From NCBI GenBank assembly GCA_021413925.1, contig JAIOPL010000015.1, positions 41,409 to 105,408 of the forward strand: a DNA stretch of 64,000 nucleotides. Reading direction: 5' to 3'. Below, in pieces: positions 1 to 64,000 of the stretch (positions are counted from its first letter, which is position 1; every line of letters begins with the position of its first letter). The stretch comes from Verrucomicrobiota bacterium (GTDB lineage: Bacteria; Verrucomicrobiota; Verrucomicrobiia; Chthoniobacterales; UBA6821). The translations under genes were made by a program, and so were the position numbers. The notes beneath the pieces are model-generated. The model saw nothing but the letters and a program-made list of their open reading frames with translations. It ran no database searches and was not told the DNA's origin.

Positions 1-421
1 GGAGCAGTCCGCCCAAACCGAGCAGAAGAAGCACGTCTCGCGAGCTCGCGAGTCTGCGACTCCATCCGGCCCGGTGGAGTAGGAAGACACCCCCAAGGAT
101 TGCCGCTGTGGTGCCCAGAGGTGCCATGATGGAAAAGAGAGGGCCTTCACCTCCCATGAGGCAACTGATCCAGAGAGGGAGAGCGATACCAGGAGCAACC
201 CATGGGCCTCTTAGGATCACCGCAGCCAGAGCGATACCGCCGGCCGGCCAGATCAGCGTGAGCGAGTGGCCATCTCCCTTTTGCAGAAGAAAGGTCAGGG
301 CGCCCACTAGGGCGATCGCTCCGGCAACCAAGAGATTCGCTAGACTCAAGGAAGGCAGACTTGCAGGCAGGCTGAATTTCACACGATTGGAGGGCGTGCT
401 GACTTGGGGAGGACGGTTCAT
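1..421 (-). CDS. Integral membrane protein, N-terminal part (gene runs off left edge); MASE1-like sensor membrane domain suspected
   Basis: Absent from the ORF track because it has no in-window stop. Reverse-strand ATG at 421..419 opens a stop-free frame to position 1: MNRPPQVSTPSNRVKFSLPASLPSLSLANLLVAGAIALVGALTFLLQKGDGHSLTLIWPAGGIALAAVILRGPWVAPGIALPLWISCLMGG.... It has several hydrophobic helices and a WPxGGIALAA pattern. This is more plausible than the opposite-strand ORF 108..671. Confidence 0.45.
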   Translation of the reverse strand, partial: MNRPPQVSTPSNRVKFSLPASLPSLSLANLLVAGAIALVGALTFLLQKGDGHSLTLIWPAGGIALAAVILRGPWVAPGIALPLWISCLMGGEGPLFSIMAPLGTTAAILGGVFLLHRAGWSRRLASSRDVLLLLGLGGLL

Positions 422-479
422 CCGGATGGGTGATTTGCGGAGAGGCCTGCGTCGAGAGGACATCGAGGGAGTCGCCAGA

Positions 480-662
480 TTATTCATGACGAGCTCCCTG
501 CTTCTCTCTGCAATAAGAGCCCACGGCCTGTCGGACAAGCTCATCCGGAGCGATTTGCAGATTCCTACAAGTTTCTGTGACGAAGTATTCCAACTCCTCC
601 GGGATTTCGACATCGATTTCGAAGTGGAACGGGGAGGGTTTTTTGAAGTTTTGGTAGGTCAT
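480..662 (-). CDS. Small acidic cytoplasmic protein (60 aa), unknown function
   Basis: Internal ATG (662..660) of track ORF 480..860, 11 nt downstream of the stop of the lipoprotein gene 674..1141. Sequence MTYQNFKKPSPFHFEIDVEIPEELEYF.... No family recognised. Confidence 0.35.
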   Translation of the reverse strand: MTYQNFKKPSPFHFEIDVEIPEELEYFVTETCRNLQIAPDELVRQAVGSYCREKQGARHE

Positions 663-673
663 GATATTTAGGA

Positions 674-1141
674 TTAATTGTTCACCCAGGAGTTCTGACC
701 TGCCGGACGAGAATAGTACGAAGGTCTTGAGTAGGTGGGTACCACCTGGGGAGGTATCGGTGTGGGCGCCATGGTGCTTCTGCATGGTGCTGGCTGCGGC
801 GGGTAGGAGTTCCAAGCCGGGCGGGAGTATGCGCTCCTCTGGCCGTACCCATGGTAGCAACCGGGGCTGGGTGTGTTACAGATAGGCTGTGCAGGAGGAC
901 GACAAGCTCCCCATCTTGGCCAGTTCACCGAGACGAGTGCTGGACTGTATGCGGGGTATTGGTACGTCGGAGCATAATAGCGGGGCACTTCGGGAACATA
1001 AGCAACTGGCTCTCGGTAGTAGGATCCACATGGGGTGTAGCATCCGGAGGTCAGTGCGGAGAGGAGGGCGATTCCGCAGGAGGCAATAAGCGGTTTTGAT
1101 GGGTAATATGGGGACTGCATGGACGCGGTATAAGCCGTCAT
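674..1141 (-). CDS. Tyr/Pro-rich putative lipoprotein
   Basis: N-terminal hydrophobic segment ending in the lipobox-like LTSGC. The remainder is a low-complexity Y/P-rich sequence. Confidence 0.5.
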   Translation of the reverse strand: MTAYTASMQSPYYPSKPLIASCGIALLSALTSGCYTPCGSYYREPVAYVPEVPRYYAPTYQYPAYSPALVSVNWPRWGACRPPAQPICNTPSPGCYHGYGQRSAYSRPAWNSYPPQPAPCRSTMAPTPIPPQVVPTYSRPSYYSRPAGQNSWVNN

Positions 1142-1552
1142 GACTCATCCTTGCAAACTGGTGGCCCCGTTCTATCGCCGCTCGTTATCTGATATCGCCG
1201 TTGCTCATCCCTGCATAACCGTTCATCTGCCCAGTTCGACCATTGGCAGAAAATGCTTCAGGGTGGCTATTTTCCTCGTGAGATTCAGTCTGAGAGAGAC
1301 TGGCTGGTCTCATCGCAGCGCCGAGCTGAGTTGATGTCCCTCATGTATTGAGAATGACCTCGATTCGACACCATGGGTAGCCACCGGAGGCTTTTATCGC
1401 GTAGTCACCATCCCCGCTCACAACGACATTTTTGCCATCCATACGAACCGATTGCCGTTCGACGAAAAACGGCTTTTCAGATGTCATGAAAAAGTCTCTA
1501 CCTGTACGACGAAACAACACTTCACCTCTTAGTCCCACTTAGCCCAAAAACC

Positions 1553-2566
1553 ATGAAAACAATGCTCCCACGCACACTCCTCACCATCCTCGCTCTGAGC
1601 GCTTCGTCGCTCATTGGCACTACTTCCCTCCATGCATTTGTGAAGCCTACCGAAGAGGACGGCCCAAAGCTTCCTCCTATCTGGATGAAGGCAGGCCCTC
1701 AGGAGCGTCTGAAGGCCATCCGCGCCGCAGAGCTTGATGGCGATCGCCTCCTCGCCGAGCGCGTCTATGGCCTCATGGTCGACGCCGACACCAGCGTGCA
1801 GGATCTTGCCCTCCAGAGCGATGCAGTGAAGGGAGCCGTCGAGGCCACCCTCGTTGGCGCGATCACTGAGGGTGAGCCCGAGTTCAAGGATGACGGACAG
1901 GTCCAGGTAGCCCGCGCCGTGAAGATTCAGGAGATCACTCGCACACTCAGCCGTGTTATCCAGAGCAAGAAGCTCGAGGACGGATCGATCGTCACCACCT
2001 CTGACAAATCCAACGTGAATAAGGATGTGAAGGACAAAGTCCTTGATGTCATGGGTAATGCCGCGCTCCCCGGCTCCGAGGGTCAGCAGAAGATCATGGC
2101 CAAGCGTGCCGCCGAGATGGATGCCTACCGCCGCCTCGCAGGTCGCATGATGGGGGTTAAGATCTCCGGCACCACCACCGTCAAGGACATGGCCCTCGAG
2201 AATGACAAGATCCTCGCCAGCCTCTCCCAGACGCTGAAGTCCGCCACCCCTACCGCCATCAAGTACAGCAAGAGCGACGGCACCTGTGCAGTCACCATGG
2301 AGGTGAAGGTCGCCGACGTCATCCGTACTATTCAGCACTACTCCAAGAACGGCGGCGGCAAGACCGAGATCAAAGACGAGATCGAGACCAAGACCTTCTC
2401 AGAGACCGGTAACGGAGCCATGCGCCCCGCAGCCGATCCTAATGCTCCCAAGATCGCCGGCAGCGTCACCTCCGATTCCCCCTCCAGTGGTGGTGGAAGT
2501 GAACCCTTCTACGAGACCAAGGCCGTGCTGAAGGAAGTCGTCCAGACCGGCACCATCGCCCAGTAA
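1553..2566 (+). CDS. Exported protein with repeated LPP20-like modules
   Basis: Signal peptide MKTMLPRTLLTILALSASSLIGTTSLHA. Repeated pattern A-x-R-x-A-E-x-D-x-x-R-x-LAE/AGR-x-x-G-x-x-V/I (RAAELDGDRLLAERVYGLMV; KRAAEMDAYRRLAGRMMGVKI) is typical of LPP20/FlgO-type periplasmic modules. Confidence 0.65.
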   Translation: MKTMLPRTLLTILALSASSLIGTTSLHAFVKPTEEDGPKLPPIWMKAGPQERLKAIRAAELDGDRLLAERVYGLMVDADTSVQDLALQSDAVKGAVEATLVGAITEGEPEFKDDGQVQVARAVKIQEITRTLSRVIQSKKLEDGSIVTTSDKSNVNKDVKDKVLDVMGNAALPGSEGQQKIMAKRAAEMDAYRRLAGRMMGVKISGTTTVKDMALENDKILASLSQTLKSATPTAIKYSKSDGTCAVTMEVKVADVIRTIQHYSKNGGGKTEIKDEIETKTFSETGNGAMRPAADPNAPKIAGSVTSDSPSSGGGSEPFYETKAVLKEVVQTGTIAQ

Positions 2567-2588
2567 GGGGTCCTCTACATTTCAGAAA

Positions 2589-2903
2589 ATGAAGGGAGCA
2601 TATTCCACAGTATCCCTGCTTGCGGCATTGGCCCTCTCGGCTTGTGCCAGCCAGCAGGGCCCTCGCCCAGTGGCAACTATTAAGGGAGCCTATTACGACA
2701 CCCAGGTAGTCTCTAGCGGCCCAGTGCCTGCTGACGATGCCGCAATGAAGCAGAAACCGGGCACCGTTGTCTCGAAGAGGACAGGCTCAGCTACCTCCAA
2801 GACACAGGGCAACGATACCGAGGTGAATTCGACCGAGACCACGACAGTTGTTGGGTCATCCGCTGTGGCCGCTCCGGACAGCGAGGTGAAGATCAGCCAA
2901 TAG
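2589..2903 (+). CDS. Small lipoprotein
   Basis: Signal peptide with lipobox LALSAC, then a Ser/Thr-rich mature part. Lies 22 nt downstream of the previous gene. Confidence 0.6.
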   Translation: MKGAYSTVSLLAALALSACASQQGPRPVATIKGAYYDTQVVSSGPVPADDAAMKQKPGTVVSKRTGSATSKTQGNDTEVNSTETTTVVGSSAVAAPDSEVKISQ

Positions 2904-2997
2904 GCCACCCGTCATGACCCCCTGCAAGCCATTCTCCCGCAGCCGTAACGAATGCCTAGCAACGGCTGGGAAAGCAATCGCGGGGAACGAGGATGCT

Positions 2998-3237
2998 CTA
3001 AAGTTCGGAAAGGATCTCTTCCTTAGAGACGCCCTTGTGGGTGGCGACCAGCCTCAGGATGGAGTTCAGCGTTCCGATGCGCAGAAATCCGTGGGCTGGG
3101 ATCGGCATTCGCTGATGACTCGGATCTTCCGTCTGCAGGATCACATGGCTGCCGACTTGGTGCACGATGGCGTAACCCCAGTGCTTGCACAGGTGTTTTG
3201 CCAGGTCATTCCCAGCAAGATCTCTCGGCAGCTTCAT
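2998..3237 (-). CDS. hicA: HicA-family mRNA interferase toxin
   Basis: 79 aa: MKLPRDLAGNDLAKHLCKHWGYAIVHQVGSHVILQ.... It has the HicA/YcfA pattern including the GSH motif, and sits directly downstream of a HicB-like gene. Confidence 0.8.
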   Translation of the reverse strand: MKLPRDLAGNDLAKHLCKHWGYAIVHQVGSHVILQTEDPSHQRMPIPAHGFLRIGTLNSILRLVATHKGVSKEEILSEL

Positions 3238-3255
3238 CAGCGAGGAGAGGGGAGC

Positions 3256-3471
3256 CTAGGCGAAGGCAAAGCTCTCGTCGCGGACCAGATGCAGCCTGAT
3301 GCGGCTTGGAGCCGAACCGAGAGCATCGAAGAAGTATCCTCGCACGGCCTCATCGACTGCAGCACGCATCGCGGCCCAGTCGTCACCCTGAGTCACGATT
3401 GGTTCCGTCAGGCATTCGGCGACATAGCCGCCATCCGCTTCCTGCGTCACCTCAAAGATCAGCTCCTTCAT
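3256..3471 (-). CDS. hicB: HicB-family antitoxin (UPF0150-like)
   Basis: Start moved to the internal ATG (3471..3469). Sequence MKELIFEVTQEADGGYVAECLTEPIVTQGDDWAAMRAAVDEAV matches the HicB N-terminal fold pattern. 18 nt gap to hicA. Confidence 0.72.
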   Translation of the reverse strand: MKELIFEVTQEADGGYVAECLTEPIVTQGDDWAAMRAAVDEAVRGYFFDALGSAPSRIRLHLVRDESFAFA

Positions 3472-3563
3472 AGGAGATTTCTTAACCCTCTTTCCATACA
3501 ACAGCAACCACTCTTCTTTCCCATCCCTCCTCTGCGTCTTTGCGCGAGTTAAATGTTTTCATC

Positions 3564-4967
3564 ATGATCCCCATGCCCCGCATCTCCAGATCCCCCCGGT
3601 TCCCCATCTTCCAACTGCTAACTCCAATCTTCTTGGGCGCCATCGCTCTCCAAGCAGGAGTGCTGGACGACGACTCCGGCCCTGCCAAGCCATCAGCCCC
3701 CGCATCATCCTCATCTGCTGTATTACCAACAGTCCAACAGCCTAACAGCCCAACAGCCTCGGCCCCTCCTGCCTCCCAGCCTGTTTCTGAAAAGGCCGTC
3801 CCTTCGACTGTCTCCCCCCATAACCTATCACCTAATTCCCATACTCCTGCGAAGCACGCCCCCACCACCGACCTCAGCAGCGTCCCCGACGCCTCCTCAG
3901 TTTCAGCCCCTAACAGCCTTCAGTCTAAACCGCTTCAGCCGGCTCGATCCTCCGGATCGAGCGGCGACCCCTACCTCTCCCTAGCCGAGGCCCTTGCCAA
4001 TGCCGCAGGTGGGAATGGGAAGGTGAATGTCGGCGTCGGGAACTTCCTCTACGAGGACACCGATCTCCTCTCTCCCTACTCGGCCATGTTGAAGGACGAG
4101 CTCTCCATGGGCCTCTCCAAGGAGGGGAAATTCACCGTCATTACCCGCGAGCGCATGGCAGACCTCCAGAACGAGGGCAAGTTCCAGGGCAAGGACATCG
4201 TCGAACCCGGCACCGAGGCTAAGAAGGTCCAGATCGAGGGAGTCCAGGGCATCATCCGTGGCCGCTTCTACTATCAGGCTCCTAACCTTACCATCTACGC
4301 CGAGATCGCCTACCTCGACGGGGGAGAGGTTCATAAGGTTAAGGTCGTCATCCCCTCCTCAGAGGTAGCCGCCCGCATCTGGCCCGCCGATACCGGCAAG
4401 CAATCCCGCCCCGAAGTAGCCATCGCCCCACAGGCCGTCAAGGAGAGCACCGCCTCCATTCAGGACATCGAGAGCAAGGTTCGCAAGGTCGAGAAGAACT
4501 TCCCCCTCGAGATCGCCACCGTTGATGGGAAGCGCGGCTACGCCGAGGGAGAGACCGTCTCCTTCCGCTGCCGCTCCGGACACGACGCCTACATCGCAGT
4601 CATCGACCACCAAATCGACGGCTCCGAGATATTGCTCTTCCCCAATGCCTTCAGCAGCGAGAATTACATCCCCGCAGGGAAGGCCATCGACGTCCCCGGA
4701 ACCGTGAAGCACGGCTTTGAGATCCAGATCTCACCGCCTTTCGGCAGCGATGTCGTTCAGGTCATCGCCTGCACGAAGAAGGAAGATCTTGCGAAAATCA
4801 CCAGTTCCTTCCCTAGCTCCACACAGGCGAATCCCTACGCTGTCCGCACCCGTGGTATGAAGGTCGTTGCCGTGGACGAGGCTCAGAAGAATACCTCCAT
4901 GGAGAGCCAACCTCCACAGTGGTCAGAGGATCACATTGTGGTCAGCACCTATCCGAAGGTGAATTGA
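3564..4967 (+). CDS. Exported CsgG/LpoB-like plus DUF4384 domain protein
   Basis: ATG at 3564 gives a signal peptide (MIPMPRISRSPRFPIFQLLTPIFLGAIALQA), followed by a Pro/Ser-rich linker. The next segment GNFLYEDTDLLSPYSAMLKDELSMGLSKEGKFTVITRERMADLQNE is CsgG/LpoB-like. The C-terminal FRCRSGHDAYIAVIDHQIDGSEILLFPN...FEIQISPPFGSDVVQVIAC matches the DUF4384 pattern, a domain known to co-occur with caspase domains. Confidence 0.7.
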   Translation: MIPMPRISRSPRFPIFQLLTPIFLGAIALQAGVLDDDSGPAKPSAPASSSSAVLPTVQQPNSPTASAPPASQPVSEKAVPSTVSPHNLSPNSHTPAKHAPTTDLSSVPDASSVSAPNSLQSKPLQPARSSGSSGDPYLSLAEALANAAGGNGKVNVGVGNFLYEDTDLLSPYSAMLKDELSMGLSKEGKFTVITRERMADLQNEGKFQGKDIVEPGTEAKKVQIEGVQGIIRGRFYYQAPNLTIYAEIAYLDGGEVHKVKVVIPSSEVAARIWPADTGKQSRPEVAIAPQAVKESTASIQDIESKVRKVEKNFPLEIATVDGKRGYAEGETVSFRCRSGHDAYIAVIDHQIDGSEILLFPNAFSSENYIPAGKAIDVPGTVKHGFEIQISPPFGSDVVQVIACTKKEDLAKITSSFPSSTQANPYAVRTRGMKVVAVDEAQKNTSMESQPPQWSEDHIVVSTYPKVN

Positions 4968-4970
4968 GTC

Positions 4971-5393
4971 ATGGATGGAGAAAATATGAAAATAACGGTT
5001 AAGCTAGATAATAGTGAAACCGTAATGGTCATACTAAGTGCAAGTGATAGTGAGTTAGGTTATTCAGTAGTTGCTAAAACAGAAAAAGGTGAGGAAATAG
5101 GAAAATTTGAATTCAGGCATATAGAAGACGAGCGACATGAATATTTAATGTTATGCTGCATGTTTATTGAAGGATGGGCAGGTGTATTTAAGCGAAAGGG
5201 AATCGGACGAAATATTCTGATTTATGCTAAGGAATTTTATGGTCTCCCAATTGTAGTTGCGCCAAATGATGGAATTAGAAGGGAAGATGGCTGTCATTTA
5301 ACGGGGGATGGCCCAATATTTGTAAACCAAATGATTCGGGAAAGAATTATTTCTCAAGATTTCTCTCCAGAAAGTGATTGCGATGAATGGTAA
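4971..5393 (+). CDS. Small AT-rich cytoplasmic protein, possible minimal GNAT fold
   Basis: 140 aa with no signal peptide. FKRKGIGRNIL resembles the GNAT motif A (R/Q-x-x-G-x-G/A). Stop at 5391..5393 is 4 nt before the ATG of the caspase-like gene. GC content is much lower than in the flanks. Confidence 0.45.
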   Translation: MDGENMKITVKLDNSETVMVILSASDSELGYSVVAKTEKGEEIGKFEFRHIEDERHEYLMLCCMFIEGWAGVFKRKGIGRNILIYAKEFYGLPIVVAPNDGIRREDGCHLTGDGPIFVNQMIRERIISQDFSPESDCDEW

Positions 5394-5397
5394 TAAT

Positions 5398-8300
5398 ATG
5401 AATAAAAACAGTTTATTAATAATTATTGCACTCTTTTTATTGCTAGGCCAGAGCCTAGCGAAAGTCCCCACCCAAGAACAGTGCCGGCAAGAGGCTTCAG
5501 CTATAGTTGATCAGTTGATCAAAACTGAAGTAGCGCGCGATATTGATTCCCAAATCAAACTCTTTGCGCCTGAGGTAACTCAAGATGGAAAGTCCATTAA
5601 GAGAGAACAACTTAGAAAAGAAAATCTATCCTACTACAAACGATGGCCAGTGGCCCAGTGGTTACTACTAAAGCCAGTGGAGGTAAAGCAACTGACTCCG
5701 GATTCATTTGAGGTCATCTATGAAGCGTCCTTTCGGGTTGAAAGTCCAGAGCGGGGAAAGTGGAGCGGGGGAACATTGAAATCCACATTAAAAATAGTTA
5801 AAATTGATGAAAGATACCTGATTCAAGGAACAGAGGATCATGTTTTAGGAAACATCAAGGGCGAATTACAGAGAGATCCGTCCGATCGTGAATTTAAAAC
5901 TACATCCTCAAAGGAAAATCTAAAGCATGATCCAATCGTGGTTTACCAATCAGGTCTCTGTAGAGAACCAACTTTTGCGAAGAATGACTCAAATGGAATA
6001 TATGAGATTTTTGGGAATCAAAATGAATGGTGTCTTGTAGATAAAGTCAGCGGTGTTATAATAGGTAAAGATATAGCAAAAGGTAATGGATATATCGATG
6101 CGAGATTTAGTCCAGATTCTAAAAAACTACTTTTATTTTTATCGGGCCATCATGGCGGCCCCAATTTCTTCGAGCTGCTGGATGTAGATTCTTTCGAGAC
6201 GGATGATTACCTAATGCCTTGTCCTAATATAGAGAATAGGAAAGACTCAAAAGTATTTGGTGAATACAAACTGTCACTTTCAAGTCAAGACGATGGCAAT
6301 TATAGAAGTGTTGCTAAATGGGAAAAGGGAGAACATAAGCTAGGGGTAGATGTTTTCCAGGATGGCAGAAGATCTGCATTAGGAATTACTAATTACCCTA
6401 TAAACACCACTCCCTCTGAACAAAAAATTATTCTATTAGATAGTGTAAAGTATTTAGTAAGCCTTAAAAACAAAAAGACATCTGTTTTTAATGTAGATAA
6501 TATCAGCAAGGTTTTAAGTGTCGATGGAGATGAATTTCGGGTTGACGGAACTACAAAATCAATATCTATACGAAATGGTAGTAGCATAGTCTGTTACAGT
6601 CTGATTACTGGTAATGTCCTGTGGAAAACGGAAATAGAAACATCACCAGAAACTTTTGATTTTCATGATCAATTCGTATTCATAGTAGAAAACAACCAAG
6701 TGTCTTGTCTGAATGTCGTCACGGGGTACAAAGTTTGGATAAAAAAATTAGATGTGGATTCAAACGAAAAAATAAATCAAGTAAAAGTATCTCCTAATAA
6801 AAAGTACATTGTATTATCTTCTGGCGGCTATTTCGGTCATATTTACGTATTAAATTGTCAATCAGGAGATATGCTTTGGAAAGCAGACTCATCAGGAATT
6901 AATGCTTTTAGCAATGATAGTACGCTGCTTTCCTATTCTGTACATGCGGGCTTTACCGATGTTATTATTAAAGTTATTAAGACGTCCGAATGGAAGCCTA
7001 GTGCTGAATATTCTGAAGAAGTAAATGTTCCAGCATATGGTTTCGGTGATATGGTTTTTTCTGATAATTCTAAATCGATTGTTTTCGCGCTTACTGCTTT
7101 TGATAAAATTAGAATTGCTAATCCCAAAATCGGCAATTCTGCTGCATCAAGGTTTCAGGATAAATCTAAATATATTATCAATGATCCTGGTTACTATAAA
7201 AATATCATTTATGACGAAAAATCTAGGCTTCTTGCTGCGTCAGACTCCGAAGGATTCTCAAATATATGGAGCCTATCCTCTGGGCATCTAACTGCGCGAA
7301 TTCTTATAGATGATTTTGCTAATCCATTAAGTTTAACTCCCGAAGGTTATTATCTTACATTAGGAAGTGCTCATAAATGGGTTGGGTTTAGGTTTGATGG
7401 AAGAGGTTATCCTCTCGAGCAATTCGACCTGCGCCTGAATCGTCCTGACATTGTTCTGGAACGATTGGGAGCGCCGAAGGAAGCGGTAGAAACCGCAAAA
7501 TCCCTTCGCGAAAAGCGTCTGAAGCGCATGGGGGTAACTGAGGAAATGCTCAAGCCGGACTTCCATCTCCCTGAGCTTCAGATCGTGGGTGAGGTTCCTG
7601 CCACGACTCCCAAGGATCAGCTCGACCTCCAGATCAAGGCGACGGACGACAAGTATCCCCTTGATCGCCTCCGGGTCTACGTGAACAACGTCCCGGTGAA
7701 TGGCCGCGATGGGGAGCTCCTCCGTGACCAGAAAACGCAATCCCTAGAAAAGACCATCCCGATCAAGCTGGCCGCTGGTCGCAACAAGATCCAGGTCTCC
7801 GTCCTCAACAGCGCCGGTGCGGAATCCCTCTATGCCAATGCCGAGGTGAACTGCACGGCAGAGCGACCGAAGCCCAAGCTCTACGCCGTGGCTCTAGGCG
7901 TCTCCCAGTATGACCGCCCCGAGTGGTGCCTGAAATACGCCGCCAAGGACGCAACTGACCTGATCGGGAAGCTTAAAGCCAAGGCCGGTTCCTCCTACAG
8001 CGAGGTGAAGCCCATGCTCCTGACCGATAAAGAGGTGACCAAGGAAAGCGCCACCAAGATCAAGGAGTTCCTCTCCGGGGCTACCATCGACGATACGGTC
8101 CTGATCTTTATGGCTGGTCACGGCCTCCTAGATGACAAATACGACTACTACTTCGGCACCACCGACATCGATCCGGCCAGACCGTCCGATCGAGGTATGA
8201 CCTACGAGGCGATCGACAACATCCTCGCCTAAGTACCCTCCCTCAAAAAGGCCCTCCTGATGGACACCTGCCACGCCGGAGAACTGGATGACGATGAGAA

Positions 8301-8763
8301 GAAGGAACTCGCCGCATCCGACGGAGCGGCAACCCCCTCCGCAATCCCAGCTTCAGACACCAACTCATCTCCAATGGCAGGCAAAGTCGCCATGCGATCC
8401 ATCGGCACCCGTGGAATGCAGGTGAAAGCCGTGCAAGGAGCCAAAGGGAAGAGCGACTGGTACGAGAAGCTCCAGGACATGTTCGTCGATCTTCGCAGGG
8501 GGAGCGGAGCCACCGTGATCAGCTCCTCTCAAGGAGCCGAGTACGCCTTCGAGAGCAGCGAGCAGTCCAACGGCCTCTTCACCTACTCCCTCATGGAAGC
8601 CCTTGATGGCAAAGCAACACCGAACAAGGAGGGCCAGATCACCATCAGCAGCATCGGCGACTACGTCAAAAAACGCGTCCAGGACCTCACCAAGGGCAAG
8701 CAAAACCCCAACCTCCGAGGAGTGAATTTAGAAGAGGACTTCGCCCTCAGCTCAACGAAATGA
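5398..8763 (+). pseudogene. Exported beta-propeller-like / caspase-like (peptidase C14) protein interrupted by an in-frame TAA at 8230..8232
   Basis: Signal peptide MNKNSLLIIIALFLLLGQSLA, then PQQ/WD40-like repeats (GNVLWKTE, GYKVWIKK, GDMLWKAD), then the constant module. Track ORFs 5374..8232 and 8260..8763 are in the same frame (8260-5374=2886). The intact paralogues read ...ILAEVPSLKK... whereas this copy reads ...ILA*VPSLKK..., i.e. gcc TAA gta versus gcc GAA gta. Confidence 0.7.
7408..8763 (+). repeat. Constant caspase effector module, copy 1 (of 3)
   Basis: Starts at codons YPLEQFDLRLNRPDIVL. Shares long identical nucleotide runs with 16021.. and 22487.. (for example gggtctacgtgaacaacgtccc). 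Confidence 0.9.
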
Positions 8764-11700
8764 AAATTATGAAGAATCCCGTCCTTCTCCTTGGATGTCT
8801 GTTTTTAATCCTTCCGATCGAGAGAGTTCTGTCGCAACAGCCGGATAATGCCGCGGTAACGCGGATAGAAAGCATGATAGCTAGCGGAAAGAATTCAGAG
8901 GCAGAGTCAGCCGCCTCTGAGTTAGAAAAGAAGGGTGCTACTGCGGGTTCCATCAAGGAGCAGGCAGATGCGGCCTACTGTCTTGGGTTGATCGCTTTCC
9001 TGTCAGGGAACAACGACCAAAAAGCCGATCAGGAGCTCAGAAAGGCAATGGCTTTTTATGAGAAATCTTCTACTGCAGATAATGTCGGTGGTTGGAAATG
9101 CCTCTATGTGATGGTGAAACTCTATTTCGACCACAGGAAACAGGACCCTAATGCGTGGACGGCGATCGCCAAAACTCTTTCCCAAGTTGAATCGCTTGCA
9201 AGAAAGCAGTTGTTGGGTGCCTCCCAAGGCGCCAATGGGCCGGCAATCTATTCTGCCATGCTGAGTAATCCAGAACTCATGGCCTTGGATAAGGTCATGC
9301 ATGAACGCCTTGATCAGATCAAGCAGCAGGGTAATGGAGGGGCTGAGCTGATAGACCAGCAGCAGGAGTGGGAAAAGGGTCGGGATCGTGATCTTGAACT
9401 GACCGGATTTGGCAGAAATATGAATTTGCCTAGATCAACCTACTTTAGCGAAGGAATGCAAAAAATCAGTCAGGCGAGGGACGAGACAACCACGCGACTG
9501 AAGACTTCACTCACCAATCGCATCAATGTTCTGTCAAAAATGATTGATGAGTCTCATCTACATTCCGATGCCACGGCAAGCAACACGATTGAAGGCCATG
9601 ATAGCGAGGGGTTCCGGTGGGCTTATGAGTTTCTGTCTGATCAAGGAAGGGGAAAGCCCTCGCTTCTCGACAGCACCACGGCGACCGTCGTCTTTCAGAG
9701 TCCAGAGTGGATCGTTGAAGCCTCCGAGGAGGCAGGGAATGTAGGAAATATGAAGACGGATTTGTGTTTCTATGATGCCAGAACATTGAACCTGATCGCC
9801 ACGGCACGAATTCCTAACAAAGTCATCAGTGTGGGAAGAGTAGGAAATGGGAGTTCTTTTTATGCCGTTACCATTACTCCCAGCAAATATCGCTATGATG
9901 ATGCACCACTTGCTCTGTGTCTGATTGATCCTAAAGCAAAACAGATAGATCGAGTCCGACTGGTTAAAGAAAACTACTGGTTGGCCCTCAATAACCCAAT
10001 TCATATCGAGGCCTCTGGAAATACCGTCAATGTACTGGTTAATCCAAATCCATCGAATAGTGAAGGTAAGGAGGGAGGTTACTCTGTCAGTACCATCTCC
10101 AATCCATACTTCAAAAATATCTCGATCTCTCTCCAACCGGGGGCAGCCGATTACTATCGCAGGAACCCCATCAAGGAGCTTTTCCCAAGGGGGTACTCCA
10201 AGGGCGAGGCTTTGATTCCTTCGGAGAAAGATTTCGATCAACAAGCCAGAAATGAGTCAGCATCGCTTCGGGCATTGGGAATTAAGCCTTCTGGAAATCT
10301 GGATCAGCGCGACGTAGGCGCTAAGGCCGGTGCGGCGCTGCTTTCGAATAATCCTTTGTCGGGAGTGCATATCGTCAGCGCTGACCAGAATGGGACGATT
10401 CAGGACATCAACCTCGATTCACTGACGGCGAAAAGCCTCAAGCTTTCCTCCTCTCGAATCGAGTCACCGGGAATCTTCAGCGACGGGTGTATTCATGGGG
10501 TCAATTCAGGAAATCTCGTTCTTGCGAAAGGAACCACTAACCTGACCATCCCCTTTACCAAAGCCATGGTTCTATTCAATGAATCTGCCGCTTATGCGAT
10601 TCCGCAGGTGCCAGAACAAGTATGGTGGATGAGGCGAGTCGTTTCTGATCCAGAACATTTATCGCTTACCAGCATTACTTCCGCAGGGAAGACAAATCAG
10701 GTGCAAGTTCCCGGCAATCATTCACGGAAAGACGGTGAGATTGCTATCTACCCTGAACAAAACATTTTCTACAGCTACAGAAATGAAGACGGAACAAATG
10801 TCTTCACAAAATACTCAATGAAAAATGGGTCTCAAATCGACGAGCCAATCAGGACGGAGACCGGGAAATCAGGAACAGTCTCTTGTATCCGCGAGGGAAT
10901 CTGTGCAACTGGCCATCGTCTCGTTTGCGTCGTTACGGATTTCTCCACTCAAGGGGCGGGATATTCGATTTTCGCTCGATGTGGTGCTTCAAAACCGCTC
11001 GTGGAGCTAGTTCGTGGCCTTTCCGAGCTAGCTGATCCTCTTGCAATGCGTCCGAAGGGTGATGGGACGATCCAACTTCTCTACTCGTGTGCCGGAGTCA
11101 CCAAGGTTGAAGAGCATGCCCCGGATGGAAAGCTGAAGGAGACGCTTGCCGAATGGCCTTCGCCTCCTCAGGAGGGAAAGCCTCTTCTGCTTAGCGAAAG
11201 GAACCTAGTCTTTATACCCAAGGCAGGAGGGTATGATGCCTATCGAATCTTTGGCGAAGGCAAACCGGAGAAGGCGTTCGAGATCTACTTCCGGGGTAGC
11301 AGTGACTATGTAATCCTTCTTCCCAACGGTTTCTATGCAGGATCTCCAGGATGTGAGCGTCTCATCACTCTGCAGGCTGGGGATGGGAAAGTTGATGCTT
11401 CCGCACTTGCCCCATGGCGAAACAGGCCCGCAGAAGTTATCAAAGCACTCGGAGGCGACCCAAAGAATGCGGACATCCTCGCAAAGGTTACAGAACGCTG
11501 GCTCAAGAGAGCGAAATTCGACCCCTCTCAGCCAGAGCCCAAGGCCTCAGAGATCCCGAAGGTGGACGTCAACCAGATGCCGCCCTTATGGGCACAGGGA
11601 GCGGGAATAACCTTCCCGATCGAGGTGACCGCTGGTGCATCGTCTCTGAAAGAAGTGACCGTCCGGGTGAATGGGATCCCTCAGCAGGCGATCAGCGGAT

Positions 11701-13490
11701 CGGCGCTGAAGATCCCTGTAGGGGGCAAGGGGACCGTTCAGGGTTCCGTGACTCTGGCCCAAGGGCAGAACTGGATCGAGGTGACGGCCACCGATGAGAA
11801 GGGCCGAGTCAGTAATCAAGCCCACTTCCGGAGCATCCTGTCCGAGGCAACGGAAAAGCCAAAACGCTATATCGTGGCGATGGGATGCTCGGTATATGAT
11901 CGACCTGAGCTAAAACTTGAATTTGCGGCTAAGGATGCCGGTGATGTGCTCAAGACCTTCAGTGAGGCTGGGGGAAGAGATTGCAAGACCCTTCTTCTGA
12001 CCAATAACGATGTCAGCCCTGAGGCGCTTGAGAAGATCAAGGCCTTCGTGGGGGAGAGCAAGGAGAGTGACGAGGTGATCCTATTCTGCGCCGGTCACGG
12101 CCTACTCGACGAACATCTCGACTACGTCTACGCGGGACACCAGATCGATCCGGAACATCCGGGTGACACAGGCATCCATCTCGACGCCCTCCTCGATGCC
12201 ATCAAGGCGGGCAAGTCCCTTAAGCGTCTCGTGCTCATGGACACCTGCCAGTCGGGAAGCGTGGGGGAAAAGGAGGAGATGAAGCTGGCATCGGCCTCTA
12301 CAGAACTTCCCCACGGAGTCCGTGCGGTGAAGTCTCGAGCGCTTAAGGTGGTCGGAGTCTCTCCGATGACGGGAGGTGACCAACAACGATTCATCGAGGA
12401 AATGTTCCTCCTGCCGGGCCAGCATCGCGGGATCAATATCATCGGTGCCTCCGGAGGGGCGGAATATGCCATGGAGTCCGACAAGTGGAACAACGGCGTC
12501 TTCACCTCCGCCCTTATCGAGGCCCTGAGGGATCAGAAGGCCGACATGGATCACCGGGGTCGTATCTCCGTGAGCGATCTGAAGACTTATCTGGGTCAGA
12601 GGGTATCGGAGCTTACCGGAGGTGCTCAGAAACCTAGCGTGGTGGCCTTCGAGCAGGATCAGGACTTCGATCTCCTGGGCGATATGCCTCCAATTCCCGA
12701 ATCTGTGAAAAATAGCTCGGGGGCTACTACCCCAACGGAGGCGACACCACCTGCAGCGCCATCACCCGTAGCCAGTGAATCAGGTTCAACGACTCCTCCC
12801 AATCTGGGTCCCCAGTTTGTGAACTCGCTGGGGCAGCGGTTCGTCCCGATTCCCGGTACGCCAACCTATTTCTGCATCTGGAGTACTCGGGTGAGTGATT
12901 ACGGGCAGTTTGTGAAAGAGACGGAAAGGGCTTGGAAACCGGCTGGGTTCCCGCAGAAGCCTGATCACCCTGCCGTGAGGATCAATTACAACGACGCCAC
13001 GGCATTCTGCGATTGGCTGACTAAGAGCGAGCACGTGACAGGAAAGCTCCCGAGCAACGTAGAGTATCGGCTCCCGAAGGATCTGGAATGGAGTGCCGCT
13101 GCCGGGATCACGGATAAAGAGATGGATGGTCCTCCAGCATGGCGAAGTGGAGGAATCCCAAACTGCTATGCGTGGGGATCATCATGGCCTCCACCGAAGG
13201 GATCGGGGAACTACGATCCGAAGATGAAAACGGATTCGTTCCCAAATACTTCGCCTGTGGGAAGCTTCGCGCCTAACAGGTTTGGTCTCTTCGATATGAA
13301 CGGAAACGCCTACCAATGGACTCTCGAGGATTACGACGAAAGCGGACAAGGGTCGCAGAGAGGAGGATCCTGGGCCGATGAAGAAGAAGAGAGTATCAGC
13401 CTCTCAAATCGCTTTACTACACCCAAAGACTCTCAGGGTAAGTGCTACGGATTCCGCTGCGTCATCGCTCCAATTACTCAGAATAAATGA
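8760..13490 (+). CDS. Exported giant caspase-like protein with C-terminal FGE-sulfatase (SUMF1/CLec-fold) domain
   Basis: ATGA overlap with the upstream gene. Signal peptide MKIMKNPVLLLGCLFLILPIERVLS. Caspase core KRYIVAMGCSVYDRPELKLEFAAKDA...ILFCAGHGLLD...LVLMDTCQSGS. C-terminus RINYNDATAFCDWLT...YRLPKDLEWSAAAG...NRFGLFDMNGNAYQWTLEDY...RGGSW...GFRCV is the FGE-sulfatase signature. Confidence 0.85.
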   Translation: MKIMKNPVLLLGCLFLILPIERVLSQQPDNAAVTRIESMIASGKNSEAESAASELEKKGATAGSIKEQADAAYCLGLIAFLSGNNDQKADQELRKAMAFYEKSSTADNVGGWKCLYVMVKLYFDHRKQDPNAWTAIAKTLSQVESLARKQLLGASQGANGPAIYSAMLSNPELMALDKVMHERLDQIKQQGNGGAELIDQQQEWEKGRDRDLELTGFGRNMNLPRSTYFSEGMQKISQARDETTTRLKTSLTNRINVLSKMIDESHLHSDATASNTIEGHDSEGFRWAYEFLSDQGRGKPSLLDSTTATVVFQSPEWIVEASEEAGNVGNMKTDLCFYDARTLNLIATARIPNKVISVGRVGNGSSFYAVTITPSKYRYDDAPLALCLIDPKAKQIDRVRLVKENYWLALNNPIHIEASGNTVNVLVNPNPSNSEGKEGGYSVSTISNPYFKNISISLQPGAADYYRRNPIKELFPRGYSKGEALIPSEKDFDQQARNESASLRALGIKPSGNLDQRDVGAKAGAALLSNNPLSGVHIVSADQNGTIQDINLDSLTAKSLKLSSSRIESPGIFSDGCIHGVNSGNLVLAKGTTNLTIPFTKAMVLFNESAAYAIPQVPEQVWWMRRVVSDPEHLSLTSITSAGKTNQVQVPGNHSRKDGEIAIYPEQNIFYSYRNEDGTNVFTKYSMKNGSQIDEPIRTETGKSGTVSCIREGICATGHRLVCVVTDFSTQGAGYSIFARCGASKPLVELVRGLSELADPLAMRPKGDGTIQLLYSCAGVTKVEEHAPDGKLKETLAEWPSPPQEGKPLLLSERNLVFIPKAGGYDAYRIFGEGKPEKAFEIYFRGSSDYVILLPNGFYAGSPGCERLITLQAGDGKVDASALAPWRNRPAEVIKALGGDPKNADILAKVTERWLKRAKFDPSQPEPKASEIPKVDVNQMPPLWAQGAGITFPIEVTAGASSLKEVTVRVNGIPQQAISGSALKIPVGGKGTVQGSVTLAQGQNWIEVTATDEKGRVSNQAHFRSILSEATEKPKRYIVAMGCSVYDRPELKLEFAAKDAGDVLKTFSEAGGRDCKTLLLTNNDVSPEALEKIKAFVGESKESDEVILFCAGHGLLDEHLDYVYAGHQIDPEHPGDTGIHLDALLDAIKAGKSLKRLVLMDTCQSGSVGEKEEMKLASASTELPHGVRAVKSRALKVVGVSPMTGGDQQRFIEEMFLLPGQHRGINIIGASGGAEYAMESDKWNNGVFTSALIEALRDQKADMDHRGRISVSDLKTYLGQRVSELTGGAQKPSVVAFEQDQDFDLLGDMPPIPESVKNSSGATTPTEATPPAAPSPVASESGSTTPPNLGPQFVNSLGQRFVPIPGTPTYFCIWSTRVSDYGQFVKETERAWKPAGFPQKPDHPAVRINYNDATAFCDWLTKSEHVTGKLPSNVEYRLPKDLEWSAAAGITDKEMDGPPAWRSGGIPNCYAWGSSWPPPKGSGNYDPKMKTDSFPNTSPVGSFAPNRFGLFDMNGNAYQWTLEDYDESGQGSQRGGSWADEEEESISLSNRFTTPKDSQGKCYGFRCVIAPITQNK

Positions 13491-13585
13491 AAAAGGGCGT
13501 CCAGGACCTCACCAAGGGCAAACAAAACCCCAACCTCCAAGGCGGGAACCTCGAAGAAGACTTCACGCTCAGCGCAACGAAATGA
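13490..13585 (+). pseudogene. Orphan 3'-end remnant of a caspase-module gene
   Basis: Reads KGVQDLTKGKQNPNLQGGNLEEDFTLSATK* in its own frame. Homologous to 8668..8763 (KRVQDLTKGKQNPNLRGVNLEEDFALSSTK*). It ends in the same acgaaATGAaaa stop/start junction. Confidence 0.75.
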
Positions 13586-16500
13586 AAAAGCGTCTAATAT
13601 CTTTAATTTTGGGGGTGACCCTTGTAGCCGGTATTGGGATTACTAAACTTGATCTCCAGGCAGCCGATGCACAACCTGCAAATAAAAATGAAGAAAAAAA
13701 CGGCGCGAACAAAAAAATAATATCAGTCGATGATGAACCTATTTGCTATAGGGCCGCATTTGGTGAGGTTAAGCCGCCAGTTGATGAGACTGAAGATAAC
13801 AGCAATAAAAATAAAAAACAAGGATACGAATTGATCCCAAGCTGTGATGTTATATCTGGGAAGTACAAAAAACCAGAGGGTGCAATTGTGGAAATAGGAC
13901 CAATCAATGCAAAAATAATTAGAAAAGGATCTAAAGAATATCAAAAGATAATGGATGGCACACTTGGTAAAACTGTTATTGGAAAAGAAGATATAAATGA
14001 TAATTCAATAGAAGTAGTACCACAACTTATTGATTCACATAAGATTATTAGTGGTTATACTGACAATAAAAACAAGATTGTTGTCACCGGGATCTATGGC
14101 AACAGTAAAGTGATAAGAATATGGAGCTTGGAAACAGGGAAGTTAATTAGAACCATATCCTTGATGGCAGGGATGGACTCACAAGCCGAAAACTATGATT
14201 TTATCAGGAAACAAAACATCGCTAGAGTTTATCCATATGGGGATGGAAAAAGTGCAGTTATTGTAAGATATCAGGAACGTGCAGGAGGGCTTTCAAATGC
14301 ATTAGAATGCACTGTGACTGATTTAAATACAGGAAATCCAACAGTGGAAGCTAGAGGTAGCAGCTTCAGATTTGATGATGATATATCTGATGTTCAAAAG
14401 AAGGCAGGATTTATGAATGTTGACTTTGATAAAAACACAAAGCTACTTGTCTCAGTAGGGGGAGATATGATTAAATATGATATTTTGAAAGATCGGAGTG
14501 AACTAGAAAAAAGACTAGGAAAGTTTTTAGGATCAGCATATCTCGATGAAGTAAAAATTGATCCTCAAAAAATTGGATTTGATGGAGGCATATCATTAGT
14601 TGCAGTAGATATTAAAGGATCTTTTAATGCGAGTGTTTTAGCCAGAAGCAGTCGTGAAAAGTATCTTGTTTTAAATGTGGACTTAAGGAATAAACAGGTT
14701 ATTAGCACGCAAAATATAAATACTTATATTTCCGAAAATAAAAATATCTCTAGCAATATATATTCATTTATTAACAAACATAACGCCTTGTTTTCAGATG
14801 GTGTTCAAACTTTAATAAAAGATGGAAATACCCCATTAATAATTTCAAATAAAAATAAAAAGTCTTTACTTAATATAGCTGGTGAGACTTCTGATTATAA
14901 TTGTATTGTTTCAAATAAGAACGAATCACTAGTAGTTCTATATAACGATAAGAAATCCGATATAATGATTATTGATCAGAAATCATTAATAGTGAAAAAA
15001 ATTAATCTTCCTGAGGGATACACCCACAAGTATGTTTTTTTTAATAAAAGTTGTACTCAATTTTATTTAGCGACGTTCGATTCAGTCTCTGGGGACACAT
15101 CATTTTACTCTTTCAACGATAAATATGAAATTTCAAAAACTGCTCAATACCAATTACAGTCCGGAAATGATTGCATTGAATTAGAAGCAAACGTGAGTAG
15201 TTCCGGACGCTTCTTTTCTTGTAGTTTAGATAATGGAAGAGAAGTATCCAGTTACATTGTTGATTCCAAATCTAATTCATTGTTATTACATAATAATGGG
15301 CCTGTATGTTTTATGAACAATAAAGACGTTGCAATCTGCGCTGAAAAAAATATCTTATCAGAATACGATTGCGCTAATAGTTCTCGTGAAATCTCTTTTA
15401 ACGTTATAAAAGATAAGGTATATAATGTTGCCTTTTTCCCCTTGGATGAATTTCATATTAAAAATGAGAAGTATAAGACATTAGATCTTCAAAAATCCAG
15501 AAATAGTGATTTCAATAATGTTGATTGGAGTCCTTTCAGAATCGATGCTTCTCCCAATGGTGCTGCGTGGTCCGTGTCTTATAAATATCACAAATATAAA
15601 CCTGATGACATCAACAATAGACCTTTTTTAATTCTTAATTATAAGAATAAATTCTATTTTGATGAATTATTTCAAGACAAACTAAATGTATTTATTTCTG
15701 ATGATGGATCAATATGTAGAGCTTCACATGATGTAATAACTCCAAATATGCATTGGCGTTGGGTTTCACCTTACAGAAATCAAGAAGAGAATCCGTTTAA
15801 ATATAATAACATAACTTGGCTTTCAGATATTAATAAGTATTACCATCTATCATCTCTCGGGATGATAACTAAAATTGATTTTAATCAACTCAAACCAAAA
15901 GTAGATTATTCCATATTCCCATCAAATAACGGCAATGTAGTTTTCGTCCTCAAGGATAAAAGCTATATGCTTTTAGGTAAAAATAACTCCACTGTCGCGT
16001 TTGCTGATAAACTAAAATCTTACCCCCTTGAGCAATTTGATTTGCGGCTGAACCGTCCAGATATTGTTCTAGATCGGTTAGGTGCTCCCAAAGAGGCAGT
16101 CGAAGCTGCCAAATCGCTCCGTGAAAAGCGCCTAAAGCGCATGGGGGTAACAGAGGAAATGCTCAAGCCAGACTTCCATCTCCCTGAGCTTCAGATCGTG
16201 GGGGATGTTCCGGCAACCACTTCCAAGGATCTGCTCGATCTCCAAATCAAGGCCACCGATGACAAATACCCCCTCGATCGCCTTCGGGTCTACGTGAACA
16301 ACGTCCCGGTCAATGGCCGTGACGGGGAACTCCTCCGCGACCAGAAGACTCAGAGCTTCGAGAAGACCATCCCCATCAAGCTCGCTGCTGGCCGGAACAA
16401 GATACAACTCTCTGTCCTCAACAGCGCCGGTGCGGAATCTCTCTATGCCAATGCCGAGGTGAACTGCACGGCTGAACGACCCAAGCCGATGCTCTACGCC

Positions 16501-18024
16501 GTAGCCCTGGGAGTCTCCCAGTATGACCGCCCCGAGTGGTGCCTGAAATACGCTGCCAAGGATGCCACCGACCTGATTGGCAAGCTCAAGGCCAAGTCCG
16601 GATCCAGCTACAGCGAGGTGAAGCCCCTGCTCCTGACTGATAAAGAGGTCACCAAGGAAAGCGCCGCCAAGATCAAGGAGTTCCTCTCCGGGGCTACCAT
16701 CGACGATACGGTCCTCATCTTCATGGCCGGCCACGGACTGCTGGATGACAAGTACGACTACTACTTCGGCACGACCGACATCGATCCCGCCAAGCCATCT
16801 GAGAGAGGTATGCCCTACGAGGCGATCGACACCATCCTTGCCGAAGTACCCTCCCTCAAAAAGGCCCTCCTCATGGATACCTGCCATGCTGGAGAACTCG
16901 ACGAAGACGAGAAGAAGGATCTCGCCGCATCAGATGGATCGGCAACACCCGCCGCGATCCCTGCTGCAGACACCAACTCATCTCCAATGGCTGGCAAGGT
17001 CGCCATGCGAGCCATCGGCACCCGAGGGATGAGTGTAAAGGCGCTCCAAGGAGCTAAGGGGAAGAGCGACTGGTACGAGAAGCTCCAGGACATGTTTGTC
17101 GATCTGCGTAGAGGCAGCGGAGCCACGGTGATCTCCTCATCCCAGGGAGCTGAATACGCCTTCGAGAGTAGCGAGCAGTCCAACGGCCTCTTCACCTACT
17201 CGCTCATGGAGGCCCTCGACGGGAAAGCCACCCCGAACAAGGATGGCCAGATCACCATCAGCAGCATCGGCGACTACGTCAAAAAACGCGTCCAAGACCT
17301 CACCAAAGGCAAACAGAACCCCAACCTCCGTGGTGTGAACCTAGAAGAAGACTTCAGTTTGGGCAAAGCCGAGAACTTTTTGCCATCTTCATCCACTTCC
17401 TCATTATCTGATGAGACTTCAAAGCTGTCCGAAGAGATGCTGCCAGACCCTTCGGCTCTTCCCAAAGCGGGTTCCTTAGAAACTGATAGCTCGTTTTCTC
17501 AGTCTGCTACAGGTCACAATAAGGTCCTAGAATTCGACGAGGCTCTGAGCCGTGCCGATGCAGGTGATGCCTACGCACAGGGGGTCCTCTCGATTTACTA
17601 TGGTCTTGGATACAAGACCGAGAAGGAACTTGCCAAGGCCGTCGAGTATGCCTCGAAGTCTGCGGGCCAGAATAATCCGCTAGGTCAGTATCAGCTTGGC
17701 GTCCTGACCGCAGGAGGGGAGGGGGTTGAGAAAGATCCGGAGAAAGGCAAGTCGCTCAAGGTAGAATCCATCGAGGGACTGAACACAATGCCCGATGACC
17801 CCTACGCCCTGGCGTCGCTGGGAGCGATGGCGCTTCGAGGAGAGGGAGTGGCTAAAGACATTAAGATGGCCGCCAAGCTCTACAGAAGTTCAGCAGATCT
17901 CGGATATGCACCCGCCCAGATCCTCTATTCGATGATGCTTGCGAGGGGGGTGGGAGTCCCCCCAGATGCTTCTGCCTCACGGAAATACGCCTCCATGGCC
18001 GAGGCGCAGAACTATCAACCATAG
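13582..18024 (+). CDS. Exported WD40-like / caspase-like protein with C-terminal Sel1 repeats
   Basis: True start is the ATG at 13582 (MKKRLISLILGVTLVAGIGI signal peptide). The track start at 13378 reads through the remnant and is rejected. The N-terminal ~810 aa are extremely AT-rich and N/K/I-rich, with WD40-like VIRIWSLETGKLIRT. The constant module starts at 16021. The C-terminal AGDAYAQGVLSIYYGLGY...PLGQYQLGVL...ALASLGAMALRGEGVAKD...YAPAQILYSMMLARGVGV are Sel1-like repeats. Confidence 0.85.
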   Translation: MKKRLISLILGVTLVAGIGITKLDLQAADAQPANKNEEKNGANKKIISVDDEPICYRAAFGEVKPPVDETEDNSNKNKKQGYELIPSCDVISGKYKKPEGAIVEIGPINAKIIRKGSKEYQKIMDGTLGKTVIGKEDINDNSIEVVPQLIDSHKIISGYTDNKNKIVVTGIYGNSKVIRIWSLETGKLIRTISLMAGMDSQAENYDFIRKQNIARVYPYGDGKSAVIVRYQERAGGLSNALECTVTDLNTGNPTVEARGSSFRFDDDISDVQKKAGFMNVDFDKNTKLLVSVGGDMIKYDILKDRSELEKRLGKFLGSAYLDEVKIDPQKIGFDGGISLVAVDIKGSFNASVLARSSREKYLVLNVDLRNKQVISTQNINTYISENKNISSNIYSFINKHNALFSDGVQTLIKDGNTPLIISNKNKKSLLNIAGETSDYNCIVSNKNESLVVLYNDKKSDIMIIDQKSLIVKKINLPEGYTHKYVFFNKSCTQFYLATFDSVSGDTSFYSFNDKYEISKTAQYQLQSGNDCIELEANVSSSGRFFSCSLDNGREVSSYIVDSKSNSLLLHNNGPVCFMNNKDVAICAEKNILSEYDCANSSREISFNVIKDKVYNVAFFPLDEFHIKNEKYKTLDLQKSRNSDFNNVDWSPFRIDASPNGAAWSVSYKYHKYKPDDINNRPFLILNYKNKFYFDELFQDKLNVFISDDGSICRASHDVITPNMHWRWVSPYRNQEENPFKYNNITWLSDINKYYHLSSLGMITKIDFNQLKPKVDYSIFPSNNGNVVFVLKDKSYMLLGKNNSTVAFADKLKSYPLEQFDLRLNRPDIVLDRLGAPKEAVEAAKSLREKRLKRMGVTEEMLKPDFHLPELQIVGDVPATTSKDLLDLQIKATDDKYPLDRLRVYVNNVPVNGRDGELLRDQKTQSFEKTIPIKLAAGRNKIQLSVLNSAGAESLYANAEVNCTAERPKPMLYAVALGVSQYDRPEWCLKYAAKDATDLIGKLKAKSGSSYSEVKPLLLTDKEVTKESAAKIKEFLSGATIDDTVLIFMAGHGLLDDKYDYYFGTTDIDPAKPSERGMPYEAIDTILAEVPSLKKALLMDTCHAGELDEDEKKDLAASDGSATPAAIPAADTNSSPMAGKVAMRAIGTRGMSVKALQGAKGKSDWYEKLQDMFVDLRRGSGATVISSSQGAEYAFESSEQSNGLFTYSLMEALDGKATPNKDGQITISSIGDYVKKRVQDLTKGKQNPNLRGVNLEEDFSLGKAENFLPSSSTSSLSDETSKLSEEMLPDPSALPKAGSLETDSSFSQSATGHNKVLEFDEALSRADAGDAYAQGVLSIYYGLGYKTEKELAKAVEYASKSAGQNNPLGQYQLGVLTAGGEGVEKDPEKGKSLKVESIEGLNTMPDDPYALASLGAMALRGEGVAKDIKMAAKLYRSSADLGYAPAQILYSMMLARGVGVPPDASASRKYASMAEAQNYQP
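16021..17355 (+). repeat. Constant caspase effector module, copy 2 (of 3)
   Basis: I counted 15 amino-acid substitutions by eye over the 274 residues aligned to copy 1 upstream of its stop. The catalytic motifs FMAGHGLLD and LLMDTCHAGE are intact. Confidence 0.9.
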
Positions 18025-18063
18025 TCAGACAGAAAAAACTCTAACCCCATACCCCTAAAACCC

Positions 18064-18702
18064 ATGAAAACGACGATCACCAAATCCCTACTACTCGCCG
18101 CCCTTATGGGAGGCTTGAATACTCATACCCTCCGCGCCGATGAGACCGCCGATCTGATGCAGACAATCCTGCAGGCCTCCCCAACAGAGAGGGCCAAGGC
18201 ACAAAAGATGGTATCTTCCTCGCCACGTAAATCTTCAGGATCCAAGAAGGCTACGGTTTCTAATTCTTCAATGGTGCCAAACCTAGGTATTCCCGAGAGC
18301 CAGCTCTTAGAGGTGAACTCAAAGTTCCCCAAGGACTTTGTAGGGAAATACGTTTATGGCCCTGTCAGTTTTAAATTAATTAGACAGGAGGGAAATGATG
18401 TCTGCATAGGGTTTACTGCCAAAGGATACCGTATGTTCGATCTCTACACTCGGGATCCTCAAGTCATTCAAGCCTTCAGTAGGTGTGGTTGGGGCGCCAA
18501 GTTTACAATTCCGAAAGATTGCCCTCTACGTGTTTTAACGAAAAATCTTATGACTTATGTGGTGAGATTACCATTTGATCAAGACACTACCACTCATTCA
18601 CTAGGAGAAATCTTTCAACAGGATGGCAGGGATATGCAGAATATTCTTCAAGATACTGCGAATCGCGTTCGTAGTGACATGAATGGAATCCCCAATCAGT
18701 AA
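18064..18702 (+). CDS. Exported hypothetical protein
   Basis: Signal peptide MKTTITKSLLLAALMGGLNTHTLRA. No family recognised. Confidence 0.55.
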   Translation: MKTTITKSLLLAALMGGLNTHTLRADETADLMQTILQASPTERAKAQKMVSSSPRKSSGSKKATVSNSSMVPNLGIPESQLLEVNSKFPKDFVGKYVYGPVSFKLIRQEGNDVCIGFTAKGYRMFDLYTRDPQVIQAFSRCGWGAKFTIPKDCPLRVLTKNLMTYVVRLPFDQDTTTHSLGEIFQQDGRDMQNILQDTANRVRSDMNGIPNQ

Positions 18703-18722
18703 AAAGCAGGCAATTCTCATCA

Positions 18723-19943
18723 ATGAAAACTCACCAATCCATCATCCTTGCCCTTGTTGCCGCTACAGCACTGGGATTCACATCAATACACGCCGCCCCA
18801 GTCACCGCTGAGGGGCGCACCGCTGGGGACTCGACCGCCGCCCGTGAACAAGCTCTCACCGATGCCCTTCGTGAGGCTGTGCGCCTCGGGGCCGGGGTGA
18901 ATATCGCCAGCCAGAGCCAGGCCAGCAACTTCGCCCTCGATTATGACAGGGTCTTTGCTGCCGCATTCGGCTACGTGAAGAGTTATAAGGTGATCGAGTC
19001 CGGCATGGGCAAGGACGGGATCTACCATGTGAAGGTGGAGGCAGAGGTCTCTCCCGGCGATCCGAACATGAACAACACCATGGCCCTGAAGCAACTCGTG
19101 GCCCTGAAGGGCTCTCCCCGTATCGCCCTAGACATCCAGGAGAACATCACAGGCGTCCCTCCGAACTCCGGCTACGCCCAGGCATGGTTCGAGGAGGCGG
19201 CCAAGGACCTCCAGCTGAATATCGTCGATGTGGGCATGGCCCGTAATCAGGAGATGAAGCTCTCCCGCCGCGACGAGGCGCTTGGGAATGCGAACTCCGC
19301 GAACTTCCGCAACAAGGACATCACCCAGAAGGCCGACTTCATCATCCAGGGCAAGGTGACCGGCCGCTACGAGGGCCAGCAGAGCATGTACGGGGGGAAC
19401 CCCCAGCACGTCTTCGGAATGAGCGCCGACCTCCGGGCCGTCCGCCCTGAGACCGGCGAGGTGGTTGCCTCCGCCACCATCCATCCTAACAACAATCTCG
19501 ACAGCGACCAAGGCTCCCCCGAGATGGCCGCCAAAGACATTCTCTTCAAGCTCCTCACCGGCCGCGAGTCCAAGGGCCAACCAGGAGCCATCGGCCTCTT
19601 CCGCAAGATCTTCGCCCGCTGGTCCTCCGAGCTCGACCTAGGCCGCATGGTCCGCGTCGAGATCGTGAAGATCGACCAGCCCACCCTCACCGCGATGGAG
19701 GAGAAGTTGAAGGCCGACCCCCACATCAGCGGCGTCTGGCAGAGGGAGTTCGACGCCCAGGCCAGCACCTTCCTCGACCTTGAGACGCGCTTAAACTCTG
19801 CCGAGCTGACCAAATCTGTGACCGACGCCTCAGGAGGAGCCTACGGCATCGACCACGGAACGGAGAACTACCTCCTCTTCGTGAAGGGCGGCTCCGGATC
19901 AGCCGAGAAGAAAGGCTTCTTCGGGAAAATGTTCGGGAATTGA
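18723..19943 (+). CDS. Exported protein with N-terminal LPP20-like module
   Basis: Signal peptide MKTHQSIILALVAATALGFTSIHA. AREQALTDALREAVRLGAGVNIASQSQ resembles the LPP20/FlgO-type motif also seen in 1553..2566. Confidence 0.6.
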   Translation: MKTHQSIILALVAATALGFTSIHAAPVTAEGRTAGDSTAAREQALTDALREAVRLGAGVNIASQSQASNFALDYDRVFAAAFGYVKSYKVIESGMGKDGIYHVKVEAEVSPGDPNMNNTMALKQLVALKGSPRIALDIQENITGVPPNSGYAQAWFEEAAKDLQLNIVDVGMARNQEMKLSRRDEALGNANSANFRNKDITQKADFIIQGKVTGRYEGQQSMYGGNPQHVFGMSADLRAVRPETGEVVASATIHPNNNLDSDQGSPEMAAKDILFKLLTGRESKGQPGAIGLFRKIFARWSSELDLGRMVRVEIVKIDQPTLTAMEEKLKADPHISGVWQREFDAQASTFLDLETRLNSAELTKSVTDASGGAYGIDHGTENYLLFVKGGSGSAEKKGFFGKMFGN

Positions 19944-19999
19944 GGGAATAGGGGGGGTAGCCACAAGATGCACAAGAGACACAAAACATAATTAAAAAC

Positions 20000-20356
20000 A
20001 TGAACGATTCAATTTTCCCTGATTTTATTGAGAAAAGTTACATCGATGTTTCCATTCCCTTAAAAATTCCTGGTGTCAAAACGGAATTCCATTTAGGCGA
20101 AGGTAGTCCACTTGGTAAGGGAATATTGGTTTTTAATACCCGAGTTACTTATCAGTTCATTAGTGCAAAAAAAGAATCAGAAACACAGACAGAAGTTATT
20201 CTGAAAAGCAATGAACTCGGAAAACTAAAATCTAAAGATGAAACTTTTACGGTAGTTGGTAGAAATGTTCATGAGAGAGCTAGAGATCTTTGTTCGCAGA
20301 TAAGAAAAATACATGGAGATGATAGCATGATCTCCACGCGAACTATAATGAACTAG
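20000..20356 (+). CDS. Small AT-rich cytoplasmic hypothetical protein
   Basis: 118 aa with no signal peptide. Ends 12 nt upstream of the caspase-like gene 20369. Low GC content. Confidence 0.4.
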   Translation: MNDSIFPDFIEKSYIDVSIPLKIPGVKTEFHLGEGSPLGKGILVFNTRVTYQFISAKKESETQTEVILKSNELGKLKSKDETFTVVGRNVHERARDLCSQIRKIHGDDSMISTRTIMN

Positions 20357-20368
20357 TCAATAGTACTA

Positions 20369-23300
20369 ATGATAAAAAGATATTTCAATATCGGATTATT
20401 TATAATAATATTCTTTGTTAATTTTGCCACCGCCCAAGTCCCTACCCAAGAGCAATGCCAGCAGGCCGATGCCCAGCTGAATCAGGTCTATCAGCAGCTC
20501 AGGGGGACTCTGAGTACGGATCAGAAACAGCAGTTGAAGCTAGCCCAGAGGGATTGGATCAAGCAGAGGGATGCATTTGTTGCTGCTAATCCGGGTAATC
20601 CTCAAGGAGCGCTCTATCAAGCAACGATGCAGAGGGCACAACAACTAGGATTAATTCTCGGAAAGACGCCACAAAATGGAATGCCCTCGTCAGCGGAGAG
20701 CATTTCCAAGATGCCACTCGATATTCGAATCGATGAGAAAGCGGTTTATCCGACTCCACAGGTCAATGATCAGAAATGGATAATAAGTACCACTTCCTCT
20801 GATAATGAAAGCCTGATTGCAGTAGCTCATCCAGAACTGGTGAAAATCTGGACAAAAAATTATGAATCGCTCGTAAGAAGTATCAATTGCAGAGCCGATG
20901 CGCTTAGAATTATTCCAGGAACGCATATTCTTCTAACCATTGGAAAACCTTTGGATGCTGAAAATACCACCACGGGCACAGAGATCAATGCAATGTGTCC
21001 CGTTGCGACATACTGGAACATTGAGGATGGATCCAAGTTGGCGAGTTTTACCCTCGTGTGTCCAAAAGGGGTAGATGTTCCCTATATTACGGGAGATTGC
21101 CATCACGTTATCTTTTGCAATAATGAAAGAACGGACTTGGATCGTGTGACCTTCTACGAAACCAAGTTGCCCTTGGTAGACCTTGAAGATCGTTCCTTAA
21201 AATCCTCCGGAGATATCCGTTTTGCTGACCCTCAGAAAAAGTGGGGAGACATATCAATTAATGTGGTGGGAAATCACGATAAGATTAAAAGCCGATTCCC
21301 GGAAATAGACGGTTCTCTCGATAAAAGTGGAAGAATTAGTAGTGATCTCATTAATGAATCCGCAAAAAATCTACGCAATTCTGGAGAGATTCTTATAGAA
21401 AATCTCTCGATCAATCAGGATGGGACAAAATTCTGCATCATGGGAAAGGGGCTCGTTCGTATTGTGGAATTCGAAATTGGAGTAGCAAAAGAAATCAAAA
21501 TTCCCGATCAATGGATTGCTATTAGTGGTGCCTTTTCTTCTGATGGAAGTCATCTTGCTGTGCTGGCATCTCCAGCAGACGCGGGACAACAGCAAGAGGG
21601 AAACATCGTCTTCAAGGGATTCGTTATCGATCTCAACAATCAGACGGTGCTATTTGAGAGTACAATTCCAGCGGGAATTGTTCCCGCTGTGTGTTCAGGC
21701 AAACCTGAAATCCAATGGATCAGAGATAAAATATATATCTCCGATGGTGCAATCTTTGATTCGAAATTCTCACTCCAACAGCAAATCAAGGGGCTTTTTC
21801 TACCAACTTCCCCCTTGAAATCAGAGGTTCTTGTTAAAGCGGTCGAAGCTGGCAAGACGTCACCCCGCGGAAAGCCAACGGTCTTATCACTTGCGCTCTA
21901 CGACCTCAATAATCTTGAGTCTGCTTCAGATTTGAAGCTGAAAGATTCAGAAAATGGTGATGGTGCATTGCCTTTTTACGGAGATCCCACATGCCCAAAC
22001 CTGTCTCCATTTGATATCTCGCCGAATTGCGACGCGATCATCAAGTCTTGGAAGTATTGGAGGGGTGGCGGAGGGCTTTGTTTTGCGAATTCCGCAATCA
22101 ACCAGTCTTTTGAGAACCTGCTATCTGGCAGGATGCCAACATTTGCCTCTTTTCTTCCAAACGGAAATATTCTGTGTGTTGAATTGACCGAAAAAGGTAG
22201 TGAAACACAGATTGTCATTATAGACCCAACTCAACCTCAAAAAGCATTATCAGTTCTCAAAACGCCGATTATCTTTTCATTAAAGATATCTCCTGATCGA
22301 AAGTCATTTTACGGGATTCAGAAGAGCGGATTCGTGGTTCGATATGAGATCCGTGATAATGCTGTGCTGCCCTGCGCGGAGTACCTATCAAACAGTCGTG
22401 ACTCTTTGGTAATTACTCCAGAATTCATTTATCTTTCGCATGGCAACCCCAACAATCTCCTTCGTTTCACCAAAAAAGCAGAGTCCTACCCACTTGAGCA
22501 ATTCGATCTTCGCCTGAACCGCCCCGACATCGTTTTAGAGCGATTGGGGGCTCCGAAGGAGGCCATCGAGACGGCTAAATCCCTCCGCGACAAACGCCTG
22601 AAGCGCATGGGAGTCACCGAGGAAATGCTGAAGCCTGACTTCCATCTCCCTGAGCTCCAAGTCGTGGGCGAGGTACCTGCGACAACTGCTAAGGTTCAGC
22701 TTGATCTCCAGATCAAGGCCACCGATGACAAGTATCCCCTCGATCGTCTGCGGGTCTACGTGAACAACGTCCCTGTGAATGGCCGTGACGGGGAACTCCT
22801 CCGTGATCAGAAGACCCAGACCTTAGAGAAAACCATCCCGATCAAGCTTGCCTCTGGCCGCAATAAGATCCAGGTCTCCGTCCTCAACAGCGCCGGTGCG
22901 GAATCCCTCTATGCCAATGCCGAGTTGAACTGCACGGCTGAACGTCCCAAGCCCAAGCTCTACGCCGTGTCCCTCGGAGTCTCCCAGTACGACCGCCCCG
23001 AGTGGTGCCTCAAGTACGCTGCCAAGGACGCCACTGACCTGATCAACAAGCTCAAGGAGAAGGCCAGCACCTCCTACTCAGAGGTGAAGCCCCTGCTTCT
23101 CACGGACAAGGAGGTCACCAAGGATAGCGTCGCCAAGATCAAGGAGTTCCTCTCGGGGGCAACCATTGATGACACCGTTCTGATCTTCATGGCGGGCCAC
23201 GGCCTCCTCGATGACAAATACGACTACTACTTCGGCACTACTGACATCGACCCGGCCAAGCCATCAGAGCGTGGGATGCCCTACGAGGCGATCGACAACA

Positions 23301-23842
23301 TCCTCGCTGAGGTTCCATCGCTCAAGAAAGCCCTCCTCATGGATACCTGCCACGCCGGAGAACTGGATGACGATGAGAAGAAGGAACTCGCCGCATCCGA
23401 CGGAGCGGCAACCCCCTCCGCAATCCCAGCTTCAGACACCAACTCATCTCCAATGGCTGGCAAAGTCGCCATGCGTTCCATCGGCACACGTGGGATGAGC
23501 GTAAAGGCCGTGGAAGGAGCCAAGGGCAAGAGCGACTGGTACGAGAAGCTCCAGGATATGTTCGTCGATCTTCGCAGGGGAAGCGGAGCCACGGTCATCT
23601 CCTCCTCACAGGGAGCGGAATACGCCTTCGAGAGTAGTGAACAATCCAACGGCCTCTTCACCTACGCCCTCATGGAAGCCCTTGATGGCAAAGCCACCCC
23701 CAACAAAGAGGGCCAAATCAACATCAGCAGCATCGGAGACTACGTCAAAAAACGCGTCCAAGACCTCACCAAGGGAAAACAAAACCCCAACCTCCGAGGA
23801 GTAAATCTAGAAGAAGACTTTGTTCTGGGAACAGCCAAGTGA
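20369..23842 (+). CDS. Exported DUF1311(LprI)-like / WD40-like / caspase-like protein
   Basis: Signal peptide MIKRYFNIGLFIIIFFVNFATA. QCQQADAQLNQVYQQLRG...LKLAQRDWIKQRDAF matches the DUF1311 pattern. A repeat-rich middle region is followed by the intact constant module from 22487, carrying FMAGHGLLD and LLMDTCHAGE. Confidence 0.85.
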   Translation: MIKRYFNIGLFIIIFFVNFATAQVPTQEQCQQADAQLNQVYQQLRGTLSTDQKQQLKLAQRDWIKQRDAFVAANPGNPQGALYQATMQRAQQLGLILGKTPQNGMPSSAESISKMPLDIRIDEKAVYPTPQVNDQKWIISTTSSDNESLIAVAHPELVKIWTKNYESLVRSINCRADALRIIPGTHILLTIGKPLDAENTTTGTEINAMCPVATYWNIEDGSKLASFTLVCPKGVDVPYITGDCHHVIFCNNERTDLDRVTFYETKLPLVDLEDRSLKSSGDIRFADPQKKWGDISINVVGNHDKIKSRFPEIDGSLDKSGRISSDLINESAKNLRNSGEILIENLSINQDGTKFCIMGKGLVRIVEFEIGVAKEIKIPDQWIAISGAFSSDGSHLAVLASPADAGQQQEGNIVFKGFVIDLNNQTVLFESTIPAGIVPAVCSGKPEIQWIRDKIYISDGAIFDSKFSLQQQIKGLFLPTSPLKSEVLVKAVEAGKTSPRGKPTVLSLALYDLNNLESASDLKLKDSENGDGALPFYGDPTCPNLSPFDISPNCDAIIKSWKYWRGGGGLCFANSAINQSFENLLSGRMPTFASFLPNGNILCVELTEKGSETQIVIIDPTQPQKALSVLKTPIIFSLKISPDRKSFYGIQKSGFVVRYEIRDNAVLPCAEYLSNSRDSLVITPEFIYLSHGNPNNLLRFTKKAESYPLEQFDLRLNRPDIVLERLGAPKEAIETAKSLRDKRLKRMGVTEEMLKPDFHLPELQVVGEVPATTAKVQLDLQIKATDDKYPLDRLRVYVNNVPVNGRDGELLRDQKTQTLEKTIPIKLASGRNKIQVSVLNSAGAESLYANAELNCTAERPKPKLYAVSLGVSQYDRPEWCLKYAAKDATDLINKLKEKASTSYSEVKPLLLTDKEVTKDSVAKIKEFLSGATIDDTVLIFMAGHGLLDDKYDYYFGTTDIDPAKPSERGMPYEAIDNILAEVPSLKKALLMDTCHAGELDDDEKKELAASDGAATPSAIPASDTNSSPMAGKVAMRSIGTRGMSVKAVEGAKGKSDWYEKLQDMFVDLRRGSGATVISSSQGAEYAFESSEQSNGLFTYALMEALDGKATPNKEGQINISSIGDYVKKRVQDLTKGKQNPNLRGVNLEEDFVLGTAK
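22487..23842 (+). repeat. Constant caspase effector module, copy 3 (of 3)
   Basis: Colinear with copies 1 and 2 from YPLEQFDLRLNRPDIVLERLG through NLRGVNLEEDF. Confidence 0.9.
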
Positions 23843-23873
23843 CACGGCACTACTTTTCGGTTATTATTTTATC

Positions 23874-24173
23874 ATGGATTTGAACGACGTACCGATGTCT
23901 TCGGATTCCCTGACGAGGGTGGCGCGGCGGTTATTCTGGTGGGTATCACCGACGGAGGCGCTACGCGACAGAAGCCGTTTCCTAGCCCAAGTCATGGCGC
24001 TGGGGACATGGGAGGATGTTGACGCTGTGCAAGAGGAATGTCCTGTGGAGGAGTGGCGCGATGCACTCCGTCGGGCGTCCCCCGGGGTCATCGATCCGAG
24101 AAGTTGGCATTTCTGGCATGTGAGGTTCGGGATGACTCCAATACCTCCGATGCCGGTGCGCCATTTGGGATGA
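23874..24173 (+). CDS. Putative antitoxin partner of the AbiEii-type nucleotidyltransferase
   Basis: ATG at 23874 (MDLNDVPMSSDSL...). ATGA stop/start overlap with the downstream toxin gene. Family not recognised with certainty. Confidence 0.5.
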   Translation: MDLNDVPMSSDSLTRVARRLFWWVSPTEALRDRSRFLAQVMALGTWEDVDAVQEECPVEEWRDALRRASPGVIDPRSWHFWHVRFGMTPIPPMPVRHLG

Positions 24174-24847
24174 ACGGAGAGAGCCTCGCCATCAGCATGG
24201 ATCTTCATCTTTCGACTCTACCCAAGTCCCAGCAGACGCTCTGGGGGGAACTGGATCAGGTGCCGACCGATTTTGTACTCTACGGCGGGACGGCGTTGGC
24301 TCTGCGCATCGGTCACAGAATCTCGGTCGACTTCGACTTCTTCAACGCATCGCCTTTCGAGCCCGATGAGTTGATCGCCCGGATACCCTTCGCCAAGGGA
24401 TCCGAAATTCTCCAGAGCAGCGCCAATGCTCTGACGATCCTGGTGGATCGCGGGGCACCGGTGAAGGTCTCGTTCTTCGGCGGGCTTGGATTCGGCCGCA
24501 TGGAGGATCCTGAGTCCGCCGCCGATAATAATGTGGCGATCGCCTCGGTGATCGATGTCTTCGCCAGCAAGCTCAAGACGATCCTTCAGCGTTCGGAGGC
24601 AAAGGACTACATCGATATCGCAGCGATCCTCGCTTCGGGAGTGTCCCTCGAGAAGGGACTCGGCGCGGCCCGGGCTCTCTATGGTGAGGGGATGAACACG
24701 CTCCTCCCCCTCAAGGCGCTCTGCTACTTCGGGGACGGGGATCTGGAGACTCTCAGCCTAGAGGTTCGGGAGCAACTCGTTGCCGCGGTCGCCGGGTTGG
24801 GAGAGATCCCCGGTATGGTACGCCGTTCAGGAAAATTGATCGGCTGA
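24170..24847 (+). CDS. Nucleotidyltransferase, AbiEii/AbiGii (DUF1814) toxin family
   Basis: ATG at 24170. LYGGTALALRIGHRISVDFDFF contains the GG[ST] and DxD nucleotidyltransferase motifs. Overall length is typical of AbiEii. Confidence 0.72.
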   Translation: MNGESLAISMDLHLSTLPKSQQTLWGELDQVPTDFVLYGGTALALRIGHRISVDFDFFNASPFEPDELIARIPFAKGSEILQSSANALTILVDRGAPVKVSFFGGLGFGRMEDPESAADNNVAIASVIDVFASKLKTILQRSEAKDYIDIAAILASGVSLEKGLGAARALYGEGMNTLLPLKALCYFGDGDLETLSLEVREQLVAAVAGLGEIPGMVRRSGKLIG

Positions 24848-24976
24848 TGATACCCGTCTTGTGCTCCGAGGGGGGGATGTTCTGGGTGGTTATGATCCGG
24901 AAAGGCTACAACTGCGGCCTTTTCGGGAAGTAAAGAATTGACCCTCACTGACTAAGAACCAATATCTAAGGCTCAT

Positions 24977-25432
24977 ATGAAAACCAAAGGCGCAAATATC
25001 GACATCCTCAAGCAATTCGCAGCTCTCGAGAAAAAGGCTTCTAAGCAGGTTCTCTCCGCAAAGGCCGCTATCGAGAAGAAGATCGCCAAGGAGGTAGCCT
25101 CCGTTCACAAGAAGTACGCCAAGGAGCTCGAGCAACTAGAGTCTATGCTTTCCCGTTTCGGTCTTTCAGCCAAAGCGCCGAAAGCGACCAAGGCTGCCAA
25201 GTCTACAACCACCGGAAAGCGCACCCGTCGCACACTTCCCAAGATCAACGATGAGGAAATCAAGACCCAGCTCTCTAAGATCCTCTCTGGAGGTAAAAAA
25301 GTCTCCTCAGCCGTGATTTTCAAAGAAGTCGGTCTGGCACGTCCCCGCTTCACTGCATTCCTCAAAGCCAGCAAAGGCTTCCTCCACATCGAGGGAAACA
25401 AGCGGAGCACCCTCTACTCGCTGAAAGGTTAG
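24977..25432 (+). CDS. Lys/Ala-rich protein, possibly nucleoid-associated (histone H1-like tract plus C-terminal wHTH-like segment)
   Basis: Contains the tract KAPKATKAAKSTTTGKRTRR. A strong terminator follows the gene. Confidence 0.45.
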   Translation: MKTKGANIDILKQFAALEKKASKQVLSAKAAIEKKIAKEVASVHKKYAKELEQLESMLSRFGLSAKAPKATKAAKSTTTGKRTRRTLPKINDEEIKTQLSKILSGGKKVSSAVIFKEVGLARPRFTAFLKASKGFLHIEGNKRSTLYSLKG

Positions 25433-25464
25433 TCTCTTAGAAAGTTTTTCGGTTTGATTGACTG

Positions 25465-25495
25465 GAGCGGCTGGCACATCACCAGCCGCTCTTTT
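25465..25495 (+). terminator. Rho-independent terminator
   Basis: Stem gagcggctgg (25465..25474), 7-nt loop, stem ccagccgctc (25482..25491), then tttt. Confidence 0.8.
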
Positions 25496-25688
25496 CATTG
25501 CTAGGATGGTCGGCATTTGGGCGATAACGCCTCCTCAGGGGTGCCGAAATGGGAATTTCTGCCAATGGTAGAAATTGCCCGATGAACGGTCGGGTCGGAA
25601 GTGTGATCGGCTTTAGAACCCCTTAAACACTCGATTTGAAGGGCTGGGTGGGTTGTCAAGAATCAGCAAATGGGCGTAGAGCTGATCC

Positions 25689-26147
25689 ATGCAAACGACA
25701 TCCCGAATCCCATCCTCCATCCGCAGGAAGTCCACGAAGACTCGAATCGGAAGCATCACCCTGATCCTAACAACCCTGCTTGCCATTGGGGTACCAACCT
25801 CGATTCTTCAAGCTAACCCCTACGGCTCCTACGGGGGCGGGGGAGGCAGAGGTTATTACCAGCCGCAGTGCGGCGGTTGGTCGGAAAACTGTAATCGCGG
25901 TGGCTGGCTAGGCACTGGAGTGCCGAATGGCCTCGGATGGACACTCTTTGGGCTATCTGCCGCCGCCGCGATCTCCCGCCCCACATATGTCGCACCCGCA
26001 CCCGTAATCGTTGAGCAACCGGTCTATGTCCAGCAGCCCGTAGTGGTCACCCGTCCCCAAGTCGTCCAGGCCCCACTCGTTAATTGCAACGGCGTCCCCT
26101 GCTACTACATCAACGGCAACTACTACCCCGCAACTGCGATGCAGTAG
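25689..26147 (+). CDS. Membrane/exported Gly-Tyr-Pro-Val-rich protein
   Basis: Hydrophobic N-terminal segment ITLILTTLLAIGVPTSILQA, followed by low-complexity sequence. Confidence 0.45.
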   Translation: MQTTSRIPSSIRRKSTKTRIGSITLILTTLLAIGVPTSILQANPYGSYGGGGGRGYYQPQCGGWSENCNRGGWLGTGVPNGLGWTLFGLSAAAAISRPTYVAPAPVIVEQPVYVQQPVVVTRPQVVQAPLVNCNGVPCYYINGNYYPATAMQ

Positions 26148-26170
26148 TGGCAACAAAACGATCTTCAATC

Positions 26171-27301
26171 ATGACAATGACATCACCACTCCCAACAAAC
26201 AGCTTCTCTCGTAGACCCCTAACAGACTTGAGTCCTAATGACCCGATCGCCAGAAAAGAGGCCCAGCTACGGACCAAAATAGCGAAGCTTCAGGCTCAAC
26301 AACGCCGCCAGAAACTCATTGAGGATCTGGAGGTGCCCAAGTGCTCCAAACCCAGGGGTTTTCGTTTCATCCATGCCTTCCTAGTTGTCCTGGGTCTCCA
26401 TGTCGCAGCCGTTGGAGGCTTCTTCGGACTCTCTGCGCTGAGAAAGATGCACACCTCAGACAAAATGGCCCTGACTGAGAAAGCCCCAGCCTATGCAGGC
26501 GTGCCAAATCCTGAGCCTCAATCTGTCACTAGTTCAGCCCCAAATCATACTCCCAAACGCTCTGAAGGAAGCAACTCCAAGCACTACGCGAGCCTCGCCA
26601 AGAAAAAGAATACCGAGGATGCCGTAGCTGCCTCATCACCAGTGAGGGCATCGGCACCAGTAACCGAAAGCCCCAAGAAGGAGCAAGATCCAGTGCAGCA
26701 ATCCGTCCAAAAGATCACCCCTGCAATCAAGGCACTCTTCACGCACCAGCCTGCACTGAAATCAACACCATCATCTAAGACCTCTGGTGTGGCTGATGCC
26801 CTTGCAACCATGGGAAGTCATGATTCTGCGGATGCATCCACCTCATCTGTGGTAGCCCCTTCTCATCCCCGTCCCCCAAACCCTTCGAGCTACGTCGTGG
26901 GGCCTGGAGACACCCTCTCCAAGGTAGCCTCCATGATGGGTATCCCCGCCGCGAAAATCAGAGAAGCAAATGGCCTGGAATCCGGCAACAGCCTGCGAGT
27001 CGGGCAAAAGCTAGCCATCCCTAGCCTGGACAAGACTCCACCTCCGCTCCAACTCGTGGAGAAAGAGCCCGAGAGCACTCCTAAAAAATCGGATCCCCCT
27101 GAAACCTTCACCCCGAAGCTAGAGCGCATAGCTCCCAACGGGGTCTACACAGTCCAACGTGGGGACAACTCCTACTCAATCGCCCATCGCCTCGGTGTCT
27201 CATTCACCGACCTGATGACTGCGAACAACATCACCAACCCAGCTGATGTGACGATCGGCATGCATCTCAAGGTGCCCAGCGGTGCTCTGGCCTCTAACTG
27301 A
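26171..27301 (+). CDS. Membrane-anchored protein with two C-terminal LysM domains
   Basis: ATG at 26171. TM segment FIHAFLVVLGLHVAAVGGFFGL. LysM motifs YVVGPGDTLSKVASMMGIPAAKIREANGL...GQKLAIP and YTVQRGDNSYSIAHRLGVSFTDLMTANNI...GMHLKVP. Confidence 0.8.
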   Translation: MTMTSPLPTNSFSRRPLTDLSPNDPIARKEAQLRTKIAKLQAQQRRQKLIEDLEVPKCSKPRGFRFIHAFLVVLGLHVAAVGGFFGLSALRKMHTSDKMALTEKAPAYAGVPNPEPQSVTSSAPNHTPKRSEGSNSKHYASLAKKKNTEDAVAASSPVRASAPVTESPKKEQDPVQQSVQKITPAIKALFTHQPALKSTPSSKTSGVADALATMGSHDSADASTSSVVAPSHPRPPNPSSYVVGPGDTLSKVASMMGIPAAKIREANGLESGNSLRVGQKLAIPSLDKTPPPLQLVEKEPESTPKKSDPPETFTPKLERIAPNGVYTVQRGDNSYSIAHRLGVSFTDLMTANNITNPADVTIGMHLKVPSGALASN

Positions 27302-27321
27302 AACTCCACAAGACACACTTC

Positions 27322-27690
27322 GTGAACACAAAGAAAAAGCCCATCTATGACCCATCCTGCGACGAGGAGATAATGTCCATCGGAGGAAGTCTCAATCCCA
27401 AAGGCTATCTCATGGACATTAACGAGACCCTTTATCTATCTGCCACAAACGGCTTTTACCTACAGCGTCAGATTCGCCAAATCCGCAAGGGGAGAACATG
27501 GGAAACGTCCGAATTGGGAGAGTGCGATGAGTGCCCGGCATCCGGGAACATCAGGATTCTCAAAGTGCTGCGACCCATGAGCCGCACCCAGGTGATTCGG
27601 TATGTCGTCGATGCCTACATGCCGAGGCATGGAGGAGTTCATCTCGCTACTCACCTTGCTCTGGATAGCGCAGGCATTCCATCGAACTAA
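27322..27690 (+). CDS. Hypothetical protein (GTG start)
   Basis: Open frame only. No motif recognised. Confidence 0.35.
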   Translation: MNTKKKPIYDPSCDEEIMSIGGSLNPKGYLMDINETLYLSATNGFYLQRQIRQIRKGRTWETSELGECDECPASGNIRILKVLRPMSRTQVIRYVVDAYMPRHGGVHLATHLALDSAGIPSN

Positions 27691-27749
27691 CCCAAGTTCG
27701 TCATGCCCACCTCGCATCTATCGAATCCAACCAGCCGCACTCTCACATC

Positions 27750-28358
27750 ATGACAACTGATATGCTGAGGATCGGGATCCTAGGGATCATGTGCCTTTTC
27801 GGCCTCTTCTCATGCCAGTCGCAGGGTGAGGAAGCAAATCGCGCAATTGAGCAAACAACTCTCGTCGTTAGCGTACGGGATCAGAAGATGGCGCTCATCA
27901 AGGAAGGTCGTCCACTTGTGATGTATCCCGTCTCGACATCCCGATTCGGAACCGGAGACAGACCGGGAAGCTACGCCACCCCACTGGGTCAACTGGTGGT
28001 ACGTAAGAAGATAGGGAAGGGTTGCCGGTTGGGCACCGTCTTTAAGACAAGGATACCCACGGGCGAGGTGCTGCCTCCGAATGCACCAGGACGGGATCCC
28101 ATCGTGAGTAGGATTCTTTGGCTTGATGGTCTGGAACCTCAGAACCGTCATGCCTTTGCCCGGTGCATCTATATTCATGGCACCCCACAGGAGAACCTAC
28201 TTGGTAAACCCGTCAGCTACGGCTGTATCCGGATGCGCTCCAAGGATGTTGTATCCCTAGCCGATTCACTACCTACAGGGACACAAGTTATAATCACTTC
28301 CGACCATTTGCCAAAAGAGCACGCTGCTCATCAGAGACTTCTGGCGGCTGTGTTCTAA
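27750..28358 (+). CDS. L,D-transpeptidase (YkuD domain) lipoprotein
   Basis: IYIHGTPQENLLGKPVSYGCIRMRSKDV is the YkuD catalytic His/Cys signature. Paralogous to 62026..62589 and 62643..63299. Confidence 0.85.
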   Translation: MTTDMLRIGILGIMCLFGLFSCQSQGEEANRAIEQTTLVVSVRDQKMALIKEGRPLVMYPVSTSRFGTGDRPGSYATPLGQLVVRKKIGKGCRLGTVFKTRIPTGEVLPPNAPGRDPIVSRILWLDGLEPQNRHAFARCIYIHGTPQENLLGKPVSYGCIRMRSKDVVSLADSLPTGTQVIITSDHLPKEHAAHQRLLAAVF

Positions 28359-28392
28359 TTATTTCCGTACTATCGAACTGGGCGGATTCTAT

Positions 28393-28782
28393 GTGGTTTG
28401 CACGAGCAATATCGGCTCCCAGCAGCTGATGAGACCCACTCGGCTACCATTTGCAACACTGGAGAGGGCAGTACTGGCAGAGCTTCACCGGCACTTCAGG
28501 CCAGAACTGATTGGGAGGTTCGATGAGAAGATCGTTTTTAAGCCCCTCTCACCGGAGACCCGGAGGGAGATCGCGATGATCGTGATCGGCGAAGAAATCG
28601 AGCGTTATCGCAAGATGGGACTCGATCTCGCAGTGGATGCAGAAACCGTTGAAATGCTCGTCCGGAAGGGAATTACCAAGGGCTTAGGTGCCCGTCCCAT
28701 GAAACGTACAGTTCAGAAGTTTTTGGGGGATGTTGTTAGGGAGAGGATTAAGAACTTAGGGGGCGTAGACTCGGCCATGTAG
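28393..28782 (+). pseudogene. 5'-truncated Clp/Hsp100 AAA+ ATPase fragment (C-terminal D2-small domain only)
   Basis: Begins at VCTSNIGS (the sensor-1 TSN region). Continues FRPELIGRFDEKIVFKPLS...GARPMKRTVQKFL, matching the last ~130 aa of ClpA/ClpB-type proteins. Nothing upstream encodes the remaining ~700 aa. Confidence 0.7.
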
Positions 28783-29299
28783 TTAGAAGAATCTCAGTAA
28801 ATCCATGGGAGTCGAATGCTTCGAGATGAGTAATGGGAATTTGAAGACTCGTCGCGATAAGATTGGCATGATGCAATTCATTTTCTTGATGATGTTTGAT
28901 ATGAGCCTCATCAACATACACACCATCACGCTCTCTTAGGCGAAGGCTGATTAAATGAGGTAAATCATGGAAAACTACGATTGCATCGAGAGAAAGACGA
29001 TTGAAAAACTCAATCGAGATTTCAACGATCTCATTGATGTCATTCAAAAGAGTAAAATGACCATCTAGAATAAGTTTTTGACCAATTAACACTAGTTTCC
29101 TGTGAACTCCATGAATTAGGATTTCCTGATTTGCGTTAGTGTTTTTTTGTAAATTCGAATCGACTAAAGCATTCTCTAAAGATTCGTTCTTGATAATCTC
29201 ACTAGCGGTGAAATGTGGTATAAACAATTCTTTTCCGACCCGACTGCATATGGTCGTCTTACCAACACCATGTACCCCAGCTACAAATAATATACCCAT
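28748..29299 (-). CDS. P-loop NTPase / small kinase-like protein
   Basis: Walker A motif GVHGVGKTT at the N-terminus. 183 aa, AT-rich. Starts 2 nt after the upstream ASCH gene. Confidence 0.65.
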   Translation of the reverse strand: MGILFVAGVHGVGKTTICSRVGKELFIPHFTASEIIKNESLENALVDSNLQKNTNANQEILIHGVHRKLVLIGQKLILDGHFTLLNDINEIVEISIEFFNRLSLDAIVVFHDLPHLISLRLRERDGVYVDEAHIKHHQENELHHANLIATSLQIPITHLEAFDSHGFTEILLTTWPSLRPLSS

Positions 29300-29301
29300 C
29301 G

Positions 29302-29724
29302 TTAATTGAGATGTTTTTCCAAGCGGATCATGTCTTTTTTATTAACGTAACTAAAAGATTGAGGAGCCCGGAATCTCTTCCCAAAGATATTTATAGGCAG
29401 CAAAGGTTTTTTAAACGGGCGTACGGTGGTTAGCTCGATGCCGTAGGCCTTTTTCTTGCCATGAAGGTATGCGGTAAGTTTGTTTTTGGAGATTCCTCCG
29501 CCGACTTTAGCTGAAAGTTCGCATAATTTATTTGGTGAGGCTATCGTAACTTTTTTGACGCGAGCAACAGCAACTATATGTTGAACCGGGCTCGTAGCGT
29601 AAATCACGATTTTGTCGACAGGATACGCTGCCCAACAGCGCCTAAATTCAATACGCTTTTTACCTGAAAGAATCTGGTCAGTATAACACGGATGAATGGA
29701 TATCAGAATTGATCTACTTTCCAT
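29302..29724 (-). CDS. ASCH domain protein
   Basis: ILISIHPCYTDQILSGKKRIEFRR...KIVIYATSPVQHIVAVARVKKV is the classic ASCH (PUA-like) pattern. Confidence 0.78.
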   Translation of the reverse strand: MESRSILISIHPCYTDQILSGKKRIEFRRCWAAYPVDKIVIYATSPVQHIVAVARVKKVTIASPNKLCELSAKVGGGISKNKLTAYLHGKKKAYGIELTTVRPFKKPLLPINIFGKRFRAPQSFSYVNKKDMIRLEKHLN

Positions 29725-31189
29725 ATTTCATTATTAGATTAAGTGATTCATCTGAGATTTTAGTGATGCTTTGAGGGGACTTCTTTAAAACACAATTGCT
29801 TATGAGCCAATCGAGTGGTGCTTGATGTTCGAAGTGCTGAATTAAACGGAAAAGCATAACTCTTGTCTCTTTACATGCCATTAACTTTATTTCTTCCATC
29901 TTATAGACAGTCCGTCGCCTTACTTTGCTGGCGATTGCATCTGCGTCTTGAAGCGTATTATACGTTTCGACTACACCTAGACTTGTTACTGCTTGTTCAT
30001 CTTTAGAGCGATAAAACAATACGATATCTCCAGGAGACATTGTCTTTGTTGGAGAATTGCATAAATAAGCTAACTTAATTGCATTTCCTGCAGAATTATC
30101 TTGAGTGAAGAAATCTAATTGTTGATTTTTCTGATTATAGTCTGGGAACAGTATATTGTGAAATCTAGGTAGTATAGGTACGATAAATTTTCCTATAGAT
30201 GCATCTGATCGGAAATGCGGGAAGTATTTCTTTAGGTAAATGAAAGCATCGATCGCTTCACTAGGTGGCAGCACCGGATGCTGCTTTATATAAACTGCGT
30301 CTCTCCCATTAGAACCGGCATGGCTTCCAACTCGAGAAAAGCCGAAATCTTGCAGCATTTCAAAAAGGAAGTGATGTTGTTCGACATCTCCATGGATGAA
30401 GATATTTTGTATCTTATTAGCAGTTGCATAACGAAACGCTGCCTTTAAAAATAGCTCCCCGATCTTCCGTCCTCGCACTGATTCTCCCACTTTGAAGGTA
30501 CATAACTTGAGAGCTGCACCCGGCAACCTCATTCCCTCAGCTGTAATGACCTCATCGTCCTGCTGTGCATAAATACAAAGCGCTCCAATACGACCTGAGT
30601 CCTCCCACGAAACCCAGGCCCTATTCCCATCTTTGGCTTTGGCATGAAACCAGTTGTCAAATGTTGGGTATCCTGCTCTTAAGCTAGTAAAGAAATCCGT
30701 TTCAAGGAGTGGAGTAAGCGAATAAAGAGGGACTTCCTCAATGTTTGGAAGCTCGACAGCGACTTTTGAGTGTAGACGCCGAAGTAAATCCTCCGCCGTC
30801 TGGATAGTGTAAACCTGTTCGACCAGCCCATATTTTTTGGCCTTCTCGTGAATTCCCTGATCCTCTGTTACCAGGGCATGAACTGCAGAGCATTTTAAGG
30901 CGTAGAGTATCTCATTGTCCGCTGCATCGTTTGGATTTGTCTCTGGTGTATTCCAGGGAGAGGCGGGGGCACGGTCAAGCCGAGGGTATTGTTTGATGCG
31001 ATCCAGATTCTGCTTCAGCCGCTTCGGATCAGTATCGCGTCTAAAATCAGTTTCAGATGCAGGGTGATGGACTAGTTGATGCCCATTTTCGTTTGCCAAA
31101 CGCACAAAGTTAGCCAGACCTGTTTTCAACACATGACTCGAGTCCTCAAGGGGAATAAGTATATTCGTATCGAGAAGAAAGCGCATCAT
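29714..31189 (-). CDS. Three-domain protein: PIN-like nuclease, GNAT acetyltransferase, C-terminal PUA-like (EVE/ASCH-like) domain
   Basis: N-terminus MMRFLLDTNILIPLED...LVTEDQG carries PIN-type acidic residues. Middle section FKVGESVRGRKIGELFLKAAFRYA is GNAT motif A. C-terminus MSPGDIVLFYRSKDEQAVTSLGVVE is PUA-like. 11-nt overlap with the ASCH gene. Confidence 0.65.
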   Translation of the reverse strand: MMRFLLDTNILIPLEDSSHVLKTGLANFVRLANENGHQLVHHPASETDFRRDTDPKRLKQNLDRIKQYPRLDRAPASPWNTPETNPNDAADNEILYALKCSAVHALVTEDQGIHEKAKKYGLVEQVYTIQTAEDLLRRLHSKVAVELPNIEEVPLYSLTPLLETDFFTSLRAGYPTFDNWFHAKAKDGNRAWVSWEDSGRIGALCIYAQQDDEVITAEGMRLPGAALKLCTFKVGESVRGRKIGELFLKAAFRYATANKIQNIFIHGDVEQHHFLFEMLQDFGFSRVGSHAGSNGRDAVYIKQHPVLPPSEAIDAFIYLKKYFPHFRSDASIGKFIVPILPRFHNILFPDYNQKNQQLDFFTQDNSAGNAIKLAYLCNSPTKTMSPGDIVLFYRSKDEQAVTSLGVVETYNTLQDADAIASKVRRRTVYKMEEIKLMACKETRVMLFRLIQHFEHQAPLDWLISNCVLKKSPQSITKISDESLNLIMKYGK

Positions 31190-31362
31190 GCGGTGAGATG
31201 TGTGACTTTTTTTCTAAGAGAATAAACGCAAGTCAAGATCAAGCAGTCGGATCTACTCGAGGACCTAGAGGTATCTATTCCGAAGGGGTTCTAGGTCGCT
31301 TGGCTGCCATGGATTATACATCAAGTCGCGATGCTGACGCATTTATTTTTCAAACCAATGAC

Positions 31363-32637
31363 TTACGCTTTCACCATGGGTAGCTCCCCCCAGCTTGTCG
31401 TGTAGTGCGGGGAATGACGTTCGGCTTTCATCCTCCAGCCTTTACCTGATCGTTCTGTCCCCTGGGAGGCGCGGGTGATCACGGGGTTCTTGGGATCACC
31501 CATGCGGCGGTTGATCTCATCCACGATCTTGTCCACATCGATCCTGCCTGCTTGTGGCTGATCAAAGAGACTGGGTTGGTACTCATCCTCGGCAACGAGG
31601 TTGACCAGCTGAACCCCGGTCTTCTTGTAGCGGTAGCCTGGACGATAGATCTGACGGAGAAACTCCCTGGCAATAGTCATCAACTCCGCTGCTGAAGAGG
31701 TGGGTCTATCCAGCGTGATGGCAATCCCACGGGAATACTGGGGCTCATCCTTCTTGAAGCGGTTGGTCTGGAGGAAGACTTCCATCCTGGTAGCCAGTAG
31801 TCCGTATCGGCGGATCTTCTCGCTGGCGCGGGCAACATGGTTGGCAAGGGACTCTTCCAACTCCTCTAGGCCCTCTACAGGTCTTCCGAATGAGCGGCTG
31901 GCCATCACCCCCTTGCGATCAGGTGGCATCTCTTCCAGTTCCATGCAGGGAATGCCATTTAGTTCCCGGAGCATCCGCTCGCCTATCACCCCCATGCTCT
32001 TCCGGATTGCAGCTGGGTCAGCCTGTTTGAATTCCAAGGCGGTCTTGACGCCCATTCCCCTCAGCCGTTGAGCGAGGTTCTTCCCAACGCCCCAGAGGTC
32101 GCCGGTTTCCATTCCGGAGAGAATCCCATCCGGATCCCAGTAGCTGGTCAGATCAAAGACGCCCCCAGTGACAGCCTTGTTCTTCTTGGCGTGGCGGTTG
32201 GCTGCTTTGGCCAGCAGCTTGGTGGAACCAATTCCAATGCAGACGGGAATGCCAGTCCACTGCAGCACCTTGGCTCTGAGTGCTCGGGCCTGCTCCTCGG
32301 TGAATCCTGCTGAAACCTGAAGGAAAGCCTCGTCGATGGAGTAGACTTCGATGGCGGGAACCTCGTCCCTGAGGATGCTCATCACCCTGGCGCTCATGTC
32401 CCCGTAGAGTGTGTAATTGCTGCTGAAAACGTGGACCCCGTATTTTCGGATCACCGCCTGCGGTTCATGGAGGGGCGCACCCATGGGAATACCCAAGGCC
32501 TTGGCCTCGTCGCTGCGGGAGATGATGCAGCCATCGTTGTTGGAAAGCACCACCACCGGCTTCCCCATGAGCGCGGGGTTAAAGACCCGCTCGCAGGAGC
32601 AGAAGAAGTTGTTGCAATCGACGAGGGCAACTTTCAC
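31363..32637 (-). CDS. umuC: Y-family translesion DNA polymerase V catalytic subunit (UmuC-like)
   Basis: MKVALVDCNNFFCSCERVFNPALMGKPVVVLSNNDGCIISRSDEAKALGI is the canonical UmuC/ImpB N-terminus. 424 aa. Confidence 0.9.
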   Translation of the reverse strand: MKVALVDCNNFFCSCERVFNPALMGKPVVVLSNNDGCIISRSDEAKALGIPMGAPLHEPQAVIRKYGVHVFSSNYTLYGDMSARVMSILRDEVPAIEVYSIDEAFLQVSAGFTEEQARALRAKVLQWTGIPVCIGIGSTKLLAKAANRHAKKNKAVTGGVFDLTSYWDPDGILSGMETGDLWGVGKNLAQRLRGMGVKTALEFKQADPAAIRKSMGVIGERMLRELNGIPCMELEEMPPDRKGVMASRSFGRPVEGLEELEESLANHVARASEKIRRYGLLATRMEVFLQTNRFKKDEPQYSRGIAITLDRPTSSAAELMTIAREFLRQIYRPGYRYKKTGVQLVNLVAEDEYQPSLFDQPQAGRIDVDKIVDEINRRMGDPKNPVITRASQGTERSGKGWRMKAERHSPHYTTSWGELPMVKA

Positions 32638-32649
32638 GAAATTAAATCA

Positions 32650-33399
32650 CTAACTAACTGGCTTTTTTGCTTTGTTAATCCTTTTAGCAAGTTTTCCAAG
32701 ATGGATCCGGTTTTTCAAAAACAACTCTTCAAGTGCATGTTCCATCAGTTTGAATGAACTGATAACATCCTTCCTGGCAGAAATAGAATGTGCTCCATCA
32801 TTTCCTATCCACTTAATTGCTCTGAGCTTTTCTGCAACATCAGGCTTCTTTTCACTAAAAAAAGAAATTCTTTTATCAAGACATATTCTAACCCTCTTTT
32901 GTTTTTTATTTATAGCATACTTTTTAACCTTATAGTGATCCATTAATCTTTCCACAGCAATACGAACAGAATTAGCTGAAGATGATGGGCTTTTCCAAAA
33001 TTGAGAAAAGGCCTCAAGTAAAGCCAGAGAAACATCTTCTGGATATACTTTATGTAATTTAAAGATGTGTATTGGAGGAGTGAAATATTCCGGAAATAAT
33101 AAAGATGTGTATTGTTGTTGATTGGACAAGGTATTAATTTCCTCTTTAGTGTTAAAGTTTCCGACACAATATATATTTTCATTACATTCTTTATTTGGAC
33201 ATACAAGTCGTAAAAAAAATACTCCCGAATAATACTCAGGACTGCTATCAGCATACTCCATGCAAAACCAAGAATCAGCGGATTGAGCAAAATCAGGTTT
33301 TTTATTGTTAGCCCTAAGCTGAAAATCACACTTTGGGCATACAAATAAATTAAAATCATCGATGCTTAAGCTAGCCTTTAGTAATTGTGATTTTATCAT
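32650..33399 (-). CDS. Zinc-ribbon plus DUF4145-like protein inserted between umuD and umuC
   Basis: AT-rich. Cys pairs CPKCDFQL...CPNKECNENIYC. C-terminal IKWIGNDGAHS resembles the DUF4145 (R/K)xxGNxxxH motif. ATGA-type 4-nt overlap with the umuD stop. Confidence 0.6.
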   Translation of the reverse strand: MIKSQLLKASLSIDDFNLFVCPKCDFQLRANNKKPDFAQSADSWFCMEYADSSPEYYSGVFFLRLVCPNKECNENIYCVGNFNTKEEINTLSNQQQYTSLLFPEYFTPPIHIFKLHKVYPEDVSLALLEAFSQFWKSPSSSANSVRIAVERLMDHYKVKKYAINKKQKRVRICLDKRISFFSEKKPDVAEKLRAIKWIGNDGAHSISARKDVISSFKLMEHALEELFLKNRIHLGKLAKRINKAKKPVS

Positions 33400-33824
33400 T
33401 TAGCCTGATGGATGATGTAGGTAACAGATCCCCAGATCGTTAGTTCCTGATTCTCACCGACCTCAATGGGGGCGAAGGAATCATTGGCAGCCTCCAAGGT
33501 GATTCTGCCATTTACCTTGCGGAACCGTTTCACGGTGAATTCCCCGTCGATCATGGCCACCACGATCTGACGGTCAGTTGGGGTGACTGACTTATCGACG
33601 ATCAGGGTATCTCCTGTATGGATTCCAGCATCACGCATCGATTCCCCTTTGACACGGACAAGGAAAGTTGCGGCAGGATTGCGGATCAGTTCCTCGTTAA
33701 GGTCGATCCCCCGCTCGAGGTGGTCGTCTGCTGGGGATGGAAAGCCTGCCTCCACGGACGCAGAAACCAGCGGGAGCTTCAGGCTTGTGCGCTTTTCAAA
33801 AGGGACGGGTGTGGAGAGAGACAT
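33396..33824 (-). CDS. umuD: UmuD-like S24 peptidase (polymerase V accessory subunit)
   Basis: VEAGFPSPA contains the Ala-Gly self-cleavage site. GESM provides the Ser nucleophile and the Lys lies in FTVKRF. 142 aa. Confidence 0.9.
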   Translation of the reverse strand: MSLSTPVPFEKRTSLKLPLVSASVEAGFPSPADDHLERGIDLNEELIRNPAATFLVRVKGESMRDAGIHTGDTLIVDKSVTPTDRQIVVAMIDGEFTVKRFRKVNGRITLEAANDSFAPIEVGENQELTIWGSVTYIIHQAK

Positions 33825-33845
33825 GATCGTAAGGGCGAACGCTCA

Positions 33846-36230
33846 TCAGATCTGTGAGAGCGATTCAATAGTTGCCGTCACATCTGCAAAAGTGTCTTTC
33901 CATTCTGATTCTACATCATAGTGGTGGGATACGAATCTCACACCGTCAGATTCCACACGGCTGAAAAAGTAGCAGGCATTTTTTGCACTACGAGGCGAAG
34001 GCCCAACCTGAATAAGAGGGAGAAGTTTTAAAGCTCCAGGGGAGCCCTTCTTATACAGATAAAGGCGCTCTACATCGAGCCAGATAGACATTGATCGATT
34101 CTCCTTCAGGAACTCGCTATTGCTCCCCATCTGAATTGAAACCTCATTTTCAAAGAGACCCCGTCTAGGGGTGCATGTTTGGGAGTGAATCAACTGCGTT
34201 TCTACCCATACATCCTCGAAGACCTCACGAAGCTTTTGGAGTTCTGCTAGAAGCATTTCATTCCTGTACCTTGCTTCCTCTGGGCTTACCAAGCCCCCGT
34301 GTCCTTTCCAGTCATTCCTCATTTTATTTGTGGCTGCAAAGATAGGTGAGAGCTCGGGACGGCTTAACATTCTTGGAAGAACCAGGGAGCGATCAGAGAA
34401 TAACTCAGCACAAAGGTCTCTACTGTTGGCGGTTTCCTCAGGGTCCTTCTTCTCTGCTAAGAGTTCTCTTGTTCTAGCGCCAAGAAACTCGCTGACGCAC
34501 TTCCATGTTCCAAATGTAGCGCGCCTGAATGTCAGGTTTTGCTTTTGCATGGCGTTATTGAGCCTTTCTTTGATGGGCGTGAAAATAGGCTCGTTAGAGC
34601 TATAGGCGCTCAGAAGAATAACGCTCAGAAACTCTGCTGTGCCCTCGAAGAAGTCGATCAGATGCTCGTATTTTGATTTGTAATCGTTACTCGGTGTGGC
34701 CTGCCATGCCCTCAGAATAGACGCCATTGGAAATGGAAGGGTCTCGAACCACTGATCGAGTCTCTCCGCTGCATGTTCTTTGACCCCGGTTCCAAGTCTC
34801 TTTGAAAGGACAGCTAGCTTTTTCTCAGCATCGGATGATGAGCTGGGATTTCCCCAAAGATCCCGGCGGATTTCACTCAACTCGCCTTGCAGCGCAAGCA
34901 TCGTGTTTTGCTCCTCAGCAATACGGGCTTCTACATCAAGAACCAGTTGTTGTGTTTTTAGATCAGGAACAAAAACTCCTATGTACTGTAGCGACTCCTT
35001 GTTGAGTCTCGGAATAGTTGATCCCTTTTGGTTGCTGTATCGCAGCTCTTTGCCGAGGTCTGAATTCAGGAACCTTGCTACAAAAGCCGCGCTTGATCGG
35101 CTGGGGTCAATTGTAACCTGAGCATAGTTGTGTGTCTTGATGGCAAGCTCATCAATCGATGTAACGACATCACGGCTTCCGATTAGGGGGATGTAGAGCG
35201 AGTTCTCTCTATCCTCGAAAGCAAAGTCCTTGTCGATTCGTCCAAGTGTAATGGATGTCGAGAGATCGCACAGGGGGATAGCTGCCCCCCCAAATCTAGC
35301 TTCTGCCTCCTTGAGGCGTTCTTCTGCCCTTATTGATGCAAGCCCTCTATATGTGGTCGGTTCAACAAAGCGGCCCATTTCGAGAGAGCCGCCCTCTTTA
35401 CGCAGGGTCATGTTCTCTAGGATCTGTGAGTTCATTTTTTGATCATTGGAGAGTTGACCCACAAACATTGGGCCGCTTTCAGAGCGCGTTATGATCACAA
35501 GAACAGTTGAAATCTCTGTATAGGGAGAAAAAGTCCCCTGAGGGAGGGTCAATGCCGCCTCTGCTTTCAGCCCTATTAACCCGAAATGTCTGAATACCGA
35601 ACGGTTGCTGTTAAAAAACTGGGGTGTAACGATAAATGCACCTATTCCGGTTTCCGGTATCTGTCGCATGGTGTGAACCATCAACAGATGTGCAAAGTCA
35701 TCACGAAGGGTGATTACCCCCTCCTCACCAGCATCTACCTCCAATGGTGAAGAATGCCGAAGACCAAATGGGAGAGATGAGATGATCAGGTCGTATTGTT
35801 TGAAATCCGACTCAAGCAATTGGTGTGTCCCCACACAATGCCACTCGATTTCAGGAAAGAGGATTTTTCCGAGGGAGTATTCACTCTGATTGACAGTAAA
35901 TGCGGAAGCGCTCCTCGCTTCACATAGAAGATTCACATGCCCAATTAGGGATCCGTTACCTGCCCAAGGATCGCAAATTGCTTTCGCATTTCTGATTTTT
36001 GCGAATTCTCCGATGAAAGTAGCTAGCCAGCTTGGGGGTTGGCAGACTCCAGCACCTCGTCCTATACGGCTAGAGAATAGCATTCTGAACTGTTGCACCT
36101 GATCCTCGGGTAATGAGGACATCTTCCTTTTAATAAATCTCGCGAGTTCCTCCGCCCCGAGGAACTCGATCCCTTTCATTTCATCCAGCATAGCTTTCTG
36201 GCTTGGAGTAAGTCTTCTATCAGGGTTCAT
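33846..36230 (-). CDS. Fusion protein: N6-adenine-type DNA methylase core, HsdS-like target-recognition segment, ~330-aa uncharacterised C-terminal domain with Rx5H motif
   Basis: Motif I is ICDPWAGNGSL. Motif IV is the variant DLIISSLPFGL. The TRD-like tail is GSTIPRLNKESLQYIGVFVPDLKTQQLVLDVEARI. The C-terminal domain contains NKMRNDWKGHGG. Confidence 0.7.
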   Translation of the reverse strand: MNPDRRLTPSQKAMLDEMKGIEFLGAEELARFIKRKMSSLPEDQVQQFRMLFSSRIGRGAGVCQPPSWLATFIGEFAKIRNAKAICDPWAGNGSLIGHVNLLCEARSASAFTVNQSEYSLGKILFPEIEWHCVGTHQLLESDFKQYDLIISSLPFGLRHSSPLEVDAGEEGVITLRDDFAHLLMVHTMRQIPETGIGAFIVTPQFFNSNRSVFRHFGLIGLKAEAALTLPQGTFSPYTEISTVLVIITRSESGPMFVGQLSNDQKMNSQILENMTLRKEGGSLEMGRFVEPTTYRGLASIRAEERLKEAEARFGGAAIPLCDLSTSITLGRIDKDFAFEDRENSLYIPLIGSRDVVTSIDELAIKTHNYAQVTIDPSRSSAAFVARFLNSDLGKELRYSNQKGSTIPRLNKESLQYIGVFVPDLKTQQLVLDVEARIAEEQNTMLALQGELSEIRRDLWGNPSSSSDAEKKLAVLSKRLGTGVKEHAAERLDQWFETLPFPMASILRAWQATPSNDYKSKYEHLIDFFEGTAEFLSVILLSAYSSNEPIFTPIKERLNNAMQKQNLTFRRATFGTWKCVSEFLGARTRELLAEKKDPEETANSRDLCAELFSDRSLVLPRMLSRPELSPIFAATNKMRNDWKGHGGLVSPEEARYRNEMLLAELQKLREVFEDVWVETQLIHSQTCTPRRGLFENEVSIQMGSNSEFLKENRSMSIWLDVERLYLYKKGSPGALKLLPLIQVGPSPRSAKNACYFFSRVESDGVRFVSHHYDVESEWKDTFADVTATIESLSQI

Positions 36231-36251
36231 GGTTATCTATGTTTGATGGGA

Positions 36252-39200
36252 TTATCCGACAGCCCGTGTTTTTACGTCATCAAGGATTGAAATAATCTGG
36301 TCAACCTGTGCTGGTTGAAAAACTCCATCCACGCCAAGGGGATTAAAATCAGTATAAGGTGATTCATACAGGCGACCTGCATCCATGATTCCATGTTCAG
36401 TCAGGTGATTCACTATCTCATCCAGAAACTCGATCTGGTTGGCCGTAAGGGCCTGCGTTGAGACAAAGGAATCCAATGCCCCTTTTGCCGCCTCACGATC
36501 CATGCCGACCAGTGAGCGAACAAAAATGCCGAGGCCATGGTTTTCCGCTTTGGCCTTCGCTACATCGGCAGCAGTCCCAATTCCATTCTCGGTCAAGATG
36601 CGCTCCAGCTCACAAAGATCAGAGGCCGTGAGCGGTTCATTGGTCCTCAGCTTGTGGATGGTAATGTGATCCTCATGCTCTCTCAGGAATCGCCTGGCCT
36701 TTTCACGGAAGCGTTCAAAATCCTGCCCCCCGACGACCCCTGGCAGCTCAATCGGCTTCTCTTCGCCCTTCTCATCCTCGAAGTCCGTATAGATCGGCTT
36801 CCGGTTCTTCTTTTCGATGAGCTTAATGAGCAACCGAAGGCGCTTCCTGACATTTTCCAGCAAAGGCACGGTGACATGCTCCCAGTATTCCTCCGTCTGG
36901 ATCTGTTCGATCAGGACCATATGATCCCGTACCATCGGGATGCTTTCCTTCTCTTCAAGTAGCCCCGCTATGGCGATGACTTGATCTCGAAGACGTATAA
37001 AGCCTGGCCCCGTCGTGAGAACCGCCAGCTGGAGATTCAGGATCAACAGATCAAAGCGTTTGGCCTCCTCCTCGTCTGTTTCGATTTCTGATGGAAGTCC
37101 CGCAACCTGACGAGCCAGTTCCTCACCCTGTTCATTCGTGAGGACATCCCAGGAGCTAGGTTCCACATACTTCTCGATCAACCTCCGCTTGGGCCGCACC
37201 ACAAAATTCTCCAGATTCATTCCACTCACCTCCTCATGGAGCAGACCAGCGGTTTCCTTCCGCAGTTCCTCCAGGGCGGTGTTACCCTCCTTGCCGCGAA
37301 CCTCGGCACCGATCTTTTCATCGAGCTCAGCAATTATCTGAAGGCGCTTCACAAAGAGTTTCTTACCGAGCGAAGGAGCAACATTGCCCTCGGTGGCTTC
37401 AGGATTCTGACTGAAGAACTCTAGGTTCTGGCAAAAGTCGAAGATGTAGAAGAACTCCTTGTTCTGCCCGGGTCCGAAAAGATCAGGGCAGAGTCGCGTT
37501 CCTCGACCAATCATCTGCCAGAATTTCGTCTTCGAGCGCACGAGCTTGAAGAAAACGACATTTAGCACTTCTGGGACATCGATTCCGGTGTCGAGCATGT
37601 CTACCGAGATAGCGATATGGGGTGCGCCATCTTTGACGGAGAAGTCCTCGATCAGATCCTGAGCATACTCCGTCTTAAAGGTAATCACCCTGGCGAACTC
37701 TCCCCTGTAGTGTGGGTAGTTGGCATTAAAGCGCTCCCCGATGAACTCAGCATGGGCCTGATTCTTGGCAAAGATGATCGTTTTCCCTAGCCGGTCGCCA
37801 CCAGCCACCTTCTGACCATGGGTCATCAGGTGCTCCAGCACTTTATCGACTGTGTCCTTGTTGAAGAGCCACTTGTTCACCATCTCAGCCTCCACTCGGG
37901 CTGGAGTGTTCCCCTCCTCATCCCACTCTAGGGCATCCCATGCCTCCTTCTCCTCCTCAGAGAGATCATCGTAGGAGATTCCCTCTCTTTGGAACTTCAG
38001 CGGCACTGAGACCGCCTTGGGCGGCACCAAATAGCCATCCTTCACTGCTTCCTCGAGAGGGTAGGCATCCGTGGGAACTCCATTCTCCAACTCAAACAGA
38101 CTGTAGGTATTCCGATCCACCTCATCCTTTGGCGTCGCAGTCAGTCCGACCAAAAGAGAGTCAAAGTAGTCGAAGATCGCCCTGTATTTCTGGAAGACCG
38201 AGCGATGCGCCTCATCGATGATGATCAGGTCAAAGTGCCCTGGGCCAAATCGTCGCTGACCATCCTTCGTCTCATCTATCAGACCCATCATCGTCGGATA
38301 GGTCGACACATAGACGCGGCCCTCCGTCTCCTTCTCGGTCACGAGATTCACGGGCGCAGAGTCGGGCAGATATGCCTTGAAGGCATTCACAGCCTGCTTC
38401 ACCAGAGCGATACGATCGGCTAGGAAGAGAACCCTTTTCGCCCAGTTGCAGCGCATCAGGAGATCCGAAAGAGCAATCACTGTACGAGTCTTGCCTGCCC
38501 CAGTGGCCATAACGATAAGGGCCTTGCGATCATGATCCTTTTGGAAGGCATCACCGATACGTCGGATGGCCCTCTCCTGATAGTAGCGCTCGACGATCCC
38601 CTTGTTAATCTCGGTCCCAGCAAGCGGCTTCCTTGAGGATCGGCGCTGAATCATCAGCTCCAGCTCATCCTTCTTGTAAAAGCCCTGCACAGGTCTCGGA
38701 GGATAGCTCGTGTCATCCCAGATCCAGTGTTCATAGCCATTGGTGTAGAAAATGACCGGCCTGCGCCCATACATCGCCTCCAGACAGTCGGCATAGAGCT
38801 TCGCCTGTTGCTGGCCGACACGGGGATCGCGCTTCGTCCGCTTGGCCTCTACGACGGCGAGAGGGAGCCCGTCATCTCCCCAGAGGACATAATCGACGAA
38901 TCCCTCACTCTTCTCATTGGGCATCCCTGTCACAGGAAACTCCCGATCACGCTCCTGATCGAGAGCCCATCCGGATTCCTTCAGCAGCAGATCGATGAAG
39001 TAGTCCCGAGTCTCTGCTTCCGAGTAGTCGTGATCATCCTCCTGTTTGGCATTTGCCCTCCTGGCTTCCGCGACCTCAGCCCGGAGACGCTTGAGTTCAT
39101 CATCGAGCCCTGCACGCTCCTCCAAGAGGGTTGAGAGTTTCTCATCCTTTTGCTTCAGATCCGATTCCAGCTTCTGAAGTTGTTCAGGATTCTGGGGCTC

Positions 39201-39647
39201 AGCTCCTGAGACTGCGGCAGCCTTCGGTAGCAGCTCCGGATTGAATGCAAGATCCGCAGCAGGCTTCGATCCCTTCCCATATGTCTGGACCAGCCAGTAG
39301 CTCAGATGAAAGAGTTCCTTCACCGCCATCAGGGCATCGTACTGCCGGATTGGTTTATGGCTGTGGACTGCTAGGTTGCCGACTTCCCTGATCAGTTGCA
39401 CCTTGGCAAAGATCATTGGGCCAACTGTATTCCGGAAGCTCGGCTCATGAATCAGAGCGCTGAGATTTTCCTGATAGGGCAGCTTCAGATCCCCATCGTT
39501 CTTGTAGATCCAGTGGACTGCGAGTTCCAGTGACCTCCTCGCATAGAAGCAGGCCGCCCTCGGGTCGGGATAGACCAATGACTCTGACTTAGACGCTGCG
39601 TCCTGCAGAGCAGTCCATTCTGTGGCTAGGAAGGAGAATTGGCTCAT
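36252..39647 (-). CDS. hsdR: Type I restriction enzyme R subunit (N-terminal DUF4145-like, HSDR_N, SF2 helicase, EcoEI-type C-terminus)
   Basis: IREVGNLAVHS is DUF4145-like. EAETRDYFIDLLLKESGW is HSDR_N. Helicase motifs MATGAGKT and IIIDEAHRS. C-terminal LTANQIEFLDEIVNHLTEHG. Confidence 0.9.
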   Translation of the reverse strand: MSQFSFLATEWTALQDAASKSESLVYPDPRAACFYARRSLELAVHWIYKNDGDLKLPYQENLSALIHEPSFRNTVGPMIFAKVQLIREVGNLAVHSHKPIRQYDALMAVKELFHLSYWLVQTYGKGSKPAADLAFNPELLPKAAAVSGAEPQNPEQLQKLESDLKQKDEKLSTLLEERAGLDDELKRLRAEVAEARRANAKQEDDHDYSEAETRDYFIDLLLKESGWALDQERDREFPVTGMPNEKSEGFVDYVLWGDDGLPLAVVEAKRTKRDPRVGQQQAKLYADCLEAMYGRRPVIFYTNGYEHWIWDDTSYPPRPVQGFYKKDELELMIQRRSSRKPLAGTEINKGIVERYYQERAIRRIGDAFQKDHDRKALIVMATGAGKTRTVIALSDLLMRCNWAKRVLFLADRIALVKQAVNAFKAYLPDSAPVNLVTEKETEGRVYVSTYPTMMGLIDETKDGQRRFGPGHFDLIIIDEAHRSVFQKYRAIFDYFDSLLVGLTATPKDEVDRNTYSLFELENGVPTDAYPLEEAVKDGYLVPPKAVSVPLKFQREGISYDDLSEEEKEAWDALEWDEEGNTPARVEAEMVNKWLFNKDTVDKVLEHLMTHGQKVAGGDRLGKTIIFAKNQAHAEFIGERFNANYPHYRGEFARVITFKTEYAQDLIEDFSVKDGAPHIAISVDMLDTGIDVPEVLNVVFFKLVRSKTKFWQMIGRGTRLCPDLFGPGQNKEFFYIFDFCQNLEFFSQNPEATEGNVAPSLGKKLFVKRLQIIAELDEKIGAEVRGKEGNTALEELRKETAGLLHEEVSGMNLENFVVRPKRRLIEKYVEPSSWDVLTNEQGEELARQVAGLPSEIETDEEEAKRFDLLILNLQLAVLTTGPGFIRLRDQVIAIAGLLEEKESIPMVRDHMVLIEQIQTEEYWEHVTVPLLENVRKRLRLLIKLIEKKNRKPIYTDFEDEKGEEKPIELPGVVGGQDFERFREKARRFLREHEDHITIHKLRTNEPLTASDLCELERILTENGIGTAADVAKAKAENHGLGIFVRSLVGMDREAAKGALDSFVSTQALTANQIEFLDEIVNHLTEHGIMDAGRLYESPYTDFNPLGVDGVFQPAQVDQIISILDDVKTRAVG

Positions 39648-39662
39648 GGGAAGGGTCTTTTT

Positions 39663-40466
39663 CTAGGTCCTAATTTTGGGAACTTTTACAACGACATCCA
39701 GCTTTCTGTGGATGAGGGATATCAGCGATAGGTAATCAGCCGCATCATCCTCACCCTCCCAAAGTATCTTTGGCTCATGAGCCAAAGGGTTTCTTACTGC
39801 GGCAAAACAGCCTTTAATTAAAGCGGCAAAACCCTTGTGTTCCGATTGTTCCGTCTCAGTCCGAAGGGAATTGATTGCTAAAATCGGGGAGTCAATGGAG
39901 AAGACGACATCAATGAGCTTGGCCCCGTCATAATGGAATCCTGAAAGGTCTCTGATACGCTGAGCGAGCCCCTTTGACGCCTCAAAAACGGCATGAAAAT
40001 AGTTCTCTTGCAAAAGTTCTGCCTGACAGTACTTCAGCACCTCTGCATGGATCTTTCTTCCTTCAAACTTTGTGCGTATCGTGCGAGCTCTTTTCTCGGC
40101 TTCATCAAGGGTGCGTGCAGTGTCGCATTTCCTCATCTTTCCATCTTTCCCATATTCTAACCCAGAGAAGGAAAGAAGTGCGTTTAGCTGCTGCCGATGG
40201 GATTCAAACTCTTCATTGCGCCCAATAAACCGCGCAGGGATTAGGAAGGATTGGATAAAATCGATAATCTTGTTGGCGCAGGCATGCTGATGCTGGGTTT
40301 TAAGAAATACCCAATAAATCCTACGCCATTTTGTTGATTCACCCGACAAGTCTTCAAGACTGCGATCCTGGAAAACACGGGTGATGTCGGTTCCTGAACC
40401 ACAATTACCGAGTAGTTTGGCAAGGCCCTCAATCTGGCCTTCGGGAAATGGCGGGATCTTACTCAT
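39663..40466 (-). CDS. TIGR02391/Abi_C-like protein with Rx4H (HEPN-type) motif
   Basis: The C-terminal half FHAVFEASKGLAQRIRDL...GFAALIKGCFAAVRNPLAHEP matches the TIGR02391 pattern. That family is documented as associating with restriction loci. Confidence 0.65.
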   Translation of the reverse strand: MSKIPPFPEGQIEGLAKLLGNCGSGTDITRVFQDRSLEDLSGESTKWRRIYWVFLKTQHQHACANKIIDFIQSFLIPARFIGRNEEFESHRQQLNALLSFSGLEYGKDGKMRKCDTARTLDEAEKRARTIRTKFEGRKIHAEVLKYCQAELLQENYFHAVFEASKGLAQRIRDLSGFHYDGAKLIDVVFSIDSPILAINSLRTETEQSEHKGFAALIKGCFAAVRNPLAHEPKILWEGEDDAADYLSLISLIHRKLDVVVKVPKIRT

Positions 40467-40566
40467 GATAACGCCTTTGATTTAGGAAATCGGTGGTGAC
40501 GAGCTTGGATTTCTTGTTTTGGGACATAGAGGGAGAATCAATCAATTGTGAACAGAGGATGGTCAA

Positions 40567-43500
40567 TCAACCAAGCTCTCCAGAATCGCCCGGCTTGGGA
40601 TCAAGATTCTGGAACTCGAATCGCGCTAGGTTGATTAACACGGATTGTACCTCCACGGCCTGCTTTTTGGCATCCTCACTAGAAGCGAGACCATTGCGTA
40701 GAATCATTTTGATCTCCTCATCCATTCCCCACCAGTAAGGGATCTCTTTTTCTCTATTCTTGTCTGGAAAGACAATTCTATGGAAGCAGTCCATAGCCAC
40801 CTCCGGATAGTTGGCTGAGTATTCGGCCAGCGGCTTGATCACCATGAAGTCATGGCCATCGCCGATGAACGGGCGCAAAATCAGAACTCTTTGAAGAATC
40901 TTCACCGTCCACTCGGCATCCAGCTGCTGGGCGTCCACCCAGGTCCAGAAGCCCTCCAACTCTACAAGTTGGTCGCTTTTGATTCCGGATTGTTCCAGTT
41001 CTCTCAACCGCCACTCCATGAGATTACAAAAACGCTCTTGGACATCATTAGGGACCCCCTCTTTGGTGGTTCTCATACTCCTGCCGATAAAAGTGAGCAG
41101 GTGAGCCTTAAGAGCGACCGTCCCATTCTTGTAGAACCGATCTAGTAGATTGCCTGATGCATCTGGTTGATCAGGAAGGGGAAGATTTCCCCACCAGTAG
41201 TAAGCGGCCAGATGGTGGACGAGACCCTCGCCGGGATCCCACTGACGGGAATCCTTTTCACGAGGATCCTGAGAGATCGATCTGATTGCTCTGACATACT
41301 CTTTCCCAAGAGCCTCAAACGCAGTTTTCGTGGCCCCCTGCATCGTGACGAAGCAGCTCCAGACAGCATTCCTCTCTGCTACACGATCAGCAGGGAAGAG
41401 ATCATCGAGGTGCGTCTCCACCCATTCACGATGGAAATGGAGGAGCATGCCCATCTTTTCTCCGTAGATTCCACGGCCAGCCAGCGTCGGCTCCGCCCTG
41501 AGACGCGCTTCCAGAAGCTCAAGCACGCGCTTCTTCAAGTCATCCCTCTGTGCCCCATCCTCAGAATGAAGAACTCGATCCAGGTCAAAGAGAGCACGCA
41601 TAGCCACCAACCGCGTTGTATTCAGCGATGTCATGGCCAGCTCTCCTGGTGACTCCGTATCCTTTCCATCCTTCTCGGGATCCGGATGTTGTAGGAGCAG
41701 GGCGATACAGCCCAGCAACTGATCCCATGCAGTGCTTGGGAAGTTGACCTCCTTCTTGGAGATCGCTCCTTCCAGACCTCTGGCAATCTCGATTCCCAGG
41801 TTGCGATTCTCAGAGCCAGCCAGCTTCAGGATCACCCCATGGATGGCCCATGCAGTTTCTGTGAGCAGTGAAGACCAATCCAGCGGAGTGCCAGCGAAGG
41901 CTGCCTCGAAGCATCCTTGCAAGATGCTCAGATACCGATCAACAGAGAGACGCTCGTGATCGGATAGGATACGATACTTTTGAATGTCTTTGAGAAAAAA
42001 CTCAGGCTGCTTGAGAGCAGCACTTTTCAGAGCCCCCTGCAGACCCCACTCATCAACCTCATCAAGGTGCTGTTTCTGCTTCCATGCCCTGATTTCAGAA
42101 AGGACCCAATCGTTCGGCTCAGTGAGAATGGTTTCTACCGTAAACGGACTTTCATTCGGCATGATTTGCACATCGCTCTTCCAAGACCTAAAGGCTGGAT
42201 GCCCTGGAGTCTTGAAATGCTCATGCAATTCATTGAATCGTTCCTGCCATTGTTCGGGCAGTTTCCCATTCAGGAGAGAGAGTTGCTGATATTGCCAGTA
42301 ACGTTTCCAGATATCGAGAGTTTCCTCGTCGGGAGGGGCTCCCTCGTGGTCCTGCATGTAATATTCAATGCGAGTAGAGAGATCAGGCCCTCCCTCGATC
42401 CATCCTAAAATCCTATTTTTGTCTTCTTCGACGAGACTGTCGAATTTCTCCTCGAGCATGACGAACCACTCGTGAGGGTTATCCGCTCCCAAAACAGCAC
42501 CTGCATCCAATTCATTGTTAACCTGTTGGATTGCCCCAAATTCCCGAATTAGATGGAGATTCAATCGCTTAAAAATCAGCCAAGGGAAGGCCTTTAATAT
42601 TTCAACTGCTTCATTTAATCGCGCAGGCCGTCCTGATATAACTCTTTCAGATAAGTCGCGGATTCCTATTACGAGATATTCCCTGTGGTCGTAGTCTCGA
42701 AGCTGATCACTAGGCTCTACGGAACCCATCCATATTTCTGAGTAATCATCCCACTTTCTGTCTTCAGAACCTTTATTTACGCCTGAATGAGTGATCGCAT
42801 CCGATAAGAGATCACAGTAAATCTTCAGGAGATTCAGTACATCATCAGGCTGAACCTTCAGAGTTATTTCAGAAACTAAAGATTTGTAATCATATAGATC
42901 CCATATCGAATCGGTTTTTGATATTCTAACAAGTTGATCGAGATCACTTTGAGTATCTGAATCAGAATTTTCCTCTAATTCAAAGTCGAGACGTAGTACT
43001 GCGAGAATTAGATCCGCGACATCTTTGGTGAGACCACTTGAGATCAGATGAGCAATAAAGTTTTGGTATGATAAATGGGATCGCCCAGGATTTCTTTCTT
43101 TCAACCATGCTTTTGCATAGGAGATAAAGTCCGTAGCTAGATTGATTGGAAGTTGGCTTGCAATACCTAGCAGCCTCTGCTGGATGAATGGCGTTGCCCT
43201 CGTTGCTAGCTTCAGAGCAGCTTTCTGTGCTGGATCAGGCGTTTCGACTACAAACTTTTCCAAGAAAAAAACTTCGGGAAGTAGTGGGTTTGGTGAATCT
43301 GGATTAGGACCATATCTTTCCCCAACATCAAACCACCCGTTTTCCAAGAGAATATGAACCCACTTACTATCAGTAATGCATTCAAAGAAGAATACGCGCT
43401 CTGCCCATTGATCAAAAAGAAGATAGATTGCCTCTAATGTATCCCTTGATGGCAGAAATGTTAGTTCTACAATAGTTTTTATCTCATTAAACTTAGCAGG

Positions 43501-44118
43501 TTCATTGGGCCGAAGATATTTTAGAAGAATATTTTCAAGGCTCTCAATTTGTTTATTTAGTGGAAACCTAGATGCCCTAGACTTATGATGAGCATAATCA
43601 GTAAACCGATCATAGAGCTCCTTCCAACTGTTTATATCATCCTCAAACGAGGCTGGCTTAGGACGACTTTTCTGTAGTTTCCTGAGAGTTTTTTCAGCTT
43701 TGGCCAACTTCGGCCCTCGTTCGTTATCAATCCACGTACAAAAATCAAGGAATGAAGAAATAAAGCCTGATAGTATATTGCTATCTAAGTCTTTAAATGA
43801 AGGTTTCTTTTCAAGAAAATAGCTTTCATATTCACTTCGCAGGTTGTTTTCAACATATTGCCCCATGCTAATTCCTCCGCCTTCTCTTCCGATCCAGAAG
43901 TTAGCTTTCTCTATGACTTCCCGAAATCCATGGGCTGATAATGCTTCAAAATCAGAGCATTTGCTAAAACTAACCTCCAATGCCCCTCGATATATATGTG
44001 CTATTCTATTATCATGGTGACTCAATAAATTGAAAACTAATAGAGTTTTCCCTTCTAGTGAAAATTTTCTGGCTCCATCAGTATTACTATCTCCAAAGTC
44101 TGAGGGTTCAAAACTCAT
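40567..44118 (-). CDS. Large (1183 aa) predominantly alpha-helical protein of unknown function embedded in the type I R-M operon
   Basis: Uninterrupted ORF with a 4-nt overlap onto the hsdS stop. No Walker, nuclease or other catalytic motif is recognisable. The Trp/Leu-rich periodic sequence suggests a helical-repeat architecture. The 5' third is more AT-rich. Confidence 0.7.
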   Translation of the reverse strand: MSFEPSDFGDSNTDGARKFSLEGKTLLVFNLLSHHDNRIAHIYRGALEVSFSKCSDFEALSAHGFREVIEKANFWIGREGGGISMGQYVENNLRSEYESYFLEKKPSFKDLDSNILSGFISSFLDFCTWIDNERGPKLAKAEKTLRKLQKSRPKPASFEDDINSWKELYDRFTDYAHHKSRASRFPLNKQIESLENILLKYLRPNEPAKFNEIKTIVELTFLPSRDTLEAIYLLFDQWAERVFFFECITDSKWVHILLENGWFDVGERYGPNPDSPNPLLPEVFFLEKFVVETPDPAQKAALKLATRATPFIQQRLLGIASQLPINLATDFISYAKAWLKERNPGRSHLSYQNFIAHLISSGLTKDVADLILAVLRLDFELEENSDSDTQSDLDQLVRISKTDSIWDLYDYKSLVSEITLKVQPDDVLNLLKIYCDLLSDAITHSGVNKGSEDRKWDDYSEIWMGSVEPSDQLRDYDHREYLVIGIRDLSERVISGRPARLNEAVEILKAFPWLIFKRLNLHLIREFGAIQQVNNELDAGAVLGADNPHEWFVMLEEKFDSLVEEDKNRILGWIEGGPDLSTRIEYYMQDHEGAPPDEETLDIWKRYWQYQQLSLLNGKLPEQWQERFNELHEHFKTPGHPAFRSWKSDVQIMPNESPFTVETILTEPNDWVLSEIRAWKQKQHLDEVDEWGLQGALKSAALKQPEFFLKDIQKYRILSDHERLSVDRYLSILQGCFEAAFAGTPLDWSSLLTETAWAIHGVILKLAGSENRNLGIEIARGLEGAISKKEVNFPSTAWDQLLGCIALLLQHPDPEKDGKDTESPGELAMTSLNTTRLVAMRALFDLDRVLHSEDGAQRDDLKKRVLELLEARLRAEPTLAGRGIYGEKMGMLLHFHREWVETHLDDLFPADRVAERNAVWSCFVTMQGATKTAFEALGKEYVRAIRSISQDPREKDSRQWDPGEGLVHHLAAYYWWGNLPLPDQPDASGNLLDRFYKNGTVALKAHLLTFIGRSMRTTKEGVPNDVQERFCNLMEWRLRELEQSGIKSDQLVELEGFWTWVDAQQLDAEWTVKILQRVLILRPFIGDGHDFMVIKPLAEYSANYPEVAMDCFHRIVFPDKNREKEIPYWWGMDEEIKMILRNGLASSEDAKKQAVEVQSVLINLARFEFQNLDPKPGDSGELG

Positions 44119-45311
44119 AACTTCCCTGAGAAAGCCCTGTGCTGAAGTGAGGCGAAGAGGGTGTCGAGTTCAACCAGGGAGGCGCGTTGGGTAGATTTGA
44201 GCTTTTTAACGGTAGTAACTCGATTGGCGAATTTGCGCTGCAACTCGATTGGTGGAACTGGAATAAGAAACGACCGAATATCGTCAAAGTTCAATCCAGC
44301 TTTCACTGCATGCCGATTCCTCCCAAATACTTGACGCTCACCAGCGGGAGAAGCGAAGTATGCAGAGAGAAATCGTGGAACGAGTGCTTTGCTTCTCAGA
44401 ATCGAAAGATGCTGATTGATGTATGCAGTTCCAAGACCTTCAGGAACGACTGCCGTGCGGCCTAAATCAGCGGTGATGCTTAAAAGAACGTCTCCAGTCT
44501 GAACTCTGGTCCGTTTTGCTTCGGCAGTATCAGGTGCTTTGACAAAGGCAATGTCATCTAGAAGGAGATGATCTCTCCGGACATTTTGGATGCGAAGAAA
44601 TAGATCGCCGGACTCAGAATAGTATTCTGCCCATCCACGAGAACCGCTCGTTAGAAATTCAAGTAACTCCCCCAACTTCTTGGTTGGCCATTTCTCTAAA
44701 ATCGAGGAGGGATCCCCAAACATCTCCAGAAAGATGGATTGGGTTAGGGTGTCGAGTTGGGCGAGAGCGGCGCGGCGCTTGGCTCGAACTTCCTCAGCCT
44801 TATCTAGCACCTCGGCAATACGCTTCTGCTCTTCCAACGGAGGCAGGGGGATTAGCAGTTTCAGGCAACGGTCAAAATTGAGATTTGATATGTTGGTAGT
44901 CTTTTGACCAAAGCTTCTCAAAAGAGCCTGAATCTTTCCCGAAGCAAACCAATGATAGAGATATCGGTTGAATACTTTTCCTTTCTTTCCCCTAAGGACA
45001 GAAATGAAACCTCCAAAGCTAGCACGGTAAGGCAACTGAGGTATCCAGCAGCATTTCCCGACTAGGTTCCAACTGTTTGCACTCGACACAAGAATGTCGC
45101 CGCACTGAAGCATTTGCTCCTCTCTTCTCACAAAAACCTCCCCCACTGCCCATACGTCCGAGAGATGTATTTCCGTCTGAACATTTTTTGTGCGCATACA
45201 CGCCACAGACCCTGGAGTATCCAAGGACACAACATCATCCGGCTTGAAATTGATACCTCGAATGAAGTCAGCAACCTCACCAAGCGCCACCATGGAGGGG
45301 GCTTTTGTCAT
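44115..45311 (-). CDS. hsdS: Type I restriction-modification specificity subunit
   Basis: Two TRD halves, each followed by the conserved helix IPLPPLEEQKRIAEVLDKAEE or IPVPPIELQRKFANRV. 4-nt overlap with hsdM. Confidence 0.9.
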   Translation of the reverse strand: MTKAPSMVALGEVADFIRGINFKPDDVVSLDTPGSVACMRTKNVQTEIHLSDVWAVGEVFVRREEQMLQCGDILVSSANSWNLVGKCCWIPQLPYRASFGGFISVLRGKKGKVFNRYLYHWFASGKIQALLRSFGQKTTNISNLNFDRCLKLLIPLPPLEEQKRIAEVLDKAEEVRAKRRAALAQLDTLTQSIFLEMFGDPSSILEKWPTKKLGELLEFLTSGSRGWAEYYSESGDLFLRIQNVRRDHLLLDDIAFVKAPDTAEAKRTRVQTGDVLLSITADLGRTAVVPEGLGTAYINQHLSILRSKALVPRFLSAYFASPAGERQVFGRNRHAVKAGLNFDDIRSFLIPVPPIELQRKFANRVTTVKKLKSTQRASLVELDTLFASLQHRAFSGKL

Positions 45312-46849
45312 GAGCCAATCATCTCCTCCAGTTCCTTCATCCCGAGGACGATTTCTTTCTCCAGCTCGGCGAGGCTGGCGATGATCTCCTTGGGTGGCTT
45401 GTGGGCCACCAACTCGTGGACGACTTCCTTGTAACGATTCAGCGAGAGGTCGTAGCCCTGGGCCGCGATGTCACCCTTTGGCACGCAGAAGCTCTGGGCC
45501 GTCCGGGGATTTCCTTTCTCTGATCCATCACGCTGGCTCCATCGGGTCAGGAGATCGGGGAGATTATTCTTGGGATGTTCCTCGGTGGAGAGCTGTTCCC
45601 GAGTGACGGAACCGAGCTTCTCAGAGGAGAGTAGTGGGGTGCGCTTGTCATCCAGGCTCCACCCATCAGCGGAGACATCATAGAACCAGACATGATCTGT
45701 GCCTCCGGAGTTTGTCTTGGTGAAGAGCAGGATCGCCGTGGAGACTCCGGCATAGGGCTTGAAAACACCTCCGGGGAGGGAGATGACGGCATCGAGCTTC
45801 TGCTCCTCGACCAGTAGGCGGCGGAGTTCTTTGTGGGCCTTCGACGAGCCGAAGAGGACTCCATCAGGAACGATGACGGCTGCGCGGCCTCCCGGCTTCA
45901 GCAGTCGGAGGAAGAGGATCATGAAGAGGAGCTCGGTCTTCTTGGTTTTGACAACTTGGAGGAGGTCTTTGGCACAGTTCTCGTAGTCGAGGGATCCGGC
46001 GAAAGGAGGATTAGCCAGAACGAGGGTGTATTTCTCCTCTTCCCCAGCATGATCCTGTCCGAGGGAGTCGCGGTAGCGGATGTCGGGATTCTCCACTCCG
46101 TGGAGCTGCATATTCATGCTGCCGATACGGAGCATGGTGTTGTCGAAATCGAACCCATGAAACATCCCCTCGTGAAAGTGCTTCCTTAGCGCGGTATCCC
46201 GCAGGATCTCGGGGTGGTGGTCACGGAGGTGCTCTCCCGCGGCCACGAGGAAGCCGCAGGTGCCGCTGGCTGGGTCGCAGATGACATCCTTCGCTGTAGG
46301 GGCCGTCAGCTCGACCATGAGCTGAATGATGTGGCGGGGTGTCCGGAACTGACCATTCCTGCCGGCCGAGGCGATCTTTCCGAGCATGTACTCGTAGAGA
46401 TCTCCCTTGGTATCCCGGTCCTCCATGGGGATGTGGTCGATCATGTCGACGACCTTGGCCAGTAGGGAGGCCTTCGGGATGGTGAAGCGGGCATCCTTCA
46501 TATGATGCGCGTAGGTGGAGCCATCTCCGCCGAGGTTGCGGAGGAAGGGGAAGACATGCTCACCGATCACCGCAAACATTTCTGCAGGGGCGAAGTTCCT
46601 GAACCGTGACCAACGCAGATCCTCATAGGAGCGTCCTTTGGGATCTTTCCCCTCGGGGAAAATACGTCTCTCAATCGACTTACCCAGGCGAGCCGCCTTG
46701 CTCTCCTCCAAAGTCTGAAGATCATCCAAGCGCTTCAGAAAGAGCAGGTAGGTGATCTGCTCGATGACCTCCAGGGGATTGGAGAGCCCACCTGTGGCAA
46801 ACTCATTCCAGATACGATCAACTTGATTGCGAATTTCCCCGGTCAGCAT
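45308..46849 (-). CDS. hsdM: Type I restriction-modification methylase subunit
   Basis: HsdM N-terminal pattern ITYLLFLKRLDD. Motif I is DPASGTCGFL. Motif IV is LANPPFAG. Confidence 0.92.
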   Translation of the reverse strand: MLTGEIRNQVDRIWNEFATGGLSNPLEVIEQITYLLFLKRLDDLQTLEESKAARLGKSIERRIFPEGKDPKGRSYEDLRWSRFRNFAPAEMFAVIGEHVFPFLRNLGGDGSTYAHHMKDARFTIPKASLLAKVVDMIDHIPMEDRDTKGDLYEYMLGKIASAGRNGQFRTPRHIIQLMVELTAPTAKDVICDPASGTCGFLVAAGEHLRDHHPEILRDTALRKHFHEGMFHGFDFDNTMLRIGSMNMQLHGVENPDIRYRDSLGQDHAGEEEKYTLVLANPPFAGSLDYENCAKDLLQVVKTKKTELLFMILFLRLLKPGGRAAVIVPDGVLFGSSKAHKELRRLLVEEQKLDAVISLPGGVFKPYAGVSTAILLFTKTNSGGTDHVWFYDVSADGWSLDDKRTPLLSSEKLGSVTREQLSTEEHPKNNLPDLLTRWSQRDGSEKGNPRTAQSFCVPKGDIAAQGYDLSLNRYKEVVHELVAHKPPKEIIASLAELEKEIVLGMKELEEMIGS

Positions 46850-46899
46850 GGTGTATGACAGATAGCGGTCAGAGTGGTAGGTGGCGAGGAGGGAATGGG

Positions 46900-47550
46900 C
46901 TAGTTAGTAAGGCGCTTTTGCCGGGCAACTGCCCTCTTTAGAAAGTCCGTGTCGGCCAAGGGGATGGTGGTCGTGAGGTCATTCATCCGGACCTCCACGC
47001 TCTGATGATCCTCGGAGAGGTGAGCTGGGAGGATGGTACCGGCAGAGACTGTACTTCGCACAGTACCTCCTGAAACGGAACCCGTGAACTCGACCGGCTT
47101 GAGCAATCTCACTTTCTTGGGCCAATAAGGGCTCTCAGGGAAGGGCAGAGGAGTCGCAGTAGGTGCCGGGGTAGGCTGGGGCGTGGGTGTGGCCGAGGCC
47201 TGCGGGGTTGCCGTTGGCTTTGCCGCGGGTTTCTTATCGGCGGGTGACTCTTTACCGCTGTTTACGCACATGCTGATGCCACCCAGAACGAGTAACAGCA
47301 CGATGATCTGCCCAAGGCATCCGGCACATCCTGAGCTTTCTGTTGTTGAAGGAGAGGAGGAGTGACCTGAGGTCTCGGTGTAGGAAAGACCAGTGCCAGG
47401 AATTCCCACGGTGGTGCGACTGCCTCTGGGACCACCTACCGTGTAGTGGGCACCTTTGCCTCCAAAGCTGAGTGACGAGCTCTTCTTGCCAATGTTCCAA
47501 AGAACCCCGGGGAAGAGCTTGATGCTGCGGCGGAAGCGGAAGAAACCCAT
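46900..47550 (-). CDS. DUF4236 domain membrane protein
   Basis: MGFFRFRRSIKLFPGVLWNIGKKSSSLSFGGKGAHYTVGGPRGSRTTVGIPGTGLSYT is the DUF4236 signature. A TM helix and a Pro/Thr-rich linker follow. Confidence 0.72.
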   Translation of the reverse strand: MGFFRFRRSIKLFPGVLWNIGKKSSSLSFGGKGAHYTVGGPRGSRTTVGIPGTGLSYTETSGHSSSPSTTESSGCAGCLGQIIVLLLVLGGISMCVNSGKESPADKKPAAKPTATPQASATPTPQPTPAPTATPLPFPESPYWPKKVRLLKPVEFTGSVSGGTVRSTVSAGTILPAHLSEDHQSVEVRMNDLTTTIPLADTDFLKRAVARQKRLTN

Positions 47551-47746
47551 GGGAGGTCAACAAGATGTATCACGCCGCATGATGTGATCAATGGTCTGGG
47601 CGGAGGTATTCATTACGGCAGAGTACCAGGTAGACCCGACACAGAGTGTCCTAGGCACAGAAAATATTCTTTCTGTTTCTAAAATCTACCGGGGGTAGAA
47701 AACCCCCGTTGGGGGAGCCTTTTTGAGAAAAAGGGGCCAAGTGCAA

Positions 47747-47770
47747 GTTGCTCCCGATCGGGAGCACCAG
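47747..47770. promoter_or_regulatory. Palindromic 24-nt motif, copy 1 (gttGCTCCCgatcGGGAGCaccag)
   Basis: Perfect inverted repeat TGCTCCC/GGGAGCA, ~130 nt upstream of the XRE-family gene. Confidence 0.6.
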
Positions 47771-47899
47771 ATCCAATAGGAAATGCATTATCTGGGGGGT
47801 GAAGGAAAGAAGGACCTTCCAGATCAGCTATCAAGTTAAAGGCCTCAGCGCGGATTCAAAAAAGCGTGAAAGCCTCGGGGTGGCGTTTGCTGACGCCCC

Positions 47900-48193
47900 A
47901 TGAATGCACTCAATATCATAGGTCCTAAAGTAAGTTGGCATCGCAACCGCATTGGCTGGTCCCAGGACATGCTGGCGGCAAAGTTACAAATCCTCGGGAT
48001 GGAGAAGGTCAGCCGGGCAAAGGTCTCCAAGATCGAGGCGCAGATCATCTGGGTCTCGGATTCCGATATCTACTACCTGGCGGAGGTTCTCAATGTCGGC
48101 CTGCACGACCTCTTTCCCGAGGCTCTTAGCGACCCGAAGGTACTCGCGAACAACATGCGGGAACTGAGGAAGCGACGTGTCTTTAAAAAATGA
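47900..48193 (+). CDS. XRE-family helix-turn-helix transcriptional regulator
   Basis: IGWSQDMLAAKLQILGMEKVSRAKVSKIEAQ is a typical HTH_3 pattern. 97 aa. Confidence 0.78.
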   Translation: MNALNIIGPKVSWHRNRIGWSQDMLAAKLQILGMEKVSRAKVSKIEAQIIWVSDSDIYYLAEVLNVGLHDLFPEALSDPKVLANNMRELRKRRVFKK

Positions 48194-48205
48194 GGATTTT
48201 GAAAT

Positions 48206-48229
48206 GTTGCTCCCAACCGGGAGCACCAA
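48206..48229. promoter_or_regulatory. Palindromic 24-nt motif, copy 2 (gttGCTCCCaaccGGGAGCaccaa)
   Basis: Lies between the XRE gene stop and the pilin-like gene. The first 23 nt are identical to copy 3. Confidence 0.6.
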
Positions 48230-48260
48230 ACGCATTTTTCCCGTCTATGGTGCCGCTCCT

Positions 48261-48512
48261 ATGCACCACTTCATCCTCGCTCAATCCACATCACTCGACG
48301 GCGCTTTATCCCAAGGACTAGGGATCATTGCAAAGTTCCTCTACATCATCGCAGTCATTGTCATCGCCCATGGCGGATGGCAGGTCCGCAGTGGCAATGC
48401 CGACATGGGCAAGATGTCGATTGTGGGAGGACTTCTCCTTGGTCTCTCGGTCCTGATCGCCCAGGCGCTATTCAATGCGGGCGGCATGCCCACCATCAGC
48501 GTGGGACAATGA
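48261..48512 (+). CDS. VirB2/TrbC-like pilin candidate
   Basis: ATG at 48261. 83 aa with two hydrophobic helices (GLGIIAKFLYIIAVIVIA; IVGGLLLGLSVLIAQALF). Position is directly upstream of the VirB3/VirB4-like genes. Confidence 0.5.
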   Translation: MHHFILAQSTSLDGALSQGLGIIAKFLYIIAVIVIAHGGWQVRSGNADMGKMSIVGGLLLGLSVLIAQALFNAGGMPTISVGQ

Positions 48513-48838
48513 GCCGGGGCGTGATTCCCACCCATGCGGGTGATGACAGCGACGGGAAAATCTGGGGTGTCGAAGGGATCAACATCCTCTTCCTGCTCGG
48601 AAGCGGGATGATCGGCCTCGGGCTCGCGCTGATGCTCTCGCACAGTCATGACCCGGCAAGCTGCGTAGTGATCGGAGCCATGCCGTTTGCGGTAACGGCT
48701 CTCTACATCTTCACCCTCCGTCAGGGGAAGCCGAAGTCCTTCGACACGGACCTGCTCGAAAGCCTCCTCTGCGGGAGCGGATGGACGGCCCCGCGTAAGC
48801 AACACCGCAACCCCCTCCATACCCATGCAGGCTCCTAA
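48509..48838 (+). CDS. VirB3/TrbD-like small membrane protein
   Basis: ATGA overlap with the pilin-like gene. Two TM helices. Overlaps the start of the VirB4-like gene. Confidence 0.5.
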   Translation: MSRGVIPTHAGDDSDGKIWGVEGINILFLLGSGMIGLGLALMLSHSHDPASCVVIGAMPFAVTALYIFTLRQGKPKSFDTDLLESLLCGSGWTAPRKQHRNPLHTHAGS

Positions 48839-51527
48839 CGGCTGGATCTCCCACGATCTGCTGATCTGGAACGAACTCGATAGCCGTGGAGCCGTCTCCA
48901 AGGGGTATGTAATCGACGCACCAGATCTGCGGCACGCAAGCGAACATACGCTCGATGGCTTCTACGAGTCTGTTCGGCAGTTCCTTCATTCGCTCGATGA
49001 ATCAACCAGATGCCAAATCCGATGGTCGGTCGATTCCGATTACCGAGATGAGCTGATCGCCTACAAGGAAGTGACCGACGAGCGGTGTGATCCTGCGTCT
49101 TGGTCAGCAATCACACGCAACGAGCGCTTCAATCGCTACTGGAAGGCAATGCAGTCCGGGGGACTGCGCCGAGAAAAGCTCCTGCTCTTCTTATCCAAGA
49201 AGATCGATGCCGATCCTCCATCGTCCCCTTCCAGGAAGGGCCTGGAGGAGCACTACAACCGACTCCTCTTCCAATATAACGAGGCCTTCTCCCAGCACGG
49301 GAGGGTGATTGCCTCTCTCTTTGATGGGCATGGCTGCCGGGTGACAGCGATGGGGACGGAGGATCTCTATCGGCATTACGCGACCTTCTTCAATCCCTCC
49401 TACCTACGCCGGGATGGCTATGATCCGATCGGGCAGTTCCGTGAGGAGGAAACCATCCACCAGAACTGCTGGCACCAAGGGGTACAGGCTGGGAAGAACT
49501 TCGGGTTCTACTCGGATGGCTTCTACCACAATCTTGTAATCCTCAAACGCCGTCCGCAGAAGACGAGGAGGGGCATCTTTTGGGCACTGACCTCGCTTCC
49601 TTTCCTCGACTACGCGATCACGGTCAATCTTTACCCCCAGAACGTCCGCAGGGAGATCGACAAAGCGGAGAAGTCGCTTGAACGGGTACGAGGGGACTAC
49701 GCGGCGGAGGGAAAACATTCGCTTTTAACTTCCAAGGGAGTGAAGGAGGAGCGCATCCGCAACCTCGCCCAAGGCGATACGGTTCCCTTCCTCTATGATT
49801 ACGTGGTTCATGTATGGGACGCGACCGAGGAGGGTCTCGTCTCCAAGACACGGCAAATCGAAACCGCCTTCGGCCAGATGGAGGATGCCCAATGTTGGAC
49901 GAGCAATCTCTCCTCGGCGGCAACGACAAAGAACATCTGGTATCAAACGTGGCCGGGATGGCTCTGGGGGAAATACACCCACCATGCTGACAGCGGCCTC
50001 GATGAATGGCTGGCTGACCTACTTCCTTTCTCCTCCACCTTCACAGGGCATCTGGAGGGAGCGGAGGCACTTTACGACGGCTCCAATCGGAACCTTGTGG
50101 GGGTAAGGAACTTTGTTTCAGGAACGCCGCAACTTGCGGTTCTGCTTGGGATGACGAGGGCCGGGAAGTCGGCCTTCATGTGCGATCTGTTATCGCAGAC
50201 GGATCCCTACTACGACTTCACACTGATCGTGGAGGAGGGCCTCTCTTACGGGATCTGGACTCAGGCCCAAGGTTTGGGGAGTACCCCGATCATCATTCAG
50301 CCCGATGGGGATCTCTGCCTGAATTACCTCGATACCCAGGGAGCCCCGCTAACCAATCTACAGATCACGACCGCTGCGGCACTGGTGGCCAAGATGGCAG
50401 GCAATCCAGCCGATGAAGATCGTAGGAACCTGCGACTTGCTCAGATCACCCAGTACATCGAGCAGCTCTACACGGATCGCTTCGAGGAGTGGATCTCTGA
50501 GGATGGTACCCGGCTCGACATGGTGGCCCGCCATGCCATGGCGGTCCTGGAGTACAAATCCCGCCACATGCCGCTCTCGGCTACTTTTCTAGAGGCCTGG
50601 ACGGAACTGAAGCACACGGCGACCGATGAAGAACGGCAGGACCTTCTAGTGGCGCCCAAGGGGGAGGATGTGTCGCGCTTCATTAAGTCGCATGACATGG
50701 AGCGCCATGTCCGCAACACGGCATTCGCGTTCTTCGGGCCTACGGACTACCCAACCCATGACATGCTCCAGCAGATGATGCTGGTGGCTCCCTTTGCGGA
50801 GCATAATCGGGATGAGATCAATCATCTGGCGACACTCCTCGCACCTTGGAACGAGCAACGGCTGCTCTGCGGTCACTCGACGCTCTCCATGACCGGACGG
50901 GTGGCTCACTTCGATCTGACCTACATCCCTGAGTCTAACAAGCAGCTCAAGGAGTTGGCGGGGTTCCTCATCGCCAACTACGGACGCCAACACATCATCA
51001 CGCTCCCCCGAGGAGCTCGTAAGCGGGTGATCTTCGAGGAGGTGGCAAGAACCTTGGACGTGCCGGGTGGTGAGCAGCTAGTGAGCGAGTTCTATGCCCA
51101 GCTCTCGAAGTTCTCCACATGGATCATCTCGATTGTCCAGCAGTACAGCCGCTTCCAGAACTCGGGGATCCGTCCGATCGTCTTCGGTAACGCCAAGCAG
51201 TTCTTCTTCACCCGCATGAATGATCGCAGGGACATCGAGGATGTCGCACGGGATATCGACCTCTCGGATGCGACCAAGGAAGCGGTCTCCCGCTATCCGC
51301 TGCCGGAGCATTTGCCGGAGCACAACAAGTACGCAGCTCTCACCTACTACCACCTCGATGTGCAACAGGCGCGGTGCGGAACGATCCACAACCGGGTCTC
51401 TCCCGAGATGCTCTTCTGCTCCTCCTCAACGGGACAGGACTTTGATGAGCGCAGCAGAAAGCTCCGCAGTCACGACGACATCGTGGCTGGCATCCTCCAA
51501 GAAACCACCCAACCCCAACACAAATGA
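48825..51527 (+). CDS. virB4: VirB4/TrbE/TraC-family type IV secretion ATPase
   Basis: 900 aa. Walker A is GMTRAGKS. The Walker B-like region is KRVIFEEVARTL. Size and operon position fit the family. Confidence 0.88.
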   Translation: MQAPNGWISHDLLIWNELDSRGAVSKGYVIDAPDLRHASEHTLDGFYESVRQFLHSLDESTRCQIRWSVDSDYRDELIAYKEVTDERCDPASWSAITRNERFNRYWKAMQSGGLRREKLLLFLSKKIDADPPSSPSRKGLEEHYNRLLFQYNEAFSQHGRVIASLFDGHGCRVTAMGTEDLYRHYATFFNPSYLRRDGYDPIGQFREEETIHQNCWHQGVQAGKNFGFYSDGFYHNLVILKRRPQKTRRGIFWALTSLPFLDYAITVNLYPQNVRREIDKAEKSLERVRGDYAAEGKHSLLTSKGVKEERIRNLAQGDTVPFLYDYVVHVWDATEEGLVSKTRQIETAFGQMEDAQCWTSNLSSAATTKNIWYQTWPGWLWGKYTHHADSGLDEWLADLLPFSSTFTGHLEGAEALYDGSNRNLVGVRNFVSGTPQLAVLLGMTRAGKSAFMCDLLSQTDPYYDFTLIVEEGLSYGIWTQAQGLGSTPIIIQPDGDLCLNYLDTQGAPLTNLQITTAAALVAKMAGNPADEDRRNLRLAQITQYIEQLYTDRFEEWISEDGTRLDMVARHAMAVLEYKSRHMPLSATFLEAWTELKHTATDEERQDLLVAPKGEDVSRFIKSHDMERHVRNTAFAFFGPTDYPTHDMLQQMMLVAPFAEHNRDEINHLATLLAPWNEQRLLCGHSTLSMTGRVAHFDLTYIPESNKQLKELAGFLIANYGRQHIITLPRGARKRVIFEEVARTLDVPGGEQLVSEFYAQLSKFSTWIISIVQQYSRFQNSGIRPIVFGNAKQFFFTRMNDRRDIEDVARDIDLSDATKEAVSRYPLPEHLPEHNKYAALTYYHLDVQQARCGTIHNRVSPEMLFCSSSTGQDFDERSRKLRSHDDIVAGILQETTQPQHK

Positions 51528-51775
51528 AACAACCAATCCTTCTGATCGGCCTCTGTGCCCTTGCGGGCTGTGCCAGTCGATCCCAATTCCAGAAAGGCTA
51601 CGAGAAAGGAGCCGCCGATGCGGTGAAACGCCAGTACTGGATCGAGCAGAGCCTGCAAAAGCCTGGGAAGAACCCGGAGCGCCATCTCTCGGTTTACAAG
51701 CTGACTGTCCCTCCCGATCCCGATGCCAAGGTGAAGATAGTCCCCTATGAGATCGCGATTCCGATCTGCAACTAG
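51524..51775 (+). CDS. Small lipoprotein (VirB7-like position)
   Basis: Lipobox LAGC within MKQPILLIGLCALAGCAS. Confidence 0.55.
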   Translation: MKQPILLIGLCALAGCASRSQFQKGYEKGAADAVKRQYWIEQSLQKPGKNPERHLSVYKLTVPPDPDAKVKIVPYEIAIPICN

Positions 51776-51777
51776 CC

Positions 51778-52638
51778 ATGAAAAAGAAGTACCTACTCCT
51801 TCTATCCCTGTTGGTAACTCTGCCCGCCAATGCGCAATGGGTTGTGAGCGATCCCGTGGTCGAACAAGCGACCGTGGCGAAGAACGCCTTCGACCAGTTG
51901 AAGTATGCCTGGGAGCAGACACAATGGGCTCAGCAGCTTTCGAGCCTTGCCCAGACGCTCGACACAGTGAAGAGCCAACTGGAGGTGGCCCAGCAGGTGA
52001 AGCAGGCCATCGGTAATCCGGCGGCGATTTCGGGTATGATCCAGAGCGGGCTTTTCTCGTCGTATTTGAGGAACTCGGGGATCACCGACACGCTGAGCGA
52101 CCTCTCCAAAATCACCCAGCAGGGAGCCAAGCAGTCGGTGGCGATTCAGCAGATGTACCGGCCGATCGATATGAATGCCTACAAGCGGATCGAGACGCCG
52201 TTTGAGGGGACGGCCTCCTTCCGAGATGAGGGAGATCCCCTCAAGCAGTTCCGGGCGGTGGAGAACGCTTACGCCAACTTCCAGGACATGCTGAAGCAGG
52301 CGCAGGGAAAGAGGAAGGAACTCAACATCAAGATCGCGGCGCTGAACGATCAGCTCAAGAACGCGCAAGACGATGCCGAGGTGCAGAAACTTCAGGGATC
52401 GCTTACCACGGCCCAGACCTCGCTGAAGGATCTCGACGGGATCATGGATGGTGCAGAGCACCAGGTGAAGTTGCTCCACATGCTCAATGAGAACCGGGCA
52501 GCTACCGAGGCGATCGCTGCCGAGGAAATCAGTCGGGCACGCAACCGGGAGAGTGCCCAGATGGGCGCCGATGCGGAATCGTCTGCCACCAAGTCTGGCT
52601 CCCAGGGCAACGAGGGCTCTTTGCCTCCGGGATTTTGA
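51778..52638 (+). CDS. TrbJ/VirB5-like exported coiled-coil protein
   Basis: Signal peptide MKKKYLLLLSLLVTLPANA. Gln-rich helical sequence. Position between the VirB4-like and VirB6-like genes. Confidence 0.55.
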   Translation: MKKKYLLLLSLLVTLPANAQWVVSDPVVEQATVAKNAFDQLKYAWEQTQWAQQLSSLAQTLDTVKSQLEVAQQVKQAIGNPAAISGMIQSGLFSSYLRNSGITDTLSDLSKITQQGAKQSVAIQQMYRPIDMNAYKRIETPFEGTASFRDEGDPLKQFRAVENAYANFQDMLKQAQGKRKELNIKIAALNDQLKNAQDDAEVQKLQGSLTTAQTSLKDLDGIMDGAEHQVKLLHMLNENRAATEAIAAEEISRARNRESAQMGADAESSATKSGSQGNEGSLPPGF

Positions 52639-52641
52639 TCC

Positions 52642-53853
52642 ATGATGCCGGCCCTCTCCAATCTGTTCGATTCGGCCAATCAGATCCGGATGCTGATGAT
52701 GCCTTTTGCCTTCGTGCTCTGCATCTTGGGGATCGGGGAAATGGGCTTGAAGGCTGGATCGGATCCCAGAGCCCTCCTCGGAACGATCCTTAAGGTGACG
52801 ATCATCGTAGCCCTAATCGCTGGGTATCCGACGATCATGAACAAAGGGATGGAAGCTTTTCAGGACATGCGTCAGAAGTTCACGAATGCGCAGGATGCCA
52901 AGTTCATCCAGTTGCTGACTTCGAGGATTCAGAACCAGCCGTCCGATTCGTGGACGGATCTTGGGAAGATCGTCCCGGCGGCGGTCGGGTACTTCTTTCA
53001 GGGTATCGGGCGCTTCATGATGGTGGTGCTCAACTTTTTTCAGCAGTTCGCGATCGCCGGGATGATTGCTATCTCACCGCTTCTGCTGGGGTTCCTCTTC
53101 TTCTCACCGACTCAATCGTTCGGGGTTCACTTCGGGGTGACCTCCTTCACTGTGATGCTCTGGTATCTAGGGATTTGCCTGGTCGACATCGTGATTGTCG
53201 CGATCAGCGACACCCTTTTCATCCCGATCACCTCGGGAGGGATCGTCCAAGTGGCTCAGAACGCGATCGTGGTTCAGAACTGGCTCCTCTTCCCGTTCAT
53301 CATGGCCTTTGCCTCGATCATCACGGTCTTCTTCTATCTCTCGGTGCCCTTTGTGGCGGGGGCGATCATGAAGGGAGCCAGTGGCACGACCTCGGCCCTG
53401 ACTGCCGGTATCAGCAATACGCTCCAAGCAGCCGGACTGGCGGCTGGAGCAGGAGCCTCCGTTGCAGGAGCTGCAGCTACCTTCGGAGGATCGGCGGCGG
53501 CACAGGCAGCAGTTGCCTCTGGAAAAGCTGCGGCAGGTGCCGCAAATGCCTCTTCCCGTATCGCCAATGACCTTGGAGGAGGTGCTGCGGAAAGCGCAGG
53601 AGGGAGTGTCCCAGCTCCGCCGGAATCAGAAAGCAGTGGAGGCATGGTCTTTAACCCTGCAAATCCGTCCATGGTGGCCCAGCAGACTTCTCCAGAGTCT
53701 TTCTCCGTAACCGATCAGTCCAAGGGGACGGTTTCCAATCATAAGGGGAGCCTTTCGACCCCTCAGGCTGCCCAAGCGGCATTCAACTCCCATGCCTCGA
53801 AGGCAAAACCCTCTTCGTCCCCTTCTTCCAAACCCGACAACACCAACCCATGA
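52642..53853 (+). CDS. TrbL/VirB6-like polytopic membrane protein
   Basis: At least five hydrophobic helices, followed by an Ala/Gly-rich tail. Operon position fits. Confidence 0.65.
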   Translation: MMPALSNLFDSANQIRMLMMPFAFVLCILGIGEMGLKAGSDPRALLGTILKVTIIVALIAGYPTIMNKGMEAFQDMRQKFTNAQDAKFIQLLTSRIQNQPSDSWTDLGKIVPAAVGYFFQGIGRFMMVVLNFFQQFAIAGMIAISPLLLGFLFFSPTQSFGVHFGVTSFTVMLWYLGICLVDIVIVAISDTLFIPITSGGIVQVAQNAIVVQNWLLFPFIMAFASIITVFFYLSVPFVAGAIMKGASGTTSALTAGISNTLQAAGLAAGAGASVAGAAATFGGSAAAQAAVASGKAAAGAANASSRIANDLGGGAAESAGGSVPAPPESESSGGMVFNPANPSMVAQQTSPESFSVTDQSKGTVSNHKGSLSTPQAAQAAFNSHASKAKPSSSPSSKPDNTNP

Positions 53854-54482
53854 AGCTCACCGCTGTCACCTCCATCACCAACAACATCGTCGCCGCCAGA
53901 TTCTGGATGGCGATTGCCCTCATCTGTGCGGCTCTGGCCGTCACCTCTCCCTACTTGACCATCAAGGCCATGAAACAGAAGGAGAAGGTCGTCATCCTCG
54001 ATCAGGGAGGTACCCTGATCTATTCGCCGCTCTTGGGTTTTGAAGAAGCGGGGGAGCTTCATGCTTACCATGTTCGGCTAGCTTGTCTGGCGCTACTACA
54101 GCGCAATCCGATCGGGCCCGATCTGCCCGACCTGCTCAAGCGGATGTATCTGGAAGACCCCGCTCGCAAGAAAGCGATCGCCCTCTACAAAAAGCAGAAC
54201 CCTGAATTTAAGGAGAAGGAGATCCACCAGAAGGTGGAGGTTTCCAAGCTCGATATCCTGGACACCCGCAAAATGAAGGATGGGTCCGGAGCCTCCTATG
54301 AGGCAGTTGATGTTGAGGCCGAGGGAAACCTCGTCCGAACTGGGACGGTCAACAAGATCGAGTTCCGCGAGGTGGCAAAGTTCAAGATCACCTTCTTCTT
54401 CGTCCGTAACCCCGACCTCATGGGAAACGGGCGTCTACCCCTCGTCGTTCAAGACTTCAAGTACGAGGAGCACCCTCTGTAG
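53850..54482 (+). CDS. VirB8/TrbF-like bitopic membrane protein
   Basis: Single N-terminal TM helix FWMAIALICAALAVTSPYL, plus a ~170-aa periplasmic domain. ATGA overlap with the upstream gene. Confidence 0.5.
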   Translation: MKLTAVTSITNNIVAARFWMAIALICAALAVTSPYLTIKAMKQKEKVVILDQGGTLIYSPLLGFEEAGELHAYHVRLACLALLQRNPIGPDLPDLLKRMYLEDPARKKAIALYKKQNPEFKEKEIHQKVEVSKLDILDTRKMKDGSGASYEAVDVEAEGNLVRTGTVNKIEFREVAKFKITFFFVRNPDLMGNGRLPLVVQDFKYEEHPL

Positions 54483-54488
54483 GAAGGT

Positions 54489-54569
54489 TTGCGGAGAAAA
54501 GCAGGGTTATTTACCGCAAAACTGCGGAGATTCTTGATTTGCGGAGATTGCGGACGATAATCTCCGCAA
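54489..54569. promoter_or_regulatory. Cluster of TTGCGG/CCGCAA half-sites including an 11-bp perfect inverted repeat, upstream of fic
   Basis: ttgcggaga (54489), ccgcaaaactgcggaga (54514..54530), and TTGCGGAGATT (54539..54549) facing AATCTCCGCAA (54559..54569). Confidence 0.6.
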
Positions 54570-54588
54570 AGATACGGCGAATATCCCC

Positions 54589-55722
54589 ATGACCTATATC
54601 CATCAGCGTAAAGAGTGGCCCGAGTTCCGATGGAACGAGGCGAGGCTGCTGCCACTTTTGGCAAAGGTCCGGCACCAGCAGGGTCGGCTGCTTGGACAAA
54701 TGGAGGGACTCGGTTTCCATCTCCGTGGTGAGGCCAACCTTGAAAGCCTGACCAGCGAGGTGATCGGGTCCAGCGCGATCGAGGGGGAAAAACTCGATGA
54801 GGAGGAGGTGCGCTCCTCGATTGCGAGACGCCTGGGGATTGTTGATGCGGGGGTGGCTCCTGTGAATCGTCACGTCGAGGGGGTTGTTGAGATGATGCTC
54901 GATGCTACTCGCAAGTTCGGCGAAGCACTCACAGCCGAGAGACTCTTTTCATGGCATGCGGCTTTATTTCCAAGCGGGCGTAGTGGGATGAGACGCATCA
55001 CCACGGGAGCATGGCGTACCGGGGAGGATGGCCCCATGCAGGTGGTCTCCGGAGCGATGGGGCGGGAAAATGTTCATTTTGAGGCCCCGGATGCAGACCT
55101 CCTTGATGAGGAGGTCTGCCGCTTCCTGGAATGGTTCGAGGGAAGCACGACGATTGATCCTGTTCTCAAGGCTGGCATTGCACATTTCTGGTTTGTGACG
55201 ATCCACCCGTTTGAAGACGGCAATGGCCGTATTGCCAGGGCCATTGCAGAGTTGGCGCTCGCAAGGGCGGACGGCGTGGCGGAGCGTTTTTACAGCATGT
55301 CCACGCAGATCGAGAAGGAGAGGAAGCAGTATTACGATTCGCTGGAAAGCAGCCAGCGCGGAACCATCGACATCACCCTGTGGTTGGAGTGGTTTCTGGA
55401 CTGTCTGGACAGAGCGCTTGAAGAGGCGCAGATAAGCCTTCGGGGAATCCTGCATAAGGCGAGGGTCTGGGAGCGCATCAACCAAGACGGCCCGGTGAAT
55501 GAACGCCAGCATGCGGTGATCAACCGTCTGCTCGACGGGTTTGAGGGAAAACTTTCCACCTCCAAGTATGCAAAGATTGCGAAGTGCTCTGCGGACACTG
55601 CGCTTCGCGACATCAACGACCTGCTGACACGAGGCCTGATGCTTCGGGAAGATGGGGCAGGGAGAAGCACCGGCTATCGTCTCGCGGAGCCAGTTGCCGA
55701 GAAGACTCGAAATGAAACGTAG
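54589..55722 (+). CDS. fic: Fic/DOC family protein (DUF4172 N-terminus, Fic core, C-terminal wHTH-like)
   Basis: Canonical Fic motif HPFEDGNGRIARA. N-terminal MTYIHQRKEWPEFRWNEARLLPLL is DUF4172-like. Confidence 0.88.
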   Translation: MTYIHQRKEWPEFRWNEARLLPLLAKVRHQQGRLLGQMEGLGFHLRGEANLESLTSEVIGSSAIEGEKLDEEEVRSSIARRLGIVDAGVAPVNRHVEGVVEMMLDATRKFGEALTAERLFSWHAALFPSGRSGMRRITTGAWRTGEDGPMQVVSGAMGRENVHFEAPDADLLDEEVCRFLEWFEGSTTIDPVLKAGIAHFWFVTIHPFEDGNGRIARAIAELALARADGVAERFYSMSTQIEKERKQYYDSLESSQRGTIDITLWLEWFLDCLDRALEEAQISLRGILHKARVWERINQDGPVNERQHAVINRLLDGFEGKLSTSKYAKIAKCSADTALRDINDLLTRGLMLREDGAGRSTGYRLAEPVAEKTRNET

Positions 55723-55780
55723 ATCGAATCGTTTCTACAGACGGTCCGCCTCAGATCAGCTCTAAGTAAAAAATCATTAA

Positions 55781-55804
55781 GTTGCTCCCAACCGGGAGCA
55801 CCAG
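55781..55804. promoter_or_regulatory. Palindromic 24-nt motif, copy 3 (gttGCTCCCaaccGGGAGCaccag)
   Basis: 30 nt upstream of the VirB9-like gene start. Confidence 0.6.
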
Positions 55805-55833
55805 AGGTGTGATTTTCTGAAAGTCTCGGGGGC

Positions 55834-56703
55834 ATGAAGCTCCCAATCCTCGCTGCAATCCTATGCATGGGCTCGCTCGCCCACGCCGGATCCATTGTCC
55901 AGAAGCCACTCGATGAGTTCGTCATCTACGACATCCCGGTGGCCTCGAAGACGGGAACCACGACCGTCATGTTTCCCTCGGAAATCTCCGGGCTCTATGC
56001 CAAGTCGATTGCCGTTCAGGATCAGGAGAACGCAGGATTCCTGATCTCGTTCACTCCAGGGAACTTCTACTTCACGATCCGGGCGCTGAAGAAGGATGCG
56101 GAGGATCACCTGACCGTGATCTTCAACCGGAAGGCTTACGTGTTCCACCTAACGGCTTCGGATCATCCCTTCTACAATGTGACCCTCTACCAGGAGGAAC
56201 GGAGTGGTAAGGAGGGGAAGATCAATGTCGTGCCCGAGCGGATCCTCTCGCTCATGGATAAGGCCAAGGCCTACCCGCTGCTGCTGAAGGCGGAGCATGA
56301 TGCCTTGGCCGGGGTGCTCCATGCCTCGCCGGGGATCACCAATTACTACAAGGACTTCACGATCCGGATCCTCGATGTCTGGAGATTCGAGAAGGAGGAC
56401 ACACTCGTTTTTCGCCTGGAGCTGGAGAACGACTCCAACGAGGCGATCTACTACAAGCCGCAGGATCTGGCTGTTCGGCTGGATGAGCGGATCTACACGG
56501 AGTCCCTTGCCGATGCCTCCGGGGTGATGCCGCCGAAGTCGGTGACCACTGCATTCTTTGCCATCACGGGGAATGGGCAGGGTGGCCGTAATCACCTCGC
56601 CCCCGACAACAAATGGAATGTCCTCGTGGTTAGGGCAGAACCTCATCAAGCGGTGAGGAGTGCCAGTGCTAGTGGTACCTCCAACAAGAACGTCGTCCGA
56701 TGA
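55834..56703 (+). CDS. TrbG/VirB9-like exported protein
   Basis: Signal peptide MKLPILAAILCMGSLAHA. Beta-rich sequence. 4-nt overlap with the VirB10-like gene. Confidence 0.62.
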   Translation: MKLPILAAILCMGSLAHAGSIVQKPLDEFVIYDIPVASKTGTTTVMFPSEISGLYAKSIAVQDQENAGFLISFTPGNFYFTIRALKKDAEDHLTVIFNRKAYVFHLTASDHPFYNVTLYQEERSGKEGKINVVPERILSLMDKAKAYPLLLKAEHDALAGVLHASPGITNYYKDFTIRILDVWRFEKEDTLVFRLELENDSNEAIYYKPQDLAVRLDERIYTESLADASGVMPPKSVTTAFFAITGNGQGGRNHLAPDNKWNVLVVRAEPHQAVRSASASGTSNKNVVR

Positions 56704-57689
56704 ACCTCCGCGATTTCAAGACGGAGCTACTCAACAAGCCGACCGGGCGGCTGATCCTCTTCCTGTTTGCAGGAGGGGTGATTCTGGCCTTCATCCTGTT
56801 GCATCGAGGCGAAGGGAAGGTGAGCAAGGTAACCCCGGACATTCCGGTGCAGGCCACAGCAGCCAAGGGGTACACGATTGACGAGGGGATCCCTGACATC
56901 CAACCGGTGAGGCCGACGCCCACCCCGAAGCCTGCTGCCGTGCAGACTGATGGAAGACCCCTTGCGGTGAAGACCCCACCACCGATTCCGCAGGCGATCT
57001 TTGCCATGAAGGAGAACTCACTGAGTGAGAACTACCTTCCCTATGGACGACTCCTGAAATGCGAGTTGGTAAATACGGTGGACTCCATCAACCTGGATAC
57101 ACCGATCATCGGCCTGATTACTGAGGATGTCTGGAGGGATGGACGACTCATCATCCCGGCAGGGACGGAGGTTCACGGGGTTGCCAAGACCAGTGCCGCT
57201 AGAGATCGGGTAGGCTCCGAGCATCAGTGGATGCTCGTCTTCCAGAACGGGAAGCAACTCCCCCTAGCTGGCACGGTGCTGGACTACGCGCCTGATGAGA
57301 AGGAGCCAGGGCGCTGGAAAGATACTGATGGATCGGCGGGACTACGGGGCTATCAGATCGCCTCCGACAAGTATGCGGAGGCGAAGGCGATGTTAGCCTC
57401 GATGGTTGCCGCAGGGGCGGGAGCTTTCCCAGGGGTGACCAACATTATTTCCCCGCTGACGGGGGGAGCCACGCAGCTTCAGGGAGGAGGAATGACACAG
57501 GCCCTATCTGCAGGAATCCAAGCCGGTGGACAGCTCTATGCCCAGCGGCTCCTCGATGGGCTGCAGAAGAACCCCTACTACATCCGCGTTCCGGGCGGGA
57601 CGCTCTTCTACCTCTACGTCACCCAGACGGTCGATCTCGACAAGGCCGCTCGCGGGCTTGCCGCAAATAACAACCCATCCGCCAAATGA
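56700..57689 (+). CDS. TrbI/VirB10-like protein
   Basis: N-terminal TM helix, a Pro-rich linker (PVRPTPTPKPAAV), and a C-terminal region with VirB10-like GTEVHG...GSAGLRG. Confidence 0.7.
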   Translation: MNLRDFKTELLNKPTGRLILFLFAGGVILAFILLHRGEGKVSKVTPDIPVQATAAKGYTIDEGIPDIQPVRPTPTPKPAAVQTDGRPLAVKTPPPIPQAIFAMKENSLSENYLPYGRLLKCELVNTVDSINLDTPIIGLITEDVWRDGRLIIPAGTEVHGVAKTSAARDRVGSEHQWMLVFQNGKQLPLAGTVLDYAPDEKEPGRWKDTDGSAGLRGYQIASDKYAEAKAMLASMVAAGAGAFPGVTNIISPLTGGATQLQGGGMTQALSAGIQAGGQLYAQRLLDGLQKNPYYIRVPGGTLFYLYVTQTVDLDKAARGLAANNNPSAK

Positions 57690-58366
57690 AGTACCTCCTC
57701 TGCATTCCACTGATCTGCGCCGTCTCGGGCTGCGCCACACACAAAACCGTGAATCCCGAAAACTATCCTGCTGTTGCCGGAACCAGCGTTCCGCGGAGCA
57801 CTCTTTCAAGAGTCCGCACTTCTGAAGTCGTGAAATCCTATCCGACGGGAAGGTACACCGATCCTGACTTCCCGGACGATATGCATGAGCGGCACACACT
57901 CTACCGCAAGGAGCAGTCTGCCGATTGGAACTACAGGCCGGGAGGGCCGTATGCCTACCCGCTGGTCGTTTCTGATCCGACCCCCTCTTATTACGTCAAG
58001 ACGGATGGGGATCAGCGTAACTCCCAGCAGAAGGCCTATGCGGCGGCTCTGGAGGAACAGAACACCGCCATGAAGAAGCGGATCGAGTCCCTTCAGAAGG
58101 ATTCGGACAAGGTGCCGATCCTTGAAAACCAGGTGAAGGATCTGAAGGAGCAGCTCGATGCCGAGCCCCTCGCATCACCTGCTCCCAAGAAACAGGACCC
58201 TTCGGAGGAAAAGCCCACAGGGTTTTCGGAGGCAGAGGATCCGCAGGGCGATCTTATTGCCGAGATGAAGCTCAACGATGAGCTCAACGGGGAACTTGAT
58301 GCGCTGGAGGGAAGGCGGCGCTTGGTTCTGATGGACCTAGCCTTCCTTAACACACTTACACCATGA
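57686..58366 (+). CDS. Lipoprotein with coiled-coil C-terminus
   Basis: Lipobox VSGC within MKYLLCIPLICAVSGCAT. ATGA overlap with the upstream gene. Confidence 0.55.
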   Translation: MKYLLCIPLICAVSGCATHKTVNPENYPAVAGTSVPRSTLSRVRTSEVVKSYPTGRYTDPDFPDDMHERHTLYRKEQSADWNYRPGGPYAYPLVVSDPTPSYYVKTDGDQRNSQQKAYAAALEEQNTAMKKRIESLQKDSDKVPILENQVKDLKEQLDAEPLASPAPKKQDPSEEKPTGFSEAEDPQGDLIAEMKLNDELNGELDALEGRRRLVLMDLAFLNTLTP

Positions 58367-58605
58367 GCAAACCCACCACTGTCGCCATCAATCTGGATCC
58401 CGCGAGCTACGCGATTTTTCAAGAGGCTGTCTCCCTGACCGAGAGTGCCGGAGCAAAGGTCACGGTCAGCCAGCTCCTCCAACACCATCTTCATGACGAA
58501 ATCCGGAAACAGAACCCCCGGAGAATCGCCCAGCGTTTCCTCAAGTCGGTCGTTCAGCAGATCAGGGTGACCCCTTTCGGGGAAACCCTTGGACGAAAGG
58601 TCTGA
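58363..58605 (+). CDS. Small hypothetical protein
   Basis: 80 aa. ATGA overlap with the upstream gene. Confidence 0.4.
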   Translation: MSKPTTVAINLDPASYAIFQEAVSLTESAGAKVTVSQLLQHHLHDEIRKQNPRRIAQRFLKSVVQQIRVTPFGETLGRKV

Positions 58606-58667
58606 GGATTACCCGTCAACTTGCACGGCTACGGGAATCTAAACGCCGTGCGCCACAACTGAGATAT

Positions 58668-59027
58668 ATGGCCATCACATCACCGAAACAGAAAGAGGAA
58701 CTGATGCAGCAGTTCAAAATCAACCCCGAGGTCAACGCGAAGCTGGAAGCCTTCATGAAGTCCGAGCCCGGACTTGTGGAGTTCGTAAAGCAACTCCCCA
58801 GGGAGCAACTGGAGCGTAAGTTCCTCCTGCGCAAGATGCAGGATTTAGATCAGCGGGAGGGCTACACAACCAAGGTGAAAGCCTGGTTGGAGAAGCCGGA
58901 ACAAGCAGAAGTCCTGAAAGCCATCCGCTCCATGGTGAGCCCGCTTATGAAGCCTGAACGTCAGGAGCAGGTCATCGTCAACCAAGCCAAGAACTTCATC
59001 AAAAACACTGGAGTGAAGCTCAGCTGA
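58668..59027 (+). CDS. Hypothetical helical protein
   Basis: 119 aa. A strong terminator follows. Confidence 0.45.
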   Translation: MAITSPKQKEELMQQFKINPEVNAKLEAFMKSEPGLVEFVKQLPREQLERKFLLRKMQDLDQREGYTTKVKAWLEKPEQAEVLKAIRSMVSPLMKPERQEQVIVNQAKNFIKNTGVKLS

Positions 59028-59050
59028 GTTTGATCCGAAGTCTCAAGAGA

Positions 59051-59080
59051 GCCCCTGCCTGAAAGGGCAGGGGCTTTTTT
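59051..59080 (+). terminator. Rho-independent terminator
   Basis: Stem gcccctgcc (59051..59059), 6-nt loop, stem ggcaggggc (59066..59074), then tttttt. Confidence 0.85.
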
Positions 59081-59084
59081 GCCC

Positions 59085-59390
59085 ATGCATGAAGTAACCC
59101 AAGAGAAGGATAGTGACGCCTTTGAGGGGGCTGCTCAGGCGGTCGTAATGATCAGTACATCTGAAGTCCCGAAAGGGGATCCGCCAGGTGTTCATCCTAG
59201 CGCAGAGTTCATCAGTTCAAAGGTCGCTGCGGCCTGGATGGGCCTGCCGCTCCGATCATTCCTTCAGTACGTCCAAATGGGTGAGCTTCCAAGTTATAAG
59301 ATTGGTAAACACCGGCTATTTCGGCGCAGCGAGCTTCTTAAGGCGATAGGAGCGACTCGAAGAGCTACCTGGGACGAGATCCTTCGGTGA
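59085..59390 (+). CDS. Excisionase-type helix-turn-helix DNA-binding protein
   Basis: ATG at 59085. AAWMGLPLRSFLQYVQMGELPSYKIGKHRLFRRSELLKAI matches the MerR/excisionase HTH_17 pattern. Adjacent to the integrase. Confidence 0.6.
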   Translation: MHEVTQEKDSDAFEGAAQAVVMISTSEVPKGDPPGVHPSAEFISSKVAAAWMGLPLRSFLQYVQMGELPSYKIGKHRLFRRSELLKAIGATRRATWDEILR

Positions 59391-60728
59391 TGCCTTTTTC
59401 TTGGGTTTCTTGGCAGATCCCTTCTTCTCGGGCTTTTTACCTGAATCATCTACCTGCCCGTTACCGGGTTTTTTCCTGATGCCCGGCATGATGCCGAACC
59501 ACTCCTCTGCATCCTCCGGAGTGACCAACTCACGGTAGTTCTCAAAAAGCTTCCTGGGACTGTTTCCCATTTCCAAGGCCACCTGAGCCGCATTCTGGGT
59601 TTGAGCGAGCCTGTAGGAGGCAAAGGAATGGCGGAATCCATTGTGGACCCGGGCGAACCCCACGAGATCTGCTGATTGGCTGAACTTAGACATCAGGGTC
59701 GAGTCATGGGCAAACCGGGGACAGGGAGTCTCTCCCGTCTTGTCCTTGTATCGGGTGAGCCACGCTTTGAGGTTCGGCAATATCGGAACCAGCCTTCTGC
59801 TGGCTGTTTTGGCCTTCTGGGCAGCCACCTCGATGTAACCCTTTTCCAGCCATACATCTTTCCAATCCAGCCGGTGTAGTTCGGCTGACCTCATTCCCGT
59901 GAATGCAGCAATCGACACAAAGGGAACCCACCTGTCGTCGATTGATGAGAGGAGATTTTTGATCTCCTTCGGGGTGTAAATGCCCGGGGCCTTGTTCGCG
60001 GTCGCTTTGACTTTCTTGACCCTCTCGACAGCTGTCCTTTCATTTTCAGGCAAATAGCCCTGATTTCGGGCATAGGTGAAGAGACTGGCTAGAGACGTGC
60101 GGTAGTTATTTCTTGTCCTTCCCCTGGCCTTTATTGAATCCAACCACTCATCAATCTTGGTCGTTGTTATGTCTTGGACATCCGTTGAAAACGACTTCAC
60201 TGCGAGTCTCAGGCGCGCCTGTGTATCCTGCTTGTAACGATAGGAGTTGTCCGTGATGGAGAGCAGGTACTTGTCCATCAGTTCCTTGAATTTTATCTGC
60301 GGGATTTTCCGCTTCTTGTCCTCCCGGACAAAGAACTGTGCCGCCTCGGAAAGGGTGCCTTGCCCTTTCAGAATTCTGAGGGCTTCAACATACTCACGCA
60401 CGGCTCTTGAGATAGGTACGTCGAATGCCTTCAGAGATTCACCTACGTCTTTAAGGACTGCTGCCTGGGCAGCTGAAAATGTCACCCCTCCATGCGCCTT
60501 ACCGCTGGCGAGTTCTTCAATGAGTTCCCTGGCCCTTTTTCTTGCCGACTCGATTGAGGAGGTTCTCTCCCTGTCGCGCTTACCTTCCTTGTAATAGGAG
60601 AGCTGAAAACTCGTCACCCCACGCACAGGGCTGCTATAGATAGGCACCTTGATACCCTTGCCTTCGATGACCTCAATCGGACCTCTCTTCTTTTTCAGTG
60701 ATTTGGATGTCATGGGGGTACAACTCAA
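59316..60728 (-). CDS. int: Tyrosine recombinase / phage-type integrase
   Basis: Catalytic pattern: AFTGMRSAELHRL (Arg), HNGFRHSFASY (His-x-x-Arg), and FENYRELV (Tyr). The C-terminus has a Lys-rich tail. Confidence 0.9.
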   Translation of the reverse strand: MSCTPMTSKSLKKKRGPIEVIEGKGIKVPIYSSPVRGVTSFQLSYYKEGKRDRERTSSIESARKRARELIEELASGKAHGGVTFSAAQAAVLKDVGESLKAFDVPISRAVREYVEALRILKGQGTLSEAAQFFVREDKKRKIPQIKFKELMDKYLLSITDNSYRYKQDTQARLRLAVKSFSTDVQDITTTKIDEWLDSIKARGRTRNNYRTSLASLFTYARNQGYLPENERTAVERVKKVKATANKAPGIYTPKEIKNLLSSIDDRWVPFVSIAAFTGMRSAELHRLDWKDVWLEKGYIEVAAQKAKTASRRLVPILPNLKAWLTRYKDKTGETPCPRFAHDSTLMSKFSQSADLVGFARVHNGFRHSFASYRLAQTQNAAQVALEMGNSPRKLFENYRELVTPEDAEEWFGIMPGIRKKPGNGQVDDSGKKPEKKGSAKKPKKKASPKDLVPGSSSSRSYRLKKLAAPK

Positions 60729-60793
60729 AGCTTATTTGTCCTGCATCTGTCCTGCAAGCCACTTTTTGAGGTTTTCCCTCTGTAGACCGAACG

Positions 60794-60818
60794 TGTTCGA
60801 ATCCCGTTAGGGTGGCCA
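60794..60818 (+). repeat. tRNA 3'-end-like fragment (T-loop ttcgaat, T-stem, acceptor, CCA) containing copy A of an 18-bp direct repeat
   Basis: gtgTTCGAATcccgttagggtggCCA. The 18-mer atcccgttagggtggcca (60801..60818) recurs at 60937..60954. No complementary 5' acceptor strand (caccCta) lies upstream, so this is not an intact tRNA. Confidence 0.55.
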
Positions 60819-60936
60819 ACTTTGTTGGCAATCGCCGTAAGGCGAATTCGAACTCGTAGGGTTTGACTGCCATGCTGCGATCAGCAGCAATTCTCTTTTC
60901 CGCAGGGAAACTGCAGAGCCTGCCATTGGCAGGATC

Positions 60937-60954
60937 ATCCCGTTAGGGTGGCCA
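60937..60954 (+). repeat. Copy B of the 18-bp direct repeat atcccgttagggtggcca
   Basis: Exact match to 60801..60818. It lacks the T-loop. Confidence 0.6.
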
Positions 60955-61015
60955 GCTTCTCGGTTAGATGGCGCGAGTGCCTTGACTCGCGGCTTACGTC
61001 GGGGAAGATACATGG

Positions 61016-62029
61016 ATGAGCACGACCCGATCCGGACTTGATCTCCTACGCAGGATGCGGCGCAACCGCGCCACACCCGCCGTGCGTGCCCTGGTCCGGG
61101 AGACTGTTCTACGTCCGGAGGACCTGATTCAACCCCTGTTTGTCCGTGCGGGTGAGGGAGTTCCCGAGCTTGTGGAGTCGATGCCCGGAGTGGTCCGGCA
61201 TACAGTGGATTCTCTGGTCGAGACGTGCCGTCACTTGGAGCAGGTCGGAATCAGGGCGATGGCGATTTTTCCCTGCATCGAGGGCTCGAAGAAGAACCCC
61301 GAAGGCTCCCATGCCCATGCCTCGGAGAATGTTCTTTTTTTAGCGATTCGAGCGTTGAAGGAGGCTTGCCCCGGCTTAGCCATCATCGCTGATGTGGCTC
61401 TCGATCCCTACACCGACCATGGTCATGATGGATTGCTGGATGTCCGTGGTGAAGTAGAGAATGATTCCACGGTGGAGGCGCTGAAGAGGCTGGCCGTAGC
61501 GCAGGCGGAAGCTGGAGCGGATATCGTCGCACCCTCTGACATGATGGATGGGCGGGTTAAGGCGATCCGCATGGCGCTGGATGCCGCCGGTTTTCAAGGG
61601 ACTGGGATTCTGGCCTATGCCGCCAAATATGCCTCCGCTTACTACGGACCGTTCCGGGATGCGCTGAAGAGCGGCTCCGGTCAATCGACCCCCAAGCTCG
61701 ATAAGCGCGGCTACCAGATGGATCCGGGCAATGTGCGTGAGGCTCTGCATGAGGTACAGCTCGACGAGGAGGAGGGGGCCGACATGGTGATGGTGAAGCC
61801 CGCTGGTCCCTACCTCGATATTATCCGTGCGGTGCGTGGGCACACGCTGCTTCCGGTCGCGGCCTATCAGGTCTCCGGCGAATATGCCCAGATCCATGCA
61901 GCCGCCCGGTTGGGATGGCTCGACTACCAGGCGACGCGGGATGAATCGCTGCTTGCCATCAAGCGAGCTGGAGCTGACATGATCCTGACCTATTTTGCGG
62001 CCGAGGTCGCGGCATCGCTGAAAGTATGA
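61016..62029 (+). CDS. hemB: Porphobilinogen synthase (delta-aminolevulinate dehydratase)
   Basis: 337 aa. N-terminus RRMRRNRATPAVRALVRETVLRPEDLIQPLFV. Motifs APSDMMDGRV and KPAGPYLDII are characteristic of the family. Confidence 0.93.
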   Translation: MSTTRSGLDLLRRMRRNRATPAVRALVRETVLRPEDLIQPLFVRAGEGVPELVESMPGVVRHTVDSLVETCRHLEQVGIRAMAIFPCIEGSKKNPEGSHAHASENVLFLAIRALKEACPGLAIIADVALDPYTDHGHDGLLDVRGEVENDSTVEALKRLAVAQAEAGADIVAPSDMMDGRVKAIRMALDAAGFQGTGILAYAAKYASAYYGPFRDALKSGSGQSTPKLDKRGYQMDPGNVREALHEVQLDEEEGADMVMVKPAGPYLDIIRAVRGHTLLPVAAYQVSGEYAQIHAAARLGWLDYQATRDESLLAIKRAGADMILTYFAAEVAASLKV

Positions 62030-62589
62030 TCAGGATCCGGAGTCTTCATTTGGTATCGTTTTCGGCGTTGCTTTGCGGAGTGGTGCTTTTTCTCTCGGGT
62101 TGCGCGGACACCCATCATTGCCTGATCGTGAGCGTTCCCGATCAGAAGATGCTCGTGCTGACCGATGGGAAGCCCGTGGCTCTTTACAAGGTCTCGACTT
62201 CGAAATACGGGACGGGTGACCACGAGGGAAGCTATGCCACGCCGGTCGGTCATCTTTGTATCCGTAAGAAGATAGGTGAAGGCTCTCCTCTGGGGTCTGT
62301 TTTTCATTCGCGCAAACCGACGGGGGAGGTTCTTCCGCCGGATGCTCCGGGACGTGATCCCATTGTGACGCGGATTCTTTGGCTTGATGGTCTGGAAGCG
62401 CACAACCGCAATGCCTTCAGCCGCTGCATCTACATCCATGGCACACCTCAGGAGTCACTACTCGGCACACCGGTCAGTTATGGCTGCATCCGGATGCGTT
62501 CAATCGATGTCAAAACACTCTATGAACTCGTCGGGACGGGAGCCCAAGTCGTAGTCACCGAAGGGCATCTGAAAGAGACGGGACTTTAA
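62026..62589 (+). CDS. L,D-transpeptidase (YkuD) lipoprotein
   Basis: Lipobox LSGC. IYIHGTPQESLLGTPVSYGCIRMRSIDV. ATGA overlap with hemB. Confidence 0.85.
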   Translation: MIRIRSLHLVSFSALLCGVVLFLSGCADTHHCLIVSVPDQKMLVLTDGKPVALYKVSTSKYGTGDHEGSYATPVGHLCIRKKIGEGSPLGSVFHSRKPTGEVLPPDAPGRDPIVTRILWLDGLEAHNRNAFSRCIYIHGTPQESLLGTPVSYGCIRMRSIDVKTLYELVGTGAQVVVTEGHLKETGL

Positions 62590-62642
62590 AAAAACCACCG
62601 GACCGAGTTGACGAGCTGCTCTTATAAGGCCAGCTTATCGGC

Positions 62643-63299
62643 TTGAGATATTTTTCCTATCTGTCCGCCACTTTTTTCCTGATCAGAGCCCTTCAGGCTG
62701 AAGGAGTTCAGCCTGTGGTGCCCATCCCTTCTGGCGATCCTCATCATGAGATCATTGTGAGCGTGAAGGATCAGCAATTACAACTGAGGATCGATGGCAA
62801 ATCACAGGCCATCTATCCCGTCTCAACGTCCCGGTTCGGGGTCGGCGACCGCATAGGGAGCTATGCCACCCCTTTGGGTAAGTTCCTTGTCCGCATGAAA
62901 ATCGGTATGGGACAACCACTTGGGGAAGTCTTCCGCTCACGCACACCCACCGGGGAGGTTCTCAAGCCGAACGCCCCGGGTAGGGATCCCATCGTCACGC
63001 GGATCCTCTGGCTGGAAGGGATGGAGGCAGGAAATAGGAACGCCTTCAACCGCGGGATCTACATCCACGGAACCCCGCAGGAGAGTGCCCTGGGGCGGCC
63101 GGCCAGCTACGGATGCATCCGGATGCGCTCCAAGGATGTCGCCACGCTCTGTGATCGTGTCGGTACCGGCGTGACGGTTCGCATTATCAACGACCACCTT
63201 CCCGAGCGGTCGGGTTGGGGTGGATTCCTAAATGCCAACCGCCTCGTAGCGGCGAATACCCGCACTCCAGAGTCCTCGGGCGAGAAGGAAGCAGAGTAG
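62643..63299 (+). CDS. L,D-transpeptidase (YkuD), TTG start
   Basis: IYIHGTPQESALGRPASYGCIRMRSKDV. Has a signal peptide. Confidence 0.78.
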   Translation: MRYFSYLSATFFLIRALQAEGVQPVVPIPSGDPHHEIIVSVKDQQLQLRIDGKSQAIYPVSTSRFGVGDRIGSYATPLGKFLVRMKIGMGQPLGEVFRSRTPTGEVLKPNAPGRDPIVTRILWLEGMEAGNRNAFNRGIYIHGTPQESALGRPASYGCIRMRSKDVATLCDRVGTGVTVRIINDHLPERSGWGGFLNANRLVAANTRTPESSGEKEAE

Positions 63300-64000
63300 C
63301 ACCCAGGTCGCCTGGATGATCAGGCCCTCCAAGAGCCTAGGGCCCTGGATCTTCTCCATCAGGACGGCCACGGGAAAGTAGAGCTCGTAGGGAAAGGGAA
63401 GCAGTCGCAACACCGTTCCGGCAACTCCCGGGACGGTATCGAGCGGGAAGAGCTTGCCGCTGAGGAAGTATTCGAACGAGTAGAGGATGAAGACGACGGT
63501 CGAGATCTCGAGGATCCAGAAGGCGAGCATCGCGAGCGAGTAGGCGATCAGGAACTGGATGGCGCCGGCCATTACCAGGCTGATGAGGAACCATGCCCAG
63601 GTAGAGGCATGAGCCGGCCACTGCAGATATTGCCCGTACCACCAAAAGACGCCGATCACGGGGAGTAGGGTGACGGCGGTGTAGAGAAGCCTGGAGCCAA
63701 CAAAGATGCAGGAGCGATAGGCAAGGAAATCAAACGGCTTGAGCAGGAAGGAGCTGAGTTGGCCTTCTCGAATCTCCGCCGCGATCTGCCACTCGTCCTC
63801 CGTGGGGGTGATCAGGTTGTCGACCAGCAGGACAATCAGGAAGTAGAAGACCATCTCGCTGAAGTCGTATCCGGCGATCGATCCCGAGGTGCCGTCGAAG
63901 ATGGCCCTCCAGACGAAGACAGTCCCGAAGAGCGGGATCAGGGCGAAGAGGGAGCGAAGCAGGAAATTCCAGCGGTAGACAAATGTGTTCTGCAGGCCGA
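63228..64000 (-). CDS. ABC-2-type transporter permease (gene start lies beyond right edge)
   Basis: Polytopic membrane sequence. The frame stays open upstream of the track ATG (63854) to the window end (...GLQNTFVYRWNFLLRSLFALIPLFGTVFVWRAIF...). Confidence 0.65.
   Translation of the reverse strand, partial: GLQNTFVYRWNFLLRSLFALIPLFGTVFVWRAIFDGTSGSIAGYDFSEMVFYFLIVLLVDNLITPTEDEWQIAAEIREGQLSSFLLKPFDFLAYRSCIFVGSRLLYTAVTLLPVIGVFWWYGQYLQWPAHASTWAWFLISLVMAGAIQFLIAYSLAMLAFWILEISTVVFILYSFEYFLSGKLFPLDTVPGVAGTVLRLLPFPYELYFPVAVLMEKIQGPRLLEGLIIQATWVLLCFLLARGLWSAGIRRYEAVGI

Follow-up and report, generated by a model that had tools for sequence, protein, structure and literature searches.

Introduction

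In bacteria, caspase homologues are usually treated as cytoplasmic effectors of cell death or defence. A survey of prokaryotic metacaspases and orthocaspases nevertheless noted, in 2012, N-terminal helices that are perhaps signal peptides, together with extracellular domains (PMC3501461); export alone is therefore not new for such proteins. Among the described systems with a caspase-fold protease, the CRISPR-associated CHAT protease has as its substrate Csx30, whose C-terminal domain types include DUF4384 or a PilP-like ring domain (bioRxiv 10.1101/2022.08.17.504292), and some sensors of NTPase-dependent conflict systems are predicted to face the periplasm (bioRxiv 10.1101/2023.09.22.558884). 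On the envelope side, rings in the periplasm or associated with the outer membrane, and also tethered regulators, are built from folds such as those of FlgT, FlgP and Lpp20 (PMC12222027), LpoB, TolB-N, GNA1162, PelC and CsgG. Here we describe a freshwater Verrucomicrobia genome in which giant caspase-type proteases lie inside an operon of cell-envelope scaffold proteins, in what looks like an undescribed protease system outside the cytoplasm.

Results

Three intact giants carry a predicted caspase-type protease

The window, which is the whole 64,000-nucleotide stretch of DNA that we analysed, had been read from its sequence as holding an array of four co-directional giant genes (Table 1). Giants 2, 3 and 4 are indeed co-directional and intact, but giant 1 is interrupted by an in-frame TAA that falls between His 8119 and Cys 8269, the corresponding codon of genes 3 and 4 being GAA. 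In the public record, giant 1 is represented by its 944-aa N-terminal part alone, and relatives at 97% identity exist intact, with 1126 aa; purifying selection on the giant 1 module persists despite the stop. One of the four giants in this genome is broken, which we count against the explanation that we favour below.

Table 1. Features of the protease locus and its scaffold genes
Feature	Coordinates	Strand	Size	Remarks
LPP20/FlgP-like exported protein	1553..2566	+	337 aa	conserved left flank of the system
Small lipoprotein	2589..2903	+	104 aa	lipobox LSAC at residue 16
DUF4384 anchor gene, exported	3564..4967	+		signal peptide, ~110-aa Ser/Pro-rich linker, LpoB/TolB-N-like alpha/beta domain, Ig-like DUF4384
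Small low-GC ORF	4971..5393	+	140 aa	no signal peptide; travels with the gene 1 head cassette
Giant 1	5398..8763	+		signal peptide, beta-propeller head 5398..7407, constant module 7408..8763; in-frame TAA 8230-8232
Giant 2	8760..13490	+	1576 aa	signal peptide, 880-aa head, divergent module ~11400..12899, C-terminal FGE-sulfatase/C-type-lectin-like domain ~12927..13463
Remnant of constant-module 3' end and gene junction	13490..13588	+	99 nt	copy of 8668..8766
Giant 3	13582..18024	+	1480 aa	signal peptide, 812-aa head 13582..16017, constant module 16018..17373, Sel1 tail 17374..18024
Exported protein	18064..18702	+	212 aa	signal-peptide-like N-terminus
FlgT-like exported three-domain protein	18723..19943	+	406 aa	conserved right flank of variable slot 1
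Small low-GC ORF	20000..20356	+	118 aa	no signal peptide; upstream of giant 4
Giant 4	20369..23842	+	1157 aa	signal peptide, LprI/DUF1311 residues 27-90, head to 22483, constant module 22484..23842

Giants 2 to 4 are predicted proteases of the Peptidase C14 family. The Pfam profile Peptidase_C14 (PF00656) matched genes 2, 3 and 4 with 33.7, 44.4 and 47.4 bits against a cut-off of 21.4, the E-values running from 4e-8 (giant 2) to 2.6e-12 (giant 4), and the N-terminal fragment of giant 1 alone gave no C14 match. The His of AGHG and the Cys of DTCH or DTCQ had been proposed as the catalytic dyad (His 12096 and Cys 12246, within DTCQ, in giant 2; His 16732 and Cys 16882 in giant 3; His 23198 and Cys 23348 in giant 4), and they fall at the catalytic positions: a weak alignment (E 0.44) pairs AGHG and DTCHAG with SGHG and DSCHSG of Arabidopsis metacaspase-4 (AtMC4, 6w8s), and conservation of G-H-G and D-x-C-H-x-G-E reaches at least 90% among 22 aligned homologues.

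The C14 core is part of a constant module made of a helical linker, a beta-rich spacer and C14, whose length is 452 aa and not the 274 aa first given. With dS of 0.71-0.78 and dN/dS of 0.05-0.06, these modules are old paralogs under strong purifying selection. Of the architecture described as common to the giants, the three intact genes share the C14 core, but the module of giant 2 is only 32% identical to the others (32% to that of gene 4). Orthologues of giant 2 occupy a different array position in two related loci (L001 and L002).

The heads had been described as WD40/PQQ-like, which proved significant for giant 1 (PQQ_2/beta-propeller, Pfam) but reached only E 0.06 for gene 3, with no match for gene 2 or for the rest of gene 4 beyond its N-terminal LprI domain (E 2.3e-10). 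The head of giant 2 matched no family. For the head of giant 3 (GC 0.325), no match at E <1e-10 was found among 1.84 billion representatives, and its detectable relatives are confined to its own 90%-identity cluster. No NTPase domain (NACHT/NB-ARC) was present in any giant, the heads being searched to E 1. The two C-terminal additions were read correctly: Pfam identifies FGE-sulfatase in giant 2 (E 5.6e-26, 92.2 bits) and Sel1 in giant 3. The best NCBIfam matches of the FGE domain, GldK/PorK and PvdO, lie well under their cut-offs. A giant 3 relative at 95% identity has no Sel1 tail. In L010, a TPR-CHAT protein has a C-terminus 81% identical to this tail, which is thus of a type common to C14 and CHAT genes. 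Giant 4 is identical to MCE9588126.1, a 'caspase family protein'.

The giants and their neighbours appear to be exported

Signal peptides were scored by an in-house heuristic (charged start, hydrophobic core, small-residue cleavage motif) and not on the basis of SignalP. By this measure all four giants, as the sequence-only reading had held, and five of their neighbours have signal-peptide-like N-termini with no later membrane-spanning segment; the same heuristic was negative in four nearby control proteins (0/4). Such N-termini recur in the homologous giants of other loci, including one from Calditrichota, and in the TPR-CHAT proteins that replace the giants elsewhere. Further pointers to the periplasm are the GldK/PorK and PvdO matches of the FGE domain and the LpoB- and FlgT-like models of the scaffold proteins. 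The LprI domain of giant 4 belongs to a family that is elsewhere periplasmic, disulphide-bonded and tied to type VI secretion (T6SS) immunity (PMC7933661, PMC12135965).

The scaffold resembles tethered and ring-forming envelope proteins

The first scaffold protein bears only a faint likeness to the LPP20 family to which it had been assigned: its N-terminus is of the exported type, but it has no lipobox, and the match to Pfam LPP20 (E 3e-4, 21.6 bits) is under the cut-off of 25.9. Its homologues adjoin the DUF4384 gene in L003, L004, L014, L016-L019 and L022, and an FlgT-like gene in L020 and L022. The small lipoprotein, rightly recognised by its lipobox, matched no family and is 96% identical in L016/L017.

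The anchor gene, whose open reading frame extends to a TTG at 3540 and whose public annotation starts at 3564, encodes a product 100% identical to MCE9588117.1. It had been called a CsgG-like/DUF4384 protein, and the second half of that name is well founded: DUF4384 (PF14326) matched at E 7e-18, with 64.9 bits against a cut-off of 27, over profile positions 2-80 of 81, and the domain models as an Ig-like beta-sandwich. The first half has marginal backing from the profile: CsgG matched at E 1e-4, with 22.1 bits just above the cut-off of 20.8, over profile positions 39-97 of 210. The AF2 model (pLDDT 70) had as its best Foldseek matches LpoB (1e-7), TolB, GNA1162 and PelC, with no CsgG entry among the 50 best. 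The N-terminus has no lipobox either. The protein thus models as LpoB/TolB-N/GNA1162-like and not as a channel, and a role in secretion of that kind is unsupported.

The third large scaffold protein, previously also taken for LPP20-like, is instead predicted to be a three-domain FlgT-like protein. Pfam gave a weak FlgT_N match and not LPP20, and the AF2 model (pLDDT 86.6, pTM 0.80) matched FlgT (3w1e, 2e-9) and the LPHT ring (8z5n, 1.5e-9) over ~400 alignment columns, followed by the CsgG pre-pore, HpaA, GNA1162, LpoB and PelC. TM-scores were low (0.20-0.28), which we attribute to a different domain orientation. No flagellar family was found among the ~50 window ORFs scanned, mostly of at least 150 aa, so that the likeness to FlgT would be one of fold only. 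The protein is 90-98% identical in L002, L010 and L016. Beside it lies an exported protein that, as first described, has no family match; a homologue 69% identical stands at the equivalent position in L010. The two small low-GC ORFs matched no family and have GC3 values of 0.26 (4971..5393, similar to the head downstream) and 0.28 (20000..20356).

The neighbourhood is conserved in related genomes

The survey covered 32 independently sampled metagenomic loci, each 10 kb or longer and picked solely via the DUF4384 gene, with anchor identities from 39% to 98%. A C14 or CHAT domain lay within 10 kb of the DUF4384 gene in 27 of them, and 52/54 of these domains were co-directional with it, so the proposed conservation of the neighbourhood in relatives held. 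A looser screen found a homologue of the LPP20-like protein (LPP20a) in 25/32 loci, and gene sets are shared with L003, L004, L010, L014, L016 and L018. Because the LPP20-like/FlgT-like pair is present without any caspase in L020, and in a Lentisphaerae locus (L022) the set is accompanied instead by a Ser/Thr kinase and FHA, with an ECF sigma factor also there, the scaffold may have a function of its own. Conversely, homologous giants outside Verrucomicrobiota (L011, L012 and L013) stand without scaffold genes. As the signal-peptide-like N-termini, the placement of the dyad and the conserved neighbourhood were all upheld, an extracytoplasmic caspase-type protease system is the best reading of proteins that appear to be exported.

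Genes for LysM and YkuD L,D-transpeptidase proteins lie just downstream in the window and in L010. Toxin-antitoxin and abortive-infection genes (HicA, AbiEii, AbiGi, PIN) occur in and beside the locus, a mobile island lies near it, and one relative has a TIR/FlgT-like fusion beside a PLD gene. PADLOC-DB 2.0 identified no known defence system: its generic 'caspase' model matched genes 3 and 4 only, and the scaffold proteins had no match.

The proteases occupy a hypervariable slot

Compared with L016, the flanks of the locus reach 97.8%, 87% and 90% identity, but 4969..18721 shows no similarity; there L016 has a TPR-CHAT-Sel1 protein in place of the C14 giants. The array of giants is thus present here but does not form the fixed battery first envisaged; by this comparison the proteases lie in a hypervariable slot that in sister strains holds TPR-CHAT proteases. 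Variation is concentrated in the heads, which are 31-35% identical versus 79-89% for the attached module. The heads also look compositionally foreign, with GC3 of 0.26-0.42 versus 0.70-0.73 for the modules in genes 1, 3 and 4 (0.51 versus 0.65 in gene 2), a contrast that recurs in sister loci; their low GC could reflect AT-biased fast drift of unconstrained sequence rather than import.

Traces of exchange are visible at the cassette borders, where module-end and DUF4384-end remnants form recombination scars. The remnant at 13490..13588 and its counterpart at 8668..8766 make an 87% identical direct repeat on both sides of gene 2, and module-end remnants likewise flank the gene 2 orthologue in L002 and are also found in L010. 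No second copy (template repeat) of the giant 2 FGE region (12900..13490) was found in the window, nor any reverse transcriptase among the window ORFs scanned.

Discussion

We give roughly even chances to the explanation that this locus is one state of a conserved, Verrucomicrobiota-centred extracytoplasmic system, in which ligand-activated periplasmic sensor-proteases docked on an envelope scaffold probably serve in surveillance or conflict. The fixed part would comprise the Sec-exported LPP20/FlgP-like protein, the small lipoprotein, the LpoB/TolB-N-like protein with its Ig-like DUF4384 on a long disordered tether, and the FlgT-like protein, whose folds build rings or periplasmic scaffolds elsewhere. 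These genes would bracket one or two hypervariable slots, each with at least one exported caspase-fold giant that joins a variable head (beta-propeller, LprI and other domains, or TPR) to a protease (the 452-aa unit or CHAT), in some cases with an added C-terminal binding domain (the C-type-lectin-like FGE fold or Sel1). Once Sec-exported, the giants would be placed in the periplasm on or near the scaffold, with which gene linkage suggests a physical association. A head would bind a ligand, be it foreign or a sign of envelope damage, and the giants might then cluster or change conformation so that the caspase module becomes active, in the manner of other sensor-caspase proteins. The active module would cut envelope targets, candidates being the tethered scaffold proteins such as the DUF4384 protein, with a defensive, suicidal or signalling outcome, and recombination anchored on the constant module and the conserved flanks would keep the heads diverse. 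The system as a whole may be directed at the envelope, phage or predators. Circumstantial pointers to a conflict role are the nearby toxin-antitoxin/Abi genes, the TIR/FlgT-like fusion and the presence of DUF4384 on Csx30.

Taken further, the giants could form a periplasmic repertoire of innate-immune receptors, which we consider unlikely. Heads would sense intruders (a phage lysin or tail, a T6SS muramidase or a Bdellovibrio-like predator, for example), the caspase module would cut the tethers of the ring scaffold, leading to envelope remodelling or altruistic lysis, and foreign head cassettes would renew the repertoire. If true, this would parallel apoptosome- or NLR-type immunity, but outside the cytoplasm and without an NTPase.

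Envelope housekeeping is an alternative to which we likewise give a low probability. The giants would be periplasmic processing or quality-control proteases that mature, trim and turn over cell-wall and outer-membrane components, with heads that pick endogenous substrates and with LpoB-like, LprI and FlgT-like proteins that regulate peptidoglycan and outer-membrane assembly. The DUF4384 protein has the layout of LpoB, its best structural match, in that a long disordered tether precedes a globular domain; the LprI protein ScwA controls levels of peptidoglycan enzymes (PMC7933661); LysM and L,D-transpeptidase genes follow the locus here and in L010; and the LPP20-like/FlgT-like pair exists caspase-free. 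Housekeeping proteases would not, however, be expected to swap C14 for CHAT between strains whose flanks are 90-98% identical, to carry compositionally foreign heads that lack relatives and are much less conserved than the modules, or to tolerate a nonsense allele.

It is improbable that the giants are instead secreted or surface-displayed proteases that attack other cells or serve in feeding, whether as adhesin-proteases or as antagonistic effectors, with heads that recognise the surfaces of prey or competitors. We found no outer-membrane secretion machinery or sorting signal in the locus, and the 'CsgG-like' protein models as a non-channel. There is no signal-peptide-bearing immunity-type gene for each giant (the small upstream ORFs have no signal peptides), and the part that varies is the presumed binding head, whereas in polymorphic toxins it is the enzymatic end. 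The cassette-like diversification does recall polymorphic toxin loci, and signal-peptide-like N-termini, a lectin-like FGE domain and a Sel1 tail would suit such proteins; an extracellular, possibly fratricidal role has been suggested for metacaspases (PMC3501461).

We judge equally improbable a relay like that of site-1 protease from envelope to cytoplasm, via the neighbouring MASE1 histidine kinase and LytTR regulator or anti-sigma-like partners (compare Csx29/Csx30). In L014 and L016 the genes for a MASE1 kinase and a LytTR regulator stand immediately upstream, and the left edge of the window is 97-99% identical to that region, but these two-component genes are oriented divergently. L022, from Lentisphaerae, encodes an ECF sigma factor together with FHA and a kinase, and membrane-associated Csx30 has a C-terminal DUF4384; yet the window yielded no substrate of an anti-sigma-like or membrane-spanning kind, and the tested proteins have no later transmembrane segment. 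Such signalling overlaps with ligand-activated sensor-proteases on a scaffold and does not exclude them. Finally, chance insertion of mobile caspase genes into an unrelated envelope operon, as a recombinogenic slot beside toxin-antitoxin genes and a mobile island might invite, is very improbable given a linkage of 27/32 and a co-direction of 52/54 across anchor identities of 39% to 98%.

In the sensor-protease system that we favour, a whole family would apparently be extracytoplasmic, genetically tied to a conserved scaffold and diversifying by exchange of its sensor heads while the protease stays constant. Were the link functional, it would give bacterial caspase-type surveillance a new compartment and provide a natural set of modular binder-protease fusions. 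It would also give a role to DUF4384, a domain found on a CRISPR protease substrate as well; to our knowledge, this widespread domain has been assigned no function. The system is common in abundant freshwater Verrucomicrobiota and may bear on phage and predator pressure in lakes.

Comparison with known systems

The three scaffold proteins are alike at the level of fold to Vibrio FlgT/FlgP and Helicobacter Lpp20 (PMC12222027) and to LpoB, TolB-N, GNA1162, PelC and CsgG. They differ in having no flagellar genes among the ~50 ORFs of the window that were scanned, no lipobox on the large scaffold proteins and no evident channel-type hairpins. We know of no description of protease linkage for any of these families.

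Type III-E Craspase, in which TPR-CHAT Csx29 cleaves Csx30 (bioRxiv 10.1101/2022.08.17.504292), has in common with the locus a caspase-fold protease with a repeat-rich sensor, and DUF4384; the likeness extends to the TPR-CHAT proteins that fill the equivalent slot in sister strains. No Cas7-11, CRISPR array or Csx30/Csx31/RpoE partner was found in the window, and the proteases here have signal-peptide-like N-termini, RNA activation being implausible outside the cytoplasm.

With the NTPase-dependent conflict systems (bioRxiv 10.1101/2023.09.22.558884) the locus shares a variable sensor joined to a caspase-type effector, rapid sensor diversification and a lectin-fold (FGE) sensor. Neither a STAND nor a MoxR NTPase turned up in the locus, and in place of a diversity-generating retroelement (there is no FGE template repeat in the window) diversification would proceed by cassette exchange. 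STAND/NLR-like WD40-caspase proteins differ in the same direction: the giants have no central NACHT/NB-ARC and do have signal-peptide-like N-termini.

The prokaryotic metacaspases and orthocaspases with WD40, TPR, Sel1 or FGE-sulfatase domains (Asplund-Samuelsson et al. 2012, PMC3501461) likewise have a Peptidase_C14 core with a His-Cys dyad and the same accessory domains (WD40-like, Sel1, FGE-sulfatase and the association with DUF4384). In contrast to those proteins, all members here are apparently exported, no NTPase is present, the genes occupy a defined slot within a conserved envelope operon, and a 452-aa unit of linker, beta-rich segment and C14 stays constant while the heads are swapped.

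Architecture and integrity of the caspase-like giants

The caspase region of the window is a co-directional run of ORFs on the plus strand. The sequence-only reading had described a single array of four giant genes there; genes 2 to 4 are indeed intact and co-directional, but gene 1 is not a single ORF. Its in-frame TAA stands where genes 3 and 4 have GAA (…ILA*VPSLKKALLMDTCH…), separating the catalytic residues His 8119 and Cys 8269, and in the public record of the metagenome-assembled genome that the window matches (locus tags K8R57_073xx), this gene is annotated only as a 944-aa N-terminal part. Because unbroken 1126-aa relatives with 97% identity are found elsewhere, the stop reflects either an error in the assembly or a nonsense allele specific to this strain.

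Pfam placed a Peptidase_C14 domain in genes 2 to 4 and supported the C-terminal additions proposed earlier, FGE-sulfatase in gene 2 and Sel1 in gene 3, while LprI/DUF1311 was found directly behind the N-terminus of gene 4. The proposed His/Cys dyad aligned with SGHG and DSCHSG of Arabidopsis metacaspase-4 and was nearly invariant across an alignment of 22 homologues. The WD40/PQQ-like description of the heads, the variable N-terminal parts, was verified only for gene 1, which carries a PQQ_2/BamB-type propeller, since the heads of genes 2, 3 and 4 had no significant Pfam family match except LprI, even at E values up to 1. Nor are the four heads mutually related: by BLASTP, only the signal peptide and ~50 residues are common to genes 1 and 4.

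Features of the locus and its surroundings (GC3, GC content at third codon positions)
Feature	Coordinates	Strand	Length	GC3	Remark
LPP20-like gene	1553..2566				
Lipoprotein gene	2589..2903				
212-aa ORF	2914..3552	+	212 aa		probably spurious; overlies hicA and hicB-like ORFs
hicA toxin gene	2998..3237	-			Pfam 1.3e-7
hicB-like ORF	3256..3507	-			
DUF4384 gene	3564..4967				ORF from 3540
Small ORF upstream of gene 1	4971..5393		140 aa	0.26	no signal peptide
Giant 1	5398..8763	+		head 0.29	interrupted by in-frame TAA, 8230-8232
Direct repeat, copy 1	8668..8766		99 nt		
Giant 2	8760..13490	+	1576 aa	head 0.51, module 0.65	intact
Direct repeat, copy 2	13490..13588		99 nt		
Giant 3	13582..18024	+	1480 aa	head 0.26	intact
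FlgT-like gene	18723..19943		406 aa		
Small ORF upstream of gene 4	20000..20356		118 aa	0.28	no signal peptide
Giant 4	20369..23842	+	1157 aa	head 0.42	intact
ORF upstream of AbiEii gene	23820..24173		117 aa		no family match
AbiEii toxin gene	24038..24847				
~320-nt segment, copy 1	27930..28249				
hsdR	36252..39647				
Integrase gene	59316..60728				
~320-nt segment, copy 2	62191..62510				
~320-nt segment, copy 3	62856..63169				
Modules of genes 1, 3 and 4				0.70-0.73	
Envelope genes				0.64-0.81	

Predicted export of the giants and their neighbours

Using a simple heuristic, we scored N-termini for three features: a charged start, a hydrophobic core 15-27 residues long without charges, and small residues at -3 and -1. 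All four giants were positive, as were the neighbours starting at 1553, 2589 (with lipobox LSAC), 3564, 18064 and 18723, while all four neighbouring control proteins were negative, in agreement with the Sec-type signal peptides first proposed. No protein tested had a membrane-spanning segment beyond its N-terminus. Similar N-termini were present in homologous giants from seven further Verrucomicrobiota loci and one Calditrichota locus, as well as in the TPR-CHAT proteins that take the place of the giants in sister strains.

The accessory domains appear to support export of the giants independently of the N-termini. LprI proteins reside in the periplasm, carry disulphide bonds and are candidates for immunity to type VI secretion (T6SS) effectors (PMC7933661, PMC12135965), and the best family matches of the gene 2 FGE domain were periplasmic GldK/PorK and PvdO, well under their cut-offs.

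Structural models of the envelope neighbours

The DUF4384 protein had been labelled CsgG-like, a label that its structural model does not support. Pfam gave DUF4384 and a marginal, partial CsgG match in 3540..4967; in an AlphaFold model (pLDDT 70), the first domain matches LpoB (1e-7), TolB, GNA1162 and PelC, and DUF4384 is modelled as an Ig-like sandwich. No CsgG entry was among the 50 best structural matches of this model. Because the protein has no lipobox and ~110 Ser/Pro-rich residues precede its fold, its predicted layout recalls the tethered regulator LpoB, not a channel. On the model and the missing lipobox, we rejected a CsgG-type secretion channel for the giants.

Two proteins had been called LPP20-like. 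That name holds faintly for the product of 1553..2566 (sub-threshold Pfam LPP20 match), but not for that of 18723..19943, which has a sub-threshold FlgT_N match and a model (pLDDT 86.6) that matches Vibrio FlgT across its entire length (2e-9), followed by matches to CsgG pre-pore, HpaA, GNA1162, LpoB and PelC. FlgP, Lpp20 and FlgT have one fold in common, and some members form outer-membrane-associated rings (PMC12222027).

The protease-envelope association is conserved and co-oriented

A scan of one genome per species yielded eight loci: one came from a Pirellula genome, and the other seven from metagenome-assembled genomes of Verrucomicrobiota. In four of the comparison loci (L002-L005), the giants are adjoined by LPP20-like, DUF4384 and FlgT-like homologues. 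A search that began from the DUF4384 protein, without reference to the caspase, also led to loci with caspase-fold proteases: L018 and L019 carry LprI, C14, LprI, LPP20-like, DUF4384, FlgT-like and LprI-C14 genes, while L014-L016 and L010 encode TPR-CHAT proteins (Pfam CHAT, 1e-48 to 1e-54), in some loci along with C14 genes. A metagenome scan with a DUF4384 alignment returned 76 loci, 32 of them at least 10 kb long; in 27 of these 32, a C14 or CHAT catalytic domain lay within 10 kb of the DUF4384 gene, and 52/54 such domains were on its strand. The association of apparently exported caspase-fold proteases with the envelope gene set is thus conserved and co-oriented.

Linkage of caspases and envelope genes weakens with distance. 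L020 has the LPP20-like/FlgT-like pair alone. L021, where a FlgT-like/TIR fusion adjoins a PLD gene, combines the same envelope fold with other effectors, and in the Lentisphaerae locus L022, FlgT-like, DUF4384 and LPP20-like genes stand with an ECF sigma factor, FHA and a Ser/Thr kinase, caspases being absent. The envelope set may serve various signalling enzymes as a general platform. Around homologous giants in Calditrichota, Bacteroidota and L013 loci, the envelope genes are absent; in Nannocystis, only a DUF4384 gene is present, two genes upstream of the giant. The L021 fusion (693..2453, P0338, 586 aa) has a PLDc_2 gene, HicA and a Ser/Thr kinase with FHA nearby.

A constant module behind exchangeable heads

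Self-comparison revealed a ~1335-nt unit common to genes 1, 3 and 4 (85-87% nucleotide, 92-94% amino acid identity); gene 2 has a divergent version, 32% identical. The whole 452-aa unit (helical linker, beta-rich spacer and C14) recurs with 35-45% identity, mostly behind WD40 repeats, in "caspase family proteins" from Myxococcota, Calditrichota, Bacteroidota and Acidobacteriota; the database entries are fragments, and the underlying ORFs are likewise giants. By profile-profile comparison, the beta-rich spacer is not a DUF4384 domain (probability only 0.03%). Between the modules of genes 1, 3 and 4, dS is 0.71-0.78 and dN/dS 0.05-0.06, and no decay is visible in the module of gene 1 despite its interruption. 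The effector unit is therefore constant and under constraint. These dS values exclude recent tandem duplication or gene conversion, so the modules are old paralogs, or else alleles acquired by import, and strong purifying selection acts on them.

The region between the envelope flanks is hypervariable. Alignment with the sister strain L016 gives identities of 97.8% for positions 1..2897, 87% for 3011..4968 and 90% for the FlgT-like gene, and similarity is absent across 4969..18721; the L016 slot instead encodes a TPR-CHAT-Sel1 protein and small ORFs, and its FlgT-like gene is followed by one for an LprI-TPR-CHAT protein. The order of the giants differs in L002, where the FlgT-like protein has 98% identity and the orthologue of gene 2 follows the gene 4 equivalent rather than preceding gene 3. 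Heads and whole proteases are thus exchanged between close strains. Gene 2 is flanked by 99-nt direct repeats, each comprising a module 3' end and the junction to the next gene, and comparable remnants of module ends and DUF4384 C-termini lie at cassette borders in L002, L003, L010, L014, L016 and L018. The Sel1 tail of gene 3 is missing in a 95%-identical relative, and a TPR-CHAT protein in L010 ends in a C-terminus with 81% identity to it; the protease body has therefore been swapped in front of a resident Sel1 tail. Retroelement diversification of the gene 2 lectin-like domain was rejected, the window holding no template repeat.

Orthologous heads, where present, are 31-35% identical, compared with 79-89% for the attached modules, and a search of 1.84 billion representative proteins brought up no relative of the gene 3 head at E < 1e-10. 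GC3 shifts sharply within single genes, less so in gene 2; this contrast between head and module recurs in sister loci, not in distant ones. The low GC of the heads could alternatively reflect fast, AT-biased drift of poorly constrained sequence, but the simplest reading is that foreign heads were repeatedly imported onto a resident module. A 31-aa stretch of the gene 3 head (residues 682-712, 15625..15717) is 84% identical to the N-terminus of P0361, an unrelated 324-aa protein that by eye resembles a GT2 glycosyltransferase, which hints that this head may be a mosaic of foreign low-GC DNA.

The two small low-GC ORFs upstream of genes 1 and 4 match the composition of the head directly downstream. 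They had no homologues in the first 22 fetched loci, Pfam, PADLOC or NCBIfam; passenger, chaperone and inhibitor are candidate roles.

Toxin genes and a likely mobile island

The hicA and hicB-like ORFs lie between the lipoprotein and DUF4384 genes; HicA is annotated at the matching place in L017, and L003 and L004 leave no room for it. The AbiEii nucleotidyltransferase toxin gene directly follows giant 4 and has a 96%-identical counterpart in L002, with no clear AbiEi partner. Sister loci carry AbiGi, PIN and KilA-N genes. PADLOC identified no known defence system in the caspase locus, giving only a generic caspase match, and NCBIfam returned only sub-threshold matches, to caspase_w_EACC1, GldK and LipL46.

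The segment from ~28400 to 60700 is likely an integrated mobile island, with the following gene content: AAA_17 and EVE-GNAT proteins, UmuC, DUF4145, DUF4236, Fic, TrbI, an integrase and a type I restriction system (hsdR, hsdS, hsdM) enclosing a Hypoth_Ymh gene and an unknown 1183-aa gene. Three diverged copies of a ~320-nt segment (68-75% identity) together bracket it, the first inside a YkuD L,D-transpeptidase gene and the others in ORFs at 62026..63299. No tRNA genes that could serve as integration sites are present in the window, and a promoter/terminator scan gave counts under the shuffled expectation. At the other end, positions 1..1141 are 97-99% identical to the L016/L017 region that separates the LPP20-like gene from a MASE1 histidine kinase/LytTR regulator pair; because the 5' end of the minus-strand kinase gene probably runs off the window, a two-component system probably flanks the locus.

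Proposed role and relation to known systems

Genomic comparison bears out the caspase locus of the sequence-only reading as real and conserved, and the central idea of that reading, a candidate extracytoplasmic protease system, holds once gene 1 and the CsgG, LPP20 and WD40 labels are corrected. In the mechanism that we propose, the giants would work in the periplasm, on or close to a scaffold of LPP20-like, DUF4384 and FlgT-like proteins; the heads would be ligand sensors, and ligand binding would activate the protease, which would then cut envelope targets. We give a surveillance or conflict role about an even chance, and favour it because of the hypervariability, the foreign heads, the toxin-antitoxin neighbours, the TIR/PLD variant and the DUF4384 link to Csx30. 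Periplasm-facing sensors have been proposed for other conflict systems. The main rival, envelope housekeeping, would fit the LpoB-like protein, the LprI domain and the adjacent LysM and YkuD genes, and we consider it unlikely.

Full-text literature searches gave us no description of a conserved envelope operon with a swappable C14/CHAT slot, and it is in this arrangement that the apparent novelty lies, the export of prokaryotic metacaspases as such having been noted already in 2012 (PMC3501461). The locus shares DUF4384 with Craspase, whose substrate, Csx30, is linked to this domain.

Follow-up and report, generated by a model that had tools for sequence, protein, structure and literature searches.

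A cluster of predicted exported caspase-fold proteases with conserved tails and apparently exchanged low-GC heads

The window (the whole 64,000-nt stretch of DNA analyzed here, which seems to come from a freshwater Verrucomicrobia genome) contains genes whose products appear to be metacaspase-like members of Peptidase C14. The explanation that we favor, and consider reasonably probable, is that it carries a cluster of four Sec-exported multidomain caspase-fold proteases, with tails under purifying selection and low-GC heads that are exchanged, each combining a recognition head with an extracytoplasmic effector. All features described below lie on the forward strand.

Repeated tail modules

Self-comparison of the window revealed one direct-repeat family, made up of the segments 7408..8763 (copy 1), 16021..17355 (copy 2, part of gene 3) and 22487..23842 (copy 3, which is intact). 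As originally predicted, the similarity is not limited to short motifs. The three segments are colinear without gaps across 1335 nt, from YPLEQFDLRLN to NLRGVNLEEDF. Nucleotide identity in the three pairs is 86.7%, 87.0% and 85.5%, with 25, 25 and 35 amino acid differences per 445 residues (92-94% identity), and 82% of the nucleotide differences are at codon position 3. Thus, the copies are near-identical as proteins, but not as DNA. The earlier count of 15 substitutions in 274 residues between copies 1 and 2 was reproduced exactly, and long shared runs were found, such as the 22-nt GGGTCTACGTGAACAACGTCCC in all three copies. Alternate-frame ORFs occur at equal module offsets (724 and 794) and are therefore by-products of the repeat, as had been proposed.

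There are three close copies, but the original prediction missed a fourth module, which is anciently diverged (32% amino acid identity) and lies inside gene 2 (8760..13490) at ~11421-12674. It also overlooked a tail relic and a stop codon. The relic (13491..13581, ~90 nt) corresponds to the last ~28 codons of the module, is 84% identical to 8659-8766 at the nucleotide level and has kept its reading frame open. Its stop codon (TGA) shares nucleotides with the start codon (ATG) of gene 3, an arrangement also seen at the gene-1/gene-2 junction. A stretch homologous to the relic is present in the comparison locus L004, whose match to the window extends to 13563. The stop codon, a TAA at 8230-8232, lies in frame in copy 1 and separates the codons of the catalytic His and Cys. 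The matching codon is GAA or GAG in the other copies and GAG in a close relative, L012.

Heads and gene layout

The tails have GC3 values of 0.66-0.73, and the three heads have values of 0.26-0.42. The change coincides exactly with the junction: within 150 nt, GC3 rises from 0.18-0.46 to 0.48-0.76. Low upstream GC was observed in all ~25 close relatives. The heads are ~600-900 aa long. They start with a signal peptide, in many cases an LprI domain comes next, and the remainder is predicted to be made up of beta-propeller-type repeats. The N-terminal hydrophobic leaders visible in the translations suggest Sec export. Neither a C-terminal anchoring signal nor highly similar internal repeats were seen in the proteins.

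On the left, the gene-1 slot has a conserved flank of three envelope-lipoprotein-like genes, 1553..2566 (LPP20-like; Pfam), 2914..3552 and 3540..4967 (DUF4384 and CsgG-like domains; Pfam). The last of these lies upstream of different heads in L012, L013, L016 and L017, and this slot holds four different heads across the four loci. Head cassette 1 (4956..7407; GC 0.37, GC3 0.30) comprises the intergenic/promoter region, a signal peptide, an alpha+beta N-domain and WD40-type beta-propeller(s); the probable start of gene 1 is ATG 5398. This was the sole head modeled. The AF2 model has beta blades and matches WD40-type propellers in Foldseek, so head 1 is predicted to be a propeller of this type. 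Gene 1 runs straight into gene 2, which encodes a signal peptide with a possible lipobox (LLGC), a head (GC3 0.51), the diverged tail module and a C-terminal FGE-sulfatase domain (~12927-13463).

The head cassette of gene 3 (13579..16020; GC 0.33, GC3 0.26) encodes a signal peptide and an 814-aa orphan head. A word-indexed search of 5.8 billion protein clusters gave no homolog of this head at E <= 1e-3, and no relatives were found on viral contigs. Pfam and PDB gave sub-threshold WD40 hints only. Behind its tail, gene 3 has a C-terminal extension with Sel1 repeats (17356..18024; Pfam Sel1, E = 2.3e-11). The gene-4 slot has a conserved left flank of two exported or lipoprotein-like genes (18064..19943), with products of 212 aa and of 406 aa, the latter resembling FlgT_N/LipL46. 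The 406-aa gene has 89-92% nucleotide identity in L001, L002 and L004, where it stands upstream of different heads. Gene 4 begins with a signal peptide and an LprI domain (20369..20636; Pfam), a 5′ anchor common to many heads, which has 76-84% nucleotide identity in L001, L002 (two), L004, L005 (two), L013 and L018, and an hhalign probability >99% among five head families. The variable head core that follows (20637..22486; GC about 0.43, GC3 0.42) has no nucleotide or protein similarity to its positional ortholog in L001, and 27-35% amino acid identity to the heads of L002b, L006 and L024. Sub-threshold hints suggest that the heads of genes 3 and 4 may also be propellers. The right flank is an AbiEii-family gene (24038..24847; Pfam, PADLOC), which is 98-99% identical to L001 at the nucleotide level, compared with 84-90% for the adjoining tail. 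Other defence genes nearby include HEPN in L001 and a type I R-M island.

When the window heads were compared by BLASTP, no similarity was detected besides a match between genes 1 and 4 in their first ~50 aa (E = 2e-4), a region in which a shared segment had already been pointed out, and one weak blade-like match. The description of the heads as unrelated is slightly overstated, considering the LprI N-domain common to many of them and the weak profile similarity in the 30-150 residues preceding the junction.

Heads and tails in related genomes

In close relatives, the positional orthologs have conserved flanks and tails, whereas their heads have no detectable similarity. In L001, for example, no head similarity can be detected, although the flanks are 92% and 99% identical to the window and the tail is about 87% identical. 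Among 22 related genes with tails at least 79% identical, we found nine mutually undetectable head families, and 204 of the 231 pairs had no head match. Even within a head family, head identity was just 24-47% on tails of 87-94%.

The reverse was also observed. In two independent pairs, the heads are 98-99% identical and the tails 88-90%, with the break at the junction; all of the comparison loci are metagenome assemblies, in which strain mixing may blur breakpoints. L012 is about 99.2% identical to the window at 4956-7472 (19 mismatches counted over 4990-7407), compared with 88.0% in the tail and 91.2% in the upstream gene (Fisher P = 2e-53 and 3e-30). L015 and L016 have head cores 97-100% identical and tails about 90% identical (dS 0.038 and 0.39, respectively). 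Overall, head dS in the two close pairs was 0.02-0.04 and tail dS 0.39-0.55. The head dN/dS values (0.21 and 0.41) are relaxed relative to the tails, but not above 1. In L012, a 185-nt stretch further left of the cassette is 99.5% identical. The L012 event can be read in two directions: the head may have entered diverged backgrounds by import, or overwriting may have changed both flanks of a near-clonal background.

We considered whether the heads might always have been linked to their tails and simply evolve faster, under diversifying or relaxed selection, while drifting to low GC. The low head identity within families is consistent with this explanation, as are the decrease of head similarity with distance from the junction and the higher dN/dS of the heads. 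However, in the two close pairs the heads are more similar than the tails, also at synonymous sites, which a faster head clock cannot explain. In the database homologs P0121-P0124, head divergence is decoupled from tail divergence, and equally diverged heads (25.5%) occur on tails of 87% and 67% identity. Nine head families on such similar tails also argue against a mere difference in rate, which we regard as unlikely. Because of the mosaic pairs, the differing positional orthologs and the number of head families, it seems that heads and tails reassort by homologous recombination, in a manner resembling replacement genomic islands, but intragenic. The idea of a constant tail with a swappable head was thus borne out, although the homogenization of the tail that accompanied it was not (see below).

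Structure of the tail

The 445-aa constant tail comprises a linker of two helices, a sandwich of Ig-like type and a caspase domain (AGHG...DTCHAG). It scored 44-47 bits with Pfam PF00656 (Peptidase_C14; cut-off 21.4) and 85 bits with NCBIfam 'caspase_w_EACC1' (cut-off 140). All of the 36 homologs compared have His238, Cys288 and Asp286. An AF2 model of the tail of copy 3 (pLDDT 76.7) contains the helices, the beta-sandwich and a caspase fold; in Foldseek, it was matched best by MALT1 paracaspase, GSU0716 and metacaspases. We infer a protease of the Peptidase C14 fold with an intact His/Cys dyad. An acidic residue lies two positions ahead of the catalytic Cys (D-T-C), as in metacaspases and paracaspases. 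These two families cleave after Arg or Lys, so the motif suggests this specificity here.

The same domains could belong to Sec-exported proteins resembling polymorphic toxins. The N-terminal repeats would then be a delivery stalk, and the C-terminal caspase would be either the toxin ('Tox-Caspase') or a peptidase releasing the FGE-sulfatase and Sel1 ends of genes 2 and 3, which do carry a further domain after the caspase. Signal peptides, beta-propeller/Sel1/TPR repeats and caspase-like domains are listed among T2SS/Sec-dependent toxins, and C-terminal caspase domains were noted as likely toxins (Zhang et al. 2012, PMC3482391). However, the polarity is reversed, the C-terminus being constant and the N-terminus variable. 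A conserved small immunity-type gene was not seen behind the tails (gene 1 leads straight into gene 2, and AbiEii comes after gene 4), and the window has no silent toxin cassettes. This interpretation is therefore rather improbable.

Selection on the tails

In all three pairs of tails, dS was 0.69-0.78, dN 0.03-0.04 and dN/dS about 0.05, and the differences were evenly distributed along the module. Such high dS with such low dN/dS points to conservation of the protein by purifying selection, and marks the tails as old paralogs. A GENECONV-like permutation test on the three copies gave a single significant tract, 8266..8378, whose 113 nt are identical to 23345-23457 in copy 3 and cover 15 polymorphic sites (P about 5e-5). 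A second tract, between copies 1 and 2, was marginal (P = 0.04). The tail tree was star-like. The window paralogs were interleaved with tails from other genomes, pairing weakly with positional orthologs rather than with each other.

The original prediction had attributed the constancy of the tails to frequent gene conversion among paralogs while the heads diverge or are replaced. The two tracts favor such concerted evolution, and the tail relics demonstrate that breakpoints of recombination do occur within tails. However, the high and evenly spread divergence in every pair and the absence of clustering by genome argue against it, and the low dN/dS accounts for the protein identity without homogenization. 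Concerted evolution of the tails is already largely refuted, and we give it little weight.

Mis-assembly of metagenomic reads, with the conserved tails as possible switch points of the assembler, is hardly credible even though the window and comparison loci seem to be metagenome-assembled or draft sequences: the copies differ at 13-15% of sites and share no exact run longer than 113 nt, past which copy 1 does not turn into copy 3; long intact ORFs cross every junction; the architecture and GC step recur in >25 independent contigs from different samples; and the multi-copy layout recurs in the independent assemblies L002, L013/L023, L018 and L020/L031, so the repeats are not due to assembly duplication.

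A model of head replacement

In the exchange model that we favor, strong purifying selection on the protein, and not ongoing homogenization, would keep the tail constant. Low-GC head cassettes would be replaced by homologous recombination between related Chthoniobacterales lineages, with the upstream gene or the LprI segment as the left anchor and the tail as the right anchor. Replacement through conserved flanks would give heads and tails different histories and make each slot polymorphic in the population. The tail relics, the short conversion tract and the raised divergence beside the cassette might be scars of such recombination. As inferred functions, the head would serve in recognition or targeting, and the tail would be a constant proteolytic effector acting outside the cytoplasm. 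Head variation might be maintained by frequency-dependent selection, as on exposed structures, for example by phages, grazers or competitors.

Comparison with known systems

Bacterial Peptidase C14 homologs (metacaspase-like proteins or orthocaspases) are fused to WD40, Sel1, TPR and FGE-sulfatase domains; WD40-type propellers, Sel1 and FGE-sulfatase are among their five commonest partners (Asplund-Samuelsson et al. 2012, PMC3501461). The proteins studied here share the caspase fold, the His/Cys dyad, these partner domains and, with some members, a hydrophobic leader at the N-terminus. Over its full 445 aa, the tail is 40-45% identical to WD40-caspase proteins of Nannocystis, Bacteroidota and Calditrichota. 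In contrast to orthocaspases, the propeller here lies at the N-terminus and has diverged almost beyond detection by Pfam, and the genes are clustered, with tails 92-94% identical and orphan heads. Clustered genes, deviant base composition of heads or head exchange between lineages do not appear in the orthocaspase survey (PMC3501461).

In replacement flexible genomic islands of aquatic prokaryotes, close relatives carry unrelated content at the same locus (Lopez-Perez, Martin-Cuadrado & Rodriguez-Valera 2014, PMC4033161). The islands share with our locus low GC, an aquatic free-living host, exchange through conserved flanks by homologous recombination, and increased divergence, for the most part synonymous, beside the replaced segment. 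The unit there is a multi-gene glycosylation or surface cluster, whereas here it is an intragenic domain block. The remainder of the ORF itself provides one of the recombination anchors, the window has several neighboring paralogous slots, and surface exposure is putative.

Polymorphic toxins (such as Rhs, CDI and MafB; Zhang et al. 2012, PMC3482391) are likewise exported and modular, and recombination swaps one part of the protein while the other stays constant. The Sec-dependent ones share caspase-like domains, beta-propellers and Sel1 repeats, and truncated relics occur nearby, as here. They differ in having the constant part at the N-terminus, and in their immunity genes and orphan cassette arrays.

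NLR-like/STAND conflict systems, like fungal HET-E/NWD proteins, combine caspase or CHAT effectors with hypervariable WD40/TPR sensors, an association reportedly described by Kaur et al. in 2020. A constant protease effector, a variable repeat sensor and nearby defence genes are common to both. Unlike those systems, the head-tail proteins of the window had no NTPase domain in Pfam searches, they score below the cut-off of NCBIfam 'caspase_w_EACC1', they lack highly similar internal repeats and, judging from their signal peptides, they are located outside the cytoplasm.

Mosaic genes for exposed structures, such as the flagellin central domain, type IV pilins and phage tail-fibre tips, have conserved ends and a replaced variable block. 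The conserved segment carries the function and also supplies homology for recombination; the variable block differs from strain to strain and is often of atypical GC. By contrast, what stays constant in the proteins of the window is an enzyme (a predicted protease) and not a domain for assembly or attachment.

The repeat family

Direct-repeat searches of the window revealed one family with three members, starting at 7407, 16020 and 22486. Its units are the 445-aa C-terminal modules of genes 1, 3 and 4 (hereafter tails, copies 1, 2 and 3). The variable N-terminal part of each gene is called the head, and the border between the two (7408, 16021 and 22487) the junction. As predicted, the three segments are colinear, and from the YPLEQFDLRLN codons to the NLRGVNLEEDF codons they aligned over 1335 nt without any gap. 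Nucleotide identity was 86.7% between copies 1 and 2, 87.0% between copies 1 and 3 and 85.5% between copies 2 and 3, with 25, 25 and 35 of the 445 amino acids differing, respectively. Our recount of the differences between copies 1 and 2 gave exactly the 15 in 274 residues counted before, and the claim of long shared nucleotide runs was borne out by a 22-nt run present in all three copies. The alternate-frame ORFs occupy identical module offsets in each copy, so they are by-products of the repeat, as had been proposed.

The finding is therefore real, and it is more structured than originally described. A fourth module lies, at its whole length, inside gene 2 (8760..13490; module at about 11421-12674), with 32% amino acid identity and followed by an FGE-sulfatase domain. 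This module, an in-frame TAA in copy 1 and a relic of a tail of about 90 nt had been missed. An assembly artefact, producing the repeats or the combinations of heads and tails, is unlikely, as the copies differ by 13-15%, the ORFs are intact across every junction and the architecture recurs in more than 25 independent contigs.

Exchange of heads among related loci

Genome and metagenome scans found the locus in MAGs of freshwater Verrucomicrobiota that carry the label Chthoniobacterales or 'Spartobacteria'. We compared gene slots, that is, gene positions between conserved flanks. At the gene-4 slot, the related locus L001 shared with the window 92% nucleotide identity in the 406-aa gene on the left flank, 81% in the LprI segment anchoring the 5′ end of the head, about 87% in the tail and 98-99% in the AbiEii gene. 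Its head core of about 600 aa had no nucleotide or protein similarity to the window. Two other loci, L002 and L004, each carried yet other heads at this slot. At the gene-1 slot, from the CsgG-like gene (3540..4967) to gene 2, the heads of L013, L016 and L017 were mutually different. Unrelated content at the same position, the pattern looked for in replacement islands, was thus found at the gene-4 slot (L001, L002 and L004) and at the gene-1 slot (L012, L013, L016 and L017). Together with these positional orthologs, the nine head clusters among 22 distinct genes whose tails are at least 79% identical uphold the description of a constant tail with a swappable head; 204 of the 231 gene pairs had no head match of at least 150 aa. 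Head identity was also decoupled from tail identity among the database homologs of gene 1, when its head was used as the query: 38% and 90% (head and tail, respectively) in P0121, 25.5% and 87% in P0123, and 25.5% and 67% in P0122.

The borders of an exchanged segment were visible in locus L012. The block 4956-7472, comprising the intergenic region and the whole head, differed from the window by 19 mismatches (99.2% identity), compared with identities of 91.2% in the upstream gene and 88.0% in the tail (Fisher P = 3e-30 and 2e-53). Identity breaks where the upstream gene ends and, on the other side, no more than 65 nt from the junction; over the 9 kb compared, the event could be read in either direction. 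Between L015 and L016, the head core was 97-100% identical and the tail about 90%, with dS values of 0.038 and 0.39, respectively. In both mosaics the head has the more recent origin, and we therefore reject a mere difference in rate: a faster clock in heads cannot explain heads less diverged than tails. The mosaics indicate that heads and tails reassort by recombination. The heads are low-GC, highly polymorphic cassettes with a history separate from that of the tails, and recombination breakpoints lie at the cassette borders. The identity profiles point to exchange by homologous recombination in the conserved flanks: in the upstream gene, identity drops from 97% to 81% as the cassette is approached, and next to an AbiEii gene of 99% identity the tail has 84-90%. 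This raised divergence, in the tail as well as toward the 3′ end of the upstream gene, fits the border pattern of replacement islands.

The heads of L015 and L016, 97-100% identical over 2.5 kb, could not be aligned in their first 800 nt or so (L016 400-1220). Heads are thus themselves mosaics with an internal breakpoint.

Base composition of heads and tails

The GC content at third codon positions (GC3) was 0.30 in the head of gene 1, 0.26 in that of gene 3 and 0.42 in that of gene 4, against 0.73, 0.66 and 0.71, respectively, from the junction to the stop. In gene 2 the values were 0.51 for the head and 0.63 for the tail end; the other genes in the window range from 0.66 to 0.81. The step is completed within 100-150 nt of the junction. 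All of about 25 close-relative loci had an upstream GC content of 0.30-0.44 and a tail GC content of 0.52-0.59, and the contrast is gone in some of the remoter relatives, L007 among them. In base composition, the heads are foreign. The order of the four GC3 values (0.26, 0.30, 0.42 and 0.51) may track the recency of exchange. The head of gene 2 (8760-11390), with its intermediate value, kept about 87% nucleotide identity in L002, and its nucleotide similarity was mostly lost in L003, L004, L013 and L017. If heads are indeed replaced in this way, sharp GC3 steps inside single ORFs (0.26 to 0.73) could help to ask why regions that are often replaced remain AT-rich.

Purifying selection on the tails

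It had been proposed that gene conversion keeps the tails homogeneous. Third codon positions hold 82% of the nucleotide differences among the tails. By the Nei-Gojobori method, dS was 0.69-0.78, dN 0.032-0.043 and dN/dS about 0.05; only indel-free pairs are cited, since indels falsify ungapped estimates of dS in tails (dN about 0.3). A GENECONV-like permutation test gave one significant tract, 113 identical nucleotides shared by copies 1 and 3 (8266-8378 = 23345-23457) and spanning 15 polymorphic sites (P ~ 5e-5). Copies 1 and 2 had a marginal tract and copies 2 and 3 had none. In a neighbor-joining tree of 25 tails, the partners were L012 for copy 1, L001 for copy 3 and L004 for copy 2, all on long terminal branches, so the copies of the window do not cluster by genome.

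The excess of differences at third positions, the high dS, the low dN/dS, the scarcity of conversion and the interleaved tree all indicate that the tails are old paralogs held by purifying selection on the protein. On the basis of the dS values and the tree, we reject concerted evolution. Gene conversion happens; it does not dominate and is not what keeps the tails similar, so this part of the original prediction is not supported, in view of the dS values, the single significant 113-nt tract and the lack of grouping by genome. As a practical warning, 93% protein identity across paralogs is by itself no sign of gene conversion.

A stop codon and tail relics

The reading frame of copy 1 is interrupted by a TAA at 8230-8232; the codon there is GAA or GAG in the other copies and GAG in the close relative L012. 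The TAA divides gene 1 between the catalytic His and Cys. Either the gene has recently become a pseudogene or the base call is wrong. The sole significant conversion tract begins 34 nt downstream of this TAA, which was left unrepaired.

Directly after the gene-2 stop, at 13491-13581, there is a relic of about 90 nt corresponding to the last 28 or so codons of a tail. It forms an open mini-ORF of 30 codons (MKKGVQDLTKGKQNPNLQGGNLEEDFTLSATK) in the space that separates genes 2 and 3. The TGA of this mini-ORF shares bases with the gene-3 ATG (ATGA), exactly as where gene 1 meets gene 2, and the mini-ORF may have a role in translational coupling. A homologous stretch is also present in L004. This locus, from a Spartobacteria MAG, has a second 3′ tail relic of 225 nt at 8713-8937, just upstream of its gene-2 ortholog and about 90% identical to tail ends, which indicates repeated breakage inside tails. 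From the relics in the window and in L004, breakpoints also fall within tails.

The tail as a predicted C14 protease

In Pfam searches, Peptidase_C14 (PF00656) was above threshold in every tail, scoring 44.3 and 47.4 bits in genes 3 and 4, 33.7 bits in gene 2 and 30.8 bits in the 3′ fragment of gene 1 (cut-off 21.4). All three tails have the motifs AGHG and DTCHAG, and gene 2 has AGHG and DTCQSG. H238, C288 and the Asp two residues ahead of the Cys were invariant in an alignment of 36 homologs.

Structure models were made for the tail and for the gene-1 head. In the AF2 model of the tail (pLDDT 76.7), two helices span residues 13-41, an Ig-like sandwich residues 56-149 and a caspase fold residues 157-449; the loop at the place of the p20/p10 linkers (306-364) is disordered. 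The best Foldseek matches of the model were the MALT1 paracaspase, the bacterial C14 protein GSU0716, metacaspases and caspases (3, 7 and 9), with a probability of 1.0. A profile search of PDB sequences gave Arabidopsis metacaspase 4 (AtMC4) as the best match (E = 1.6e-4). The full 445-aa unit, beyond the protease alone, is 40-45% identical in WD40-caspase proteins of distant phyla.

In the translations, a hydrophobic Sec-type leader starts all four genes, with a possible lipobox in gene 2. Judged from their sequences, the genes are predicted to encode C14 proteases with signal peptides. Concerning surface exposure, we saw signal peptides and lipoprotein-like neighbors, and no anchor motif. 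The D-x-C motif of metacaspases and paracaspases (MALT1) is linked with cleavage after Arg or Lys, and by analogy the invariant Asp suggests the same specificity for the tails. WD40, Sel1 and FGE-sulfatase domains belong to the most frequent partners of C14 domains in bacteria (PMC3501461), so the protein family as such is already known. No relatives of the tail were found in viral contigs, and a phage origin was rejected on this ground.

Structure and homologs of the heads

In the AF2 model of the gene-1 head, which is of moderate confidence, regular four-strand blades (pLDDT about 80-90 at residues 340-640) come after an alpha+beta N-domain; Foldseek matched the model to WD40 double propellers, including that of Apaf-1. 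An exhaustive phmmer search with this head gave only five proteins below 1e-30. A search of 5.8 billion protein clusters with the gene-3 head gave no homolog at E <= 1e-3, and viral contigs contained none either; PDB and Pfam searches gave only sub-threshold WD40 hints. WD-like blade hints were also seen in the gene-4 head. The gene-3 head (13579-16020) is 814 aa long, has a GC content of 0.33 and is rich in Asn, Lys and Ile, a long open frame despite the AT-rich DNA.

That the heads are dissimilar was largely confirmed: BLASTP found nothing overall, except in the first 50 or so residues of genes 1 and 4 and in one weak blade-like match. Profile-profile comparison of the nine head families likewise found no similarity in the central 500 residues or so. 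However, an LprI N-domain is common to five families (probability above 99%), and a weak similarity recurs in the 30-150 head residues that adjoin the junction (probability 40-75%), so the heads are not wholly unrelated. Considering the gene-1 model, the WD-like hints in the gene-3 and gene-4 heads and the profile similarity, all heads are probably propeller-type modules, diverged or replaced beyond recognition. Head dN/dS in two close pairs was 0.21 and 0.41, relaxed compared with the tails and not above 1.

Neighborhood of the locus

In L001, HEPN-domain genes (RiboL-PSP / MAE_28990 type) lie between the 406-aa gene and the head gene (4309-5063), and AbiEii and DUF6088 genes follow the tail, which makes the context of the slot defence-island-like. 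The AbiEii gene of the window (24038-24847) is 98-99% identical to that of L001 at the nucleotide level, with neighbors at 84-92%; no AbiEi-type partner was found directly beside it in the window. In L002 (1-1477), a CHAT-Sel1-TPR protein is encoded where the window has gene 3 (C14 tail and Sel1, 16021-18024), before the same pair of small genes, so two different caspase-fold proteases are in what looks like an equivalent position. The upstream lipoprotein-like genes of the two slots had no BLASTP similarity to each other. No tRNA or other RNA landmarks of an island were found.

Farther downstream, a type I restriction-modification island occupies 33846-46849 on the minus strand (HsdR 36252..39647, HsdS 44115..45311, HsdM 45308..46849), with local GC dips to 0.40-0.45. 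It includes large ORFs of 794 aa (33846..36230) and 1183 aa (40567..44118) without a Pfam match, as well as DUF4145 and Hypoth_Ymh genes. A GNAT acetyltransferase-EVE fusion (29714-31189, minus strand) lies in a low-GC patch (0.39-0.44) and adjoins a umuC-like translesion polymerase gene (31363..32637). The YkuD (L,D-transpeptidase) genes at 27750-28358, 62026-62589 and 62643-63299 are three paralogs with a common 300-nt repeat of 64-73% identity, and one of them adjoins a LysM protein gene (26084..27301).

Possible functions and known systems

The head would serve recognition or targeting in a protease that works outside the cytoplasm, and frequency-dependent selection would keep the head diverse, in line with the proposal made for the replacement flexible genomic islands of aquatic microbes. 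We also considered a bolder view, which we regard as improbable: the cluster might constitute a germline-encoded 'receptor repertoire' outside the cytoplasm and follow there, in bacteria, the logic of NLRs and Apaf-1. If it were true, the propeller heads would each recognise a foreign molecule of their own at the surface or in the periplasm, such as a protein from a phage, a predator or a competitor, and one caspase-type effector, switched on by induced proximity, would cleave an envelope target. Head alleles would then be traded between lineages as the currency of an arms race, and the GC3 gap would mark cassettes escaping the recombination-linked forces that keep the genome GC-rich.

Among known systems, polymorphic toxins share the architecture of signal peptide, propeller, Sel1 repeats and C-terminal caspase (PMC3482391). 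Nevertheless, reading the genes as such toxins fails on polarity, which is opposite to that of a toxin with a constant N-terminus and a variable C-terminus, and on the lack of immunity genes and cassette arrays. We found no immunity gene or orphan toxin cassette: the stop of gene 1 shares bases with the start of gene 2, AbiEii comes after gene 4, and the sole other repeat is the tail relic of about 90 nt. Membership of a catalogued defence system was rejected, since PADLOC gave only a partial match to a generic 'caspase' model and NCBIfam caspase_w_EACC1 was below the cut-off. The genes are not NLR/STAND members, as Pfam and NCBIfam found no NTPase domain and signal peptides are present at the N-terminus. 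Diversity-generating retroelements and repeat-driven diversification are dismissed, with no RT domain among the ORFs scanned and no tandem, TR/VR-like or inverted repeats in the window.

The literature that we searched did not contain the combination seen here, in which genes for caspase homologs undergo cassette replacement at the domain level, show an abrupt GC3 step inside the gene and have orphan heads; the family and the process are each known. If this is true, it offers a lead on the bacterial caspase homologs with repeat domains, which are abundant and functionally unexplained: a diversified head on a highly constrained protease would point to target recognition as the variable task. 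Among the closest known systems are replacement islands, which are exchanged by homologous recombination and have peaks of mostly synonymous substitutions at their borders (PMC4033161). The locus differs from them in that the replaced unit is a domain block inside a gene, with the rest of the gene as the recombination anchor; the replacement-island process, which diversifies exposed structures in aquatic bacteria, would then reach down to single domain blocks of a gene.

Follow-up and report, generated by a model that had tools for sequence, protein, structure and literature searches.

A catalogued (PIN)-GNAT-EVE / ASCH / AAA_17 candidate defence module at the edge of a Verrucomicrobiota defence island

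Described relatives of the operon

Operons that combine a (PIN)-GNAT-EVE gene with an ASCH gene and, optionally, with an AAA_17 gene were described by Bell et al. [quoted passage not shown] In Matelska et al. 2017 these operons correspond to PIN_15/PIN_17. Both papers cite Iyer et al. 2013 (NAR 41:7635) for an earlier description of this operon type. PADLOC lists the module as PDC-M11, with PDC denoting 'phage defense candidate', and models its first two components only. Our literature search for experimental studies of PDC-M11, GNAT-EVE or the GevT/GevA pair (see below) found none; the terms 'PDC-M11' and 'GNAT-EVE' led only to the PADLOC listing and to Bell 2020.

A relative is carried by the lambdoid E. 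coli phage PhiR47_2 (GenBank PV340567.1), in which homologous GNAT-EVE and ASCH genes occupy the cI-kil moron slot. They are called 'GevT toxin' and 'GevA antitoxin', labels that are GenBank product names. The pair was found in 275 of 5,426 complete E. coli genomes (5%).

The GNAT/RHH type II toxin-antitoxin (TA) toxins TacT, AtaT, ItaT, KacT and GmvT acetylate aminoacyl-tRNA. PrrC/EcoprrI and RloC are anticodon nucleases in type I RM operons that fire upon inhibition of the RM system; PrrC combines an ABC-type ATPase with a HEPN-like nuclease.

Layout and composition of the locus

The locus studied here is a further copy of the catalogued candidate module. It lies in a window of 64,000 nucleotides (the whole stretch of DNA that was analysed) and has the following parts:

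29714..31189, minus strand: gene A (g1), 491 aa; PIN-GNAT-EVE fusion, predicted effector/toxin (PADLOC PDC-M11A)
30746..31189, minus strand: PIN-like nuclease domain, gene A residues 1-148 (PIN_3, Foldseek, invariant acidic residues)
30260..30745, minus strand: GNAT-fold domain with derived motif A (R239-G-R-K-I-G244), gene A residues ~149-310 (Pfam, Foldseek)
29714..30259, minus strand: EVE/PUA-like reader domain, gene A residues ~311-491 (Pfam EVE, Foldseek)
29302..29724, minus strand: gene B (g2), 140 aa; ASCH protein, predicted antitoxin/regulator (PADLOC PDC-M11B), homologue of GevA and ZmASCH
28748..29299, minus strand: gene C (g3), 183 aa; adenylate-kinase-like P-loop protein (AAA_17), dedicated accessory

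The tight packing of the three genes stated in the initial annotation was confirmed: g1 and g2 overlap by 11 nt, and g2 and g3 are separated by 2 nt on the minus strand. Every motif quoted there was also found in the ORF translations. Since homologues of gene A begin at the second methionine (MRFLLDT), the true g1 start may be 31186.

Gene A matched the PADLOC profile PDLC04422 (PDC-M11A HMM) with an E-value of 1.2e-138 over residues 2-490 of 491, and gene B matched PDLC04424 (PDC-M11B HMM) with E 9.7e-42. Both PDC-M11 components are thus matched over their full length, by genes that lie on one strand and overlap by 11 nt. With the (PIN)-GNAT-EVE operons it has in common the domain order, the ASCH and AAA_17 partners and the type I RM neighbourhood. 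Nothing essential differs from PDC-M11 or from the operons of Bell 2020; this copy comes from a Verrucomicrobiota MAG and adds little beyond another host phylum. The view that the combination is not a named system had to be given up, as the trio is PDC-M11, its operon type is found in Matelska 2017 and Bell 2020, and the PIN-less relative is annotated as GevT/GevA. GevT is homologous to the GNAT-EVE part of gene A (residues 166-435, E 1e-27, 27% identity) and GevA to the gene B family (hhalign 99.7%), with gene order and overlapping genes as in A/B. The phage pair is PIN-less, kinase-less and prophage-borne, whereas the trio described here is RM-associated.

The GC content of the trio is 0.418, whereas the window averages 0.519 and the flanking genes have 0.53-0.58; only 5.2% of 2.4-kb windows are equally low. 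Resolved by part, it amounts to 0.384 for the kinase, 0.414 for ASCH, 0.361 for the EVE part, 0.459 for the GNAT part and 0.484 for the PIN part. A GC content far below the surroundings, as initially claimed, therefore holds for the 3' two thirds of the trio, while the drop is milder in the PIN-coding part. The low GC content and foreign composition indicate horizontal acquisition. Neither tRNA genes nor obvious attachment sites turned up within the window. The gene upstream of the trio is umuC. Scanning the trio for promoters and terminators detected none of its own and gave fewer matches than shuffled sequence, such that the trio may simply be transcribed by read-through from umuC.

Domains of the three proteins

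Gene A has more than 1,700 homologues of ~490 aa with identities above 60%, spread over bacteria, archaea, plasmids and some phages, and it matches PHROG 10674. Its N-terminus had been proposed to be PIN-like. The Pfam PIN_3 match was below the cutoff (E 0.0063), and the sole PDB match of the PIN profile was the PIN protein TTHA0540 (E 0.036). An AF2 model of the domain, for which substrings of database proteins served as prediction input, reached a pLDDT of 78 and a pTM of 0.72. The Foldseek matches of the isolated model were almost all PIN domains, headed by Nmd4, AF0591, Utp24, SMG6 and VapC (E 3e-3 to 5e-2, TM 0.45-0.56). Furthermore, D7, E15, D91, N92, T108-E109-D110 and D134 are invariant among the homologues. 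Despite the low Pfam score, these structural matches and invariant acidic residues support a PIN-like N-terminal domain with moderate confidence. It has in common with the VapC-type PIN toxins a PIN-like fold with a conserved D...E...D...D set, and Matelska 2017 placed it in the VapC group. In contrast to VapC toxins, the PIN of gene A forms the N-terminus of a protein with three domains, and many relatives do without it. No VapB-type antitoxin is present immediately upstream of gene A, whose PIN is part of a 491-aa protein and does not stand alone.

For the middle domain an acetyltransferase core had been suggested. The GNAT fold itself was supported by Pfam Acetyltransf_1 (PF00583, E 2.6e-4, or 3.5e-5 with the isolated domain) and by Foldseek, which returned NatD with E 1.2e-6 and TacT, AtaT and GmvT with ~1e-5, at a probability of 1.0 for NatD, PaiA, TacT and AtaT. 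The PF00583 match and the EVE (PF01878) match of gene A are both just above the gathering scores. An intact core was not found: instead of the canonical acetyl-CoA motif A (Q/R-x-x-G-x-G/A), gene A has R239-G-R-K242-I-G244-E-L, in which Lys replaces the central Gly or, in the other register, Leu replaces the last G/A. Acetyltransferase activity was predicted to be lost in proteins of this type (Matelska 2017). The variant [RQ]GxK[IV]GEL is present in 83/83 gene A homologues. The GNAT/RHH toxins share the fold with gene A, their structures are among the Foldseek matches (E ~1e-5), and a TA-like organisation is plausible here as well. They differ from gene A, which has a non-canonical motif A ([R/Q]GxK[I/V]G) and is fused to PIN and EVE, and beyond the superfamily there is no sequence-level relationship. 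Moreover, their RHH repressor is encoded upstream, whereas here the partner is the ASCH protein encoded downstream and umuC lies upstream.

The proposed PUA-like C-terminus of gene A was borne out by Pfam EVE (E 3.9e-5, 24.1 bits compared to a cutoff of 23) and by structural likeness to ZmASCH (Foldseek 5y6b/5guq, E ~1.5e-6, TM (target) 0.75-0.82). In this part GNAIK, FYRS and RRTVY are invariant among the homologues. A close paralogy of the EVE domain and protein B, with B acting as a decoy, was unsupported at profile level (hhalign probability 3%). When the two are aligned, the FYRS/IYAT and PQS motifs fall in register, and the EVE domain still resembles ZmASCH structurally despite the profile-level result.

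Gene B is a stand-alone ASCH gene, as had been noted, according to Pfam ASCH (E 2.2e-7) and its orthology to ZmASCH from Zymomonas mobilis (PDB 5GUQ/5GUS), which the family profile matched over the full length with E 3.4e-25. ZmASCH binds nucleic acids and weakly cleaves ssRNA in vitro in a Mg-dependent manner, with Y47, Q127 and S128 as key residues (Kim et al. 2017). ZmASCH residues Y47, R32, Q127 and S128 correspond to Y42, R28, Q122 and S123 in gene B, of which Y42, Q122 and S123 are invariant in the family; K53 is replaced by Q48 at a variable position. The lead towards an ac4C deacetylase did not survive. Comparison of the gene B family with a YqfB sequence gave an hhalign probability of 7.7% with only a generic G-x-K-x-x-x-R stretch aligning, and no YqfB structure was among the PDB matches of the gene B profile. 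We thus rejected a YqfB/ac4C identity for gene B.

Gene C, previously called a Walker-A NTPase, proved to be adenylate-kinase-like (Pfam AAA_17, E 1.4e-14). Its profile matched archaeal-type adenylate kinases in the PDB (E 3.5e-8 to 1e-7) as well as UMP/CMP kinases, and GxHGVGKT, DGH and R120/R124/D125 are invariant. It does not qualify as a bona fide adk/cmk, with NCBIfam equivalog scores of 16-25 bits compared to cutoffs of 152-208.

Conservation, genomic context and proposed function

We compared 66 non-redundant related loci, using an alignment query for the metagenome scan. Co-occurrence of the trio elsewhere, on which the initial annotation depended, was strongly borne out: B is downstream of A in 65/65 non-redundant loci and C downstream of B in 54/58 (93% of close PIN-form relatives), with the order A-B-C on one strand in all related loci. 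The 11-nt A/B overlap occurs also in unrelated metagenomic and genomic loci, and a 4-nt B/C overlap is recurrent. Since order, strand and the 11-nt overlap recur in unrelated loci, the arrangement is not due to chance. The A-B pairing is obligate, while C is near-obligate and sometimes fused: 11-14 ASCH-kinase fusions were seen among the related loci, and 11 of the 54 non-redundant loci with C carry one (about 19% of close PIN-form relatives). Further fusions, independent of these, are found among database proteins (P0148, P0155). On plasmids the gene C kinase clade almost only adjoins (PIN-)GNAT-EVE genes; in one clade the kinase is replaced by a NUDIX hydrolase. A restriction of the kinase to PIN-containing forms was rejected, as it also accompanies some PIN-less GNAT-EVE genes in Vibrio, Pseudomonas and an Enterococcus phage. 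A single-sequence scan of genome contigs retrieved one locus only.

The distribution of the module is sporadic and patchy, and it does not belong to a core gene set. It is found on conjugative plasmids, where it adjoins integrase and partition genes. Scanning viral contigs yielded 4 loci only, indicating a mainly cellular distribution of the PIN form. We rejected a conserved fourth gene, since only hsdR/M/S recur in the flanks; two other flanking features are each limited to one clade, namely DUF6685 and a 364-aa membrane protein with NUDIX and DUF2971.

In the window, the trio is located at the edge of a defence island that comprises type I RM, Dsr1-like, PD-Lambda-3_B and AbiEii genes. The type I RM locus, which is context and not part of the core, has the same orientation as the trio and begins about 5 kb upstream of it:

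36252..46849, minus strand: type I RM locus
45308-46849, minus strand: hsdM
44115-45311, minus strand: hsdS
40567-44118, minus strand: Dsr1-like gene, embedded in the RM locus
39663-40466, minus strand: PD-Lambda-3_B/Hypoth_Ymh gene, embedded in the RM locus
36252-39647, minus strand: hsdR

Same-strand hsdR/M/S genes flank the trio in 17 related loci, and in hsd-linked loci gene A often starts 12-27 nt past hsdS. The initial reading as a candidate toxin or defence module fits this island context and the PADLOC listing.

The most likely role of the trio, which we favour with caution on the basis of sequence comparisons, is that of a TA-type abortive-infection module coupled to RM. A would be the effector and would be brought to its nucleic-acid target by the EVE (PUA-like) domain; this target is most probably RNA/tRNA and may carry a modified base. 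Once A is bound, the PIN nuclease, the GNAT-like domain or both would damage the target, while B, as a homologue of GevA and ZmASCH, would restrain A. C may work physically with B and make the switch depend on ATP or nucleotide status. The predicted anti-phage activity would often back up a type I RM operon that the module adjoins or is inserted into, much as for PrrC with EcoprrI. As with PrrC/EcoprrI and RloC, a predicted RNase-containing, NTP-binding module is encoded in the orientation of hsdRMS, within or next to it, making a restriction back-up plausible; PrrC and the trio share no homology, and a guard function is one that we purely infer here.

The toxin/antitoxin reading of A/B derives from the GevT/GevA annotation of the phage homologues. 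The invariant PIN acidic residues, the PIN fold and GNAT toxin-fold matches and the conserved motif-A variant point to A as a competent effector. Since the antitoxin candidate is encoded downstream and is itself reported as a weak RNase, the roles could be reversed or shared. Counting against abortive infection are the non-canonical motif A, the moderate PIN support and the distance to GevT, which is PIN-less, kinase-less and 27% identical. Also to be set against it are the HTH-ASCH and HsdS-ASCH fusions of Bell 2020, which favour DNA over RNA as the ligand, and the possible read-through of the trio from umuC.

An unlikely alternative, attributed to Iyer et al. 2013 as cited by Bell 2020 and Matelska 2017, is a nucleic-acid modification/restriction system. 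It would operate next to type I RM, either as an epigenetic means of telling self from non-self or in a modification-dependent (type IV-like) manner. The GNAT-like domain would acylate a DNA base or an RNA substrate/guide, EVE and ASCH would be readers, PIN the restriction nuclease, and the kinase would serve an ATP-dependent step. Each system indeed has two PUA-like reader domains, and relatives among the EVE, YTH and SRA domains read the modified bases 5mC, 5hmC and m6A (Bell 2020). The existing HTH-ASCH and HsdS-ASCH fusions (Bell 2020) suggest DNA binding, with DNA rather than RNA as the ASCH ligand; in many loci the trio shares an operon with hsdS/hsdM, and the strict conservation of the motif-A variant suggests a retained cofactor site. 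However, base acylation of this kind is not known for these systems, motif A departs from the consensus, and VapC-group PIN domains are mostly RNases. The phage relative, moreover, is annotated as a TA pair and not as a modification enzyme, and there is no separate 'immunity' modification enzyme apart from the effector.

Improbable in our view is a selfish addiction (post-segregational killing) cassette that would stabilise its carrier island or RM operon without a direct anti-phage role. The TA-like two-gene core with its toxin/antitoxin-annotated phage homologue, the conjugative plasmids with integrase and partition genes, the patchy distribution and the foreign GC content are consistent with it. 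Yet the enrichment is strong and specific for defence genes and not for plasmid maintenance loci, the prophage moron slot is typical of exclusion genes, and PADLOC lists the module as a defence candidate. Addiction and defence roles are not mutually exclusive.

Quite improbable is a restriction-coupled guard, in which the ASCH-kinase pair would monitor the methylation or nucleotide state that the neighbouring type I RM system maintains or a phage perturbs, and free a bifunctional effector that acylates (via the derived CoA site) and cuts EVE-recognised modified-base tRNA or phage nucleic acid. If true, this would constitute an ATP-dependent nucleic-acid-acylating immune effector, a chemistry that, to our knowledge, has so far not been demonstrated in prokaryotic defence.

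A housekeeping RNA-metabolism or nucleotide-salvage operon, e.g. for ac4C turnover with a YqfB-like ASCH amidohydrolase, a kinase that re-phosphorylates the nucleoside/NMP and GNAT as ac4C writer, is highly improbable: the NMP-kinase-like gene C, the ASCH-kinase fusions and the replacement of the kinase by NUDIX in one clade (both nucleotide-handling enzymes) would fit, but gene B is ZmASCH-like and lacks specific similarity to the YqfB sequence compared, the kinase scores far below the equivalog cutoffs, PIN would have no role in salvage, and the module is sporadic, horizontally transferred and island-borne.

For experiment design, useful increments are the near-obligate kinase that is recurrently fused to ASCH, the embedding of the trio in hsd operons and the derived but invariant motif-A variant. 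The module is widespread and consistently tied to RM. It brings together a nuclease, a kinase and a GNAT-like domain, along with two reader folds for modified bases. Once its target is worked out, an effector chemistry or a type of restriction back-up that is new could come to light.

Gene layout and class membership of the trio

The open reading frames of the trio were re-found on the minus strand exactly at the coordinates of the initial annotation, with an overlap of 11 nt between genes 1 and 2 and a gap of 2 nt between genes 2 and 3, and all peptide motifs quoted there were found in the ORF products:

29714-31189, minus strand: gene 1 (A), 491 aa ORF, PIN-GNAT-EVE fusion
29302-29724, minus strand: gene 2 (B), 140 aa ORF, ASCH protein
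28748-29299, minus strand: gene 3 (C), 183 aa ORF, adenylate-kinase-like P-loop protein

Since homologues begin at the second methionine, gene 1 may start at 31186 instead of 31189. The low GC content that had been attributed to all three genes was seen for the trio as a whole (0.418), compared with 0.519 across the window and 0.53-0.58 in the genes that flank it; a GC content this low was reached by only 5% of 2.4-kb windows. The dip was deepest in the kinase gene (0.384) and in the EVE-coding part of gene 1 (0.361), while the PIN-coding part was only mildly low (0.484). Within gene 1 the GC content thus shifts from 0.48 in the PIN part and 0.46 in the GNAT part (30260-31189, minus strand) to 0.36 in the EVE part (29714-30259, minus strand); the fusion could be of mosaic or recombinant origin. 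The gene 3 protein is 100% identical to a database protein from a Verrucomicrobiota MAG, and the same gene arrangement is also found on a short public contig.

It is nearly certain that the trio belongs to the known (PIN)-GNAT-EVE / PDC-M11 class. Genes 1 and 2 match the PADLOC phage defence candidate families PDC-M11A and PDC-M11B with E-values of 1e-138 and 1e-41, respectively. Bell et al. (2020), who credited the first description to Iyer et al. [quoted passage not shown] The PIN domains of these proteins were assigned to PIN_15/PIN_17 of the VapC group by Matelska et al. (2017). The initial view that the combination is not a named system was therefore abandoned: the trio adds one more member to a named, experimentally uncharacterised candidate class and does not represent a new combination.

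In the record of a lambdoid E. coli phage (PhiR47_2, GenBank PV340567.1) a gene homologous to the GNAT-EVE part is labelled 'GevT toxin' and one homologous to gene 2 'GevA antitoxin'; the two are positioned between cI and kil. GevT matched the GNAT-EVE part of gene 1 with an E-value of 1e-27 and GevA the gene 2 family at 99.7% in hhalign. The pair is present in 275 of 5,426 complete E. coli genomes. Literature searches returned no experimental study of PDC-M11, GNAT-EVE modules or GevT/GevA.

Domains of the three proteins

Gene 1 had been read as a PIN-GNAT-PUA-like fusion, of which the GNAT fold and the EVE/PUA-like C-terminus were borne out by Pfam and Foldseek. The Pfam matches to EVE (E 3.9e-5) and to GNAT Acetyltransf_1 (E 2.6e-4) were both barely over the gathering scores. 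A Foldseek search with a full-length AlphaFold model (pLDDT 77) retrieved GNAT structures, with E-values of 1e-6 for NatD and about 1e-5 for TacT, AtaT and GmvT, which are tRNA-acetylating toxins; the C-terminal domain of the model retrieved the Zymomonas mobilis ASCH protein ZmASCH (TM 0.75-0.82). The N-terminus alone gave just a sub-threshold Pfam match to PIN_3 (E 0.006). When residues 1-148 were modelled separately (pLDDT 78, pTM 0.72), nearly all Foldseek matches were PIN domains (Nmd4, AF0591, Utp24, SMG6, VapC), yet with modest scores (E 3e-3 to 5e-2, TM ~0.5). In addition, D7, E15, D91, N92, T108-E109-D110 and D134 do not vary among 25 diverse homologues. A PIN assignment is thus reasonable, with evidence of moderate strength.

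The GNAT motif A deviates from what had been taken for an acetyltransferase core. In all 83 members of the gene 1 family it reads [R/Q]-G-x-K-[I/V]-G-E-L instead of the canonical Q/R-x-x-G-x-G/A, a variant that was interpreted by Matelska et al. (2017) as a sign of lost acetyltransferase activity. Its absolute conservation speaks for a site that still has a ligand.

For gene 2 the stand-alone ASCH assignment was upheld by Pfam (E 2e-7) and by a full-length match between its family profile and the crystallised ZmASCH (E 3.4e-25). The residues Y47, Q127 and S128 that are important in ZmASCH correspond to the invariant Y42, Q122 and S123 of gene 2. ZmASCH binds nucleic acids and weakly cleaves ssRNA in a Mg-dependent manner (Kim et al. 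2017). A specific relationship of gene 2 to the E. coli ac4C amidohydrolase YqfB, the basis of the earlier ac4C-deacetylase lead, was rejected at an hhalign probability of only 7.7%, a value obtained with an approximate YqfB query sequence.

Gene 3, previously called a Walker-A NTPase, is indeed an AAA_17 P-loop protein (E 1.4e-14), in whose family GxHGVGKT, DGH and R120/R124/D125 are invariant. Its nearest solved structures in profile searches were archaeal-type adenylate kinases and UMP/CMP kinases (3.5e-8 and weaker). As a real adenylate or cytidylate kinase it scored far under the equivalog cutoffs.

Conservation of the operon

The comparison covered 80 metagenomic loci, 3 further loci and several records of plasmids and phages. 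Collapsing the gene 1 proteins at 95% identity left 66 lineages that are mutually 49-95% identical. Across these lineages the trio co-occurs: an ASCH gene lies directly 3' of gene 1 in all 65 lineages with room for it, and a gene-3-type kinase comes next in 54 of 58. The commonest junction between genes 2 and 3 is a 4-nt overlap, and the 11-nt overlap between genes 1 and 2 also recurs in other lineages. ASCH and kinase are fused into a single polypeptide of 322-393 aa at 14 loci, which represent 11 lineages, and similar fusions occur in the protein database. Four lineages lack gene 3, one of them retaining a decayed P-loop remnant and one having a NUDIX gene in its place. In at least 9 of 11 plasmid records of this kinase clade the kinase adjoins a (PIN-)GNAT-EVE gene, a few of these genes being PIN-less; this makes the kinase a dedicated part of the system and not a casual neighbour.

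The sole recurrent flanking genes were hsdR, hsdM and hsdS, found at 17 loci and on the same strand every time. Gene 1 often starts 12-27 nt past hsdS or overlaps it, and the trio sometimes sits between hsdS and hsdM. The complete PIN form was found at only 4 loci on viral contigs, where it is rare; conjugative plasmids and the archaeal prophage psiM100 carry it as well. One clade, Desulfoprunum and relatives (loci L002, 6875-11339, and L013, 4876-5967), is without the kinase; directly upstream of gene 1 it has instead a gene for a conserved protein of 364 aa whose C-terminal part contains a membrane segment. On the downstream side, L002 and L003 carry a NUDIX gene of 113 aa and a DUF2971 gene.

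Genomic context and proposed function

Every gene between 47.5 and 28.7 kb of the window is on the minus strand, in the order hsdM, hsdS, Dsr1-like gene, PD-Lambda-3_B/Hypoth_Ymh gene, hsdR, 794-aa methyltransferase/specificity-like protein, umuD, DUF4145 gene, umuC and trio. The features of this region and its surroundings are:

8760-13490, 13378-18024 and 20369-23842, plus strand: three giant proteins of 1576, 1548 and 1157 aa, each with a C-terminal caspase (Peptidase_C14) domain; upstream of the trio
24038-24847, plus strand: AbiEii-family nucleotidyltransferase toxin gene (Pfam E 2.5e-17); upstream of the trio
28393-28782, plus strand: orphan 129-aa ORF, C-terminal end only of a ClpB/AAA_2 ATPase (AAA_2 tail and ClpB_D2-small); converges on gene 3
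31363-32637, minus strand: umuC
32650-33399, minus strand: DUF4145 gene, 33% GC, between umuD and umuC; overlaps umuD by 4 nt
33396-33824, minus strand: umuD
33846-36230, minus strand: 794-aa protein with an N-terminal mad2/MTase_I-like region (~41-263) and a specificity-subunit-like region (~350-490)
39663-44118, minus strand: Dsr1-like gene (1183 aa, PADLOC E 3e-21, no Pfam match) and PD-Lambda-3_B/Hypoth_Ymh gene (HEPN-like, E 4e-78), both embedded between hsdS and hsdR
59316-60728, minus strand: phage-integrase-family gene (Pfam E 3.5e-8), ~12 kb past the RM locus

The 794-aa protein had no Pfam match and its C-terminal 300 aa received no assignment; it may represent an M-S fusion that belongs to an RM-like system not yet characterised. 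The DUF4145 gene, which unusually interrupts the umuDC operon, matched PADLOC PD-T7-4 weakly and PHROG 1305 'DNA binding protein', and a DUF4145 domain is also found at the N-terminus of the neighbouring hsdR product. The giant caspase-domain proteins, of which one also carries an FGE-sulfatase domain, one Sel1 repeats and one LprI, may serve in conflict or signalling by way of their caspase domains. The lowest-GC stretch of the window (~0.33) begins near 13600. The ClpB-like ORF overlaps the 3' end of gene 3 by 35 nt. Gene calls on an independent public contig likewise include this ORF, which is probably the remnant of a gene at the boundary of the island. No tRNA genes were found anywhere in the window.

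Of the readings of the trio, the best supported is a toxin-antitoxin-type module for abortive infection or defence, which commonly serves as a backup to type I restriction. For its mechanism we infer that gene 1 would be the effector, combining an EVE reader with the GNAT-like domain, a PIN nuclease or both, that gene 2 would act as neutraliser or regulator, and that gene 3 would be an ATP- or nucleotide-linked accessory working with gene 2. A rival reading is a nucleic-acid acylation/restriction system following an Iyer-type model; another is a pure addiction cassette. A housekeeping ac4C or nucleotide-salvage operon is the least likely. The class of candidate defence modules to which the trio belongs merits experiments, and the copy in the window is an ordinary one for this class.
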